Position numbers and translations under genes: made by a program | In this document: in pieces, positions 1-64,000 of the stretch | Layout of the letters: each line of letters starts with the position of its first letter | How positions within the stretch are numbered: the first letter of the stretch is position 1 | The notes under the pieces: generated by a model | The model's database searches: none | Told to the model about the DNA's origin: nothing | Seen by the model: only the letters and a program-made list of their open reading frames with translations | Source of the DNA: Squalus acanthias | Lineage: Eukaryota | Length of the DNA: 64,000 nt | Direction: 5' to 3' | Assembly (NCBI GenBank): GCA_030390025.1 | Contig: CM059432.1 | Location: 9,486,001-9,550,000 of the forward strand

Positions 1-1202
1 CAGCGATTTGGCGATTGTAATGACTCCGGTGTAAGCGTCAATGTTAAAGTATCGTTCCAGATCTGTGTTGCGATCTATAGAATATCTGGATGGAAAAATG
101 TAAAATGACAGTTAGTTTTACATTCCTCAATTGTTTCAGTTAATTCAAAGAAGCTAATTCAAAGCCCGTTGTCTATCAGTGTTGGCCACAAAAACAGAAC
201 GTGCTGGAAGCATGCAGCAGGAAGTTGAACACAAGAAGGTGTGGAATGCGATCAAAGCCATTTAGCCTGCCACTCCCCTCCCCTCCCCTATCAGGGACTC
301 TAACACACCGATTAAACCTCCCGAGGGAAAGTGCTGCAGCGGTAATCCCTGATTCCCAAAGGCTGTCGAGCAATATCAGAATATTGATCGATCCGGTCAT
401 CTCCACTATCTAACCTGCCCTCCAAACAAAGAATCCCCCCCAACTCGCTGCTCCCAGTAGCACAGAGACCGTGGCGTCCCATGGAGTATTTGATCATCTC
501 AGTCTATTCTTATAACCAGCAATCTCATTCCTATTTAGGAACAAATGGAAAGACTGCAACGCTGCATCTTGGAGCTTTTGCCGGAGTTCTGTGAATATGG
601 CACCAAAGAGTTGCACAATTACTGGCAGCTACAAGCAACTGGGCGTCCTGTGGTGAGAGGAGATGAGTTAACCTCCAACAAGGACCTACCAGTATTCTTG
701 GATATCAAGTGGCGCACATGTTTTTTTTTGCGGGGGGGGGAGGGGGTGATGCTGCTCCACTGTATTTGCATTGTGAATCCCAGTTGAAATGCTTTTAACA
801 GCTGCACAACCATAGGAGGCGGGGGTGGTGGTGGGGCGGGGGATTTTAACTCTCACTGCCCGGCAAAAAGCAAGAGTTAAAACCAGACGGTTACTTTATT
901 TTTTTGCCTCAACTGTTTTAACATAACGTCACGTTAAAAATGATTCAAAATGCCCCCGGGCTGATTTTTCATTTGTCCCCGCTCTGGAAAAAGAAGGGAA
1001 GCAGAAACTGCCCTTGGGCGTTAGCGCACAACCGGCCGGATGGCACTGGCTGCCCACTGCACACCCCGCTTGATATTCAGCTCCAGTGAAGTCGCAGGGC
1101 TGGGCATATAACGGGCGGATAATGGACAGCCAACATAAGAACATAAGAATTATGGGTGTCCTGGCATAGATTTATCCCTCAACCAAAATCTTTAAAACAG
1201 TA

Positions 1203-1402
1203 TGTGAGAAGTCGCACAACACCAGGTTATAGTCCAAAAGTTTTATTTGAAATCACAAGCTTTCGGAGCGCTGCTCCTTCGTCAGGTGAAGGAGCAGCGC
1301 TCCGAAAGCTTGTGATTTAAAATAAAACTGTTGGACTATAACCTGGTGTTGTACGACTTCTCACATTTGTCCTCCCCAGTCCAACACCGGCATCTCCACA
1401 TC
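1203..1402. mobile_element. Penelope-like foldback insertion (inverted pseudo-LTR plus ~36 nt tail)
   Basis: Near-perfect palindrome 1202-1366 followed by an unpaired tail. 15-bp TSD ATCTTTAAAACAGTA (1188-1202, 1403-1417). Contains a hammerhead core and is inserted in a SINE fragment. Confidence 0.75.
1253..1289 (-). ncRNA. Minimal type I hammerhead ribozyme motif
   Basis: Minus strand: UCAC CUGACGA A GGAGC-AGC-GCUCC GAAA GC UU GUGA. Stem I is UCAC/GUGA, stem II is 5 bp, and palindromic AAGCUU replaces stem III. Confidence 0.65.
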
Positions 1403-1559
1403 ATCTTTAAAACAGTAGGTGGTCATTGCTGTTTTTGGGAGATTGCTGTGCGCATAGTTGGCTGCATGTATTACAATAGTAACAGCACGTCAATGACTGT
1501 AAAGCGCTTTGGGACATCCTGAGGTCGTGATTTGGCGCCATATCATTCTTTCTTTTCGA

Positions 1560-2573
1560 ATTGCCAGAGATGAGGAGGAATTTCTTCGCTCAGAGGGTTG
1601 TGAATCTTTGGAATTCTCTACCACAAAGGGCTGTGGATGCTGAGTCGTTGAGTATATTCAAGGCTGAGATAGATAGATTCTTGGGGGGAAAAATTCAGCT
1701 GCTTGCGCCTCCCGTTAGCGCCTTAAGAGGGCGCTAATGGGGCGTAAAGCAGCTAACGCCCGGGCGCAGCGCCGCCCACGCCTCCCGAAAAATTCAGCGG
1801 GAGGTTAGCGGCGGCGCCAGCCGGTAGCGCCCTGTGGCGCTGCGCCGCCGGCGATGACGTCATCGCCGTGCGCAGCACCCCGCTCACGCTCCAGCCGCGA
1901 TCTTCAGTCGCGCCCCCTGATTTACCGCCAGACGCTATGTCCGACGGGTTCAGGGAGGCGTACGTGCGGCCGGGGCGGCGATATTTAAAGGGGAGGTGGC
2001 AGGCGGCCATTTTTGTTGCTGGCCGCCTGCCAGCACCTGCCCCCGGCCCCCGTGAAGCCCCCCCACCGTGAAGTGCCAGCTGCGCTCCAAGAGCCCGGCA
2101 CTTCTCTTGAGTGCCGGGCTCTTTTGCCGGCACTCCCGATCCCTGGGGGCCCAGCTGGGCCCCGGTTCGCGCTGCGCAGGGTCCCTCCCCTTTAAGAAGG
2201 GGAGGAAGGCCTGCAATACCGCGGCGCGACGTGCCGCAGCGCCACGCGCCAGGATATTCACTCGCAGCACCCCAAGAGGGATGCGGGGTGCTTCCAGTGG
2301 CGCCCCGCTTCCCTCTTGGGGCGCAACCACTGAAGTACCGGCGCGGGGCCGCTAATTTTTTCGGGGCGCTAAAAGTCGCGCCCCGGCGAGGTTAGCGCCC
2401 CAAATGGGGCGCGACTCAATTTTTACCCCTTGGACTCTAGGGGAATCAAGGGATATGGAGATCAGGCAGGAAAGTGGAGTTGAGGTCGAAGATCAGCCAT
2501 GATCTTATTGAATGGCGGAGCAGGCTCGAGGGGCCGTATGGCCGACTCCTGCTCCTAATTCGTATGTTCTTAT
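1560..2573 (+). mobile_element. CR1 LINE 3' end split by the MITE at 1684-2429
   Basis: GAGATGAGGAGGAATTTCTTC...GATAGATTCTTG|GACTCTAGGGGAATCAAGGGATATGG, then the 3' stem-loop and tail. Confidence 0.85.
1684..2429 (+). mobile_element. Non-autonomous Harbinger MITE (746 bp) related to the element at 22560-26671, in opposite orientation
   Basis: Ends GGGGGAAAAATT and AATTTTTACCCC; TSD TTG (1681-1683, 2430-2432). The first ~85 bp match the reverse complement of 26585-26671, and the other end matches 22560-22610. Interrupts a CR1 3' end. Confidence 0.92.
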
Positions 2574-2681
2574 GTAAAATGAGAGCCAACGGCCATTAAT
2601 GCGTTCGGCAGGCAGCCTGGCATGTTGTTGACCGTGCCATCAGTTGCACTCTGCTGAGTATACTGGCCGGTGAACACGCAC

Positions 2682-2935
2682 CTGACAGGATTGTTTGCTG
2701 TATCAGGGTCATGCGCGGAAACCGTGCCGATTGCCGTGCCCCCCTTCGCGTCCTCCGAGACGGACATCCTGTAACGGGGCGAGTTGAACTCGGGGGCCTC
2801 GTCCACATCTTCCACCACCAGCTTCACCGTCGCCATGTCGATGAAGGGTCCCAGGGCCTGGAATCGCGTGTCGATATTTTTATTGGTGACTTCAATCTTC
2901 AGGCTGTAGCTCGATCTTTTTTCGAAATCCAGTTC
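2682..2935 (-). CDS. cdh7: Cadherin-7-like coding exon (EC3 end to EC4 start), 254 bp
   Basis: cacag|GAA CTG GAT TTC GAA...CCT GTC AG|gtgcgt. Translates ELDFEKRSSYSLKIEVTNKNIDTRFQALGPFIDMATVKLVVEDVDEAPEFNSPRYRMSVSEDAKGGTAIGTVSAHDPDTANNPV(R), with LDFE, EDVDE and AxDxD calcium-binding motifs. Confidence 0.93.
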
Positions 2936-3238
2936 CTGTGAAACGATTAAAAAATAATTTGATATCTACTCCGCATAATATCAGTTCATTAAGAGCACGC
3001 AAAGCAAACTAGGGAACGAGACACATCCATCAGGTCCTGACATTTTAATACTGGATCACTTAATTAAATGGCAGAAGTATTTTCAGCTTGTTTGGTGCAC
3101 TGCCCTGGACATCTATCTTTGTTACTCTTGGTATTTACACCGAAGTGACAACTTACCAAGTAAATAAGGTTCCAAATGAATTATTTATTTACCGTTTCTC
3201 CAGAATCCCTTCTGTGATTTATTTATTTATTTATTCAG

Positions 3239-3690
3239 TGTCAGCTGTGGCTCAGTAGGTAGCCCCCTCGCCTCTGAGTCAGAAGGTTGTGGGTTCACAG
3301 TCCCACTCCAGGGACTTGAGCACATAAAGCTAGGCTGACACTCCAGTGCAGTGCTGAGGGAGCGCTGCACTGTCGGAGGTGCCGTCTTTTGGATGAGACG
3401 TTAAACTGAGGCCCCGTCTGCTCTCTCAGGTGGATATAGAAGAACCCATGGCGCTATTTCGAAGAAGAGCAGGGGAGTTATCACCGGTGTCCTGGGCCAA
3501 TATTTATCCCTCAATCAAGATAACATAATCAGATTATCTGGTCATTATCACATTGCTGTTTGTGGGAGCTTGCTGTGCGCAAATTGGCTGCCGCGTTTCC
3601 TACCTTACAACAGTGACTACACTTCAAAAGTACTTCACTGGCTGTAAGGCACTTCGGCACTTCCGGAGGTCGTGAAAGTCTTTCTTTTAT
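3239..3690 (+). mobile_element. tRNA-derived Deu-domain SINE (SacSINE1-like), near full length
   Basis: A-box TGGCTCAGTAGG, B-box-like GGTTCACAGTCC, core GAAGAGCAGGGGAGTT...CTGTGCGCAAATTGGCTGC. Multiple copies in the window. Family name is from recall. Confidence 0.8.
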
Positions 3691-4101
3691 TAATTTGCTC
3701 GGGTTTTTACCAGAACATGTTTCTCTACCTGTCCTCCCGGGTGATGAAAGTCACTGTCACCGTTCTGCCCCTTGTTCAGTAACAGTCCACGCCACCCCCG
3801 ATTTTTCGAGGTCCCCCCACTTGCCCGGTAACGGGGGCAGCAATGCCTGGAAAATCGTGACCAAACACTTGCCGTCACCCCCCCCACCACCCCCAATCCC
3901 GCTTCCCAATCTGCCCGCTGCCAATTTTGTCGGGGCCTTTGCACCACTGGCCCAGGCCTGCTCCACACAGGAGCCTGTTTGTAATGTGCTCATTGGGATG
4001 GCAATGCAATTTTGAGGTACAAATGGGCCGACTACACTCATCCTGAAGTCCACACAAACTGGCAATCAGTCCCATATCTCATTCAGAAAACAGTGGGAGA
4101 T

Positions 4102-4142
<41 letters not shown>

Positions 4143-4598
4143 GAGAGATAGATAGATAGATAGAGAGACAGAGAGATAGAGAGAGACGGAGAGACAGAGA
4201 GATAGAGAGAGACAGAGAGATAGAGAGAGACAGAGAGATAGATAGAGAGACAGAGAGACAGAGAGATAGAGACAGAGAGATAGATAACGAGATAGAGAGA
4301 TAGATAGAGACAGAGAGAGAGATAGAGAGACAGATAGATAGATAGATAGAGACAGAGATAGATAGAGAGATAGATAGAGAGATAGATAGAGAGGTAGAGA
4401 GATAGATAGAGAGATAGATAGAAAGATAGATAGAGAGAGAGAGGTAGATAGAGAGATAGGTAGAGAGATAGATAGAGAGAGACAGAGAGACAGAGAGACA
4501 GATAGATAGATAGAGACAGAGAGATAGATAAAGAGATAACAACAGAAAACGCTGGAAAAACTCAGCAGGCCAGGCAGCATCCGTGGAGAAAGAAAGAG

Positions 4599-4635
4599 AG
4601 TTAACGTTTCAGGTCGATGACCTTTCGTCAGAACT
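4599..4635 (-). ncRNA. Minimal type I hammerhead ribozyme motif (mirror copy)
   Basis: Exact reverse complement of 4792-4828; sense relative to the cadherin pre-mRNA. Confidence 0.65.
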
Positions 4636-4791
4636 GTGAAGAGCCGGAAATCAAATGGATTTAAGGCCAGAGTAAAGCTGGGAAAAGGGGGAGGGGATAA
4701 AAGAACAAAAGAACTCTCTTGTTCTTTTATCCCCTCCCCCTTTTCCCAGCTTTACTCTGGCCTTAAATCCATTTGATTTCCGGCTCTTCAC

Positions 4792-4828
4792 AGTTCTGAC
4801 GAAAGGTCATCGACCTGAAACGTTAACT
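4792..4828 (+). ncRNA. Minimal type I hammerhead ribozyme motif
   Basis: AGUU CUGACGA A AGGUC-AUC-GACCU GAAA CG UU AACU. Stem I is AGUU/AACU, stem II is 5 bp, with palindromic AACGUU. Confidence 0.65.
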
Positions 4829-5553
4829 CTCTTTCTTTCTCCACGGATGCTGCCTGGCCTGCTGAGTTTTTCCAGCGTTTTCTGTTGTTATTTCGGATTT
4901 CCAGCATCCGCAGTATTTTGCTATCGTAGATAAAGAGATAGATAGATAGATAGAGACAGAGAGATAGATAGAGACAAAGAGATAGAGAGATAGACAGAGA
5001 CAGAGATAGATAAAGAGATAGACAGAGAGATAGACAGAGAGATAGATAAAGAGATAGACAGAGAGATAGATAAAGAGATAGATAGATAGAGACAGAGAGA
5101 CAGAGAGAGAGATAGATAGAGACAGAGAGATAGATAAAGAGATGGATAGATAGAGAGAGATAGATAGAGAGAGAGATAGAGATAGAGAGAGAGATAGAGA
5201 GAGATAGATAGAGAGAAAGAGAGAGAGAGAGACAGAGACAGAGAGGTAGAGAGATAGATAAAGAGATAGATAGATAGAGACAAAGAGATAGATAAAGAGA
5301 TAGATAGATAGATAGATAGAGACAGAGAGATAGATAGAGACCGAGAGATAGATAGATAGAGAGATAGATAGAGACAGAGAGAGAGACAGAGAGACAGATA
5401 GAGAGATAAAGAGATAGACAGAGAGATAGATAAAGAGATAGAGAGATAGGTAGAGAGATAGATAAAGAGAGATAGATAGATAGAGAGAGAGAGACACCGA
5501 AACAGAGAGATAGATAGATAGATAGATAGATAGATACAGAGAGATAGATAAAG

Positions 5554-5584
<31 letters not shown>

Positions 5585-5629
5585 GACAGAGAGATAGATA
5601 GCTAGATAGATAGATAGATGAGATAGTTG

Positions 5630-5669
<40 letters not shown>

Positions 5670-5758
5670 TAGAGATATAGATAGAGAGACAGAGAGATAG
5701 ATAGAAAGATAGATAGAGGGAGATAGAGAGACAGCGAGATAGATAGACAGATAAAGAG

Positions 5759-5792
<34 letters not shown>

Positions 5793-6128
5793 ACAGAGAG
5801 ATAGATAGAGAGAGATAGATAGATAGTGAGAGAGAGATAGATAGAGGGAGACAGAGACACAGAGAGAGAGATAGATAGAGACAGATAGATAGATAAAGAG
5901 ATAGATAGATAGAGACAGAGAGATAGATAAAGAGATAGATAGATAGAGACAGAGAGAGATAGATAGAGAGAGAGATAGATAGAGAGAGAGATAGATAGAG
6001 ATAGAGAGAGAGAGAGAGATAGAAAGAGAGAGATACAGATAGAGATAGAGAGAGAGACAGAGATAGAGAGGTAGAGAGATAGATAGAGAGGTAGAGAGAT
6101 AGATAGAGAGGTAGAGAGATAGATAAAG

Positions 6129-6185
<57 letters not shown>

Positions 6186-6418
6186 CAGAGAGATAGATAG
6201 AGAGATAAAGAGATAGATAGATAGAGACAGAGAGACAGGGAGACAGAGAGACAGAGAGACAGAGAGACAGAGAATGATAAAGAGATAGATAGATAGAGAG
6301 ATATATAGAGAGGTAGAGAGAGAGATAGATAGAGAGGTAGAGAGATAGATAGAGAGGTAGAGAGATAGATAGAGAGATAGATAGAAAGATAGATAGAGAG
6401 AGATAGAGAGATATATAT

Positions 6419-6450
<32 letters not shown>

Positions 6451-7284
6451 GGAGAGACAGAGAGATATATAGATAGAGACAGAGAGACAGAGAGAGAGAT
6501 AGATAAAGAGATAGATAGATAGAGACAGAGAGATAGATAAAGAGGTAGATAGATAGAGACAGAGAGAGATAGATAGATATATAGATAGAGAGGTGGAGAG
6601 ATAGATAGAGAGATAGATAGAATGATAGATAGAGATAGAGAGAGAGGTAGAGAGAGAGAGAGAGGGGTAGAGAGAGAGAGAGAGATAGAGAGATAGAGAG
6701 ATAGATAGAGATAGAGAGATAGATAGAGATAGAGAGAGAGAGAGAGACAGAGAGATAGAGAGAGAGACAGAGAGATAGAAAGACACAGAGATAGAGGGAG
6801 AGATATATAGAGATAGAGAGACAGAGAGACAGAGAGATAGAGAGATAGATAGAGATAGAGAGATCGAGAGACAGAGATATAGAGAGACAGAGATAGATAG
6901 AGAGATAGAGAGATAGAGAGAGATATAGAGAGAGATAGATAGAGAGAGAGATAGAGAGAGAGATAGATAGAGAGATAGAGCTAGAGATAGAGAGATAGAT
7001 TGAGAGAGAGAGAGAGAGATAGATTGAGAGATAGATATATAGAGAGAGACAAATAGATAGAGAGAGAGAGATATATAGATAGATAGAGATAGAGAGAGAG
7101 ATAGATAGAGAGATAGAGAGTGAGATAGATAGATAGAGAGAGACATAGATAGATAGATGGAGAGATAGAGAGAGAGATAAATAGAGATGGAGAGACAGGG
7201 AGAGAGAGAGATAGAGAGATAGATAGATAGAGAGATAGATAGAGAGAGATAGATAGATAGAGATAGAGAGAGACAGTGAGATAG

Positions 7285-7329
<45 letters not shown>

Positions 7330-8386
7330 TAGATAGAGATAGATCGAGAGATAGATAGATAGAGAGAGATAGATAGAGAGACAGATATATAGATAGATAG
7401 AGATAGAGAGATAGATAGATAGAGAGATAGAGAGTGAGATAGAGAGATAGAGAGATAGATAGATAGAGAGATAGAGAGATAGATAGATAGATAGAGAAAT
7501 AGAGTGAGAGAGATAGAGAGATAGAGATAGAGAGAGGTAGAGCGATAGATAGAGAGCGAGATAGATAGAGAGAGATAGAGAGATAGATAGAGAGAGAGAT
7601 AGAGATAGAGAGATTGAGAGAGAGAGAGAGATAGATAGATAGATAGATAGATAGAGATAGAAATAGAGAGATAGAAAGATAGAGATAGATAGATTGATTG
7701 ATTGATTGAATGAATGAATGAATGAATGAATGAATGAGGCTGTGTGGCAATTGCACAATTCCCGACAAAAAAAGCTTCTTAATCTTTACTAGTCACGTGA
7801 TCATATAATCTTAAATTTGATGGGTTAGAGATATCTTTTCACTTGAATAAGAGAGACATTATTTTTAGATTTTTCTCAAAATGCTGCTTCTCTTCACAGC
7901 ACCTGGTAGGCATCAACTTCAACCATCACATAAAGATATCCCAGCGACAATGACCACTTGGCTTGTTGTCTGGTGCTGATTGTGTCTTCGAAATCTCTTG
8001 ATTGTGTCACATGTTTATACTGCAAGAATCTATCCTTCTTTACACACAGGCAAGATTGTCAATAAGTAAAATGACAGTGGAGAGAAAAACGCATTCAATC
8101 AAATATAAGAAAGACTTAGAAAAATACACTCACCCAGATTGAAGGAAGCTGTTCACTTTCCTTTGGGAAGATTATATTCTCTGTCAGTAAAGACTTGCTG
8201 AGGTTTTAGGTTTTTCCCCCGCAATAAGTCAGAGCTGGAGAGACTGACTACACCAGAGCAATGAGATAGAATTGAAGTATGTACCACTAGCAACTTATGG
8301 AAGGAGCCCTGATTGTGATCTTATTGTGTCAGCCGTGGCTCAGTGGGTAGCAGCCTTGCCTCTAAGTCATGAATGGTTGTGGGTTC

Positions 8387-9211
8387 ATAGAAACATAAAC
8401 ATAGAAACATAGAAGATAGGAGCAGGAGTAGGCCATTCGGCCCCTCGAGCCTGCTCCACCATTCAATGAGATCATGGCTGATCATCCAAACTCAGTACCC
8501 TGTACCTGCCTTCTCCCCATATCCCTTGATCCCTTTAGCCTTAAGAAATATATCTAACTCCTTCTTGAATATATTTACTGACTTGGCCTCAACTGCCTTC
8601 TGTGGTAGAGAATTCCATAGGTTCACCACTCTCTGGGTGAAGAAATTCCTCCTCATCTCTGTCCTAAATGGCTTACCCCTTATCTTTAGACTGTGACCTC
8701 TTGTTCTGGACTCACCCGCCATCGGGAACATCCTTCCTGCATCCAGTCTGTCTAGCCCTGTTAGAATTTTATAAGTTTCAATGTGATCTCCTCTCATTCT
8801 TCTAAACTCCAGCGAGTATAAGCCCAATCGACCCAATCTCTCCTCATACGTCATTCCTGCCATCCCAGGTATCAGTCTGGTGAATCTTCGCTGCACTCCC
8901 TCCATGGCAAGAACATCCTTCCTCAGATAAGGCGTCCAAAACTGCACACAATACTCAAGGCGTGGTCTCACCAAGGCCCTGTACAACTGCAGCAAGACAT
9001 CCTTGCTCCTGTACTCAAACCCTCTCGCTACAAAGGCCAACATACCATTTGCCTTCTTAACCGCCTGCTGCACCTGCATGCTTACCTTCAGCGACTGGTG
9101 CACAAAGACACCCAAGTCTCGTTGCACTTCCCCTTCTCCCAATCTATTGCCGTTCAGATAATAATCTGCCTTTCTTTTTTTGCCACCAAAGTGGATAACC
9201 TCGCATTTATC
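8387..9211 (-). mobile_element. 5'-truncated CR1 LINE inserted into a SINE
   Basis: ORF2 C-terminus (KCEVIHFG...LVRPRLEYCVQFW...FFTQRVVNLWNSLP) is open and followed by a (TTTCTATG)n tail. SINE halves lie at 8327-8386 and 9212-9283. Confidence 0.92.
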
Positions 9212-10854
9212 CAGTCCCACTCCAGAGACGCTCCAGAGACTTGAAGACAAAAAGCTAGGCTGACACTCCAGTGCAGTGCTGAGTGTCAGCCTAGCTTTTT
9301 GTCCTAGCTCCCCCGCCCCACAATCTCCCACCGTGACAATCCAGGCCCGTGGATCTCTGTTTAGTATAAATAGAGACGGAGAGTTCATTTACTGCGTGGG
9401 TGTTGCTTCAACCCCGTCTGAGAACCAGTGACGCCCTCCACGCGCCCGGATCAACTTTGTAGGCTGGGCGGTGGGAGCCTCCTTTCCTGAGATGGCAGCC
9501 GGAGAGATGAGTAGAGGGGGAATGGGGCATTTGGGGAGTAGGCGATGGGGGTGGTGGTGGTGGGGGTGGGGGAAGAGGTTTGACCGCAACTGGAGAGATC
9601 GGCCGCCGGTTGACGGCCGCGCGTTCTGGGAAAGGAGGCATCGGTTCCCCGCTTGCGCCCGCGGAACTCTAGGTGCCTCACCTGACCAGCCGCCTCAGCA
9701 CTGTGCGCTGGTCCAACCTTTGCGCCGAGCCAGCGACTCGAACGTGAGCCTCCTTTCGAGAGCAGCGCTCGCGCCTCAAATAGGGAGTGGGCATCCCGCT
9801 GGAAACCCAACCCCCTCCCCCCCCACCCCACCCCCGCCCCCGCCAACCAGTTTGAGGATGCCCGGCGCCAGCGCGACCGTTCGGACAGCCCGCCAATCGT
9901 ATTGAAATGGACCCCGGAGGTTAAAACCGGTCGGGGCCTCACACTGAGGACGTTGGGTGGGTGGGTTGCCCTCTCACCTCCCACCCGGGTGGGAGGGCCG
10001 CCCGTTTCACCCGCAGCTTACCCGAGAATCTGCTACCAGTTAAATTCCCCACCCCACCTCACCGCCCCCCACCCCCATCACATCACCCCGCTAAAATTTC
10101 ATATCTGTGTCTCTGGAAAGACATCTAATGCATCCATCGGTTTTTTTTTGGAGGTTTTTAAATAATCCTGCACAGTCTGACTGGCATTTAGCTCACTCTA
10201 AAACACCGTGCCAACGCACGCAGTCAGGACGTGTATCTGTCTTCAGCTGCCAGAGTTAATTGGTGCATGGAGTCAGTGCCTGCTGCCCACAGAGGTCAAG
10301 CATCATGTTGTCTGCCCATCTGGACCACATCTTCTACTGGTGAAGTTTCCATCTGCTTCCCAGAGATGTCTAATGACGCCGGATGATAAAAAGCCCAACT
10401 TCCTATCTCCCAGCAGTCTGAATGTAACGCAGCGCTGAGTGATTTTCAAGAACCTCGGAGGGCCAGCGGCCAGCGGCTCTCAAAGTCAAACTTCCACTTG
10501 AAACGTGCGACTATTACCACCGCGTCTTACCATGTAGCTGGCCCACCGACGTTCCCTGTGCCCACTCTCGGTCCCCCGCCCCCTCTCCTCGCCTGGAGTT
10601 GATGGTTCTGGCTGCGTTGTGTGTGCCGCAGGTAGTAAGAGCTCGCCACTACCTCACTAAATGACCAATCTTCATGGGTGAACCTTGACACTGAGGGTAT
10701 TTGACCAAAGGGGCAACGCAGCTGAGCCGGATCCTGTCCTCAGTTGATTTATGACAGACAGGAAAAGACCCTCTGGTCCATCCAGCCTGTCCCACACCAT
10801 TGTGATATCGTAGTTACCTTGTTTAATTTAAAACCCATCCAATTGTTACCTTCC

Positions 10855-11422
10855 ATATAAAACACTAGTTAGGCCTCAGCTAGAGTATTGCGTGCAGTTC
10901 TGGTCACCACATTACAGGAAAGATGTGATTGCACTAGAGAGGGTACAAAGGAGATTTACAAGGATGTTGCCAGGAGTAGACAATCTTAGCTATGAGGAAA
11001 GACTGGATAGGCTGGGTCTGTTTTCCTTGGAACAGAGGAGGCTGAGGGGAGACCTTATTGAGGTGTATAAAATTATGAGGGGCCTAGATAAAGTGGATAG
11101 AAAGGACCTATTTCCCTTAGCAGAGGGGTCAAAAACCAGGGGGCACAGATTTAAAGTAATTGGGGGAAGGTTGAGAGGGGATTTGAGGGGAAATTTCTTC
11201 ACCCAGAGGGTTGTGGGGGTCTGGAACTCACTGCCTGAAAGGGTGGTAGAGGCAGAAACCCTAACCACATTTAAAAGGTACTTGGATGTGCACTTAGGAT
11301 GCTCTAACCTGCAGGGCTACGGACCAAGAGCTGGGAAGTGGGATTAGGCTGGATAGCTCTTTGTTGGCCGGCGCGGACACGATGGGCCGAAATGGCCTCC
11401 TTCCGTGCTGTAACTTTCTATG
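10855..11422 (+). mobile_element. 5'-truncated CR1 LINE
   Basis: QFWSPHYRKDVIALERVQRRFTRM...WNSLPERVVEA. Confidence 0.9.
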
Positions 11423-11845
11423 AAGTATTCGTTCTCACCTGCATTAGAAATTTGTATTCGGGAAAATCCCGATCTTTCCCCGCCCACCCGATCGCTCCCT
11501 CTCCTGATCACCCCCTTCCCCTGTCTCCCGGGCTCCACCCCAAATTCTGACCCCCCACTTCCTCCGTCCCCCACTGGAGTTCCACATCAGAAGCCCTCTC
11601 CTCGGCCCAGGAATTTTAGGGCCCTTATTATTTGGCATGAGCAATTCGACCATCAATCTCACTTGTCCAGCACTCTGCCTTGCTTGTACGTGACCAGAAC
11701 TGGTCTAATAAATCAAACTATAATTTATCTTTACAGCATTCGAACTAGTCCGAGTACAACGTAAATATTTGCAGGGTCTTTGCAGTTCTGTCTAATTGTG
11801 CAATGGTTACTTTTGCTGTGCAGCGAGAATCTCGCCAGGAATATA

Positions 11846-12614
11846 GGCCCTGAATTTGTGGTCGGAGGCTTCCGGCGGGAGATGTCTCCGATCCGCAAAT
11901 AAAATACCCGCGTACCTGGGGGTCCGGGAGGTACGGAGACTCGCGGTCCTGGGCCTCTCCGGGTACGCGCGGGTAGAGGTCCGCAGATCTCAGGGTCGCA
12001 GGCGGTTCGCAAACGCCCCTGGGATCACATGGGCCGGCCCAACCAATAAAAGAAGAGAATCCCCATTCATACTTATGGGGATTCTGTACATACGGAATCC
12101 CCATAAGTATGAATGGGAATACCCTAAAAAATACACCTAGACATCAAATAAATAAAATAAAAATTACATATTTAAAATTAACTAAAATGGCATTTAGTTA
12201 AATATTTAAAACAAAAATTTAACTTTTTGAAAAATAAATTTACATGTTTTAACGGGGCCAAAAATAAACTTACCTTATTGCACAGGTTTTTTAATGTATA
12301 ACTGATTGATAACATTTTATTTTTATGTTTTTTTAAACTTTTACGCTGGTAAAAAGCAAGCTCTACCCCTGCTTTTACCGGGCGTAAGAATTTCACGGGC
12401 ATTCGCCGGGCAGAAGTTTGGCAAATATCGCAACTCTCAGCCCGCGGATGCCCTTGTCCCGGGGATGCGGAGGATTTGTCAAGAGGATTCTTGACAGATC
12501 GCAAGTTCCGGGTTTTCGTGCACACGCTTCGCATGCCTAAACCCGGAACTTGCGCGGCCCTTACGGGTGGGTGCGCACCTCGTACGCACCCGTAGGGGTC
12601 GCAAAATACGGCCC
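11846..12614. mobile_element. MITE with GGCC termini (Harbinger-like, third family)
   Basis: Similar along its length to the reverse complement of 52558-53304. GC-rich ends with an AT-rich core; flanks ATA/ATT. Confidence 0.75.
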
Positions 12615-12656
12615 ATTGTCGAGCAGCCACCCGATTCTGTGCTTTTGTCAACAACA

Positions 12657-13045
12657 GATGGTTAAGGGGAGATTTAATGGAGGTGTTCAAAATCATGAAG
12701 GGTTTTGATAGAGTAAATAAGGAGAAACTGTTTCCAGTGGCAGGAGGGTCGGTAATCAAAGGGCACAGATTTAAGGTGATTGGCAAAAGTACCAGGGGTG
12801 ACATGAAGAAACATTTTTTAACACAGTGAGTTGTTGTGATCTGGAATACGCTGCCTGAAAGGGCGGTGGAAGCAGATTCAGTAATAACTTTCAAAAGTGA
12901 ATTGGATAAATAATTGAAGGAGAAAAAATTGCAGGGCTGTGGGGAAAGAACGGGGGAGTGGGACTCATTGGGCAGCTCTACCAAAGAGCCGGCACAGGCA
13001 CGATGGGCCCAATGGCCTCCTTCTGTGCCGTATGGTTCTGTGAAT
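12657..13045 (+). mobile_element. CR1 LINE 3' fragment
   Basis: Nucleotide similarity to the other CR1 3' ends, including the 3' stem-loop. Confidence 0.8.
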
Positions 13046-13194
13046 TATCTCAGTCCATGTGATGATAAAAAATTGCAGGCAGCATGCATGGGGAAAGGAG
13101 CCTGTTGAATGGATTGCATGCTGAGAAAACAGCTAAAGAGACTACAGATGGTATTTGGCGAAAAATGGAGAGAAAGAAGGCAGGGTTTATCCTG

Positions 13195-13495
13195 TTATTC
13201 GGGTCCTAACTCGCACCAAGTCCCGTTTACCCATCACCCCAGTGCTCGCTGACCTACGTTGGCTCCCGGTTAAGCAAGGCCTCAATTTAAAAATTCTCAT
13301 CCTTGTGTTCAAATCCCTCCATGGCCTCGCCCCCCTTCCTATCTCTGTAACCTCCTCCGCCCCTACAACCCTCCGAGATCTCTGCGCTCCTCCAATTCTG
13401 GCCTCTTGCGCATCCCCGATTTTAATCGCTCCACCACTGGCGGCCGTGCCTTCAGCTGCTGAGGCCCTAAGCTCTGGAATTCCCTCCCTAAACCT
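13195..13495 (+). mobile_element. L2-clade LINE 3' fragment
   Basis: PITPVLADLRWLPVKQ..KILILVFKSLHGLAP. Confidence 0.85.
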
Positions 13496-14369
13496 AACAG
13501 TATTTCCTTGTAAACCCCTTTTAGTTAGAGTTTGATGGTGAGATCAGTCGCCTTGCAATACATGAAATACACTGCTCGAGTGCAGCAGATGATTTGAGAC
13601 TGAGTCATAGATTGAGTCACTCTCTGCAGTCATTCTGTACGGTTTCACTTTGAGTGAGAAGTCATCCTCTGCCAAGTCATCCTCTGCCCTGAGAAGCAAG
13701 CAATTTACAACCGAAGTCTCTCTTGCCAGAAGTTTTCATTCTGACTACATCTGCTTCTGAATGTGTTCATGTTTGGCCTGTTCTTAAATCAGAGCGGACG
13801 AAACATTTATCTTGGGTTCTGAAGGCCTTAACTAGCTGATATAGTGACTAACGGTGTCAGCGTTCCCGTTTTACTGCCCAACATGAACTGCATTTCAAAT
13901 CTGTCAAAATAAAAATCAATCAAGGGATCAGCCTCGATGGTTTTCCCATCGAGCTTGACGCAAATAATGTTTAATTTGAGTGATATGTCCTTGTAAAAAC
14001 CCTTTTACTTAGAGTTTATTTGCGAGAGCAATAGCCTTAAAGTGCATGTACTCACCCAACCTTCGCCCGCGCATTGCAACTCCACACAAATTCTGTTTGT
14101 GTGGCGGAGTTTATACTACAAATGAAATCTGATGCAGTAAAGCCTACTCCTGCTCCATATTGTTCAGCAGTGTGATTTCCATTTCAATGCGGGTCACATT
14201 CGGGCAAGGGCCTACAGTAAAAAGACTGTTGTCAAAGTCACCCGTGAGACTTGCCAATAATGAGTGTTGGAAACTAATAAAATTCCTCCTGATTGTAACA
14301 GCTATGGCCGGATATGTACTGTTCCCACATTGTAGCGCTGTAAATAAACTGATCACTTATAGAGTCAAA

Positions 14370-15244
14370 GGCCGGAATTTTGCCGGCGCTCAGGGGGCGG
14401 GTTTGGAGACGGGACCGCTGTCAAAATCGCAAATATTGACAGCGGGCGGGAAACCCGCTGTCAACCCGCCTCCAAGCAATCTTCCCGAGTGTTGGGTCCT
14501 CGATTTGCACGTGGACCCGACACCTAGCGGCGGGAAGAGGATTATAGCCACTTACCTGCCTGTTAACAGGTACTTGATACTTGTTAACAGGCTCTTTTTC
14601 AATTTTGCCGCTTCTGCCTCGGGTTCCCCGATGTCCGGACACCACGCCAGGTAAGTGTGGCGTGTTGTGAGTCTGCTGTAGTGTTTCTGCATTGATGACA
14701 GCTGCAGAAGTGGGGTGAAGGATCCAATGCTGCATTGGTGAGTTTCAGAGGTAACAAAATGTTGGGAAAATCATTTTTAATGCACTTACACTTTTCTGTA
14801 TGTAACAAGTTTTGAATTGGATGTCTAGTCCCACCTCATTGGGAGAACCTCTCTCACCAGCGACAGATTGCTTCTGTAACCTCCCCTGCAGCTGCCATCT
14901 GTTCTAGCCTAAGGAGGGAGTCACTGGAGAGCCTGGGTGCAAGAGCTCACCTTTGTACAGTGATTGTCAGTGTTTGCAGCACCTCAATGCTGTCAAACAA
15001 TGAGAAATGAGCTGTCAAACAAATTTGTGCGTGGTCCCTTTAAGAAAACCGGCAGATGATGCGTCGTTAAATGACGTCATCTGACCGGCTTCCTCTTAAT
15101 TGGCCGGCAAGCCTGCAGGGCGGGCTTAACAAGGTCAATCAGGGGAAAATGACATCCGTGAGCCGGATGTAGTTGGGGGCTGGACTGGAATCCAGAAACC
15201 AGCTGACCCGCTCCCAAGCCACACCCATTTACAAAATCGCGGCC
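14370..15244. mobile_element. Internally deleted Harbinger-type element (second family)
   Basis: Ends GGCCGGAATTTT and AAAATCGCGGCC; flanks AAA/ATA (imperfect TSD). Both ends and a Myb-gene remnant (about 14840-15000) are similar to the reverse complement of 42063-44662. Confidence 0.8.
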
Positions 15245-16020
15245 ATAGAGTCATAACGGCACAGAAGGAGGCCATTCGGCCCATCGAGTCTGTGCCGGCT
15301 CTGTGCAGAGCAATCCAGTCAGTCCCACTCACCCGCGCTATCCCCGTAGCCCTGCAAGTTTATTTCCCTCAAGTGCCTATCCAGTCTCCCCTTGAAAACA
15401 TTGAGTGTCTCCGCTTCCACCACTTTCGTCGGCAGCGAGTTCCAGGTCCTCACCACTCGCTGCGTAAAAAAGTTTTTCCTCACTTCCCCACTGTATCTCT
15501 TGCCCAAACCTTAAATCTGTGTCCCCCTAGTCCTTGTACCATCAACTAGTGGGAACAACCTTTCCCCCTCTAGCCAATCCAAACCCGTCATAATCTTGTA
15601 CACCTCTATCAAAATCACCCCTCAACCTCCTTTGCTCCAATGAAAACAAATCCAGCTTCTCCAACCTGTCCTTGTAGGTAAGATCCCCCATCCCCAGAAC
15701 CATTCTGGTAAATCTCCTCAGCACCCTCTCAAGGGCCTTCACATCCTTCCTAAAGTGTGGTGACCAGAACTGGAATCAATACTCCAGTTGTGGCCTAACC
15801 AGCGCTTTATAAAGGTTCAGCATAACTTCTCTACTTTTGTACTCAATACCTCTATTTATGAAGCCCAAGATCCCATATGCTTTGCTAACCACTCTCTCAA
15901 TATGTCCCGCCACCTTCAGGGACCTATGCACATCAACTCCCAGGTCCCTCTGTCCCTGCACACTCTTTAAAACTGTGCCATTAAGTGTATATTGCCTCTC
16001 CCTGTTCCTTCTGCCAAAAT
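15245..16020 (-). mobile_element. 5'-truncated, frameshifted CR1 LINE
   Basis: RDLGVDVH...LYKALVRPQLEY; FFTQRVVRTWNSLP. Confidence 0.9.
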
Positions 16021-17139
16021 GTTCACAGAACAGATTGAAATACGAGTAAAATATCAACACTCACTGTAGGTAGAATCAAAGGCATCCTGATAGGCAGAGA
16101 GAAATTGATTGATTGCGGAGAGAGTGGGGCAGTGGGGAGAGAGAGAGGTTCTGTGGCAGTGTTGCAGGCCCAGAAATGTCTTTACTCCATTTTTAAAGTG
16201 CCATATGGGTGCAGAGAACGATCCCATCATGGACTCGTGGCAGGCGAGGCCTGTTCTCCATGTGGGACTCAGAGGCGCACTCCTGCTCCTCCTGGCCCCA
16301 CACGGAGCGTTAGCCTATTTATTTTGGGGCCCCAATCTGCTCACCCGTGTGGTTGGCCTGACTGAAAGCTCAGCTCCGCTCACTGCTCCGGCCACCTCGT
16401 AAAAATCGCAGGCAGGCCCCCGCCTACTCCATGATGTCATCAGGACCTGCCATGCATACATTAACCAGGACCCCGCCGCCGGCTTTGGGCAGCTGTCTCT
16501 GCCGCCTGCCCAGGAGAGCAGCTGAAAATGGGACCTGTCAGCCCCCGGTGGCTCCAGGGTGGGAAAGTAACTTGGATGATCTTAACTACTTACTGGCCGG
16601 GGAAGGTTGCAATTGTTCCCAGTATTCCACGACTGCATTGACGCGACAACTTGCATTTATATAGCGCCTTCAACATAGTAAAACGTTCCAAGGGGGCTTC
16701 ACAGGAGCAATTATCAAACAAAACTTGACACCGAGCCACACAAAAGGAGATATTAGGATAGGCTTGGTCAAAGAGGTAGGTTTTAAGGAGGAGAGAGAGG
16801 CGGAGAGGCGGAGAGGTTTAAGGAGTGAATCGATACAAGATATAAGATGAGGCACCGAGCCAGACTGTCTACACCCATCATTGTGTCACTAACCATCTCT
16901 GTAGGCCCTGGTAAAGACCGAGGGCAACTACCTCCGCAGGCACTGAGTCAGCAGGGAGTCAATTGCAGGGATGTGCCTATCAGCTGCCAGGGTGCCTACA
17001 GCCAACTAACATCATCGGAACGGCACTGCCAGTGGCAGACGAGGACATCTCAAGGGCCATCTTTGACTTCCGCCCGATATGGTCGCATCGGCGCTGCCCA
17101 CCCGCCGCCGGCCTCGGGAGACCCGAACCATTGTTGCTT

Positions 17140-17702
17140 TACATAGATACATAGATACATAGATACATAGAAGATAGGAGCAGGAGTAGGCCATCCGGCC
17201 CTTCGAGCCTGCTCCGCCATTTAATGAGATCATGGCTGATCCTTCAATTCAGTATCCCGTCCCCGCCTTCTCTCCGTAACCCTTAACCCCTTTTGCCTGT
17301 AGAAATATATCTAATTCCCTCTTAAATATATTTAATGAGCTGGCGTACACTGCCCTCTGTGGCAATGAGTTCCACAGGTTCACCACTCTCTGAGTGAAGA
17401 AATTCCCCCTCATTTCTGTCCTAAATGGTTTAGCCCTTATCCTTAAATTATGTCCTCTAGTTCTGTTCTCACCCGCCAAGGGAAACATTCCTTCTGCATC
17501 TAATCTGTCTAGACCTGTCAGAATTTTATACACTTCTATGAGGTCCCCTCTCAATCTTCTAAACTCCAGTGTGTACATCCCTAAACTACATAGTCTCTCC
17601 TCATAGGTCAATCCCGCCATTCCTGGTATCAGCCTGGTGAATCGCCGCTGCACCCCCTCCATGGCAAGAACATCTTTCCTCAGATGAGGCGACCAAAACT
17701 GG
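17140..17702 (-). mobile_element. 5'-truncated CR1 LINE
   Basis: QFWSPHLRKD...WNSLPQRAV; the (ACATAGAT)n tail is visible on +. Confidence 0.9.
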
Positions 17703-18740
17703 ACCCCGTTTGATGATAAGCTGCAGGAACCAAATGGGCACCTTGCTGCGTATCGCCTGCTGTGGGTGGGCAGGAAATTGGCCAACTCCCAACAGGTTGG
17801 GCCTTGGATGGGTGGGGTGGGGGGGCTAGGAAGTGTTTGCAATCCCGGGGGGGGGTGGTTGGAAGTGGACCGGAGTGTTTTGGTTGGCCCAGCAGAAGCG
17901 CTCCTGCTCCTCCGAGACCCACCAAAAAAAAATTGGAAATTTCCTGGGCCGTTTCTTGAGCGGCCTCCAGCGGTTCCTTTAATGACCGTTGGTTAGGCTG
18001 CTCAACTCTTGGTACAAATGGGTGGAGCATCGCACCACTGGCACTGACCATTTGTACCTGAAGATTGTAATCGGGGTCCTACAACCGATGTAGAACCCCC
18101 CGATTGGTATATTCCAGATGGGCAGCTGTTTGCCCATTTACAGGCCTACCTGAAAATTGTAGGCCTTGGACATCAATGAGATGGACATGGTGCACCCCCC
18201 CCTCACCCTCTCCCCCCCCACCTTCCTCCACCTCCCTCCTGCCCACCCCATGATTTTCATCTGCCAACCATCCATTTTTCAGGCAGCCAGCAGTTGAAAA
18301 ACCGCCCTCGTCCTCTCTGAACCTTTCCGCTGTTGTCTCCTTCCAGGCTAGCAAAAAAAATCTGAACAAGCCAAAAAAAAGAACAAGGCAGGTCAAAAAT
18401 CCTCCCCATGCCCGGCTGGACAATTGTGGCTTTGTTTTCCCCAGAGCCAAGGAATTTCAGGGCTGTTAACTGCTTCCAGTACTCTGTTGACTTTCAGAAT
18501 TGGGCAGCATGCAACATTAAACTAACATTGTCAGAGCAATTATCTTGAGTTATCTTCACAGCAGGTGGCCTTGCCAGCTGGGAGCCAATATCAGGAATTT
18601 GGGCATGCGCTGTGTGTTTGGCAAATGGTCAGTAAATCGCCCTGGAGCCTCCAGGAATTACAGATTGATCTCCTGGGCACTGCTTCCAGCAAGCCTGGAG
18701 AAAAATCATTGGGGTGTTAAAATAATTTTTTTTCCCATTT

Positions 18741-19452
18741 AAGAACATAAGAAATAGGAGCAGGAGTAGGCCATTCGGCCCTTCGAGCCTGCTCCGCCAT
18801 TCAATGAGATCATGGCTGATCTTCTACCTCAACTCCATTCACCGGCCCTATCGCCATATCCCTTGATGCCCTTACTAGTCAGAAATCTATCGACTCCTGT
18901 TTTGAATATACCCAATGACTGAGCCTCCACAGCCCTCTGGGGTAGGGAATTCCAAAGATTCACCACCCTCTGTGTGAAGAAATTTCTTCTCATCTCAGTC
19001 CTGAATGGCCTACCCTTTATCCTGAGGCTGTGGCCCCTGGTTCTAGACTCCCCGAGCCAAGGGAAACATTCTCCCAGCATCCACCCTATCAAGTCCTGTA
19101 ATAATTTTGTATGCTTCAATGAGATCCCCTCTCATTCTTCTGAATTCAAGAGAATACAGGCCTAGTTTACTCAATCTCTTCTTATACGACAGTCCCGCCA
19201 TCCCAGGAATCAATCTGGTGAACCTTCGTTGCACTCCCTCTATGGCAAGTATATCCTTCCTTAGGTAAGGAGACCAAAATTGTACACAGTACTCCAGGTG
19301 TGATCTCACCAAGGCCCTATATAATTGGAGTAAGACTTCTTTACTCCTGTACTCAAATCCTCTTGTAATGAAGGCCAGTATACCATTTGCCTTCCTAATG
19401 GCTTGCTGCACCTGCACATTCACTTTCAGTGACTCATGTACAAGGACACCCT
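18741..19452 (-). mobile_element. 5'-truncated CR1 LINE, near-identical to 53902-54725
   Basis: ORF2 C-terminal translations and direct comparison of the two copies. Confidence 0.92.
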
Positions 19453-19554
19453 TTGAACACTTTCATTCATCAGTTACACTAATATTGGAGGTCGGGGCGG
19501 CAAAGCCTCGTTGACTGACAGTCAAAAATCCTCCAGTCGGGTAATGGTGAGTCT

Positions 19555-20015
19555 ACATAAGAACATAAGAAATAGGAGCAGGAATAGGCCACTTGGCTCC
19601 TTGAGCCAGCTCCGCCATTCAATAATATCATGGCTGATCTGATCTTGGGCTCAAAGCCACTTCCCTGCCCGCTCCCCATAACCCTTCACTCCCTTATCTT
19701 GCAAAAATCTGTCTATCTCCACCTTAAATGTATTTAATGACCCAGCCTCCACAGCTCTCTGGGGCAGAGAATTCCACAGATTTACGACCCTCTGAGAGAA
19801 GAAATTCCTCCTCACCTCAGTTCTAAAAGGGCGACCCTTTATTCTGAAACTGTGCCCCCGCGTTCTAGATTTCCCCACGAGGGGAAACATCCTCTCTGCA
19901 TCTACCTTGTCGAGCCCCCTCAGTATCATATATGTTTCAATAAGATCACCTCTCATTCTTCTAAATTCCAATGAGTATAGGCCCAGCCTGCTCAACCTTT
20001 CTTCATAAGTCAACC
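19555..20015 (-). mobile_element. 5'-truncated CR1 LINE
   Basis: YEERLSRLGLYSLEFRRMRGDLIE... Confidence 0.9.
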
Positions 20016-20514
20016 CCGTTGACTCTATTCGCTTTCCGATTGGTACGTGGGAATAATGGACGTGTTGGGCGACCAATGGCAGGAGGGCCATGTGATGATA
20101 CCTCCAGGAATATGCCCAACAGAGTTGGCAACCCGCTCAGGAATTCCATAACTTACAACACGCGCAGCCAACAGGTGAAGCTCCCCAGCAGGAAAGCAAA
20201 GTCGATAAATTGCCCCTTTCCAATTGAAACATGCACTGTGCGCAGGAGAAAGCATAGAATCACAGAACCATAAGCGAGTCATAAAACAGAAGCAAAATTG
20301 TGTTGTTTTTTTTTTTAGGAACAATACAAGGCCAACAGGCCCAAAAAATCTCATTCAATTTTGACAGTTCAATCCACTTATCTGACTTATCACCATATGT
20401 CTCGTACTCTTCATTCTCCAGAAACACATCTGATTGCTATCTTCAGCCAATTTCTACCACCTGCTTCAATAGCCTTCTTTGGTCGTTTATTTCATACAAT
20501 AGCTTTTGTATCAA

Positions 20515-20905
20515 CCACAACAACTTACATTTATATAGCGCCTTTAACATCGCAGGAGTGCACAATTTGACACCGAGTCACATAAGGAGATATTCGGACA
20601 GGTGACCAAAAGCTTGGTCAAAGAGGTAGGTTTTAAGGAGCATCTTAAAGGAGGAGAGGGACATAGAGAGGTGGAGAGGTTTAGGGAGGGAGTTCCTGAG
20701 CATAGGGCCTTGGCAGCTGAAGGCACGGCCGCCAATGGTGGAGCGATTAAAATCAGGGATGCTCAAGAGGCCAGCATTAGAGGAGCGCAGAGATCTCGAA
20801 GGGTTGTGGGGCTGGAGGGGTTACAGAGATAGGGAGGGGCGAGGCCATGGAGGGATTTGAACACAAAGTTGAGAATTTTAAAATAGAGCCACTGCAAGTC
20901 AGCGA
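20515..20905 (-). mobile_element. L2-clade LINE 3' fragment
   Basis: GGRAFSC..P.L.NSLP...FK.LLKTYLF; tail GGCGCTATATAAATGTAAG(TTG)n. Confidence 0.85.
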
Positions 20906-21221
20906 GCGTATCTAACCATTCTGCCTGACTTCCTATCTTGTTCCTAACTTCCTACTTTTTAAACTTGTGCCGGATGATATTTGAACTCTTCACCATACTG
21001 AACAATCTTCCTGAATTAATATTGTCAATTCCCTTCATAATCTTGAAAGCTTCCTCAACTATTTCTCATCCATTCCTGATGGCATGCAGAACTATCTTTA
21101 TTGCACGTTCCGAAGGGTAATAATATCTCTGTGATAAGCAGACTGGGAACATTTCTTTGGGGGGGGAGGGGGGTTAAAGTTGACATTCCTTGTCCTCATT
21201 TTCTGGCTGCCACCAGCCTTT

Positions 21222-21770
21222 TTTTTAATTTGTTCCTGGGATGTGGGCGTCACTGGCAAGGCCAGTATTTATTGCCCATCCCTAGTTGCCCTCTTGAACC
21301 GCTGCAGTCTGTGTGGTGAAGGTACTCCCACAGTGCTGTTAGGTAGGGAGTTCCAGGATTTTGACCCAGCGACGATGAAGGATCGGTGATATACTTCTAA
21401 GTCAGGATGGTGTGTGACTTGGAGGGAAACTTGGAGGTGGTGGTGTTCCCCATGCGCCTGCTGCCCTTCTCCTTCGAGGTGGAAGAGCTCGTGGGTTTGT
21501 GAGGTGCTGCCGAAGAAGCCTTGGCGAGTTGCTGCAGTGCACCTTGTAGATGGTACACACTGCAGCCACGGTACGCCGGTGGTGGAGGGAGTGCATGTTT
21601 AAGGTGGTGGATGGGGTGCCAATCAAGCGGGCTGCTTTGTCCTGGATGGTGTCGAGCTTCTTGAGTGTTGATGGAGCTGCACTCATCCAGGCAAGTGGAG
21701 AGTATTCCATCACACTCCTTACTTGTGCCTTGTAGATGGTGGAAAGGCTTTGGGGAGTCAGGAGGTGACT
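21222..21770 (-). mobile_element. 3' fragment of a distinct CR1/L2-group LINE
   Basis: MEYSPLAWMSAA...LDTIQDKAARLIG...SLHHRR; same family as 60262-61225. Confidence 0.8.
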
Positions 21771-22198
21771 TTAAGGGACTTTGGATTTAATGGTGAAGAT
21801 TTAAAGCTATAATTGAAAGATTTGATACAGGGGGTAGACTAACTCTGATGTGGGATTATTGCAGAGAAAACAGGGTCAGATAGCTAACAGCAAGAAAGGT
21901 TATAAATAGTTTTAGAAGCACTGGAAGTCAGCCAAAGTGCGGTGTTGTAACTGAGAAACCAGTAGGCGACAAGAGAGACAGTAACCACAAGTGACAACGT
22001 TGAAAATTAATGTATAATCTATCATTTCAAAACCTGTATGTACTGCCCCTCTACAGTGAGAGTGATATTGTGCTCTGGTTTGTGCTGTGATTAAATTCCC
22101 TTCAGTTCAGTTCCGCAAAGGCTAGCAGAATTCAATTTAGTCAACAAAACCTTCATTCTCACACCTCAGCAGAAGATTTTCCATTTGCCCGGTCTTAC

Positions 22199-22386
22199 CT
22201 TCTGAAGAGCGATGATCCCCTCCTGCGTCTCCTTGTCAGTCGAAATTTTGAGAACGGCAAGGCCATCTCCATCAACGATCCTGTATTCCATTTCAGCGTT
22301 TGGACCAATGTCGGCATCGAGAGCTTTTATCTTAGCAATGGTTGAAGCCACAGGCAAAGATTCAGGCACGTTGTACTGATAAAACC
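22199..22386 (-). CDS. cdh7: Cadherin-7-like coding exon (EC3, N-terminal part), 188 bp
   Basis: ctcgcag|GG TTT TAT CAG...CAG AAG|gtaaga. Translates (R)FYQYNVPESLPVASTIAKIKALDADIGPNAEMEYRIVDGDGLAVLKISTDKETQEGIIALQK. Phase 1/0, joining in frame with both neighbouring exons. The YQYNVPESLPVAS motif is CDH7-like. Confidence 0.93.
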
Positions 22387-22908
22387 CTGCGAGAAAGAAA
22401 GTTAAAAAACGTCATCCACCGAAAATCCACTGCACTCATTTCTTGCGCTGATGAGCGCTCAGGAAGGATGTAGAAATAATCTCGATTTTAACCCCAACAC
22501 GCCCAGCAGTTGCGGGGTGAGCGACGGAAACGAAGAAGGAACAAGACTTAAGAGTCATAGGGGGAAAAATTAGGTCGCGCCCCGTTTGGGGCGCAAATAT
22601 CGTCTGGACGCAAAAATTAGCGCCTGGTGCTAATTATCGCCACTGACTGGAAACTTCACTTTTACCGCCCCGGGAGGTGAGTGGAGCGCTAAATCAGGCG
22701 CTGCACACCTGTCTTAAGGCGCAAAGGCCGAGCAGTGAGGCGCTAACTCAGCGCGCGAGCGCAGCGCAGGTGCTGCCAGTTAGCGAGGGAACACAGACAC
22801 ACTGGTGCCGGCCAGTTCTTAAAGCGGGGGGGCCAACTTGCTCCCCAGCCACACCCTGCTCATTGCAGCCTTGAATCTCGGCCTGGAGAGACCTGTGAAT
22901 CCATTTTG

Positions 22909-24683
22909 ATGCCAAGGATGGAGAGGGTGAGAGAACGAGCTCAGCACTTCACCGAGCGGGCCTTGGATGCTCTGGTTGGCGCGGTGGAGTGCAGAAGATC
23001 TATACTCTTCCCTGAGAGTGGCAGGAGGCCTTTGCCACGCGAGTACAGAAGAGTGTGGAGGGAGGTGGCTCAGAGCGTCTCCTCCAGGAGCATGGTGCCC
23101 AGGACCCATGTTTAATGCCGCAAAAAGTTCAACGACCTCACTCGGGTCGTCAGGGTGAGTGGCTTTTTCTCAATACCTCTCCATCCCTCCATCTCAACCT
23201 CACTCTATGGCCAGAGGGTCTTAAAACCCCAATGCACAACACTCATCCAACACCTATGGCCCTTTCATGAAACACACACACACATTCCACACTTTGCATA
23301 CAGTAAGGGCTATTCACCTATGGGAGGCACATCAGGCAAGACCATGGCTGTATATTTACTCAGATGCTGTCCTTTTTCTTGCAGGCCAAGCTGGCGCATA
23401 ATAGGAGACAGCAGCAATGGACAGGTGGAGGGCGGCCTCAGCTGCAACCCCTCAGCGATCTTGAGGAGCGCGTCCACAGGATTGTGGCAAGCCGGGTGAT
23501 CGGTCCCGTCGCCACTGGAGACGCCGACCCCGTTCTGGACAGCAATGGTAAGGTCATCACCTTTTTGTCCTCTGTCCTTCCACTTGTCCCTCACAACACC
23601 AGCCTTTGACACTTTCAATCCAACTTGCTAACTCGCTGCACTTATTCCTCCCTTACTGCCACCCTGTCCTCACGCTAAAGCCACTCTTGTACCTCCCTGC
23701 TTTCAGATGGTGATTCACCAGCTGAGGAGACAGGCCCTGAAGCTGCCAGTGGGAGTGAAGCTGCAGCCGAGGAGGAAGAGGAAGCCGGAGCATCAGTGCC
23801 ACCCTCTCCCGAGGAAGCCCATGCCCACACTGGGAACACGCCTTCCCTGGAGGGGAGCAGGGGGGAAGGGTCTGATGAGGGTGAAGCTCCAGGACCCAGC
23901 GGGCTGCAGCAACGCCATGGGGGTAGGGAAGAACGGGAGCCTTCTCCCCAGAGGGAGAGTATGCCAGCGACTCCTACTGCAATGGACGCAGAGGAGGAGC
24001 GGCTGATCGCAGAAATGAACACCCAGGCGGTGGGCATGCACACTGAGCTCATGGGTGCAGTGGGAAGGGTGCCCGAATGCATTGAGTCACTGGCAAGGAG
24101 TGTGGAGCACTTCGCTGTAGCACAGGCGGATGCCACACTAATGCTTAGTGCTGCAATTCAGTCACTGACTGCCGTGATCCCATCTCTGACTGCTCTCATG
24201 CAGACTCAGATTGAGGCCACGCGAGCACTGACTGCTGCCAACCTCGATGGTTCGTTCACATGTCCCCGGGGCTCTCACCGCGCCGCAGCAGGCCAGCAAT
24301 CTGTGCTCCAGCAGATTGCTCCGGATGCTGAAGTGCTGCCCCGTGGGAGTGCCAGTGTGTCGGTCGAGCAGGGAGTTGCTGTCCTCTCTCACGATGACAG
24401 CATTCCTGCTGCCAACACTGTCACTTCTCCACTGCACTTGCCACCGCCTGTAGGACAGACTGCTGCCGCCCATGCAGAGTTGGTGCAGTCTGCAGCCGGG
24501 CCCTCCAGGCCCAGAACTGGTCGAGGCCGTCCTTCAGGGGCATCTGCAGTGTCAGGGTCTGACGAGCAGCAGCCTTCCACCAGCCTTGCTGCAGCCACTG
24601 AGGTCCCATTACGGAGGAGCAGTAGGGTTAGAAGGGGGGAAGTGCGCAAGGGAAGGAGATCACCCTCGAAGGGCAAAAAGTAG
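22909..24683 (+). pseudogene. Harbinger Myb/SANT-like DNA-binding protein gene; exons 22909-23154, 23385-23547, 23707-24683; in-frame TAA at 23113-23115
   Basis: Exon 1 gives RAQHFTERALDALV...W.EVA..V...RTHV*CRKKFNDL (trihelix/Myb_DNA-bind_5 pattern). GT-AG introns have compatible phases 0 and 1. Exon 2 has the TGGG motif. Exon 3 has acidic and helical regions and a basic C-terminus. The spliced frame is 461 codons with one stop. Confidence 0.85.
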
Positions 24684-24995
24684 GAGGTGTGACAAAATGC
24701 TGGTCAGTTTTTTATTAAAGGCCGAGGTTCGTGGTCCAACTTTTGTCTAGTGTTTTGGACATTATCTCCAGGTTGTGAGAACCAGTTATGTTAATGACTG
24801 TTTTTTTGTGTTTATTTCTATGAGTTTGTCATGAGGAAATGACACACACAGAGTTTGTAAAATAAATAAGTTTTTGTATTCAAAATATACATGTTTGGTG
24901 TTTGGAATCATTGGTGCCTTGGCTGGCTTAGGGGTTGCGTGCTGGGTTCATTGATGTTGTTAGCAATGGCAGAAGCCATTTCCACAGCAGGGGCC

Positions 24996-26156
24996 CTAGA
25001 AGCGGCTTGCTATCAGCCGTTGACGGACGGCTCTTGCAGTTTCACCATTGTGGGCCGCCCTCCCGCCTTGGTGCTGCTGATGATCATCCTCCTCGTCCTC
25101 TTCCTCCTCTTCCTCCTCCTCCTCTGGTGGTGCTCCAAGGCCTGGTGGCATTGGCTGGGTCCTGACGATTGCCATGTTATGCAACATGCAGCACATAACT
25201 ACGAAGTTGGATACTCGCTCAGGCGAGTACTGCAGGGCTCCTCCAGAATGGTCGAGACAGCGGAACCGTTGCTTCAGCACGCTGATTGTGCGCTCAATGA
25301 TGTTCCTGGTAGCTTGATGGCTCTCGTTGTACCGCAGCTCAGCAGGGGTGTTGGGCGTACGGAGCGGTGTCATCAGCCAGGTGCTCAATGGATACCCCTT
25401 GTCCCCGAGAAGCCAACCAACTGGCTGATGCGGTGCCTCGAAAAGTTCTGCCACAGTAGTCTGGCGCAGGATGAAAGCAGCGTGGCAGCTGCCAGGATAG
25501 TGGGCATTGACAGCGAGTATCAGCTGTCTGTGGTCACAGACCAACTGAACATTCAAGGAATGGAACCCCTTTCTGTTCCGGAATTCCTCGGCATTCTCAT
25601 GTGGAGCACGCAAAGCCACATGCGTGCAGTCAATGGTGCCCTGCACCATGGGGAAGCCCGCTATCCTCGCAAAGCCCAGAGCGCGGTCACGCTGCTTGTC
25701 TAGGGTCATGGGGAAAGAGATGAACTCTCGTCTCCTTTTAAAGAGGGCATTTGTGACCTGCCGGATGCAGCAATGCACCGCGAACTGGGAGATATTGGCG
25801 AGGTCCCCAGCAGCAGCTTGAAATGAGCCAGTAGCATAGAAGTTGAGAGCCACTGTGACCTTCACTGCCACCGACAGAGACGTCCTGGACCTCAGTTGAG
25901 GCTGCAGATCTGGCTGCAGCAGGTGGCAGAGCTCAGTGACCACCTCCTTGCTGAATCGCAGACTTCGCAAACACAGCTCCTCAGACATATGAATGTAGGA
26001 GAGCTGTTCACGATATACCCTGGGAGGGTAAGCTCTCCTGTACATACGCCTATTGGCCCTCCTCCGTCTGGCCATCATTGCCACTCTCTCTCTGCATCTC
26101 TGTGTCCTCCGATTCAGCTGGAGCAGGACGACGCCCCCATTCAGTGCAGCCCCCAT
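24996..26156 (-). CDS. Harbinger DDE transposase (HARBI1-like), 386 aa from ATG at 26156, intronless, uninterrupted
   Basis: N-terminal HTH-type region (LRFSKE...ALNFYATGSFQ...ISQ), FPMVQGTIDCTHV (D), NRKGFHSLNVQLVCD, YPGSCH, LLGDKGYP (D), YNESHQATRNIIERTISVLKQRF (E), CCMLHN, then an acidic tail. Confidence 0.93.
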   Translation of the reverse strand: MGAALNGGVVLLQLNRRTQRCRERVAMMARRRRANRRMYRRAYPPRVYREQLSYIHMSEELCLRSLRFSKEVVTELCHLLQPDLQPQLRSRTSLSVAVKVTVALNFYATGSFQAAAGDLANISQFAVHCCIRQVTNALFKRRREFISFPMTLDKQRDRALGFARIAGFPMVQGTIDCTHVALRAPHENAEEFRNRKGFHSLNVQLVCDHRQLILAVNAHYPGSCHAAFILRQTTVAELFEAPHQPVGWLLGDKGYPLSTWLMTPLRTPNTPAELRYNESHQATRNIIERTISVLKQRFRCLDHSGGALQYSPERVSNFVVMCCMLHNMAIVRTQPMPPGLGAPPEEEEEEEEEDEEDDHQQHQGGRAAHNGETARAVRQRLIASRF

Positions 26157-26671
26157 AGTCTCTTTGCAAGCAAAGTTATGAAGGACAGCAACCAAAGTAC
26201 CAGCGAAGTTAGGATCAGTAGGCAAAACTACCTCACAAAGCGTTGACTCAATGCAGAAGTCTCTCTTTCTCTCTCTCTCCGAATCTCTCTCTCTCTCTCA
26301 GAACGAGTGGTGCAAAAATGTCAACCACAGAAAAAGACAGGAAGAGGCCCCCTTTAAATAGCGCCCCCCCCCCAGCCCCACAGCGATTGATAGCGTTCCA
26401 GTCTTCCGGTCGTTGGATGCGCCAGGCGGTAAGGCAGGGGGCGCCACTCAATTTCCGCTCCGGGGCGCCACAAGGGCGTTGCACCATGGAATGACGTCAC
26501 AATCTGCGCGCGCAGGTGGTCGCGGCGGTAAAGTTTAGCGCCGCCGCACAATGTCTAGTTAAGTTCCCGAGCGGCGCAAACATCGCTGCGCCCGGGCGCT
26601 AGCGGCTTTGCGCCCCATTAGCGCCCTCTTAAGGCGCTAACGGGAGGCGCAACCAACTGAATTTTTCCCCC

Positions 26672-27040
26672 ATAGAGTTATACAGCACAGAAAGAGGCCC
26701 TTCGGCCCATCAGGTCCACGCCGGCCATCAAGCCCTGTCTATTCTAATCCCATTTTCCAGCACTTGGTCCGTAGCCTTGTATGCTATGGCATTTCAGGTG
26801 CTCATCTAAATGCTTCTTGAATGTTGTGAGGGTTCCTGCCTCTACCACCCTTTCAGGCAGTGAGTTCCAGATTCCAACCACCCTCTGGCTGAAAAAGTTT
26901 TTCCTCAAATCCCCTCTAAACCTCCTGCCCCTTACCTTGAAACTAGGCCTCCTGGTGATTGACCCCTCTACTAAGGTGAAAAGTTCCTTTCTATCTACTC
27001 TATCTATGCCTCTCATAATTTTGTACACCTCAATCAGGTC
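26672..27040 (-). mobile_element. CR1 LINE 3' end whose tail is the Harbinger target
   Basis: DLIEVYKIMRG...WNSLPERVVEA. The tail continues at 22551-22559 on the far side of the transposon. Confidence 0.88.
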
Positions 27041-27556
27041 CTGTTCCCGCCAGAGACCCACCGACCGCCATTTTAACTCGGGAGCTGACTCTGGTGGAAA
27101 GCAGACCGGCTGGGAAGCAGCAGGTCCCTCATTACTAAATACAATGCAGGCTATCTCTGTAACCGCTTTCAGCCCTACAACCTTCCGAGATCTCTGCGCT
27201 CCTCCAATTCTGGCCTCTTGCGGATCCCCGGATTTTCATCGCTCCACCACAGGCGGCCGTATCTTCAGCTGCCTCGGCCCTAAGCTCAGGAATTCCCTCA
27301 ACAGCCTGCATGTCAGCCGTGGCTGAGTGGGTAGCCCTCTCATCTCCTGAGTCAGACGGTCGTGGGTTCAAAGGTCCCACTCCAGAGACTTGAGCACAAA
27401 AATCCTGGCTGACACTGGCCAATATTTATTGCTCAACCAACATAACAGAAACAAATTATCTGGACATTGTCACAAATCCTACATTGCAAAAGTGACTGCT
27501 CTTCAAAAGTACTTTGTCAGCTGTGAAGTGATTTGGGACGTCCTGAGGTTGTGAAA

Positions 27557-28028
27557 CAAAGAAAGACTTGCATTTCTATAGCGCCTTTAACGACCACCGG
27601 ACATCTCAAAGCACTTTACAGCCAATGAAGTACTTTTGAAGTGTAGTCACTGTTGTAACGTGGGAAACGCAGCAGCCAAATTGCGCACAGCAAGCTCCCA
27701 CAAACAGCAATGTGATAATGACCAGAGAATCTGTTTTTTTGTTATGTTGGTTGAGTGATAAATATTGGCCCCAGGGCACCGGGGAGAACTCCCCTGCTCT
27801 TCTTTGAAATAGTGCCGTGGGATCTTTTACGTCCACCTGAGAGAGCGGACCGGGCCTCGGTTTAACGTCTCATCCGAAAGACGGCACCTCTGACAGTGCG
27901 GCACTCCCTCAGCACTGCACTGGGAGGGTCAGCCTAGCTTTATGTGCTCAAGTTTCTGGAGTGGGACTCGAACCCACAACCTTCTGACTCAGAGGCGAGG
28001 GTGCTACCCACTGAGCCACAGCTGACAC
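27557..28028 (-). mobile_element. SacSINE1-like SINE, full length, nested in the tail of an opposite-strand copy (27311-27556 plus 28029-28060)
   Basis: Reverse complement of the 3239 family. The host tail GTGAAA|GGCGCTATATAAATGCAAG is split around it. Confidence 0.85.
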
Positions 28029-28515
28029 AAGGCGCTATATAAATGCAAGTCTTTCTTTCTGTTTGTATCGCAGCTTTAACGTAGTAACACATCCCAAGGC
28101 ACCTCACAGGAGCATTACGAAACCAAATTTCACACCAAGCCGCATAAGGAGATATTAGGACAGGTGACCAAATTTCCCCCCGAATGTGGGCAGGTTTCCC
28201 GTTAGCTCAGCGAATCGGCCGGGCAACCCACCGGTCAAAGTAACCCCGCAGGTTAAAATAACCCTGGCCTCACACGCTCTGCAGTGGATGAGTGTCACAC
28301 TCACTCTGTCACCCACTCGGCCAAAGCCCAGTCAGAGTTCAAACGCGGGGCCCATGTGTTGGAATCTCCTGATCGGTATTCTGGAAGATCAGCAGATCGA
28401 GACTGCAACGAAACATTTTCATTTCTTTCAACAGTGGGACCCAGCTTTAAAGGCAGCCCACAGAGATCAGATGGCAATATTCCCTTTTCCTTTGACTGTT
28501 ACACGCTACAAGCGT

Positions 28516-28893
28516 TGTCAGCTGTGGCTCAGTTGGTAAGCACGCTCGCCTCTGATGTCAGAAGGTTGGGTGTTCAAGTCCCATTCCAGACCCTTGAGCA
28601 CAAAAATCTATCCTGGCACTCCAGCGCATTAGTGAGCGAGTGGTTGGAGGTGCTGTGTTTTGGATGAGGTGTTAAACCCAGGCTGTGACTGGCAAACATA
28701 AAAGATCCCACGGCACTATTTCGAAGAAGAGCAGGGGAGTTCTCCCCGGTGTCCTGGGGCCAATATTTATCCCTCAACCAACATCACTAAAAGCAGATTA
28801 TCTGGTCATTATCTCATTGCTGTTTGTTGGAGCTTGCTGTGCGCAAATTGGCTGCCACGTTTCCTACATTACAACAGTGACTACACTTCAAAA
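28516..28893 (+). mobile_element. SacSINE1-like SINE, 3' truncated
   Basis: Similar to 3239-3690. Confidence 0.8.
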
Positions 28894-28940
28894 AATACTT
28901 AAGTAAAATACTGTGGATGCTGGAAATCTGAAATAAAAAC

Positions 28941-31900
28941 AGAGGGTGATCGGAGCGGGCGATCGGAACGGGCGATTAGAGCGGGCGATCGGAGCGGGCG
29001 ATCGGAGCGGGCGATCGGAGCGGGCGATCGGAGAGGGCGATCGGAGAGGGCGATCGGAGCGGGCGATCGGAACGGGCGATCGGAGCGGGCGATCGGAGCG
29101 GGCGATCGGAAAGGGCGATCGGAACGGGCGATCGGAGCGGGCGATCGGAGCGGGCGATCGGAGAGGGAGATCGGAGAGGGTGATCGGAGTGGGAGATCGG
29201 AGAGGGAGATCGTAGAGGGAGATCCGAGAGGGCGATCCGAGAGGGCCATCCGAGAGGGCGATCCGAGCGGGAGATCGGAGCGGGAGATCGGAGCGGGCGA
29301 TCGGAGAGGGCGATCGGAGCGGGAGATCGGAGAGGGAGATCGTAGAGGGTGATCGGAGTGGGTGATCGGAGAGGGCGATCGGAGAGGGAGATCGGAGAGA
29401 GAGGGAGATCGGAGAGGGAGATCGGAGAGGGAGATCGGAGAGGGCGATCGGAGCGGGCGATCGGAGCGGGCGATCGGAGAGGGCGATCGGAGCGGGCGAT
29501 CGGAGAGGGCGATCGGAGCGGGCGATCGGAGCGGGCGATCGGAGCGGGCGATCGGAGCGGGCGATCGGAGCGGGCGATCGGAGCGGGCGATCGGAGAGGG
29601 AGATCGGAGCGGGCGATCGGAGAGGGAGATCGGAGAGGGCGATCGGAGAGGGCGTTCGGAGCGGGCGATCGGAGCGGGCGATCGGAGCGGGCGTTCGGAG
29701 CGGGCGATCGGAGCGGGAGATCGGAGCGGGCGATCGGAGCGGGCGATCGGAGCGGGCGATCGGAGCGGGCGATCGGAGATGGAGATCGGAGATGGAGATC
29801 GGAGCGGGCGATCGGAGATGGAGATCGGAGCGGGCGATCGGAGAGGGCGATCGGAGATGGAGATCGGAGCGGGTGATCGGAGCGGGCGTTCGGAGAGGGC
29901 GATCGGAGCGGGCGATCGGAGCGGGCGATCGGAGCGGGCGATCGGAGCGGGCGATCGGAGCGGGCGATCGGAGCGGGCGATCGGAGCGGGAGATCGGAGA
30001 GGGAGATCGGAGTGGGCGATCGGAGAGGGCGATCGGAGCGGGCGTTCGGAGCGGGAGATCGGAGCGGGAGATCGGAGCGGGCGATCGGAGCGGGCGATCG
30101 GAGCGGGCGATCGGAGCGGGCGATCGGAGCGGGCGATCGGAGCGGGCGATCGGAGAGGGCGATCGGAGCGGGCGATCGGAGAGGGCGATCGGAGCGGGCG
30201 ATCGGAGAGGGCGATCGGAGCGGGCGATCGGAGCGGGCGATCGAAGCGGGCGATCGAAGCGGGCGATCGGAGAGGGAGATCGGAGCGGGCGATCGGAGCG
30301 GGCGATCGGAGAGGGAGATCGGAGCGGGCGATCGGAGAGGGAGATCGGAGAGGGCGATCGGAGAGGGAGATCGGAGAGGGCGATCGGAGCGGGCGATCGG
30401 AGCGGGCGATCGGAGCGGGCGATCGGAGCGGGCGATCGGAGCGGGAGATCGGAGCGGGCGATCGGAGCGGGCGATCGGAGAGGGCGATCGGAGAGGGCGT
30501 TCGGAGCGGGCGATCGGAGCGGGCGATCGGAGCGGGCGTTCGGAGCGGGCGATCGGAGAGGGAGATCGGAGCGGGTGATCGGAGCGGGCGATCGGAGCGG
30601 GCGATCGGAGCGGGCGATCGGAGCGGGCGATCGGAGCGGGCGATCGGAGATGGAGATCGGAGATGGAGATCGGAGCGGGCGATCGGAGATGGAGATCGGA
30701 GCGGGCGATCGGAGCGGGCGTTCGGAGAGGGCGATCGGAGCGGGCGATCGGAGCGGGCGATCGGAGCGGGCGTTCGGAGCGGGCGATCGGAGCGGGCGAT
30801 CGGAGCGGGAGATCGGAGCGGGCGATCGGAGCGGGCGATCGGAGCGGGAGATCGGAGAGGGAGATCGGAGTGGGCGATCGGAGAGGGCGATCGGAGCGGG
30901 CGTTCGGAGCGGGAGATCGGAGCGGGAGATCGGAGCGGGCGATCGGAGCGGGCGATCGGAGAGGGCGATCGGAGCGGGCGATCGGAGCGGGCGATCGGAG
31001 CGGGCGATCGGAGCGGGCGATCGGAGCGGGCGATCGGAGAGGGCGATCGGAGCGGGAGATCGGAGAGGGCGATCGGAGAGGGCGATCGGAGCGGGCGATC
31101 GAAGCGGGCGATCGAAGCGGGCGATCGAAGCGGGCGATCGGAGAGGGAGATCGGAGCGGGCGATCGGAGCGGGCGATCGGAGAGGGAGATCGGAGCGGGC
31201 GATCGGAGAGGGAGATCGGAGAGGGCGATCGGAGAGGGAGATCAGAGAGGGCGATCGAAGCGGGCGATCGGAGCGGGCGATCGGAGCGGGCGATCGGAGC
31301 GTGCGATCGGAGAGGGAGAAAGGAGCGGGCGATCGGAGCGGGCGATCGGAGCGGGCGATCGGAGAGGGCGATCGGAGTGGGCGTTCGGGGCGGGCGATCG
31401 GGGCGGGCGATCGGAGCGGGCGTTCGGAGCGGGCGATCGGAGAGGGAGATCGGAGCGGGTGATCGGAGCGGGCGATCGGAGCGGGCGATCGGAGCGGGCG
31501 ATCGGAGCGGGCGATCGGAGATGGAGATCGGAGATGGAGATCGGAGCGGGCGATCGGAGATGGAGATCGGAGCGGGCGATCGGAGAGGGCGATCGGAGAT
31601 GGAGATCGGAGATGGAGATCGGAGCGGGTGATCGGAGCGGGCGTTCGGAGAGGGCGATCGGAGCGGGTGATTGGAGCGGGCGATCGGAGCGGGCGTTCGG
31701 AGCGGGCGATCGGAGAGGGAGATCGGAGCGGGTGATCGGAGCGGGTGATCGGAGCGGGCGATCGGAGCGGGCGATCGGAGCGGGCGATCGGAGCGGGCGA
31801 TCGGAGCGGGCGATCGGAGCGGGTGATCGGAGATGGAGATCGGAGATGGAGATCGGAGCGGGTTATCGGAGAGGGCGATCGGAGATGGAGATCGGAGATG

Positions 31901-34900
31901 GAGATCGGAGTGGGCGATCGGAGAGGGCGATCGGAGCGGGTGATCAGAGAGCGCGATCGGAGCGGGTGATCGGAGAGCGCCATCGGAGCGGGCGATCGAA
32001 CAGGTGATCAGAGATGGAAATCGGAGATGGAGATCGGAGTGGGCGATCGGAGATGGAGATCGGAGCGGGCGATCGGAGAGGGCGATCGGAGATGGAGATC
32101 GGAGATGGAGATCGGAGCGGGTTATCGGAGCGGGTGATCGGAGAGGGCGATCGGAGCGGGCGATCGGAGATGGAGATCGGAGCGGGCGATCGGAGCGGGT
32201 TATCGGAGCGGGCGATCGGAGAGGGCGATCGGAGTGGGTGATCAGAGATGGAGATCGGAGATGGAGATCGGAGTGGGCGATCGGAGCGGGTGATCAGAGT
32301 GGGTGATCGGGGAGGGCGCTCGGAGCGGGTTATCGGAGCGGGTGATCAGAGTGGGTGATCGGAGAGGGCGATCGGAGCGGGCGATCGAACAGGTGATCAG
32401 AGATGGAGATCGGAGAGGGCGATCGGAGTGGGTTATCGGAGCGGGCGATCGGAGCGGGTGATCGGAGAGGGCGATCGAACAGGTGATCAGAGATGGAGAT
32501 CGGAGAGGGCGATCGGAGCGGGTTATCGGAGCGGGCGATCGGAGCGGGTTATCGGAGCGGGTGATCGGAGCGGGTGATCGGAGAGGGTGATCGGAGCGGG
32601 TGATCGGAGCGGGTGATCGGAGAGGGTGATCGGAGCGGGCGATCGGAGCGGGCGATCGGAGAGGGTGATCGGAGCGGGCGATCGGAGAGGGCGATCGGAG
32701 AGGGCGATCGGAGCGGGCGTTCGGAGCGGGCGATCGGAGCGGGCGATCGGAGCGGGCGATCGGAGCGGGTGATCGGAGTGGGCGCTCGGAGTGGGCGATC
32801 GGAGCGGGCGATCGAACAGGTGATCAGAACGGGTGATCAGAGTGGGTGATCGGAGCGGGTGATCGGAGCGGGTGATCGGAGAGGGTGATCGGAGCGGGCG
32901 ATCGGAGCGGGCGATCGGAGAGGGTGATCGGAGCGGGTGATCGGAGAGGGCGATCGGAGAGGGCGATCGGAGAGGGCGATCGGAGCGGGCGATCGGAGCG
33001 GGTGATCGGAGTGGGTGATCGGAGAGGGCGTTCGGAGCGGGCGATCGGAGAGGGAGATCGGAGAGGGCGTTCGGAGTGGGCGATCGGAGAGGGCGATCGG
33101 AGCGGGCGATCGGAGCGTGCGATCGGAGAGGGCGATCGGAGCGGGTTATCGGAGCGGGCGATCGGAGCGGGCGATCAGAGCGGGTGATCGGAGATGGAGA
33201 TCGGAGAGGGCGATCGGAGCGGGTGATCGGAGCGGGCGATCAGAGCGGGCGATCGGAGAGGGCGATCGGAGCGGGTGATCGGAGAGGGCGATCAGAGCGG
33301 GCGTTCGGAGAGGGCGATCGGAGCGGGTGATCGGAGCAGGCGATCGGAGCGGGCATTCGGAGCAGGCGATCGGAGCGGGCGATCGGAGCGGGCGATCGGA
33401 GCGGGCGATCGGAGCGGGCGATCGGAGCGGGCGATCAGAGCGGGCGTTCGGAGAGGGCGATCGGAGCGGGTGATCGGAGCGGGTGATCGGAGAGGGCGAT
33501 CGGAGCGGGCGATCGGAGCGGGCGATCGGAGCGGGCGATCGAACAGGTGATCAGAGATGGAGATCGGAGAGGGCGATCGGAGCGGGTTAACGGAGCGGGC
33601 GATCGGAGCGGGTGATCGGAGAGGGCGATCGAACAGGTGATCAGAGATGGAGATCGGAGAGGGCGATCGGAGCGGGTTATCGGAGCGGGCGATCGGAGCG
33701 GGTTATCGGAGCGGGCGTTCGGAGCGGGCGATCGGAGCGGGCGATCGGAGCGGGCGTTCGGAGCGGGCGATCGGAGCGGGCGATCGCAGAGGGCGATCGG
33801 AGAGGGCGATCGGAGTGGGCGATCGGAGAGGGAGATCGGAGAGGGAGATCGGAGAGGGTGATCGGAGTGGGAGATCGTAGAGGGAGATCGGAGAGGGTGA
33901 TCGGAGTGGGTGATCGGAGAGGGCGATCGGAGAGGGAGATCGGAGCGGGAGATCGGAGCGGGTGATCGGAGCGGGTGATCGGAGAGGGAGATCGGAGCAG
34001 GCGATCGGAGTGGGAGATCGGAGCGGGTGATCGGAGAGGGAGATCGCAGCGGGCGATCGGAGCGGGTGATCGGAGAGGGAGATCGGAGCGGGTGATCGGA
34101 GCGGGTGATCGGAGAGGGAGATCGGAGCAGGCGATCGGAGCGGGCGATCGGAGCGGGCGATCGGAGAGGGCGATCGGAGAGGGCGATCGGAGCGGGTTAT
34201 CGGAGCGGGTGATCGGAGCGGGCGATCGGAGCGGGTGATCGGAGAGGGAGATCGGAGCAGGCGATCGGAGCGGGCGATCGGAGCGGGCGATCGGAGCGGG
34301 CGATCGGAGAGGGCGATCGGAGCGGGTTATCGGAGCGGGCGATCGGAGCGGGCGATCGGAGCGGGCGATCGGAGCGGGCGATCGGAGAGGGCGATCGGAG
34401 CGGGCGATCGGAGAGGGAGATCGGAGCGGGCGATCGGAGAGGGCGATCGGAGCGGGCGATCGGAGAGGGCGATCGGAGCGGGCGATCGGAGCGGGAGATC
34501 GGAGAGGGAGATCGGAGTGGGCGATCGGAGCGGGCGATCGGAGCGGGCGTTCGGAGCGGGAGATCGGAGCGGGAGATCGGAGCGGGCAATCGGAGCGGGC
34601 GATCGGAGATGGAGATCGGAGCGGGCGATCGGAGCGGGCGATCGGAGCGGGCGATCGGAGCGGGCGATCGGAGAGGGCGATCGGAGCGGGCGATCGGAGC
34701 GGGCGATCAGAGCGGGCGTTCGGAGCGGGAGATCGGAGAGGGCGATCGGAGCGGGCGATCGGAGATGGAGATCGGAGCGGGCGATCGGAGCGGGCGATCG
34801 GAGCGGGCGATCGAAGCGGGTGATCAGAGAGGGAGATCGGAGAGGGCGATCGGAGCGGGCGATCGGAGCGGGCGATCGAAGCGGGTGATCGGAGAGGGAG

Positions 34901-36999
34901 ATCGGAGCGGGCGATCGGAGCGGGCGATCGGAGAGGGCGATCGGAGCGGGCGATCGAAGCGGGCGATCGGAGCGGGCGATCGAAGCGGGCGATCGGAGAG
35001 GGAGATCGGAGCGGGCGATCGGAGCGGGCGATCGGAGAGGGAGATCGGAGCGGGCGATCGGAGAGGGAGATCGGAGAGGGCGATCGGAGAGGGAGATCAG
35101 AGAGGGCGATCGAAGCGGGCGATCGGAGCGGGTGATCGGAGCGGGTGATCGGAGCGGGTGATCAGAGAGGGAGATCGGAGCGGGCGATCGGAGCGGGTGA
35201 TCGGAGCGGGCGATCGGAGAGGGCGATCGGAGTGGGCGTTCGGAGCGGGTGATCGGAGCGGGCGATCAGAGCGGGCGTTCGGAGCGGGCGATCGGAGAGG
35301 GATATCAGAGCGGGTGATCGGAGCGGGTGATCGGAGCGGGTGATCGGAGCGGGCGATCGGAGCGGGTGATCGGAGCGGGTGATCGGAGCGGGCGATCGGA
35401 GATGGAGATCGGAGATGGAGATCGGAGCGGGCGATCGGAGATGGAGATCGGAGCGGGCGATCGGAGAGGGCGATCGGAGATGGAGATCGGAGATGGAGAT
35501 CGGAGCGGGTGATTGGAGCGGGCGTTCGGAGAGGGCGATCGGAGCGGGCGATCGGAGCGGGTGATCGGAGCGGGCGATCGGAGCGGACGTTCGGAGCTGG
35601 CGATCGGAGAGGGAGATCAGAGCGGGTGATCGGAGCGGGTGATCGGAGCGGGCGATTGGAGCGGGTGATCGGAGAGGGCGATCGGAGCGGGCGATCCGAG
35701 AGGGCGATCGGAGAGGGCGATCGGAGAGGGCCATCGGAGAGCGCGATCGGAGCGGGTTATCGGAGAGGGCGATCGGAGAGGGTGATCGGAGAGGGCGATC
35801 GGAGCGGGCAATCGGAGAGGGCGATCGGAGCGGGTGATCGGAGCGGGCGATCGGAGCGGGTGATCGGAGAGGGCGATCGGAGCGGGTGATCGGAGCGGGC
35901 GATCGGAGCGGGTGATCGGAGAGCGCGATCGGAGCGGGCGATCGAACAGGTGATCAGAGATGGAGATCGGAGATGGAGATCGGAGCGGGTGATCGGAGCG
36001 GGCGATCGGAGCGGGCGATCGGAGCGGGCGATTGGAGCGGGTGATCGGAGAGGGCGATCGGAGCGGGCGATCGGAGAGGGCGATCGGAGAGGGCGATCGG
36101 AGCGGGCGATCGGAGAGGGCGATCGGAGCGGGCGATCGGAGCGGGCGATCGGAGCGGGCGATCGGAGAGGGCGATCGGAGCAGGCGATCGGAGCGGGCGA
36201 TCGGAGCGGGCGATCGGAGCGGGCGATCGGAGCGGGTGATCGGAGAGGGCGTTCAAAGCGGGCGATCGGAGAGGGAGATCGGAGTGGGCGTTCGGAGCGG
36301 GCGATCGGAGAGGGCGATCGGAGCGGGCGATCAGAGAGGGCGATCGGAGAGGGCGATCGGAGAGGGCGATCGGAGAGGGCGATCGGAGCGGGTTATCGGA
36401 GAGGGCGATCGGAGAGGGTGATCGGAGAGGGCGATCGGAGAGGGTGATCGGAGAGGGCGATCGGAGCGGGCGATTGGAGAGGGCGATCGGAGCGGGTGAT
36501 CGGAGCCGGCGATCAGAGCGGGTGATCGGAGAGGGCGATCGGAGCGGGTGATCGGAGCGGGCGATCGGAGCGGGTGATCGGAGAGCGCGATCAGAGCGGG
36601 CGATCGAACAGGTGATCAGAGATGGAGATCAGAGATGGAGATCGGAGCGGGTTATCGGAGCGGGCGATCGGAGCGGGCGATCGGAGCGGGCGATCGGAGA
36701 GGGCGATCGGAGCGGGCGATCGGAGCGGGCGATCGGAGCGGGCGTTCGGAGCGGGCGATCGGAGCGGGCGATCGGAGCGGGCGTTCGCAGCGGGCGATCG
36801 GAGCGGGCGATCGGAGAGGGCGATCGGAGAGGGCGATCGGAGCGGGCGATCGGAACGGGCGATCGGAGCGGGCGATCGGAGCGGGCGATCGGAGCGGGCG
36901 TTCGGAGAGGGCGATCGGAGTGGGCGATCGGAGTGGGCGATCGGAGCGGGCGATCGGAGCGGGCGTTCGGAGCGGGCGATCAGAGCGGGCGATCAGAGC
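28941..36999. repeat. 13-bp CpG-rich tandem satellite (GATCGGAGCGGGC)n, about 620 units
   Basis: Directly visible. The 13-aa periodic translations correspond to three units. Confidence 0.98.
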
Positions 37000-37234
37000 A
37001 CTGTCGACTAATAACAGAAACATCCATGCGAATCAGGCCCCGCGCCCCCCGCAGCCTCCCGCCCTCACCCGCTCCCGAGCCCACCACAACCTGGTGGATC
37101 CTGGTCGGGAGAAATTTAAAGTAAGGCAGCAACTACCCCATGTGATTCCACTGCTTTCCCGCCGTGTCCCAATATTAATCTGCTCTTTTGAGCAGGCAAG
37201 CAGGACACCTGCAGGAAGGCAGAGGGGTCCAAAA

Positions 37235-37522
37235 ATGTGTGGGTTAGGTTGATTTGGCTATGATAAATTGACCCTTACTGTTAGGGGGGATTAAATATGT
37301 GGGGTTATGGGGATAGGATGGGATATGTTAGGGGGAATTGGATACGTGGGGTTGCGGGGGTGGGGTGGGATGTGTGTACTGTGGGGATTAAAGCAGGGAC
37401 AGGGTACTGGATTTGGATGATCAGCCATGATCGTATTGAATGGCGGAGCAGGCTCGACGGGCCGAATGGCCTACTCCTGCTCCTAGATTCTATGTTTCTA
37501 TGTTTCTATGTTTCTATGTTTC
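37235..37522 (+). mobile_element. SINE/CR1 3' fragment (HE1-like) with a (TTTCTATG)n tail
   Basis: GTGGGTTAGGTTGATTTGGCTATGATAAATTG resembles the shark HE1 SINE body (from recall), followed by a CR1 3' stem-loop. Confidence 0.5.
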
Positions 37523-37789
37523 TTTAAATATGCTGATCGAGACCTGACTGCGAGTTTAGACAGAGACCTGAGCAGGGGAACAGTGAGGGCTTCCCACATC
37601 AGGTCAAACCTGCCGTGAGGCAGACCATGGACCAGGAGAGGCCTGGGTTTTCTTTCTAAGGTAAGCCTGTTGCTGCTCCTGCCATACATTGCTTGCTCTG
37701 CATCGACCCAGGATTGGACTCACGGCTTGATAATCACAGAGCCAGGGTTGCGCTGGTCCATTAGATTATTGATTGCGGTTGTATTCTCT

Positions 37790-38003
37790 ATGGAATTCTC
37801 TTCCCCAGAGGGCTGTGGAGGCTCAGTCGTTGAGTATTTACAAGACTGAGATCGATAGATTTTTGGACTCTAGGGGCATCAAGGGATATGGGGATCGGGC
37901 GGGAAAGTGGAGTTGAGGTTGAAGATCAGCCATGATCTTATTGAATGGCGGAGCAGGCTCGAGGGGCCATAGGGCCTACTCCTGCTCCTATTTCTTATGT
38001 TCT
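37790..38003 (+). mobile_element. CR1 3' end fragment
   Basis: Matches the 1560-2573 and 62978-63332 family. Confidence 0.82.
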
Positions 38004-38699
38004 TCTAAATCTATTGTTGCTGACAGCCTATAGCGCCTCATGGATGCCCCGTTTTAGGAAATTGGATCTGTCATTAGGCTCTCCTCCGTGGCACAGCAGT
38101 AATCTTCCACTTCTCCCAATTGCTTTCTGTTTCCTATTTTGAAGTATTTCATATCCAGCTCTTTGATTTACCCTCGCATTTTTGTGGCTTTTTAGTTTCT
38201 ACGTCTTTTATATGGAACGATTTTATATGAAAATCTAGCTGAAAAACGAAACTAACCTGTGTCAATGGGCGTTCCAGTGTCTACTTTATCTGTAACATCC
38301 AGCAAGATCTTCTCTTTCAAAATCCACTCTGAGGGTTATTGTTGTTGAAGAGCTCCGTAGTCTGGCACTCAGGTAACTGTTAGCTTACCTGTTGCTGATG
38401 CTTTTGATGTGGTTGCCAAGGTGAGCTTCTGACTCTTTATAAATATCGGTACTACCTTTATGTGCTTCCAGATCCACTGAACCACACGAGTGCACACTGA
38501 TCCTTCCTTGACGACAGCCAGTGAACAATATATTTCCCTCCCTGGTGTCCTGCAGCACGTTTACATTTATATATATAAATATAAAATCATAATCTGATCT
38601 GGAGGATTTGTACCTCCCCCGAGATATTAATACCTTCATCATGCTGACGTTGAAATCCTCGAGGATACCGTTCTCCACTGAAGATAACAAGGTAGCATC

Positions 38700-39400
38700 A
38701 TCATAGAATCATAGAATGATACAGCACAGAAGGAGGCCATTCCGCCCATCGTGCCTGTGCCGGCTCTTTGAAAGAGTTCTCCAATTAGTCCCACTCCCCC
38801 TGCTCTTTATACATAGCCCTGCAAATGTTTTCTTTACAAGTATTTATCCAATTCCCCTTTTGAAAGTTACTATTGAATCTGCTTCCACCGCCCTTTCAGG
38901 CAGCGCGTTCCAGATCACAACAACTCACTACGTAAAATAAATTCTCCTCATCTCCTCTCTGATTCTTTTGCCAATTACCTTAAGTCTGTGTCCTCTGGTT
39001 ATCTACTCTCCTGCCAGTGGTAACGGTTTCTCCTTATTTACTCTATCAAAACCCCTCAATTTTGAACACCTCTTTTAAATCTCCCCTTAACCTTCTCTGC
39101 TCTAAGGAGGGCGATCCCAGCTTCTCCAGTCTCTCCACGTAACTGAAGACCCTCATCCCTGGTACCATTCTAGTAAATCTCCTCTGCACCCTCTCCAAGG
39201 CCTTGGCGTCCTTCCTAAAGTGTGGTGTCTAGAATTGGACACAATACTCCAATCTTTCTAAATGGTGAAAAGCTAAAAAAGTGGAGGTCCAATGAGACTT
39301 GGGGTCCAGGTACCCAGATCATTAAAATGTCATGAACAGGTACAGAAAATAATCAAAAAGGCTAATGGAATGCTAGTCTATATATCTAGAGGACTAGAAT
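38700..39400 (-). mobile_element. CR1 LINE 3' fragment with a short inverted 5' piece (39255-39400, +)
   Basis: Reverse complement of the 12657-13045 family. The adjoining plus-strand piece is upstream RT sequence (GACTTGGGGTCC...GGCTAATGGAATG). Confidence 0.75.
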
Positions 39401-39589
39401 AACCTCCCACCGCCACCCCCACCCCCACCTCTAACTCATTGTCTAGAGGAATTAATATCACAAAATTGGAAGTGAAATCACCTGAATGGAATTGTCATAT
39501 CTTCCACCAAATCTCGGTGATACGTTTGCTGGCCTTCAGTGCCAGTGTGAAATAGGGGAATTTTTGCCTTGGTCAACATGAAACTTGAG

Positions 39590-40433
39590 GGGCTGGATTT
39601 TCAATGACCCGTGGAGTCGGGTTTGGAGGCGTGTGGGGGGTTAAAGTTGCAGATTTGGGGGTCCCGACCCCATCCCGCCTCCAACCCGCCTCCATGCCAG
39701 TTTCGCTGGTGGCGGGTACCCGACCTGTGCTGAGACCCGACTCCCCGAGGCGGGAAGGGATTAGTGACAATTAACTGCCTGTTAACAGGTAGTTAACAGG
39801 CAGTTTTTTGGATAATCCCTATTTTGACAGGTGAAATGTGGGCTTCCCGACAGGTGGCAACCACGCCAAGTTATCGGGGCGGACCGTGGGTCTGCAGGGG
39901 TTGGAGGGGTCGATATGTCCGGTGGGCAGGTGAGTGATGGGTGCATGTGTGCAGAGGTAAGTGTGTAAGGTAAGTGCTAAGTGTGGGAAAAAGTTTTACT
40001 TACCTTAACTTCCTCCTGCAGGTGTCAGCCCTTCAGTTCTCAGGAGTCAGAAATCTCACCGGCACAGAAAGCAGGAAAGCCGTGGTTCTGTGAAAAACTG
40101 CAGCCTTCTGTTTTCTGTGGTGGAATGATTTCTAACTCAGCCTGAGAGGAAGGACTGAAGTTAGAAATCATATTGTCAGTGTTTGACAGCTTCACAGAGC
40201 TGTCAAACGCTGATATTTCATCTGTCAAAAGCTCTTGACAGATGAAATGTCAGTCTGTGACGTCACCTGTTGCCGGGTGGCCCTTCATTGGCCTGCTGAG
40301 CCCACTGGGCGGGCTCAACAAGGTCAATCAAGGGAAAATACAGTGGGTTGGCCACATCTCGATGGAGGCGGGTTCACAAGCCAGAATGTGTGATTCACGA
40401 CCCCAACCCGACCCCAGATTCAAAATCCAGCCC
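39590..40433. mobile_element. Harbinger-type MITE, 844 bp
   Basis: Perfect 12-bp TIRs GGGCTGGATTTT/AAAATCCAGCCC and perfect 3-bp TSD GAG. Shares internal blocks (CCTGTTAACAGG; GGGCGGGCTYAACAAGGTCAATCA) with 14370-15244. Confidence 0.88.
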
Positions 40434-41349
40434 GAGGACTCAATTTGCCCTTGTTTGTATTGAATTCTGTGAAAAATCACATTGATAGTGGAGAACCAGG
40501 TCAGGAAACCTCAGACAGGGAGTTGGACAATCCACAATTCACGATCTTTGAGTAGGGCGTTTGCCTGCTTGGATCCTGTTAGAGAAAGCACTTTTGGTGG
40601 CAGGAAATTCTATCCTTCTTTTTAGAAACAAACTTGGAAAATGATTTGCAGTAAATGATGTTCGATGAATCTTTGCTACCTTTAAGGAACTCGTTCCCAA
40701 TGTGACTATCCAAGAAACTGTGGCCTAGGAATTCAATGGCGCCATCAAATATCAGACCATGAAATCATCAGGTTCAAGCTCGCCACAAAATTCTTCAACA
40801 ACTTTCCTTTCGCTATTTCTATCCGTACTAAACCTATAACTAATTTTAACAGACTAACCAGAAGAAAATTATCAAATATTTTCATCATTATTTACACCTT
40901 CACGGTCCACAAGGCTGATGCCAAACCATTGAAATTAGGAACAAATTTTATAATGAAGCTACTGACTCGCATAATTCATTTACCTTTCCCAGCGAACATT
41001 TTCTCTAATTTCTAGAGATAATGAAAGCTACTCTTGATCACAAATCGGTAAAACAAATGATCAAAGCAGGTAGAGGCTAATCTTTATTCTCTACATTGTA
41101 TCAAAGCTCATAAAACAAGTCACACATGATCAAGCTTATGAATATTCGCAAATCTATGAATAGCAAGAAATTACTTGCTGCCTTCCATCAGGAAGAGATG
41201 TAAATTTTATAGTTACTCCATAATGTAACTATAAAAATAATTATCTGTATATTAACTAGACACTGCACCAATTTTGTAGAATGCTCACAATTTTTTTTAA
41301 TACAGAATAGCTCTGCAATTTATTTTGCATTTCCTGCTTCTATTTCCAT

Positions 41350-41770
41350 GTGGTGGCTCAGTGGGCAGCACCCTCGCCTCAGAGTCAGAAGGTTGTGGGT
41401 TCAAGTCCCACTCCAGAGACTTGAGCACGAAAATCTAGGCTGACACTCCCAGTGCAGTGCTGAGGGAGTGCTGCACTGTCGGAGGAGCCGTCTTTCAGAT
41501 CTAGGTGTTAAACCGATGCCCCCGTCTGCTCTCTCAGGTGAACGTAAAAGAGCAGGGGAGTTATCCCCAGTGTCCTGGCCAATATTTATCCCTCAATCAA
41601 CATCACTAAAAACAGATTATCACTTTGCTGTTTATGGGAGCTTGCTGTGCGCAAATTGGCTGCCACGTTTCCCACATTACAACAGTGACTACACTTCATT
41701 GGCTGTAAAGCGCTTTCAGACATCCTGAGGTCATGAAAGGTGCTATATAAATGCAAGTCTTTCTTTTTTC
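41350..41770 (+). mobile_element. SacSINE1-like SINE
   Basis: Similar to 3239-3690, with the L2-type tail GCTATATAAATGCAAGTCTTTC. Confidence 0.82.
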
Positions 41771-42062
41771 TTTTATTTTATAGTTACTCCATAATGTAAC
41801 TATAAAATAAATTAACTGTATATTATCTAACCACTGCATCATTTTTGTAGAATGCTAAAATAACAATTTATACAGAATACCTCTGCATTTCCTGCTTTTC
41901 TTTCCAACTATTGATAATGTAAGAACACATCATCTGTGAGAATGGTGATTAAAAACCTCTGCCTACCCATAGTGCAAAGTAAAAAGTGCAGAGAACATCT
42001 TAAAACTATGCACATTAGCTCGAATGTCATTTTTTTCAGTCAAGTTTGTAATCGGGAATGAT

Positions 42063-44662
42063 GGCCGCGATTTCGTCAGCCGTGACGAGTCCGGTGTGTC
42101 CAGAGCAGACAGCGGCCTCAAACTCCGCTCCCGTCTTCATCCCGCCTCCTCCAAGTGATTTTCCCCTGATTGGGCTTGTTAGAAACATAGAAACATAGAA
42201 AAATAGGAGCAGGAGTAGGCCATTCGGCCCTTCGAGCCTGCTCCACCATTCAATATGATCATGGCTGATCCTCTATCTCACTACCATATTCCCGCTCTCT
42301 CCCCATACCCCTTCATGCCTTTTGTGTCTAGAAATCTATCTATCTCCTTCTTAAATATATTCAGTGACTTGGTCTCCACAGCCTTCTGTGGTAGAGAATT
42401 CCACAGGTTCACCACCCTCTGAGCGAAGAAATTTCTCCTCATCTCAGTCCTAAATGTCCTACCCCGTATCCTGAGACTGTGACCCCTCGTTCTAGACCCC
42501 CCCAGCCAGGGGAAACATCCTCCCTGCATCCAGTCTGTCTAGCCCTGTCAGAATTTTATACGTTTCAATGAGATCCCCTCTCATTCTTCTAAACTCTAGT
42601 GAATACAGGCCTCGTCGACTCAATCTCTTCTCATACGACAGTCATGCCATCCCAGGAATCAGTCTGGTGAACCTTTGCTGCACTCCCTCTATGGCAAGTA
42701 CATCCTTTCGTAGGTAAGGAGATCAAAACTGCACACAGTACTCCAGGTGTGGTCTCACCAAGGCCCTATATAACTGTAGTAAGACATCCTTGCTCCTGTA
42801 CTCAAATCCTCTTGCAATGAAGGCCAACATACCATTTGCCTTCCTAACTGCTTGCTGCACCTGCATGTTTGCTTTCAGTGACTGGTGTACAAGGACACCC
42901 AGGTCTCTTTGTACATCAACATTTCCCAATCTACCACCACTTAAATAATACTCTACCTTTTTGTTTTTCCTACCGAAGTGCACATGGTGTTAAGCCCGCC
43001 CTGCAAGGTTCCCAGCCAATTAAAAGAAAGCGGGCCTGATGACGTCATCTGATGACACGTCATCAGCCGGTTTCCTTAAAGGGACCAGGTCCACATTGAT
43101 TTTGACAGTTCTGTTGTCAGTGTTCTACAGCATTGAGGTGCTGCAAACACTGACAATCACTGCACAAAGGTGCACGGCTGCACCCAGGCTCTCCCATGAC
43201 TCCCCCCATATGGAGGGAGTCACAGCACGCAGGGAGGTTCTCTTCCCTTCCAATGGGCGGTAGAGACCTCCCCAGGAGATCAACGCAGCCTGGTTGCACA
43301 TTGCACAGGAGGGCACAAGCAGGGATGTCGTCAGGAGGACCAGGCTGCAGTGGCGCAAAATTTTCAATGAGTACAGTAGATCACAAAATGTTACTGCAAA
43401 GCCACACTCAACCTCATCCTCCTGTGCCACTCATCACATCCCCATCACTCTGCCTTCCCTACCCTACTCCTGCATATCCTTACTCACACCAAATTACCTT
43501 GCACCTCCAACCATCCCTCTCTATCTATATTATCACTTCCCCATCTCACTAGCCCTCACACTCACCCTCATCCTAGTCCAATCATACCAACTAACAACAC
43601 ACAAGGGTAGGCACTTATGTGTTTTAGCCAATGTTCGTGTAAATTTTCTGTTAATGTGTTGTCAAGAATTGAAATCTTTATTGTCATCACTTTGCCTTCT
43701 TGGAGAGATTTGTGTGCACCTTTGGAAGTGGCTTAGTGAGTTCTAGTGAATGGTGAGACATAACATCCCCCCGCTCCCCCACAATGGTGATGAGTGTGAA
43801 AGGAATGGCTTGGATATTGTAGGGATGCTTTATAGTGCTGGTGTGGGGTGGTGCCAACCTGGTGCGTCATGTGGCAGCCAGGGTGTACAGTGTTAAGTGA
43901 AGCAAATCTGGCCATGGTGAGGCCATCCCTGGCCTCCCGGGCAGCAATGTGCATGGGTGATGATGCCCTGTGTCCAGTGCAGCATCAGTTGATTGCGGAG
44001 AAGGTTGGTGTGGATGTTAGTGCTGCTGGTGTGTCTGGTGATGTTGGTGTTGGGGCTGATCGTGTTGGGATTCTGAGGACCAAGGTAGGTGAGATTTTTT
44101 CAAGGGCACCGATGCTGATGGAATAGATGGCAGGTGAGGTTGAGATGACAGAAGTAATCTGTCAATGTTGAGATAGGTTGTTCCAAGGAGGTGACACCAG
44201 ATAGAGAGATTACTCCAAACACTTCAAAAGTGCATAAAGCTCAAAAGTGGGTTCCAAATCATTAATGCTCCAACTTCTAAGATTGGGAAGTGACCAGTTG
44301 TGAAATGGTAGGTTTTAGACCACTTTTGCAGCTTTCACCTATTCACAGCAATCCACAGTCATTGAGAACCCGACATACTTACCTGACGTGATAGCCGCTC
44401 TCCGGGAACCTCGTTAAAAACCTGGTAAAATGTTAAGTACATGGGAAATGGTTCTTAACTACCTTTTAATGAGCTTCTAACTATCTAGATTGGCTGACCC
44501 GCCGCTTGGTGTCGGGTCTGTTCAGGGATGGCAGACCCGACACTTGGGAAACTGACAAGGAGGCGGGTTTACAGCGGGATATCGACCTGCTGTCAATTTT
44601 TGTGATTTTGACAGCGGACCCGCCTCCAAACCCGCACTCTGAGCGCCGGTAAAATTCCGGCC
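42063..44662. mobile_element. Degenerate Harbinger element (second family) interrupted by a CR1 at about 42181-42985
   Basis: Ends GGCCGCGATTT and AAAATTCCGGCC; flanks GAT/GAC. Decayed Myb exon on + (APRLSHDS...RREVLFPSNGR; RRTRLQWRKIFN, about 43170-43375). Transposase C-terminal remnant on - (AAREARDGLTMARF, about 43900-43950). Same convergent layout as 22560-26671. Confidence 0.8.
42181..42985 (-). mobile_element. 5'-truncated CR1 LINE nested in a Harbinger remnant
   Basis: HFGRKN...LVRPHLEYCVQF; (AGAAACAT)n tail. Confidence 0.92.
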
Positions 44663-45654
44663 GACGTCTTCCATCAGGAAGAGATGTACGAAGCGACATT
44701 ACTTCGTCGCAAGAAAGCCTTCGATATGAAATAACCAATTTGGAACAATGCGGTCTCTCCGTGACAGCTCTATGTTGGCCCGGTAATTACCTTCACGACA
44801 AAAAGCCAGAAAGTTGTCATGGGGAAAGTTGGGAATCAGACTCGTGCGCTGTGTCTTTGGGTATCCCCGGGGTTCCGCGCTGAGCCCTTTGTGATTATGG
44901 GTTTTGCATCAATGGCCTTCTTGAAGTTGTTTTTCAGCCTGTTATTCCAGATTGGCTCCCCTTGAATCACTAAAGAAAACCTGCACAATTAATCCAGGCG
45001 AGCAGTGTATTCCTGCGGACTCACACCGTCTGCATCAGCGCTGACAAAATGCCGTGCTCTATTGATTGTTCTTACACCTTTGCTAATTCCGATACACGCC
45101 AGCACAACTTGATAATGGACTCAAGCCTGAACTCATTTCAGTTACAATCTCTGTATCCCTGTGCCACCTATTACGTCCATATCTGATGGAGCACGTGCAT
45201 GTTTCCCAATAACCTTCCACTCTGTGGCTGTTTATAGATGCATATGAAACAGAAACGTTATTACAAATGTGTGTGCACCATGCAAAAAATAGATTCCCAT
45301 CACCTCACTGGGAGCACACACTATAATTGGGGTAACTCAACTCAATCTGTCCAGATGCATTTAAAATACCGAGACTGGATTGTACCTTTGGGTCTTAAAT
45401 ACCAACGGCATTTATATTCTCCTGAATTCCTAGCCCCACAGCTCAGTGAATTTGTTATTTCCCCCTGATAGCTCTGCACTTTAGGTGATCCATACCTAAG
45501 AAATTTGGGTAGGCTCCCTGTTGATTATATTTGCTAGATTACAAAGCTTTAAGAGACACAGGGTTGCTTAACAAACTATAACTGCAGCCCTCCAAGATCT
45601 TTACGCATCTGCGTTTTTCAGCGCTCCACAATTGGCGGCCATTCCATCCGCTGT

Positions 45655-46345
45655 CTACAACAACAACTTGCACATTTACATAGCACCTTTTAACACAGTA
45701 AAACATCCCAAGGTGCTTCACAGGAGCGATTATCAAACAAACTTTGACACTGAGCCACATAAGGAGATATTAAGACAGGAAGCTTGCTCAAAGAGGGAGG
45801 TTTTAAGCAGCCTCTTAAAGGAGGAGAGAGAGGCAGAGAGGCGGAGAGATTTCGGGAAGGAATTCCAGAGCTTAAGGCCGAGGCAGCTGAAGGCACGGCC
45901 ACCAATGGTGGAGCGATTAAAATCGGAGACGCTCAAGAGGCAGAGAATTAGAGCAGCGCAGATATCTAGGAGGGTTGCAGGGTGGGAGGAGATTACAGAG
46001 ATAGGAAGGGGCGAGGGCCACGGAGGGATTTGAAAACAAGGATGAGAATTTTAAAATCGAGGCGTTGCCAGACTGGGAGCCAGTGTAGGTCAGCGAGCAC
46101 AGGGGTGATGGGTGAACGGGCCTTGGTGCGAGTTGGGATATGAGCAGCAAAGTCTAGGCCCTAAGCTCTCTCCATCTTTAAGATGCTCCTTGAAAACCTA
46201 CCTCTTTGACCAAGCTTCTGCTCACCTATCTTAATATCTCTTATGTGGCTCGGTGTCAAATTTTGTTTGATAATCGCTCCTGTGATGCGCCTGGGGACGT
46301 TTTACTACGTTAAAGGCGCTGTATAAAGGCAAGTTGTTGTTGTTA
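45655..46345. mobile_element. Two L2 3' fragments in opposite orientation (45655-46150 on -, about 46155-46345 on +)
   Basis: L2 motifs, with (CAA)n and (TTG)n tails at the two outer ends. Confidence 0.82.
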
Positions 46346-46589
46346 TTGTTATAGTCTTTTTATTAATTGCTGTTGTAATGCTTCTCCCTTTAAAAGCAGG
46401 CTATAAAAGCCCAAGGAAGTCATTCTGTTTAAATATTCACAATAAATACCTTCTGTGATCATTAGCACAATCATTGTGAGTTTTATAAGGTTCTTAATTA
46501 AACGGCCTAATCAACGGGATGTTTCAGCATCAGCCTCTTCGGTGTATGGCAAAAGCAACAGCCACATTGTAAATAAGGCCTCTCCCTGG

Positions 46590-49075
46590 CCGCTGTCTCA
46601 GTCTGAACCAGACTGCTCCCAACCTTAGCATCCGATATGACCCTGAGCGGTGCTTCTAATTCCATATTCTCTCCATCACAAACACGCCTACCGCCGCCTC
46701 CATAGCATGGTCCGTCTCCGCCCCTGTGTCAGACCATCTGCTGCTGAAACTCTCATCCATGCCTTGGTCACCTTCAGATTCGACTATTTTGATGCTCTTC
46801 TGCCAGCCTGCCATCCTCGAATCTTCACAAATTTAAGCTCATCCTAAACTCTGCTGCTCATATACTTTAGCACACCAAGTCCAGATCACTTATCAACCCC
46901 TGCGCTTACAGACCTGCAATTGCTTCAATTTCCCAACGCTCCACCACCCCACCCCCCCACTGCTACCATCCTCACTGCCCCCTCCCCACCACCCCTCCCC
47001 ACCCCCTCCCCACCACCTCCTCCCCACCACCCCTCCCCACCCCTCCCCACCCCTCCCCACCACCCCTCCCCACCCCCTCCCCACCCCCTCCCCACCAACC
47101 CCTCCCCACAACCCCCTCCCCACCCGCTCCCCACCACCCCCTCCCCATCACCCCCTCCCCACCCCCCCTCCCCACCCCCTCCCCACCACCCCTCCCCACC
47201 CCCTCCCCACCACCCCCTCCCCACCACCCATCCCCACCCCCTCCCCACCACCCCTCCCCACCACCCCTCCCCACCCCCTGCCCACCACCCCTCCCCATCA
47301 CCCCTCCCCACCACCCCTCCCCACCACCCCCTCCCCACCACCCCTCCCCACCACCCCTCCCCATCACCCCTCCCCACCACCCCCTCCCCGCCCCCTCCCC
47401 ACCACCCCCTCCCCACCACCAACCCCTCCCCACCACCCCTCCCCATCACCCCTCCCCATCACCCCCTCCCCACCACCCCCTCCCCACCACCAACCCCTCC
47501 CCATCACCCCTCCCCATCACCCCCTCCCCACCACCCCTCCCCACCACCCCCTCCCCATCACCCCTCCCCACCACCCCCTCCCCGCCCCCTCCCCACCACC
47601 CCCTCCCCATCACCCCCTCCCCACCACCCCTCCCCACCACCCCCTCCCCACCACCCCTCCCCACCACCTCCTCCCCACCACCCCCTCCCCTCCCCCCCTC
47701 CCCACCCCCTCCCCTCCCCCCCTCCCCACCCCCTCCCCACCACCCCCTCCCCATCACCCCCTCCCCATCACCCCTCCCCATCACCCCTCCCCACCACCCC
47801 CTCCCCATCACCCCCTCCCCATCACCCCCTCCCCATCACCCCTCCCCATCACCCCTCCCCACCACCACCCCCTCCCCATCACCCCCTCCCCACCACCAAC
47901 CCCTCCCCATCACCCCTCCCCACCAACCCCTCACTGCCACCCCCCTCCCACCCCCTCCACGCCACCCCCCGCCCCCCTCCCCACCACCCCTCCCCATCAC
48001 CCCCTCCCCACCAACCCCTCCCCACCAACCCCTCCCCATCACCCCTCCCCATCACCCCTCCCCACCACCACCCCCTCCCCACCACCCCTCCCCATCACCC
48101 CTCCCCACCACCACCCCCTCCCCACCACCCCTCCCCATCACCCCTCCCCACCACCAACCCCTCCCCATCACCCCTCCCCACCAACCCCTCACTGCCACCC
48201 CCCTCCCCACCCCCTCCACGCCACCCCCCCGCCCCCTCCCCACCACCCCCTCCCCACCCCCCCTCCCCACCACCCCCTCCCCGCCCCCCCTCCCCACCCC
48301 CTCCACGCCACCCCCCCGCCCCCTCCCCGCCACCCCCCCCTCCCCACCACCCCCTCCCAGCCCCCTCCCCACCACCCCCTCCCCACCACCCCCTCCCCAC
48401 CACCCCCTCCCCGCCCCCTCCCCACCACCCCCTCCCCACCACCCCCTCCCCACCACCCCCTCCCCACCACCAACCCCTCCCCACCACCCCTCCCCACCAC
48501 CCCCTCCCCACCACCCCCTCCCCACCACCCCCTCCCCACCACCCCCTCCCCCGCCCCCTCCCCACCACCCCCTCCCCACCACCCCCTCCCCACCACCCCC
48601 TCCCCACCACCAACCCCTCCCCACCAACCCCTCCCCACCACCCCCTCCCCACCACCCCCTCCCCACCACCCCCTCACTGCCACCCCCTCACCACCACCCC
48701 CTCCACCGCCAAATTAAAAATCTCATCCTTGTTTTTAAATCCCTCCATGGCCTCACCTCTCTATTTCATAACCTTCTCCAGCCCTACAACCTCAGAGGAC
48801 TCTGTAGTCCTCCAACTCGGCCTGTTGCGCACCCCTCACTCCCTTCGCCCCACCATTGGTGGCCAGGGCCCTCAGCTGCCTCAGCCCACAGCTCTGGAAT
48901 TCCCTCCCTAAACCTTTGTCTTTCCGCCACTCTCTCCTTCTTTAAAGACCCTCCTTAAAACCACCTCTTTGATCAGGCTTGTGGCCGTCCCTCCTCGTAT
49001 CTCCTTCTTTGGCTTGATGTTGATTTCTGTCTGATTATGCTTCTGTGAAACTTCTACATTAAAGGTGACGTATAA
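46590..49075 (+). mobile_element. Diverged L2 fragment split by the C-rich array
   Basis: AETLIHALVTFRFDY before the array; AAAATCTCATCCTTGTTTTTAAATCCCTCCATGG resumes after it. Confidence 0.75.
46940..48710. repeat. C-rich low-complexity array, approximately (CCCCTCCCCACCA)n
   Basis: Directly visible; splits an L2 fragment. Confidence 0.97.
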
Positions 49076-49221
49076 ATAGCACTACTGGCTGGGGTTTTTT
49101 AAATAAGGTTTTTTGCAGGAGGGATGAGGGAGCAAATATTTTAAGATAAACCTTTCAGCGCAAGGAAGACAAGATCAGTGTCAGATTTGAATCCCACAGC
49201 CTAGATTTACAGGTCTTATGA

Positions 49222-49822
49222 ACTTGCCTCTGAGTGAGAAGGTTGTGGGTTCAAGTCCCAGTATGGACGTAAACCCATAATGGAGGCTGACATTTCAGAG
49301 CAGTACTGAGGGAGTGCTATATTGTCAGAGGTGCTGTCTTTTTTGGATGAGACATTAAACTGAGGCATGTCTGCCTGCTTCGGTGGACATTAAAACCAAC
49401 CAATGGTACAGTTCGAAGAAGAGCAGGGAGTTCTCCCAGTGCTCTGGGCAAAATTTCTCCCTCAACCAACTCTGTCAGAAAACAGACTGAATGATCATTC
49501 ATTCATTTGCTGTTTGTGGGACCGTGCCAGGCAAAGAATTGGCTGCAACATTTGCCGACATTACAACAGCGACAACCAATTGATTAACTTGATGGCGGCG
49601 CACTGGCTACCGCTTGCCACCCCCTCCGCAACCCCCCCCACCCCGCCCCCGCCACCTTCTGATCGGGACCTCGACCCCCCTCCCACCGCCAAACACCCCC
49701 CACCACCGCCCCCCCCCCCCCCCCCACCACCAGCACACTCCCACCATTAATCAAATTAACCTATTGGTTGTAAAGCACTTTAGGAATTCCCGAGGACATG
49801 ATAAGGCACTATATAAATGCAG
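49222..49822 (+). mobile_element. Diverged SacSINE1-like SINE with a C-rich insertion
   Basis: Core motifs present; interrupted at about 49575-49760. Confidence 0.7.
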
Positions 49823-50139
49823 ATTATTTATTACTGATATCACTCAGTGCGATTTCAACAAGTAATTTCAATGAATTCCAAAATCATTTCCAGATATTTT
49901 GGCTACGTTTCAATTACAATCCCATAATAATTGTTCAAATATTTACCACTGAAAATAGTGCTCCTTCATATACTGGCATATACTGGTAACCAGAAGACAC
50001 AGATTTAAGATAACTGGCAAAAAGGGGGAACATGAGGTTAATATTTTTTTACACAGCGAGTTGTTGTGATCTGGAACGCGCTGCCTGAAACAGTGGTGGA
50101 AGCAGATTCAATAATAACTTTCAGAAGGGAATTGGATAA

Positions 50140-50645
50140 ATAATAACAACAACAACAACGTGTATTATATAGCGCCTTTAACGTAGTAAAACGTCCCAAG
50201 GCGCTGCACAGGAGTGTTATAAGACAAAAAATTTGACACTGAGCCACATAAGGAGAAATTAGGGCAGGTGACCAAAAGCTTGGTCAAAGAGGTAGGTTTT
50301 AAGGAGCGTCTTAAAGGAGGAAAGAGAGGTAGCGAGGCGGAGAGGTTTAGGCAGGGAATTCCAGAGCTCAGGGCCGAGGCAACAGAAGGCACGGCCACCA
50401 ATGGTTGAGCAATTATAATCAGAGATGCTCAAGAGGGCAGAATTAGAGGAGCGCAGATATCTCGGGGGGTTGTGGGGCTGGAGGAGATTACAGAGATAGG
50501 AAGGGGCGAGGCCATGGAGGGATTTGAAAACAAGGATGAGAATTTTGAAATCGAGGCGCTGCTTAACCGGGAGCCCATGTAGGTCAGCGAGCACAGGGGT
50601 GATGGGTGAACGGGACTTGGTGCGAGTTCGGACACGGGCAGCCGA
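50140..50645 (-). mobile_element. L2 3' fragment inserted into a + strand CR1 3' end (49985-50140, 50650-50792)
   Basis: PITPVLADLHGLPVKQRLDFKILILVFKSLHGLAPSYL...FKTLLKTYLF is open. Confidence 0.88.
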
Positions 50646-51009
50646 GATTTGGAATACTTGAACAAGAGAAATTTGCAGGACTAAGGGGAAAGAGCAGGGG
50701 AGTGGGACTAATTGGAGAGCTCTTTCAAAGAGCAAGCACAGGCACGATGGGCTGAATGGCCTCTTTCTGTGCTGTATCATTCTTCAATTCTATGGCACTG
50801 CTAGGTTACGACTTTATTCTCCGTTTTAAGATTGTTTTTTACCTCAATTATTTCTAAACATAAATTTTTCAACGATAGTCCCGACCAAAATGTCATCCTC
50901 AAAGGCCGAGCATAATAAATATCTGGGACAAAGACTTCCAGTGTAAAATGTCATAAAACAAAGATGGGAAGGTAAATGCTGTTGCATGGCTGATTAACAC
51001 AAGGTTATC

Positions 51010-51840
51010 ATAGATCATAGAATGAGAGCTATCCAATTAGGCCCACACCACTGCCCTTTCCAAACAGCCCTGAAAAATTTTCCCATTCCAAGTACTTCTC
51101 CTTACTTAACTTTTGAGAGTTAGTATTGAATCTGCTTCCATCACCTCTTCAGGTAGTGCGTTCCAGAACTCGCTGCAACAAATAAAAACTCTCCTCATAA
51201 GAACATAAGAATTAGGAGCAGGAGTCGGCCATTCGGCCCCTCGAGCCTGCTCCACCATTCAATAAGATCATGGCTGATCTTTGACCTCAACTCCACTTTC
51301 CTGCACGATCCCCATATCCCTTGATTCCCTTAATATCCAAAAATCTATCATCTCGCCTCTGGTTCTTTTGCCAATTACCTCTGTGTCCTCTGGTTACCAA
51401 CCCTCCGGCCAGTGGCAACAGTTTCTCCTTATTAACTCTATCAAAACCCTTCATGATTTTGAACACCTCTATTACATCTCCCCTTAACCTTCTCTGCTCT
51501 AAGGAGAACAAGCCCAGCTTAGGAACACAGGAACAGGAGTAGGCCTTTCAGCCCCTCAAGCCTGTTCCATCGTTCAATGAGATCATGGCTGATCTGTATC
51601 TTAACTCCATCCACCTGTCTTGGCCCCATATCCTTTTATACCCTTGTCTAGCAAAAGTCTATCGGTCTCAGAATTAAAATGATCTAGTCTCTCCACATAA
51701 CTGAAGTCCCGCATCCCTGATACCATTCTAGTAAATCTCCTCTGCACTCTTTCTTAGGCTTTGACATCCCTGCTAAAGTGTGGTGCCCAGAATTGGACAC
51801 AATACTTCAGCTGAGGCCTAACCAGTGATTTATAAAGGTT
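51010..51840 (-). mobile_element. CR1 3' fragment with two nested short CR1 3' ends (about 51197-51348 and 51520-51680)
   Basis: Host sequence resumes after each insert; three separate tails are present. Confidence 0.78.
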
Positions 51841-52557
51841 CTTCAATCATAAGGATCTTGTAAGATGAGCTTTCATTCTTGCAATGCACACTTTCTAAGA
51901 TGCAGCAATCCATTCTCTGACTTCAATTATTAAAAGTAATATCTCAACAAATCCCAGGTTGGCAAGTTTAAGGATTTTTTTTTTCTTCTTGATTTATTTC
52001 AAAGGTATAGGAGTTAATAAATTTGGATCATCAATTGCAAAAAGGTAGATTTTGCAGACTTGGAGCTCCCTGGACCTTTCTCCATTGACATGATGGGAGA
52101 GACCTGGTTCACCTAAAGATTAGTATCAGCATGGGAACTAAGGAAAAATTCTATCAAAAAGGGATGGCTGCTATTTCTGAATTATTTACAAGGCATATGA
52201 TACATGGTTAGGTGATCCAACTATTCTATTTGTTTGGTGATCTCAGAGTTTACTTACTTCCCTCCATGCCAATCAGGTTTGATCCCCTTATATTTGTTGT
52301 AATGCACTGGTAGAAACGTCACCATAATATATACCAAATGTGTTTGGTTTATAGCAGTAGTTTTCTTCTCCTGCCCGCTGCACACTTTTAGACTTCTGTA
52401 CCCAGGCTCCAAGTGACAAATGCACTCCAGACCTGCATAAAGCTGATATATGTGGCATCACAATGAGTGCCCACTATTCAGCTTCTCAATACAGATTCAA
52501 GGAGCCTACGGCCACTATACTACTCAATGACTAGAAGTATATTTATAAAATCTGAAT

Positions 52558-53304
52558 GGCCCGTATTTTCCGATGCCTACGGGTGGGTTCGTGCTGTGTA
52601 CTCACCCGTAGGGACATCGGAAATGCCGGTTTCAGGCATGCGAAGTGCATGCGCTGAAAACCGGCATTTCCGATCTGTCAAGAATCCTCTTGACAGATCG
52701 GACGCCTGCCCTGGAGAAGGGCCTCTGCGGGGGGGAGAGTTCCGCTTTCTGCAGAACCTCCGTCCGCAAAAAACTCTTAAAAATCTTACGCCTGGTAAAA
52801 GCAGGCATAAGGCCGGTTTTTACCAGCATAAGAGTTTAAAAAAGTAAACATTCATTTATAATTTTAAAATACTTTTAAAAAAAGGTATGTTTATTTTTAG
52901 CCCCGTAAAAAACTTTAATTATTTTTTTCAAAAAATTAAATTTTTGTTTAAAATATTTATTTTTTTGTAATTTCAACTCATTTTAAAAACGTGATGTTTT
53001 TTTTTAATGTATTTATGTTTTAGTGTCTTTTTTAAAGTGATCCCCATTCATATATTTGACGGGTCTATCTGTCAAAAGTATGAAGGGTGATTCCCTTCTC
53101 CTATTGGCTGGCCTGGCCCACGTGATCCCAGGGACGCTTGCGAACCGCCTGCGCCCCTAGGATACGTGGGCCCTGCGCATTTCATAGAGCAGAGGCCCAG
53201 GATCGGAAATGGCCGCACCTCGGGAGCCCTCAGTTAAGGGCGTAGATTTCTTCCCGATAGGAGGCATCCGCACGCAGGAAGCCTCCTATCGGAAATTACA
53301 GGCC
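52558..53304. mobile_element. MITE with GGCC termini (Harbinger-like, third family)
   Basis: Ends GGCCCGTATTTTCC and GGAAATTACAGGCC; perfect 3-bp TSD AAT. Homologous to 11846-12614. Confidence 0.82.
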
Positions 53305-53329
53305 AATATTTTTAAATGGTAGAAGATAA

Positions 53330-53900
53330 TTCTTTCCATCGCACACACCGCCTACTTCCACCTCTGTAGTGTTGCCGATCTCTACCCCTGCCTCAACCCA
53401 CCTGCTGCTGAATCTCCCATCAATGACATTGTCACCTCCAGACTTGACAATCCCAAGGCTCTCCTGGCTGGCCTCCCATCCTCTTTAAACTTCAGCTCTG
53501 CTCCCCCATTCTATCTTGCACCAGGTCGAGCTCACCCATCCTTGCAGACCTACATTGGCTTCCAAGTCCCCCCAAAGCCTCGAATTTAAAATTCTCATCC
53601 TCGTGTTGGTTTCCCTTCATGACCTTGCCCCTCCCCATCTCTGGAACCTTCTCCCGCCCTACAATCTTCCAGAATTTTCAATTCCTCCAACTATGGCCTC
53701 TTCCTTCATTGGCGGCCGCTGCTTAGACCCCACACGCTGGAATTCCCTCCTTGAACCCCTCCACCGCTCCACCTCCAGCTCCTCCTTTAAGAACTTTCTT
53801 AAGACCAAGCTGTTGATCGCCCCTCCTACTATCTCCTTCTCCGGCCCAGCGTCCATTTTTTGCCTGATGATGTCTCTGTGAAGCACCCTGGAGACATTTT
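53330..53900 (+). mobile_element. Diverged L2 fragment; its tail resumes at about 54730-54770 after the CR1
   Basis: FKILILV..SLHDLAP; WNSL...FK.FLKT. Confidence 0.75.
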
Positions 53901-53901
53901 T

Positions 53902-54725
53902 AGAACATAAGAACATAAGAAATAGGAGCAGGAGTAGGCCATTTGGCCCTTCGAGCCTGCTCCGCCATTCAATGAGATCATGGCTGATCTTCTGCCTCAA
54001 CTCCATTCACTGGCCCTATCGCCATATCCCTGGATGCCCTTACTAGTCAGAAATCTATTGACTTCTGTTTTGAATATACCCAATGACTGAGCCTCCACAG
54101 CCCTCTGGGGTAGAGAATTCCAAAGATTCACCACCCTCTGTGTGAAGACATTTCTTCTCATCTCAGTCCTGAATGGCCTACCCTTTATCCTGAGGCTGTG
54201 GCCCCTGGTTCTAGACTCCCCAGCCAAGGGAAACATTCTCCCAGCATCCACCCTAGCAAGCCCTGTAATAATTTTGCATGCTTCAATGAGATCCCCTCTC
54301 ATTCTTCTGAATTCAAGAGAATACAGGCCTAGTTTACTCAATCTCTTCTCATACGACAGTCCCGCCATCCCAGGAATCAATCTCGTGAACCTTTGTTGCA
54401 CTCCTTCTATGGCAAATATATCCTTCCTTAGGTAAGGAGATCAAAATTGTACACAGTACTCCAGGTGTGGTCTCACCAAGGCCCTATATAATTGGAGTAA
54501 GACTTCTTTACTCCTGTTCTCAAATCCTCTTGTAATGAAGGCCAGCATACCATTTGCCTTCCTAATGACTTGCTGCACCTGCACATTTACTTTCAGTGAC
54601 TCATGTACAAGGACACCCAGGTCCCTTTCAGCATCTGCATTCCCCAATCTTTCACCATTTAGGAAATACTCTGCCTTTCTGTTTTTTCTACCAAAGTGGA
54701 TAACTTCACATTTATCCACCTTATA
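53902..54725 (-). mobile_element. 5'-truncated CR1 LINE
   Basis: VDKCEVIHFGRKN...YCVQF*; QRVVNLWNSLP. Confidence 0.92.
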
Positions 54726-56814
54726 TTTTTGTACATTAACGGTGCTATATAAATGCAAGTTGTTGCTGCTGCCATTGACCTTCAGGGTTATTTAACTACA
54801 GGTCATTCTTCAGTCAATTTTAACACTTTAATTCATAAAGAACAGAGATAAGCAAGTTTTTCTTTGTTGTTTTCGCCCACTGACAACATCCTGAGATTGT
54901 GCAATTTTGAAATATCCGATTGTTAAGATTATGACTTTGCTAGTGGGAATGAAGAAACAATTCTGCCGTTCCTGTTCTATCAGTATTGACCATCCATTAA
55001 CACATCTCAAGCAGCCAACTTGCCACTTAACCAGTACAAACATTGCAAAATTCATTCAACCAGCTGGGGAGCGGGTACTTTGGGTGCAAAATGAAAAATG
55101 AGACAACTCAGACTTACCCAAAAGGCTCTGCATTTCAAATGTAAATCAGTGAAGGACTCAGATGTGAGGGCTCACTGCTCCCCTTTAATGAGCAACATAC
55201 TCTTGGTATTCCCCACAAACCCACTCACTGCGTAAAGTATGTCTTTATTAGTTTTAATGATGATTTTAGCGCTAAGTGGTAATAGGAAAGATACACAATA
55301 TATATATACTTCCAACAGCCACGAAATTCAAACTCGTGAGTTACTTGTCCTTGTTACAGTTGCCTCTAGCTGAACCATGTTGTTTTGCTACCTAATATAT
55401 CATCTACAAAATGAATGGGCTTGTTTGTGGTCGAAGGTGTGTTTGGACCCGGTCAAATTAGGCTGCATATAGTGACTGCATATAGCGGTCTATTCCCAGC
55501 CAGAGTAGAGATGATTAGGTAATTCCCCCATCAATCATGCCTGGAGATCGCACTGCTGTAAGTGACCGGGATTGATTTTACGCACATGATTCGTATTATG
55601 TAACTATCCTCCACTCACTGCATGCTGCTGGAAATAAAAACCCTGCTTTTATCGGGAGAAGTTGCTGTCGTTTTGGCCATGAGTTCTGTTTGCTGTAGTT
55701 CGTAGAGAGACTCCTTTTAAATAGACTCTGTAGACTGTTTGCTGTAGTGTCCTGTTTAAATAGACTTTGTCTGCTGAGTTGTTTGCTGTAAAATACACTG
55801 TTTGGCTGCAAGTCCTGACGCAAGTCCCGCCCCACCTCCAACCCATTGGCTGATCCAGTGGGGTCCCCCGGTCAAACCACCCAACTCACTGAACTCAGGC
55901 CACCTGCAGTCTGCCTAACACACTGCTAAGCAATGTTCCCGCAAATTTTATTTTTGGGTGCGTAACCCCTTTAAGGGGCTGCGCGGCCCACTCAAACCTC
56001 CGTGCATGTACAGCTTTTGCCATTAGAACGCTGTTGAGCCGGCTGTGCAGGAGCTGCAGGTCACTGCGCGGCCACGGAACATTGCTGCTAAGGTACTAGT
56101 GTTCCTACTGTTATGGAAATACAACATATCAAGACATCTCACCCTATTCCATAGGACCTAGGAAATCCCTCATCCATGCCAATCGCTGTCCTTTAGACAA
56201 ATCTAGGCTTCTCTGAAGATAGCTTACTGAACATTCCAGACTCCGCCGTAAGTGTTGTTGTCTTACTCTGACAAATCCCCAGGTGATGGTGACTGTTTAT
56301 CTCAATGGATGATTTAAGCATTAAATTGCCCTGACTCAAATCCCACTGGACACCGGGAGCATCGACTGAAACAACACTGACTTTTCCCTTGTTAATACTA
56401 AAAACGATTTTTTTTTTTTAAGTAATTTCAAACATCATTGAAATAATCTCACAGGAGAATTCAAAATGTCTTGACTGCATTATGAAAATTATGAAATAGT
56501 CTTTGCTTGAAGGTGTGAAAATGAACTTTTAGAAACCAGCGCCTTGAAATTAGGCTTTTCCAGCATTAGCATCTAAACGTTTAAGATGGTCGTATGAAAT
56601 TCCGTTGTCTACTTTTTATTGGAAATATGGGACAACGGAATCTCAACGAATGTGCAAGTGTCACTAATGCTGATATTTAGACTCGAGTCTATTACTGGAA
56701 CTGAATGATTGAACTAGTAAAGTTTGAGCTCGATGATTCTCGCTCCTCTCAATTTATTCACCTTGATCTTTCAGAATCTACCAAAAGTGGTAGCACATGT
56801 ACCCAAACAATATC

Positions 56815-57208
56815 ACGTTAATGCTGTTTCGCTCTCCACAGATGCTGAGTATTTCCAGCATTCTCTGTTTTTATTTCAGACTCTATAACCATTGACACCT
56901 CCTCTGGACCCATCTTTTCTTTCTTTGCTTGTCTCATTACCACCACCTTTTGCCTCGCACCAGCGACCCTTTTGTCATTTCATCACTCCTGCCTTCCACC
57001 CTGTCACAGACCTTCACTTAGGTTCCCCCCCCTTCCCCACTTTCCCTGGGCTCTGTACTTGATTATAAACTGTTGCATCTCTAACTTCTTCCAGTTCTGA
57101 TGAAAGGTCATCGATCTCCACAGATGCTGCCTGACCTGCTGAGTGTTTGCCAGCAGTTTCCGTTCTCAAATACAGATTTCCAGCATCCGCAGTATTTTGC
57201 TTTTGTAT
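56815..57208 (+). mobile_element. Decayed Penelope-like fragment with a partial direct repeat and a truncated hammerhead
   Basis: TCTCCACAGATGCTG...TTTCCAGCA occurs twice. CAGTTCTGATGAAAGGTCATCGA lacks the GAAA half. The tail GATTTCCAGCATCCGCAGTATTTTGCT is also seen at 4896-4922. Confidence 0.65.
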
Positions 57209-57993
57209 CACGTTCTGCGTGTTTCGATCAGAGGTTTGGCGCCGTCTTAGAGAGGTTACAAAACAGCACTTCTGAAGCCAACATAAAGCATGTCGTAGAG
57301 AAATGACACAGATAACTTTTAAAGGCTACCTCAACATTACAAAGTTATCATATCCTGTGGGCTACTGGGATCTATACTGAGAAGCTGAACCGCGAGCACT
57401 TACTGTCCACGAACATTGCCCAGGTCTGCCACCTGTGAGTAACTCGATTTTAAATAACTGAAAGTGACTTTTAAAAACCGTACAGAACCATTTGCCAGTA
57501 ATATTGGGGTACAGCAGTCAGTTTCTTAGTAAACTAAAAAAATATATATATTTGAAAGCTTTTAAAATGTGCCTATTAGTGTCCTTGCGCCCAAAAGAAC
57601 CTGCTTAACTTTTAGAGCCCCCTCGAAGGCTCGCAAACGAGCGCAATTAGCGGAAACTCGCCCACCATGGTGATTAAAGTGATCGGGGGCGTGGCGAGTT
57701 TTGTGGGCAAAAGATCGCGGAAACTCGATTTGCGCTGGAGGTGATTTGCGCTTAAAATTCCGCGATCTTTTGCGCCGGTTACGCCGTATTTCGGGCGAAT
57801 TGCGCCGAAAAAAAAAACAGTGCTTACCGAGCGGAAAATTTGTAACTGACGACTAAAGTATGAAAGAAGCCAACAGCGTGTTAATGTGCAGCGCGTAATG
57901 TAATCTGTTGCTCAGTTAAACCAACCAGAAAAATATCACAGCGAGATCTGGACGAATAATCTGCTGTAATGAAGAGTTAATGTGGTTCCTTAC

Positions 57994-58161
57994 TGCGGGA
58001 GAAGCGAGGTGGGTTGTCATTGACATCACTGAGAGTGACGGTGATTGATGTAGTCCCAGATAAGCCTCCCATCTGTCCAACCATATCTTTAGCTTGTATA
58101 ACCAGCAGGTAGCGATCCTTGGCCTCCCTGTCCATGTTGGGTAGCGCTGTTCTGATGATTC
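57994..58161 (-). CDS. cdh7: Cadherin-7-like type II cadherin, internal coding exon (end of EC2), 168 bp
   Basis: Minus strand reads tttcag|GA ATC ATC AGA...TCC CGC A|gtaagg. Translates (G)[55 protein letters not shown] with the cadherin DRE and DxNDNPP motifs. Closely resembles vertebrate CDH7 as recalled. Phase 1/1; absent from the ORF track. Confidence 0.93.
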
Positions 58162-58389
58162 CTGAAAGACATAACCGAAAAGATCAGTTGTAGGTCTCCA
58201 TATGTCTGAAAGACGACTGGCATGACAATGTCATTCATTCAGCATGCACCTACGTGGTGGGTCTCACGGTTTAGGGGCAGTTTCCATAGTCTCATTTAAT
58301 ACATCCCCAATCTTACTGATTTGCTTAAAGTTGTAAATCATTTAGTACGTGCGATATGTTTAAGCTCGCGCAGTGCAGGCGGCCAGTCA

Positions 58390-58960
58390 GCCCCATTGTG
58401 CCCGTGCTTTGAAAGAGCTGTCCAATTTGTCCCACTCCCCTGCTGTTTCCCCATAGCCCGGAACATTTTTCCTTTTTAAGTATATATCCAATTCCTTTTT
58501 TCATTCAAGATCATTCCAGGGAGGTAGCCCCGCTATTTAAGAAAGGAGGGAAAGAGAAAATGGGGAACTACTAGCCTGGCATCAGTAGTAGGGAAAATGC
58601 TAAAATCTATTATTAAGGACGTGGTAACAGGACACTTAGAAAATAATAAAAAGATTGGGCAGAGTCAACATGGATTTATGAAAGGGAAATCATGTTTGAC
58701 GAATCTGTTAGAGTTTTTTGAGGTTGTAACTAACAGAATAGAGAAGGGGGAACCAGTGAATGTGGTGTATTTGGATTTTCAGAAAGCATGCGATAAGGTG
58801 CCACACAAGAGGTTATTAAACAAAGTTAGGGCTCATGGGATTGGGGGTAATGTACAGAATTGGACACAAAATCCAGCTGAGGCCCAGCCAGTGATTTATA
58901 TAGGTTTAGCATAACTTCCCTCTATGCCTCTATTTACAAAGCCAAGGATTCCGTGTGCTT
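58390..58960. mobile_element. Composite CR1 fragments including a + strand RT N-terminal piece (about 58500-58852)
   Basis: SQHGFMKGKSCLTNLLEFFE...VYLDFQKA.DKVPH. Confidence 0.8.
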
Positions 58961-59069
58961 TATTTAACTTCTTCTGACTGTAATTTAAAAATATATAATT
59001 TTCAATGCAATATCAATCTCAAAACATATGAGCCTTGAAATTACACCATTTGATATTACCATATAAGAA

Positions 59070-59457
59070 AATAAGAACATAAGAAATAGGAGCAGGAGCA
59101 GGAGCAGGCCATTCGGCCCCTCGAGCCTGCTCTGCCATTCAATAAGATCATGGCTGATCTTCTACCTCAACTCCATTTTCCTGCACTATCCCCATATCCC
59201 TTGGTTCCCTTAATATCCAAAAATCTATCGATCTCTGTCTTGAATATTCTCAACGACTGAGCCTCCACAGCCCTCTGGGGTAGAGAATTCCAAAGATTCA
59301 CCACCCTCTGAGTGAAGAAATTTCACCTCATCTCAGTCCGAAATGGCCGACCCCTTATTCTGAGCCTGTGACCCCTGGTTCTAGACTCCCCAGCCGGGGG
59401 AAACAGCCTCCCTGCATCTACCCTGTCAAGCCCCTGTAAGAATTTTATATGTTTCAA
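59070..59457 (-). mobile_element. CR1 3' end
   Basis: Same family as 18741-19452; AAGAACATAAGAAATAGGAGC tail. Confidence 0.88.
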
Positions 59458-60261
59458 CGAACACTTAACTTCACTCACATCAAATTGCTTCTTCCCCAAT
59501 TTTAACGGAAACGGTGGCCCGTTTAGAATGAGCAGGTTAGCTCGCGCCTCTGCTTAAAGTGGCAGCGAGATGAACTTGAGACAAACATAAAATTAAGCGA
59601 TTGCACAATAATGTCACTCAGCTTATCTGCCAGGCTACAAATATCAATGTAAACAGCAATGTTAAAATCAAATAAAAACGGATGTAAAATATTGTGGTGA
59701 GAACGCCTGGCTCGGTTTTAGTGTGATGAGTCATCTCACTCAATTTAATGATGTTCTGTGCTTCATAATTCGGCATTCAAAATAATGAAGAGAGAAGTTA
59801 GTTAGCTTTGTTCCTTGACAGACCTGTTAGCTTTGTCAGGCCAGATGTAGCATTTAACCAATATCGCGGAAATGCTGTGACTCTTTAAGACAGCAACGAT
59901 TAATAATGCAAGGGAATGCCGATTTAGTTTGCCTCCATAAAGTCGCATTGCGATGTTCCGACTCTTGCACGACTTATCGTAATAGCATTACAAAGTCTTA
60001 ACTAATCTCTGATAACTAAAATGTGATCATTGCTCGATCCGCGACGCACTACCAGACGGAGTGTGTGTGCAGGAGAAAGAGTAGAGTTGGCAGCAGTCCT
60101 CTGCAATAAATTGCTTTTTAACGTGAGTTAGTAGCTCAACGAAGCGCATATTCAATTCTTGTTAATAACGGCAATAGTGGTGTCGATCTCCCTCCACTCT
60201 GCATATTAAGAGATCCCGAAACAGTTTGCCATCAAGGCCTTGTCCTCCCTCAGTCAACATT

Positions 60262-61225
60262 TTTTTAAATTAATTCGTGGGATGTGGGCGTCGCTGGCAA
60301 GGCCAACATTTATTGCCCATCCCTAGTTGCCCTTGAGAAGGTGGCGGTGAGCCGCCTTCTTGAACCGCTGCAGTCCGTGTGGTGAAGGTACTCCCACAGT
60401 GCTGTTAGGGAGGGAGTTCCAGGATTTTAACCCAGCGACGATGAAGGATCGGCGATATACTTCTAAGTCAGGATGATGTGTGACTTGGAGGGGAATTTGG
60501 AGGTGGTGGTGTTTCCATGCGCCTGCTGCCCTTGTCCTTCTAGGTGGAAGAGGTCGCGGGTTTGGGAAGTGCTGCCGAAGAAGCCTTGGTGAGTTGCTGC
60601 AGTGCATCTTGTAGATGGTACACACTGCAGCCATGGTACGCCGGTGGTGGAGGGAGTGAATGTTTAAGGTGGTGGATGGGGTGCCAATCAAACGGGCTGC
60701 TTTGTCCTGGATGGTGTCGAGCTTCTTGAGTGTTGTTGGAGCTGCACTCATCCAGACAAGTGGAGAGTGTTCCATCACACTACTGACTTGTGCCTTGTAG
60801 ATGGTGGAAAGGCTTTGGGGAATCAGGAGATGCGACACTCGCCACAGAAAACCCAGTCTCTGACCTGCTCTTGTAGCCACAGTATTTATGTGGCTGGTCC
60901 AGTTAAGTTTGTGGTCAATGGTGACCCCAGGATGTTGATGGTGGGGGATTCCACAATGGTAATACTGTTGAATCTCAAGGGGTGGTGGTTAGACTCTCTC
61001 TTGTTGGAGATAGTCGTTGCCTGGCACTTGTGTGGCGCAAATGTTACCTGCCACTTATCAGCCCAAGCCTGGATGTCGTCCAGGTCTTGCTGCATGCGGG
61101 CATGGACTGCTTCATTATCTGAGGAGTTGCGAATGGCGCTGAACACTGTGCAGTCATCTGCGAACATCCTCACTTCTGAACTTATGATGGAGGGAAGGTC
61201 ATTGATGAAGCAGCTGAAGAAGGAA
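60262..61225 (-). mobile_element. 5'-truncated CR1/L2-group LINE (distinct family) with the RT catalytic motif
   Basis: RMFADDCT...WADKWQVTFAPHKCQ; AGQRLG.L.RV...IYKAQV.SVME; frameshifted. Confidence 0.85.
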
Positions 61226-61989
61226 CTCCTGCAGCGATGTCAGATATACAGAACGCACATTTAATATGTAAATTCCCGTCCTTTACTTTGAAGAATGTTC
61301 GCACAACAGGTTTTCAAATAGATATTTTTCACTTATTAACAGCCCCACTTACGACTAATGAGAAACTGTTCCCAGCCTTTCCAGGTGGGTGGTGGTCGGG
61401 GAGGGGTTTCAGGTCAGTAATTCTCCTCTTCTATTTAATCACGTGTAAAAACTGGCTGCATGAAATCTCCTAATGATAAAAGCCTTTCCAATTTTGACAT
61501 TTATGGGCTGCTTGTGTCCTCTAACCAGCAGTAGTGCTCACTGTCATGCGATCCTCTGCCACCAATGGGCTGCTAATGATCTCTCCGAAGCAATAATGGA
61601 CGTTCGCGGTAAGTGGAAAAGTATGTTCACTTTTAAAAACTAGCTTTTGTTTCCTGTGTCGATGAAATGATTAAAAATTAATTAGTGCCAGGAGCCCGAT
61701 AGTGTGCATTCAGCAGAAGCTGTAACGAGGCTCAGCTCTTCGTTTAGCAGGAATTAAACAGGAATTATAATTCCTCACCAGCACTTAAGAGTCCGATTCA
61801 CAAGTTTCTGTGATTCATTGGAGAATTTCACCTCTTGATATAATTGTGTCGTGCCGAAACTTCTCGCTGGAACTATGAGCTTAAAGCAATTTTATAGTTC
61901 AGTTAAAAAAAAAACTTAGTGGTAAAGGGATAATTAGTGCTTGTGTTGGTATCTTAAGAATCATTACACAGGCTTGCAGGTCTCCGGGC

Positions 61990-62670
61990 AACAACAAATA
62001 CTTGCATTTATATAGCGCCTTTAATGTAGTAAAACGTCCCAAGGTGCTTCACAGCAGCGATTATCAAACAGAATGTGACACCGAGCCACATAAAGAGATA
62101 TTAGGTCAGATGACCAAAAGCTTGGTCAAAGTGGTAGGTTTTAAGGAGCGTCTTAAAGGAGGAGAGAGAGGTAGAGAGGCGGAGAGGTTTAGGGAGGGAA
62201 TTCCAGAGCTTAGGGCCGAGGCAGCTGAAGGTACGGCCGCCAATGGTGGAGCGATTAAAATCGGGGATGCTCAAGAGGGCAGAATTGAAGGGTTGTAGGG
62301 CTGGAGGAGATTACAGAGATAGGAAGGGGTGAGCCGATGGAGGGATTTGAAAGCAAGGATGAGAATTTTAAAATCGAGGCGTTGCCAGACCGGGAACCAA
62401 TGTAGGTCAGCAAGCACAGGGGTGATGGGTGAATGGGGCCTGTAACAAGTTAGGACAGGTGACCAAAAGCTTGGTCAAAGAGGTAGGCTTTAAGGAGCAT
62501 CTTAAAGGAGGAAAGAGCGAGGTAGAGAGGCGCAGAGATTGAGAGAGGGTATTCCAAAGCTTAGGGCCGAGGCAGCTGAAGGCACGGCCGCTAATGGTGA
62601 GGTGAAGGAAATCGGGGATGCGCACAAGGCCAGAATTGGAGGAACGCAGAGGTCTTGGAGGGTTGTAGAG
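61990..62670 (-). mobile_element. Two tandem L2 3' fragments
   Basis: GACCAAAAGCTTGGTCAAAG block occurs twice; L2 tail at 61990-62020. Confidence 0.85.
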
Positions 62671-62977
62671 CCAAGTCAGATATTATGCTGTATGATAAGG
62701 ACAGGTGTGTTATACTACCGAATACATAATAAGGCCAATTTTGTCTCTGAACTGGAGAGAGCAGTACCTGAAATTTAAAGGTACACCCTTCAGCGGAAGC
62801 CCTGGGAAGTCCTGGGCAAGGTAAATTGGAGAGAGAGCCAATGTATTTGGTCTCCGCTCCGTTTTCCTGGCCTTCGTGCGCAGTGAATGAACGTTCCTCA
62901 GAGGCAGAGGTCAGGAAAATCAACCCTGATTGATTAGTCCGCTGCCAAAGTGGAGCCACTATCTTTTAAGGCCACAA

Positions 62978-63332
62978 AGTCTAGGGTAGATGCTGAGAGG
63001 CTGTTTCCCCTGGCTGGAGAATCTAGGCCTAGGGGGGGTCACAGACTCAGGATAAGGGGTCGGCCAATTTTGGACTGAGATGAGGAGAAATTTCTTCACT
63101 CAGAGGGTGGTGAATCTTTGGAATTCTCCACCCCAGAGGGCTGTGGATGCTGAGTCATTGAGTATATTCAAGGCTGAGAGCGATAGATTTTTGGACACTA
63201 AGGGAATCGAGGGATATGGGGATTGGGCGGGAAAGTGGAGTTGAGGTCAATGATCAGCCATGATCTTATTGAATGGCGGAGCAGGCTCGAGGGGCCGAAT
63301 GGCCGACTCCTGCTCCTAATTCTTATGTTCTT
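62978..63332 (+). mobile_element. CR1 3' end
   Basis: GAGATGAGGAGAAATTTCTTCACTCAGAGGGTGGTGAATCTTTGG...TTCTTATGTTC tail. Confidence 0.88.
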
Positions 63333-64000
63333 ACTTTACTAGGTGAACACAACTCCAGAGCTGAATTATTGATTGTCGAGGGACCATGTTGCCGATTGGG
63401 AAATAATTGTAAGTTTCAGGCTTCAAGTTGGATTGTTTCATATCTATAACAAAGGTTGAAGCGTGACAGCTGGCGTGCGATTGACAAAAGGTACATTGGA
63501 TGAAATGCGACTCTGCCATGGTACTGTTCATAGTTAATGAAAGGATGCGCTGTTACAGCAGGGTTCTTATGCAAGATATTTTGTTTCAGCCTGGAGCCTA
63601 CAATCGCAGGATCATAGAATCTTAGAGCACAGAAGGAGGCCATTCGGCCATCACGCCTGCACCGGCTCTTGTTTTTAAATTAGTGGGGCTGTGTTTCAGA
63701 GACAGTACGGGGAGGGAATGGGGTGACGCTTTAACATTTTCTTTTATAGAGTGGAGACAACAGCTGGGGTTGACATTGCAGAAACGGGTTGAGCCGGGAG
63801 AGGAGGGGGGGCGGGTGGTGCGATCTTTCAAATAGAGGCGGGATAGATTGTATCAGGAGCTGAGGGCAAAGAGCTGGTTGCAGAGCCGCATTTAGAAAAA
63901 CACACTTTCTAGCTGGAGCGTTGAGACCGGGAGCAAGATAAATTTAAATTTTTTTTTTATACAGCTTGTGGCATGGAGAGAGTGCAGAGCTGGTTAAAAT

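What the first reader, a model, noticed from the sequence alone, without database searches (positions are those of the whole stretch)
1674..26681. Three Harbinger insertions share a palindromic target that lies in CR1 LINE 3' ends
Reconstructed empty sites: TAGATTC-TTG-GACTCTA (1684 MITE), TAGAGTC-AAA/ATA-GAGTCAT (14370 element) and AAGAGTC-ATA-GAGTTAT (22560 element). All approximate TAGAGTC-NNN-GACTCTA with a variable 3-bp TSD. All three lie in CR1 3' sequence, two of them in the (CATAGAGT)n tail. The 39590 MITE matches the right half-site (GACTCAA). Zebrafish Harbinger3_DR is known to be target-selective. Inference: these families use abundant LINE tails as recurrent landing pads. This rests on only three sites; the 11846, 42063 and 52558 elements do not fit.
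Basis: partly seen in the sequence, partly recalled or inferred. Interest (0 to 1): 0.7.

Follow-up and report, generated by a model that had tools for sequence, protein, structure and literature searches.

The report
Harbinger target motif inside CR1 tails
Cut-and-paste jumping genes in this shark-like genome prefer a short symmetrical landing sequence already known from a zebrafish element, and one variant of a very common retrotransposon's tail happens to spell it, which makes that tail a repeat landing spot rather than a dedicated target.

Summary
The three insertions are real. Each is a TIR element with a 3-bp TSD that interrupts a CR1-type LINE 3' end, and two families hit the same base of a (CATAGAGT)n tail. 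Contigs from two runs of the organism label that matches best gave four flank consensuses (72, 116, 133 and 162 contigs), all reading NNN-GTCTTT. That is the right half-site of the zebrafish Harbinger3_DR target. All seven Harbinger insertions in the window, including the three said not to fit, match this half-site (43 of 84 letters; 0 of 200,000 simulations). Three of seven in CR1 is no enrichment (CR1 is 23% of the DNA, p=0.20). Both GAGT tails are occupied, against 0 of 17 other tails. A motif model trained without these sites picks the exact register used. Best reading: an ordinary degenerate 15-bp Harbinger preference, for which the GAGT tail is an abundant good match and so a hot spot. 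Dedicated LINE homing is unlikely but not excluded, because no genome was held and contigs collapse junctions inside repeats.

The parts
1684..2429 (.). Element A: 746-bp non-autonomous Harbinger (MITE), family 1; TSD TTG at 1681-1683 and 2430-2432
   Evidence: TIRs and TSD; left end 94% identical over 87 bp to the right end of C, right end 78% over 65 bp to the left end of C
1565..2580 (+). Host CR1-type 3' fragment (end of ORF2, 3' UTR, CATAAGAA-type tail) split by A
   Evidence: BLAST coverage 1565-1683 and 2429-2580; gap-free alignment of the empty site to two paralogues
14370..15244 (.). Element B: 875-bp non-autonomous Harbinger, family 2; imperfect TSD AAA/ATA
   Evidence: 80-82% similarity to the ends of F and 74-79% to D
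14359..16020 (-). Host CR1-type 3' end; its (CATAGAGT)n tail is split by B
22560..26671 (.). Element C: 4.1-kb autonomous-type Harbinger, family 1; 12-bp perfect TIR; TSD ATA/ATA
24996..26156 (-). Transposase ORF of C, open, with D-D-E residues at the expected places
   Evidence: DDE_Tnp_4 E=6.8e-38; top hits are shark and ray 'putative nuclease HARBI1' proteins, best 66% identity; alignment
22909..23154 (+). First exon of the Myb/SANT-like gene of C, with an in-frame stop at codon 69
   Evidence: Translation; Myb_DNA-bind_5 E=3e-5, above the curated cut-off
23679..24683 (+). Open frame, probably the last exon of the Myb-like gene (inferred)
   Evidence: ORF; no Pfam hit
22550..27041 (-). Host CR1-type 3' end; its (CATAGAGT)n tail is split by C
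39590..40433 (.). Element D, family 2 MITE, TSD GAG/GAG, not in CR1
42063..44662 (.). Element F, family 2, TSD GAT/GAC, not in CR1; right flank matches GTCTTT at 5 of 6; carries a nested CR1 at 42180-42980
11846..12614 (.). Element E, family 3 MITE, TSD ATA/ATT, not in CR1
52558..53304 (.). Element G, family 3 MITE, TSD AAT/AAT, not in CR1
37863..37865 (+). Unoccupied paralogue of site A in another CR1 copy (one letter different in the 17-bp site)

Best explanation
These are PIF/Harbinger cut-and-paste transposons (three TIR families in the window). Their transposase-Myb complex prefers a degenerate, symmetrical site of about 15 bp: a 3-bp centre with A/T in the middle, duplicated on insertion, and an outward half-site R-W-S-T-Y-T on each side whose commonest form is GTCTTT, as for zebrafish Harbinger3_DR. 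The CR1 tail variant (CATAGAGT)n offers GACTCT on one side and GAGT(C/T)A on the other at the right spacing, once per 8-bp unit. One spot near the end of ORF2 offers a similar match. Because these LINE ends are abundant, they act as recurrent hot spots at a fixed base. Shown: the elements, TSDs, order of insertion, modal half-site of family 1, and the fit of all seven sites. Inferred: that the preference alone explains the tail hits, that the left half-site mirrors the right (one element end was laid), and the protein mechanism (from Harbinger3_DR and mPing).
For:: loose ends at the TIR edge give TAT-GTCTTTA in X1 (72 contigs) and X2 (116). A sister subfamily clipped at 26652 gives ATA-GTCTTTT (X1, 133 contigs) and CTA-GTCTTTT (X2, 162). 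Agreement over 30 letters in the first two is only 0.41 and 0.40, and the rest is featureless A/T, as expected of many unrelated flanks. Harbinger3_DR target AAACACCWGGTCTTT (PMC3016246, passage); across 14 half-sites, position 1 is a purine in 13, position 2 A/T in 14, position 4 T in 10, position 5 a pyrimidine in 13; 43 of 84 letters match GTCTTT (0 of 200,000 draws); D-G alone 146 of 200,000; a PWM from D-G only puts held-out A, B and C in the top 1.2%, 0.65% and 0.47% of 39,126 positions; such a PWM picks the exact register used in both tails, ranks those tails 2nd and 3rd of 19 (1st and 3rd with GTCTTT added), and scores CATAGAGT best of 5 pure tail types; no CR1 enrichment overall (p=0.20); extended target preference is described as a superfamily trait, 15 bp in vertebrates (PMC2836001, passages).
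Against: The small held-out PWMs give each occupied tail only 0.06-0.17% of expected insertions. Two hits among seven are therefore far more than these models predict; the true matrix must be sharper, or something else adds. Against plain GTCTTT, sites A-C match only 6-7 of 12 letters. The TSD modes in three of the four consensuses (TAT, TAT, ATA) are those a tail insertion gives in either orientation, which hints at a sizeable tail minority. De Bruijn contigs collapse copies that share a repeat flank, tail junctions in the window's own orientation align through and never appear as loose ends, and 344 loose-end rows were hidden. Contig data cover family 1 only. One unoccupied tail (37483) scores as high as the occupied ones.
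Confidence: 0.72

Rival explanations
1. Dedicated LINE homing: these families, or sublineages, have shifted their target towards the GACTC form, or are tethered to CR1 chromatin or proteins, so that CR1 3' ends serve as a selected safe harbour, in the way Dada elements use small-RNA genes.
For: Two different families at the same tail base; 2 of 2 GAGT tails against 0 of 17 others; both family-1 copies in the window are in CR1; the small PWMs under-predict the double hit. In run X10 the equal depth (67.6) of the 26667 variant and of the flank bins suggests one contig that joins an element end to a CR1 tail (my reading).
Against: The modal family-1 flank is GTCTTT, not tail. Tail insertions in the reverse orientation would show as TAT-GACTCT among the 72 and 116 contigs and do not set the consensus. 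Four of seven insertions are outside CR1. The window's CR1 hits are at two unrelated positions that share only the motif.
Confidence: 0.12
2. Chance plus over-fitting: a weak general preference and a post-hoc consensus from three sites in a window that is 23% CR1.
For: 3 of 7 in CR1 is not significant. The consensus and the GAGT category were chosen after seeing the data.
Against: The same base of the same tail type is hit by two families, and a held-out PWM predicts that register.
Confidence: 0.09
3. Reverse order or co-mobilisation: the CR1s inserted beside existing Harbinger ends through tail microhomology, or one composite unit was copied.
For: Only about one tail unit lies outside B and C; B's TSD is imperfect (AAA/ATA); both left flanks begin with ACTTA.
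Against: A splits CR1 ORF2 with a perfect TSD and gap-free continuity; C has a perfect TSD; B and C belong to different families with different TIRs and hosts.
Confidence: 0.04
4. Survival bias: insertions inside old repeats are tolerated and others are purged.
For: General expectation for gene-containing regions; a cadherin exon lies at about 2684-2935.
Against: It cannot give base-level register or a motif, and there is no CR1 enrichment to explain.
Confidence: 0.03

Closest known systems
Harbinger3_DR / Harbinger3N_DR of zebrafish (Sinzelle et al. 2008; primary paper not held, seen only as cited in passages of PMC3016246 and PMC2836001)
   Same: Transposase plus Myb-like ORF, 3-bp TSD with central W, about 15-bp near-palindromic target; the modal half-site found here equals its right half-site GTCTTT.
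   Different: The TSD is not CWG here (0 of 7 in the window; modes TAT, ATA, CTA). The half-site appears more degenerate (A or T at position 2, C or T at 5). No LINE-tail hot spot appears in the passages read. Transposase relatedness to Harbinger3_DR itself was not tested.
Plant PIF / mPing (PMC2836001, passages)
   Same: Two-ORF system, 3-bp TSD, preference that extends beyond the TSD.
   Different: 9-bp preference with TTA-type TSD; here at least 15 bp.
NuwaI and NuwaII groups of the PHIS superfamily (PMC4482050, abstract and passages)
   Same: Two ORFs (DDE plus Myb/SANT); the NuwaII target C|TNA|G resembles the Y|NWN|R context here (C before the TSD in 3 of 7, G after it in 6 of 7).
   Different: NuwaI needs CWG TSDs (not met). 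TSDs here are not TNA in 7 of 7.
Dada DNA transposons and Pokey (PMC3706591, abstract and passages)
   Same: Repeated insertion at a fixed base of a multicopy sequence.
   Different: Dada is strictly target-specific, has 6-7-bp TSDs and another transposase. Here most sampled flanks are not the repeat. Pokey (prefers 28S rDNA but also inserts elsewhere) is the closer behavioural analogue.

Membership tests
PIF/Harbinger (PHIS) superfamily | DDE transposase of the DDE_Tnp_4 / HARBI1 type | tested here: met
   (element C)
PIF/Harbinger (PHIS) superfamily | Second ORF with a Myb/SANT-like domain | tested here: met
   Myb_DNA-bind_5 E=3e-5; in-frame stop in this copy
PIF/Harbinger (PHIS) superfamily | TIRs and 3-bp TSD | tested here: met
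   TSD perfect in 4 of 7, one mismatch in 3 of 7; paralogous empty site for A
PIF/Harbinger (PHIS) superfamily | Target preference extending beyond the TSD | tested here: met
PIF/Harbinger group in the narrow sense (PMC4482050) | TWA TSD | tested here: not met
   0 of 7 TWA; TSDs are NWN
NuwaI / Harbinger3_DR-type | CWG TSD | tested here: not met
   0 of 7; modes are not CWG
NuwaI / Harbinger3_DR-type | Half-site GTCTTT | tested here: met
   Four consensuses against the passage; one element end only
NuwaI / Harbinger3_DR-type | Transposase groups with Harbinger3_DR in a tree | not tested
   No named Harbinger3_DR sequence was fetched; no tree was built
Strictly target-specific DNA transposons (Dada-like) | Nearly all copies at one site of a multicopy target | tested here: not met
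   4 of 7 outside CR1; modal family-1 flank is not CR1
CR1 LINE (hosts) | 8-bp 3' microsatellite like ATTCTRTG | tested here: met
   Tails listed include the exact octamer (38721, 63624) and one-letter variants; motif from PMC8665684 passage
CR1 LINE (hosts) | RT domain groups with the CR1 clade | not tested
   Only ORF2 C-terminal fragments examined, no Pfam hit; their assignment to CR1 rests on the tail and on recall
   No genome held; flank depth is mixed with contigs of CR1 alone

The most novel reading that the evidence does not exclude
Several elasmobranch Harbinger families have tuned the old GTCTTT-type target towards the form spelled by one CR1 tail variant, so that a large, selected share of new copies lands harmlessly in LINE tails: a DNA transposon exploiting a retrotransposon's self-renewing tail as safe harbour, with tail variant and target specificity co-evolving.
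Probability: 0.12. Interest if true: 0.65.

Novelty: new member of a known kind. Interest (0 to 1): 0.33.

Why it matters
It indicates that the Harbinger3_DR half-site is shared between a teleost element and an abundant elasmobranch family, although the TSD differs. PMC9179366 (passages) reports Harbingers absent from the elephant shark and asks for other cartilaginous fish to be checked. It also shows how a degenerate 15-bp preference turns an abundant repeat into a base-exact hot spot that looks like homing. With thousands of copies (rough inference from depth), the family could give a precise target matrix and a clean test of motif-only versus selected targeting. It is not a new principle unless that test fails.

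Tried and rejected
Whole-genome flank logo: not possible, no genome held. Exact TIR patterns found 0 matches in viral, metagenome and prokaryote genome contigs. The transposase scan of metagenomes gave 4 loci at 34-39% identity among 69 candidate stretches; not followed, too distant. Using depth to measure the share of TIR-to-tail junctions was rejected: contigs of CR1 alone also lie on the 30-bp flank (X17 depth about 3,700 there against 90-580 inside the element). One search used a wrong right end for A (2427); it was redone and only one search is used. A PWM from all seven sites ranks A-C at the very top and predicts 40% of insertions in CR1, but it is circular and not counted. A general TIR-pair scan found no convincing eighth element; extra pairs were CR1 internal matches or crossed ends of E and B. 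A TIR-like word at 28181 has no partner and was dropped. Two of 21 CR1 hallmark hits (14156, 51530; no octamer tail) were left out of the tail count of 19. Pfam gave no family for the CR1 ORF2 fragments. The primary Harbinger3_DR paper is not held, so its position matrix could not be used. Six paper searches listed no title or abstract start on a Harbinger hot spot in CR1 tails; Repbase reports and subscription journals are not covered.
Full report
Setting. No whole genome is held for this window. The DNA is from a cartilaginous fish by its relatives: the best matches to the transposase of the 22560 element are shark and ray proteins named 'putative nuclease HARBI1', up to 66% identical (213 hits among 8,000 candidates, 120 listed). 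The window holds seven TIR elements with 3-bp duplications. Family 1 is A (1684-2429) and C (22560-26671); their ends are 94% and 78% alike. Family 2 is B, D and F, and family 3 is E and G. C has an open DDE_Tnp_4 transposase and a Myb/SANT exon with a stop. This is the two-gene anatomy of PIF/Harbinger (PMC9179366 and PMC2836001, passages).

The observation. With A and one TTG removed, the host aligns without gaps to two uninterrupted CR1 copies, so the Harbinger went into the LINE. B and C, from different families, sit at the same base of a (CATAGAGT)n tail. That octamer differs by one letter from the CR1 microsatellite ATTCTRTG (PMC8665684, passage), and the exact octamer occurs in other tails of the window.

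The family's real target. Twenty of 23 listed runs hold the C region, under 12 organism labels plus two rows without a label. I laid the right end of C with 30 bp of flank on contigs of four runs (about 55% of X1 and 97% of X2 read). Contigs that leave the reference at the TIR edge give the consensus TAT-GTCTTTA in X1 (72 contigs) and X2 (116), median loose length 255, with featureless A/T beyond. A sister subfamily clipped at 26652 gives ATA-GTCTTTT (X1, 133 contigs) and CTA-GTCTTTT (X2, 162); there fewer than half the contigs reach the flank (median loose length 17 and 19). So the modal outward half-site is GTCTTT, the right half of the Harbinger3_DR consensus AAACACCWGGTCTTT (PMC3016246, passage), and not GACTCT.

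All seven sites fit. Read outward from the TSD, the 14 half-sites have a purine at position 1 in 13, A/T at position 2 in 14, T at position 4 in 10 and a pyrimidine at position 5 in 13. The middle base of the TSD is A/T in 7 of 7 (chance about 0.013). Against GTCTTT, which comes from other data, they match at 43 of 84 letters; 0 of 200,000 random draws from 38,964 window positions reach this. D-G alone give 146 of 200,000 and E-G alone 844 of 200,000. GACTCT and GTCTTT are two forms of one degenerate half-site, G-W-C-T-Y-T. The elements that 'did not fit' fit this wider motif.

Is CR1 targeted? CR1-type sequence is 23.1% of the pre-insertion, non-simple DNA (9,019 of 39,126 positions), and 3 of 7 is not above that (p=0.20). 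The tail type matters: of 19 tails, both GAGT tails are occupied and none of 17 others (Fisher p=0.006, post hoc). A PWM trained on D-G only ranks the held-out sites A, B and C in the top 1.2%, 0.65% and 0.47%. It picks the exact register used in both tails, ranks them 2nd and 3rd of 19, and prefers CATAGAGT among five pure tail types. The motif therefore accounts for where in the tail, and largely for which tail. It does not yet account for how often: these weak PWMs give each tail site only 0.06-0.17% of insertions, so the double hit is under-predicted. Eight half-sites make a blunt matrix, so I take this as a limit of the model, but it is the open point. A near-identical copy of site A at 37863 is empty.

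How large can the tail share be? This is inference. Tail insertions in the reverse orientation run out into unique DNA, are not collapsed, and would read TAT-GACTCT among the 72 and 116 contigs. T still wins at positions 2 and 5. If orientation is random and about 30% of other flanks are lost because they start with A, this caps the tail share of family 1 at under about 60%. If non-tail sites already carry A at position 2 about a third of the time, as in D-G, the cap is about 20%. The TAT and ATA modes of the TSD hint that the share is not negligible. Depth could not settle it, because contigs of CR1 alone lie on the flank too, and 344 loose-end rows were not shown.

Mechanism. By analogy with Harbinger3_DR and mPing, the Myb protein binds the TIRs and the transposase cuts and joins; which protein reads the target is left open in the passage read. 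A symmetric complex reading two half-sites around a 3-bp centre explains the palindrome. An 8-bp tandem tail presents a good left half-site and a fair right half-site once per unit, and the LINE renews such sites each time it inserts. No CR1-specific factor is needed.

Comparison and novelty. It works like Harbinger3_DR but fails the CWG test of NuwaI and the TWA test of narrow PIF/Harbinger (PMC4482050, abstract and passages), so I file it only at superfamily level. It is not Dada-like strict targeting (PMC3706591, passages). Six paper searches listed nothing on this hot spot; Repbase and subscription papers were not searchable and no supplements were opened. Earlier AI notes on this genome report a shared palindromic motif, a CR1-tail hot spot 144 kb further on, and hot spots in satellites and a Penelope-type repeat. 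They are unchecked leads that agree with this reading and are not counted as support. Verdict: a real local pattern, an over-fitted consensus, and a known kind of mechanism.

Noticed in passing
window 22300-27000: Twenty runs under 12 organism labels and 14 studies hold 47-84% of the sampled 31-mers. In X10 and X17 the element is at very low depth, yet each has a 134-bp contig at the same coordinates (26501-26634) with 7 differences. Possible horizontal spread, slow evolution or carry-over of DNA; unresolved.
   Followed up: partly
run X17, loose end before 26667: One contig ends in a tail-like word just before the last five bases of the TIR and then continues into the CR1 flank. It may be an imprecise excision or deletion remnant in a GAGT tail of another organism; single contig.
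   Followed up: no
run X17, loose end behind 26671: A family-1 end flanked by TTG-GACTATA and sequence that is not CR1 tail; it resembles a Penelope-type repeat (recalled, and in line with note e1-7805368; not tested).
   Followed up: no
window 42180-42980: A CR1 3' fragment nested inside Harbinger F: nesting also runs the other way.
   Followed up: partly
window 2684-2935 (-): Cadherin-domain exon (PF00028, E=5e-7); the insertions probably lie in introns of a cadherin gene.
   Followed up: partly
window 14355-14359 and 22546-22550: Both occupied tails are preceded by ACTTA; may reflect a TT-rich CR1 insertion preference or a longer Harbinger preference.
   Followed up: no
window 28900-37000: About 8 kb GC-rich minisatellite of short units with open repetitive frames on both strands.
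   Followed up: no
window 4533-4894 and 1202-1366: Near-perfect fold-back palindromes: 180-bp arms at 99% with a 2-nt gap, and 79-bp arms at 96% with a 7-nt gap.
   Followed up: no
window 27040-27180: The CR1 hosting C is cut off or interrupted by a different GC-richer stretch about 370 bp into the element.
   Followed up: no
window 24996-26156 (-): The transposase keeps the D-D-E residues, while the Myb gene of this copy has a stop: this copy is probably not self-mobile.
   Followed up: partly

What the first reader, a model, noticed from the sequence alone, without database searches (positions are those of the whole stretch)
22560..26671. Near-intact two-gene Harbinger transposon, one base from autonomy, 173 bp from a cadherin exon
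Seen: both TIRs, a perfect TSD, an uninterrupted 386-aa DDE transposase, and a spliced three-exon Myb/SANT partner gene that the ORF track fragments. Its only visible lesion is TAA at 23113 in RTHV*CRKKFNDL; CAA (Gln) would fit the QCRKK pattern. Known: PIF/Harbinger transposition needs both proteins. Inference: this is a young family, possibly with active copies elsewhere in the genome, and it could be reconstructed with a single reversion. It sits 173 bp upstream of the acceptor of the 188-bp cadherin exon.
Basis: partly seen in the sequence, partly recalled or inferred. Interest (0 to 1): 0.75.

Follow-up and report, generated by a model that had tools for sequence, protein, structure and literature searches.

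The report
Decayed shark Harbinger transposon, several lesions
This is a real, full-length copy of a very abundant cut-and-paste jumping gene in a likely shark genome, but besides the stop codon in its helper gene it carries several further changes, one at a key position of its cutting enzyme, so it is likely a dead copy rather than one mutation away from activity, and is ordinary.

Summary
The anatomy is real: 12-bp TIRs, 3-bp TSD (ATA), a 386-aa DDE_Tnp_4 transposase, a three-exon Myb/SANT gene with TAA at 23113, and 173 bp to a cadherin exon. Reads from three public runs give C at 23113 in 99.9-100% of depth, so the family has CAA as predicted. "One base from autonomy" fails. Of 36 listed in-element differences, 18 are private to this copy, 8 of them CpG decay. 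Seven are transposase missense changes, including Ala at position 226, where the family has Asp; that Asp is one of seven residues published as conserved across PIF/Harbinger, ISL2EU, Spy and IS5. The copy is about 1.5-1.9% from the family majority, not recent at shark rates. The family is likely present in thousands of copies, with a non-autonomous relative at 1684-2429. Both insertions share an AGAGTC|NNA|GA target in CR1-type repeats, NuwaII-like in its C..G flanks. Introns are supported by protein homology, not by reads. No effect on the cadherin is shown. The scan already noted a similar near-intact Harbinger and the CR1-tail preference on other DNA of this genome. Verdict: new member of a known kind.

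The parts
22557..22559 (.). Left copy of the 3-bp target-site duplication (ATA), preceded by AGAGTC
22560..22571 (+). Left TIR, 12 bp, starting with five G
22572..22800 (.). Left subterminal region, CpG-rich, with repeated GCGC-core motifs (likely Myb-protein binding sites; inferred)
   Evidence: the motifs are also in the short copy at 1684-2429
22918..23154 (+). Myb/SANT-like gene exon 1 (PF13873); likely start ATG 22918; ATG 22909 is private to this copy
   Evidence: three homologues begin MER at this ATG
23113..23115 (+). Premature TAA, codon 66, private to this copy; the family has Gln
23155..23384 (+). Predicted intron 1 (GT..AG, 230 bp, no CpG)
   Evidence: 42 of 59 homologues align across the junction against 3 of 59 for the unspliced control; no junction reads
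23385..23547 (+). Myb gene exon 2
23548..23706 (+). Predicted intron 2 (GT..AG, 159 bp)
   Evidence: best of 58 in-frame alternatives by a small margin (1345 against 1324 summed bits), and retention gives stops
23707..24683 (+). Myb gene exon 3 (acidic, low-complexity region, basic C-terminus)
   Evidence: P0124 aligns over aa 11-455 at 37%, E 3.9e-76
24684..24995 (.). Shared AT-rich 3' region between the convergent genes, with poly(A)-like hexamers on both strands (+ 24714, 24861; - 24711, 24811)
   Evidence: use not tested
24996..26156 (-). DDE_Tnp_4 transposase ORF, 386 aa; D176, D252 and E288 present; at least 7 private missense changes
25479..25481 (-). Codon 226: Ala in this copy, Asp in the family; third residue of the conserved D-K-D-D-P-R-E set
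26300..26659 (.). Right subterminal and likely transposase promoter region, CpG-rich (observed/expected 1.06), TATA-like box at 26353
   Evidence: promoter role inferred
26660..26671 (-). Right TIR, 12 bp
26672..26674 (.). Right copy of the TSD (ATA)
26675..27030 (-). Host repeat that received the insertion in its 3' tail: a CR1-type LINE end (label recalled and from earlier scan notes)
   Evidence: 7 further matches in the window at 66-89%; similar tails at 15244 and 38702
1684..2429 (-). 746-bp non-autonomous relative with the same TIR type and TSD CAA; right end 94% identical over 88 bp, left end 78% over 65 bp
   Evidence: empty paralogous sites at about 63191, 37863 and 59220
22199..22386 (-). 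Host classic (type II-like) cadherin exon, 188 bp; the element lies in the 35.6-kb intron 22387-57993
   Evidence: (cadherin-8 2a62, E 4.8e-16)

Best explanation
This is a full-length copy of a two-gene Harbinger-type (PHIS, NuwaII-like) cut-and-paste transposon, likely from a shark, that has decayed since insertion: its Myb-like gene has a private stop and its transposase at least seven private amino-acid changes, so it is likely unable to move itself. In the working family, by the known mechanism (inferred, not tested here), the spliced Myb-like protein would bind the ends, bring the transposase into the nucleus and onto the TIRs, and the DDE transposase would cut the element out and paste it with a 3-bp duplication. 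The preferred site is likely a short, partly palindromic motif (here AGAGTC|NNA|GA), which CR1-type LINE ends offer often; this copy landed in such a LINE tail that happens to lie near a cadherin exon. The ends are intact, so proteins from an intact copy could likely still mobilise it in trans.
For: Structure. Transposase: the nearest named relatives are shark and ray 'HARBI1' gene models, best 66%. Decay: 18 of the 36 in-element differences shown are read otherwise in at least 90% of depth in all three runs; 8 of the 18 are CpG transitions (P 7e-5 against 8.8% of bases in CpG); the transposase shows 7 missense and 2 silent changes, near the neutral ratio. Position 226: T is read at 25480 in at least 99.97% of depth; 23 of 27 homologues that keep the other six motif residues have Asp, 2 Glu, none Ala; the spacing D176-19-K196-29-x226-25-D252-11-P264-19-R284-3-E288 fits the motif of PMC4122938 exactly. 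R65, G292 and V321 are also the majority residues in homologues (74 of 95, 82 of 116, 74 of 101). Multi-copy: per-base summed depth is 1.6e5 to over 1e6 against about 4 in the unique flank (X2), and ends are 2-3 times deeper than the interior. Target: a second family member in the window has the same 6 upstream bases and C..G flanks, and one X8 contig (depth 52.8) joins the left end to the same LINE-tail flank in the opposite orientation.
Against: No experiment on the Asp226 position was found, and by spacing it is not one of the catalytic triad, so loss of transposase activity is inferred. The catalytic triad and the fold are intact (pLDDT 89), and the copy differs at none of 84 columns that are at least 80% conserved in the raw homologue set, which includes many decayed models. 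112 of 152 difference rows were not shown, so the lesion list is a minimum. The runs laid may not be the window's individual or species: the X2 flank differs at 4 of 150 bases. Summed contig depth is not a copy number, as the tool warns. No spliced reads were seen. The target motif rests on 2 sites.
Confidence: 0.8

Rival explanations
1. One reading: the copy is one base from autonomy; the missense changes are tolerated and only the Myb stop blocks transposition.
For: The transposase ORF is open, the triad is present, both ends and the splice signals are intact, and the family has CAA.
Against: At least 7 private transposase and 3 private Myb missense changes. One removes a residue conserved from bacterial IS5 to Harbinger; three more replace family-majority residues.
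Confidence: 0.06
2. The copy is a transposase-only helper: its Myb gene is dead, but its transposase keeps some activity and is complemented by Myb protein from other copies.
For: Open 386-aa ORF, CpG-rich upstream region and TATA-like box. Single-ORF variants are common in sea-krait Harbinger-Snek (PMC8437027, passages).
Against: A226 and six other private missense changes; a near-neutral missense-to-silent ratio shows no selection on this ORF; no expression shown (the one true RNA run laid, from another organism code, holds only the microsatellite).
Confidence: 0.1
3. The TAA is an assembly error and the Myb gene of this copy is intact.
For: T at 23113 makes up only 0.1% of X2 depth and none in X8 or X6; no read from this exact locus was seen.
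Against: The stop is one of at least 18 private changes with a CpG-decay signature, which is biological. A private allele is expected at about this share among thousands of copies. Even if it were an error, A226 would remain.
Confidence: 0.02
4. The insertion matters for the host cadherin, by disturbing the nearby acceptor or by ending transcripts early at the co-directional transposase poly(A) signals.
For: 173 bp from the acceptor; the transposase gene is on the cadherin's strand, with poly(A)-like hexamers at 24811 and 24711.
Against: The pyrimidine tract and a branch-point-like motif lie in the last 30 or so bases and are intact. The exon joins in frame with its upstream neighbour (donor 57994). 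The intron is 35.6 kb and full of repeats, and the site is explained by a LINE tail.
Confidence: 0.04

Closest known systems
NuwaII group of the PHIS superfamily (Han et al. 2015, PMC4482050; abstract, background and results read)
   Same: Two ORFs (DDE transposase and Myb/SANT), short TIRs starting GG, about 4-4.7 kb, conserved C and G flanking a 3-bp TSD, and the same 3-bp versus 5-bp ambiguity.
   Different: The TSD cores here are ATA and CAA, not TNA; the TIR is 12 bp against 13-46; no cartilaginous fish is in their species list; tree placement was not tested.
Harbinger3_DR of zebrafish (Sinzelle et al. 2008; seen only as cited in passages of PMC2836001 and PMC3016246)
   Same: Two-protein vertebrate Harbinger, revived from a consensus; strong palindromic target preference. 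Its AAACAC-CWG-GTCTTT site shares A at -6 and -4, C at -1, G at +1 and T at +4 with both sites here.
   Different: Its TSD is CWG; this family's sites read AGAGTC|NNA|GA and lie in CR1-type repeats. Sequence identity to it was not measured.
Harbinger-Snek of sea kraits (PMC8437027, passages)
   Same: High-copy vertebrate Harbinger with full-length, single-ORF and short non-autonomous copies, and many intronic insertions.
   Different: There, intact copies, expression and horizontal transfer were shown; here none of these was.
Shark and ray 'putative nuclease HARBI1' gene models, and domesticated HARBI1/NAIF1/MSANTD genes (PMC9392472, passages)
   Same: Same transposase family; the best hit is 66% identical over 90% (Pristiophorus japonicus model).
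   Different: This ORF sits between TIRs with a TSD in a high-copy family and decays neutrally, so it is a transposon copy and not a domesticated gene.

Membership tests
PHIS / Harbinger in the broad sense | DDE_Tnp_4 transposase ORF with catalytic triad | tested here: met
   PF13359 E 5.4e-38; D176 in a strand, D252 just after a strand, E288 in a helix
PHIS / Harbinger in the broad sense | Second gene for a Myb/SANT-like protein | tested here: met
   PF13873 E 6.3e-09; 62 relatives; broken by a stop in this copy
PHIS / Harbinger in the broad sense | TIRs and a 3-bp TSD | tested here: met
   12-bp TIRs with ATA; short relative with CAA and empty paralogous sites
PHIS / Harbinger in the broad sense | Transposition needs both proteins | not testable with these tools
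   known for Ping/Pong and Harbinger3_DR (PMC2836001 passages)
Autonomous (potentially active) Harbinger copy | Both ORFs intact | tested here: not met
   TAA at codon 66 of the Myb gene; the next Met is at aa 219, past the Myb domain
Autonomous (potentially active) Harbinger copy | Full conserved set D-K-D-D-P-R-E (PMC4122938) | tested here: not met
   6 of 7 present; the third is Ala226; the family has Asp
PIF/Harbinger in the strict sense (Han 2015) | TWA target-site duplication | tested here: not met
   ATA and CAA, 0 of 2 sites on either strand
NuwaI | CWG target-site duplication | tested here: not met
   0 of 2 sites
NuwaII | C and G flanking the 3-bp TSD; TIR starting GG | tested here: met
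   C|ATA|G and C|CAA|G, 2 of 2
NuwaII | TNA core of the TSD | tested here: not met
   0 of 2 sites; both end in A; only 2 sites, so 'NuwaII-like', not filed as NuwaII
NuwaII | Placement in the NuwaI/II transposase clade | not tested
   no reference Nuwa transposases were fetched
Domesticated HARBI1-type host gene | Single copy, without TIRs and TSD, under purifying selection | tested here: not met
   TIRs and TSD present, very high depth, 7 missense against 2 silent private changes

The most novel reading that the evidence does not exclude
The family behind this copy still has intact, active two-gene members in sharks. It inserts with sequence specificity into an AGAGTC|NNA|GA-type site, repeatedly hitting one position in CR1 LINE tails in both orientations, and it keeps a near-identical majority sequence across several species. 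That would make it a naturally active or easily testable cartilaginous-fish Harbinger with a NuwaII-like but distinct target rule, homing to a harmless repeat.
Probability: 0.2. Interest if true: 0.55.

Novelty: new member of a known kind. Interest (0 to 1): 0.25.

Why it matters
As a single locus it matters little: it is one decayed copy among likely thousands. At family level there is modest value. A 2022 survey found no Harbingers in elephant shark and asked for other cartilaginous fish to be checked (PMC9179366, passages); later genome papers list them only as a RepeatMasker class (PMC8455134, PMC12498223, passages). Three searches that named shark with Harbinger or the Nuwa groups returned no family-level description of a shark Harbinger, but Repbase and Dfam could not be searched. 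A defined family with gene structure, a helper-dependent short relative and a target motif is a useful annotation, and could be a starting point for a site-selective transposon tool if intact copies exist. This copy would be a poor template.

Tried and rejected
Genome-wide copy search: no genome is held. Indexed protein search with Myb exon 1: 0 of 401 candidates passed; the HMMER scan found 62. Splice-junction reads: none. X21 (true RNA, another organism code) laid only on the CT microsatellite; X8 (guessed RNA) has contigs running unspliced through both introns at flat depth and looks like DNA. Empty-site test: the one X2 contig on the left flank stops matching at 22550 with 26 unplaced letters and 4 differences in 150, so it is inconclusive; no 22559-to-26675 joint was among the 15 shown of 37. 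PDB by sequence: no real hit. Foldseek: nothing at E 0.001 or better; the top row is piggyBac transposase, E 0.013, which says nothing on residue 226. Rfam: 0 matches in 21800-27600. Look-up of the transposase DNA in earlier findings: no look-alike, so identity with the family of e1-7789957 is untested. Sinzelle 2008 and Yuan and Wessler 2011 are not held; claims on them are second-hand. Supplements and figures of PMC4482050 and PMC4122938 (family lists, TSD logos, the underlining of the triad) were not seen and could change the Nuwa assignment. Rejected: horizontal transfer as a claim (organisms are coded, and slow shark evolution explains the sharing); a domesticated HARBI1 gene; the 5-bp TSD parse as distinguishable from the 3-bp one.
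Full report
Observation. The element spans 22560-26671 (4112 bp). Its ends are a perfect 12-bp inverted repeat, flanked on both sides by ATA. A 5-bp parse (CATAG with an 11-bp TIR) fits equally. The minus strand holds an open 386-aa ORF (26156-24996) matching DDE_Tnp_4 at E 5.4e-38. The plus strand holds three GT..AG-bounded exons that join into one frame with a single internal stop, TAA at 23113; exon 1 matches Myb_DNA-bind_5 at E 6.3e-09 when the stop is read as X. The cadherin exon 22386-22199 is 188 bp, with 173 bases between it and the element.

Host. The best 120 of 338 transposase relatives listed are mostly shark and ray gene models, the best at 66% identity, so the genome is likely a cartilaginous fish; earlier scan notes call it shark-type. 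The host gene is a classic cadherin: the best single-domain match in PDB is cadherin-8, E 4.8e-16 for the whole sequence. The exon joins in frame with an upstream exon ending at 57994 and leads to a further exon near 2935-2682, so the element sits in a 35.6-kb intron.

Gene model. Of 62 Myb relatives, 59 aligned to the spliced product; 42 of the 59 run across junction 1, 40 of them without a gap near it, against 3 of 59 for a control that reads on into the intron. Junction 2 is the best of 58 in-frame alternatives, by a small margin, and has the clearest splice signals. One relative aligns over aa 11-455 at 37%. Gln stands at the stop position in 45 of 59. No read shows either junction: the one true RNA run laid holds only the microsatellite, and the run guessed to be RNA has contigs passing unspliced through both introns. 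The introns are therefore predicted, the first strongly.

Family. No genome is held, so I used public runs. Of 23 rows listed, 18 hold at least half of the sampled words, from 9 studies and 7 organism codes plus one uncoded row. I laid 4 of the 23. In X2 the unique left flank has depth about 4, while per-base summed depth in the element is 1.6e5 to over 1e6. Allowing for up to 31-fold overcounting gives a rough floor of about 1,400-1,500 copies; the tool warns that this is no copy number, so I say only 'likely thousands'. The ends are 2-3 times deeper than the interior, and several joints skip internal parts, as expected for many non-autonomous derivatives. One such relative lies in the window at 1684-2429: 746 bp, same TIR type, TSD CAA, with empty paralogous sites that confirm the duplication.

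The lesions. But it is not alone. The tool showed 40 of 152 difference rows; I analysed the 36 inside the element and left out 3 in the right flank and 1 in the microsatellite. Of the 36, 18 are read otherwise in at least 90% of depth in all three runs, and 8 of the 18 are CpG transitions (P 7e-5). In the transposase these are 7 missense changes (positions 6, 21, 65, 152, 226, 292, 321) and 2 silent ones; position 174 is borderline (89-98%). In the Myb gene they are the stop, 3 missense changes (10, 25, 91) and 1 silent one. The ATG at 22909 is private too, so the start is likely 22918.

Position 226. Han et al. 2014 (PMC4122938, passages) give a set conserved across PIF/Harbinger, ISL2EU, Spy and IS5: D(19-29)K(29)D(18-40)D(11-19)P(18-28)R(3)E. 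This protein fits the spacing exactly (19, 29, 25, 11, 19, 3) but has Ala at the third position. Of 120 homologues, 27 keep the other six residues, and of these 23 have Asp, 2 Glu, 1 Ser and 1 a gap. The family reads Asp in at least 99.97% of depth. In the predicted model (pLDDT 89) the residue starts the helix after the third strand. By spacing it is not one of the catalytic triad (my reading; the underlining in the paper was not visible), and I found no mutagenesis of it, so loss of activity is inferred. Against my reading, the triad is intact and the copy matches all 84 columns that are at least 80% conserved in the raw homologue set, where decayed models pull column 226 down to 79 of 113.

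Age. Small runs that hold the repeat but show no depth on the unique flank hold 55-59% of the words, which corresponds to about 1.5-1.9% divergence from the family majority (a rough inference). The four long, deep X8 contigs differ at 10 of about 970 bases, about 1%. At 7e-10 per base per generation (epaulette shark, PMC10587355, passages) this is roughly 10-27 million generations; the rate has a wide interval and CpG sites run faster. 'Young' holds only in the loose repeat-annotation sense. Whether intact copies survive is open.

Target. Both insertions in the window are preceded by AGAGTC and followed by GA, with C..G around the TSD; AGAGTC occurs 19 times on both strands of the 64 kb. Both lie in repeats that look like CR1 LINE ends (label recalled, and used in earlier scan notes). 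One X8 contig joins the element's left end to the same right-flank sequence in the opposite orientation at depth 52.8, which I read as further copies at the same LINE-tail position. This agrees with earlier scan notes on other DNA of this genome (e1-7940590, e1-9989485, e1-7807215; unchecked AI notes, not independent support) and resembles the palindromic preference of Harbinger3_DR (PMC3016246, passage).

Mechanism. Shown here: the anatomy, the lesions, the multi-copy state, the shared target flanks. Taken from the literature: both proteins are needed, the Myb-like protein binds the ends and is needed for nuclear entry of the transposase (PMC2836001, passages). Inferred: the stop removes the end of the Myb domain and everything after it (the next Met is at aa 219), the transposase is likely impaired, and the intact ends could still be moved in trans.

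Classification and novelty. It works like a two-component Harbinger and meets the broad PHIS features. It fails the TWA (strict PIF/Harbinger) and CWG (NuwaI) TSD tests, and meets the NuwaII flank rule but not its TNA core, on 2 sites (PMC4482050; abstract, background and results read). Harbingers are already listed in whale shark and grey reef shark, sea kraits show the same range of intact, single-ORF and short copies, and revival from a consensus was done for zebrafish Harbinger3_DR. The scan has also reported a similar near-intact copy with a broken Myb gene elsewhere in this genome (e1-7789957). Verdict: a real, ordinary, decayed copy; new member of a known kind; interest 0.25.

Noticed in passing
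window 1684-2429: 746-bp GC-rich non-autonomous Harbinger relative with TSD CAA, inside a CR1-type repeat in another intron of the same cadherin gene; it has internal inverted repeats and only patchy similarity to the long element beyond its ends.
   Followed up: partly
window 28944-36999: 8-kb GC-rich tandem array of a 13-bp unit, about 620 copies at 88% match, inside the cadherin intron.
   Followed up: no
window 46978-48707: 1.7-kb C-rich array with a 13-14-bp unit (about 127 copies); the other strand is made of G-runs and could form G-quadruplexes.
   Followed up: no
window 4106-7706: Long purine-rich AG and TAGA microsatellite tracts.
   Followed up: no
window 22896, 24567, 25676 (loose ends): Many contigs in two or three runs leave the window's sequence at these places with a shared other sequence, pointing to related Harbinger subfamilies, one with a different Myb 5' leader but the same ATG-GAG start.
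   Followed up: no
   Followed up: no
window 22401-22550 against X2 record 1: The only contig on the unique left flank differs at 4 of 150 bases and has 26 letters that do not continue into the element, a weak hint that this sample lacks the insertion here.
   Followed up: partly
proteins P0004, P0006, P0020, P0025, P0060: Several shark and ray HARBI1-like models from different genera are close to each other and lack both the Asp at 226 and some triad residues; they may be domesticated, catalytically dead Harbinger genes of cartilaginous fish.
   Followed up: no
window 57994-58151 and about 2935-2682 (minus strand): Two further exons of the host cadherin; exact acceptors were not fixed.
   Followed up: partly
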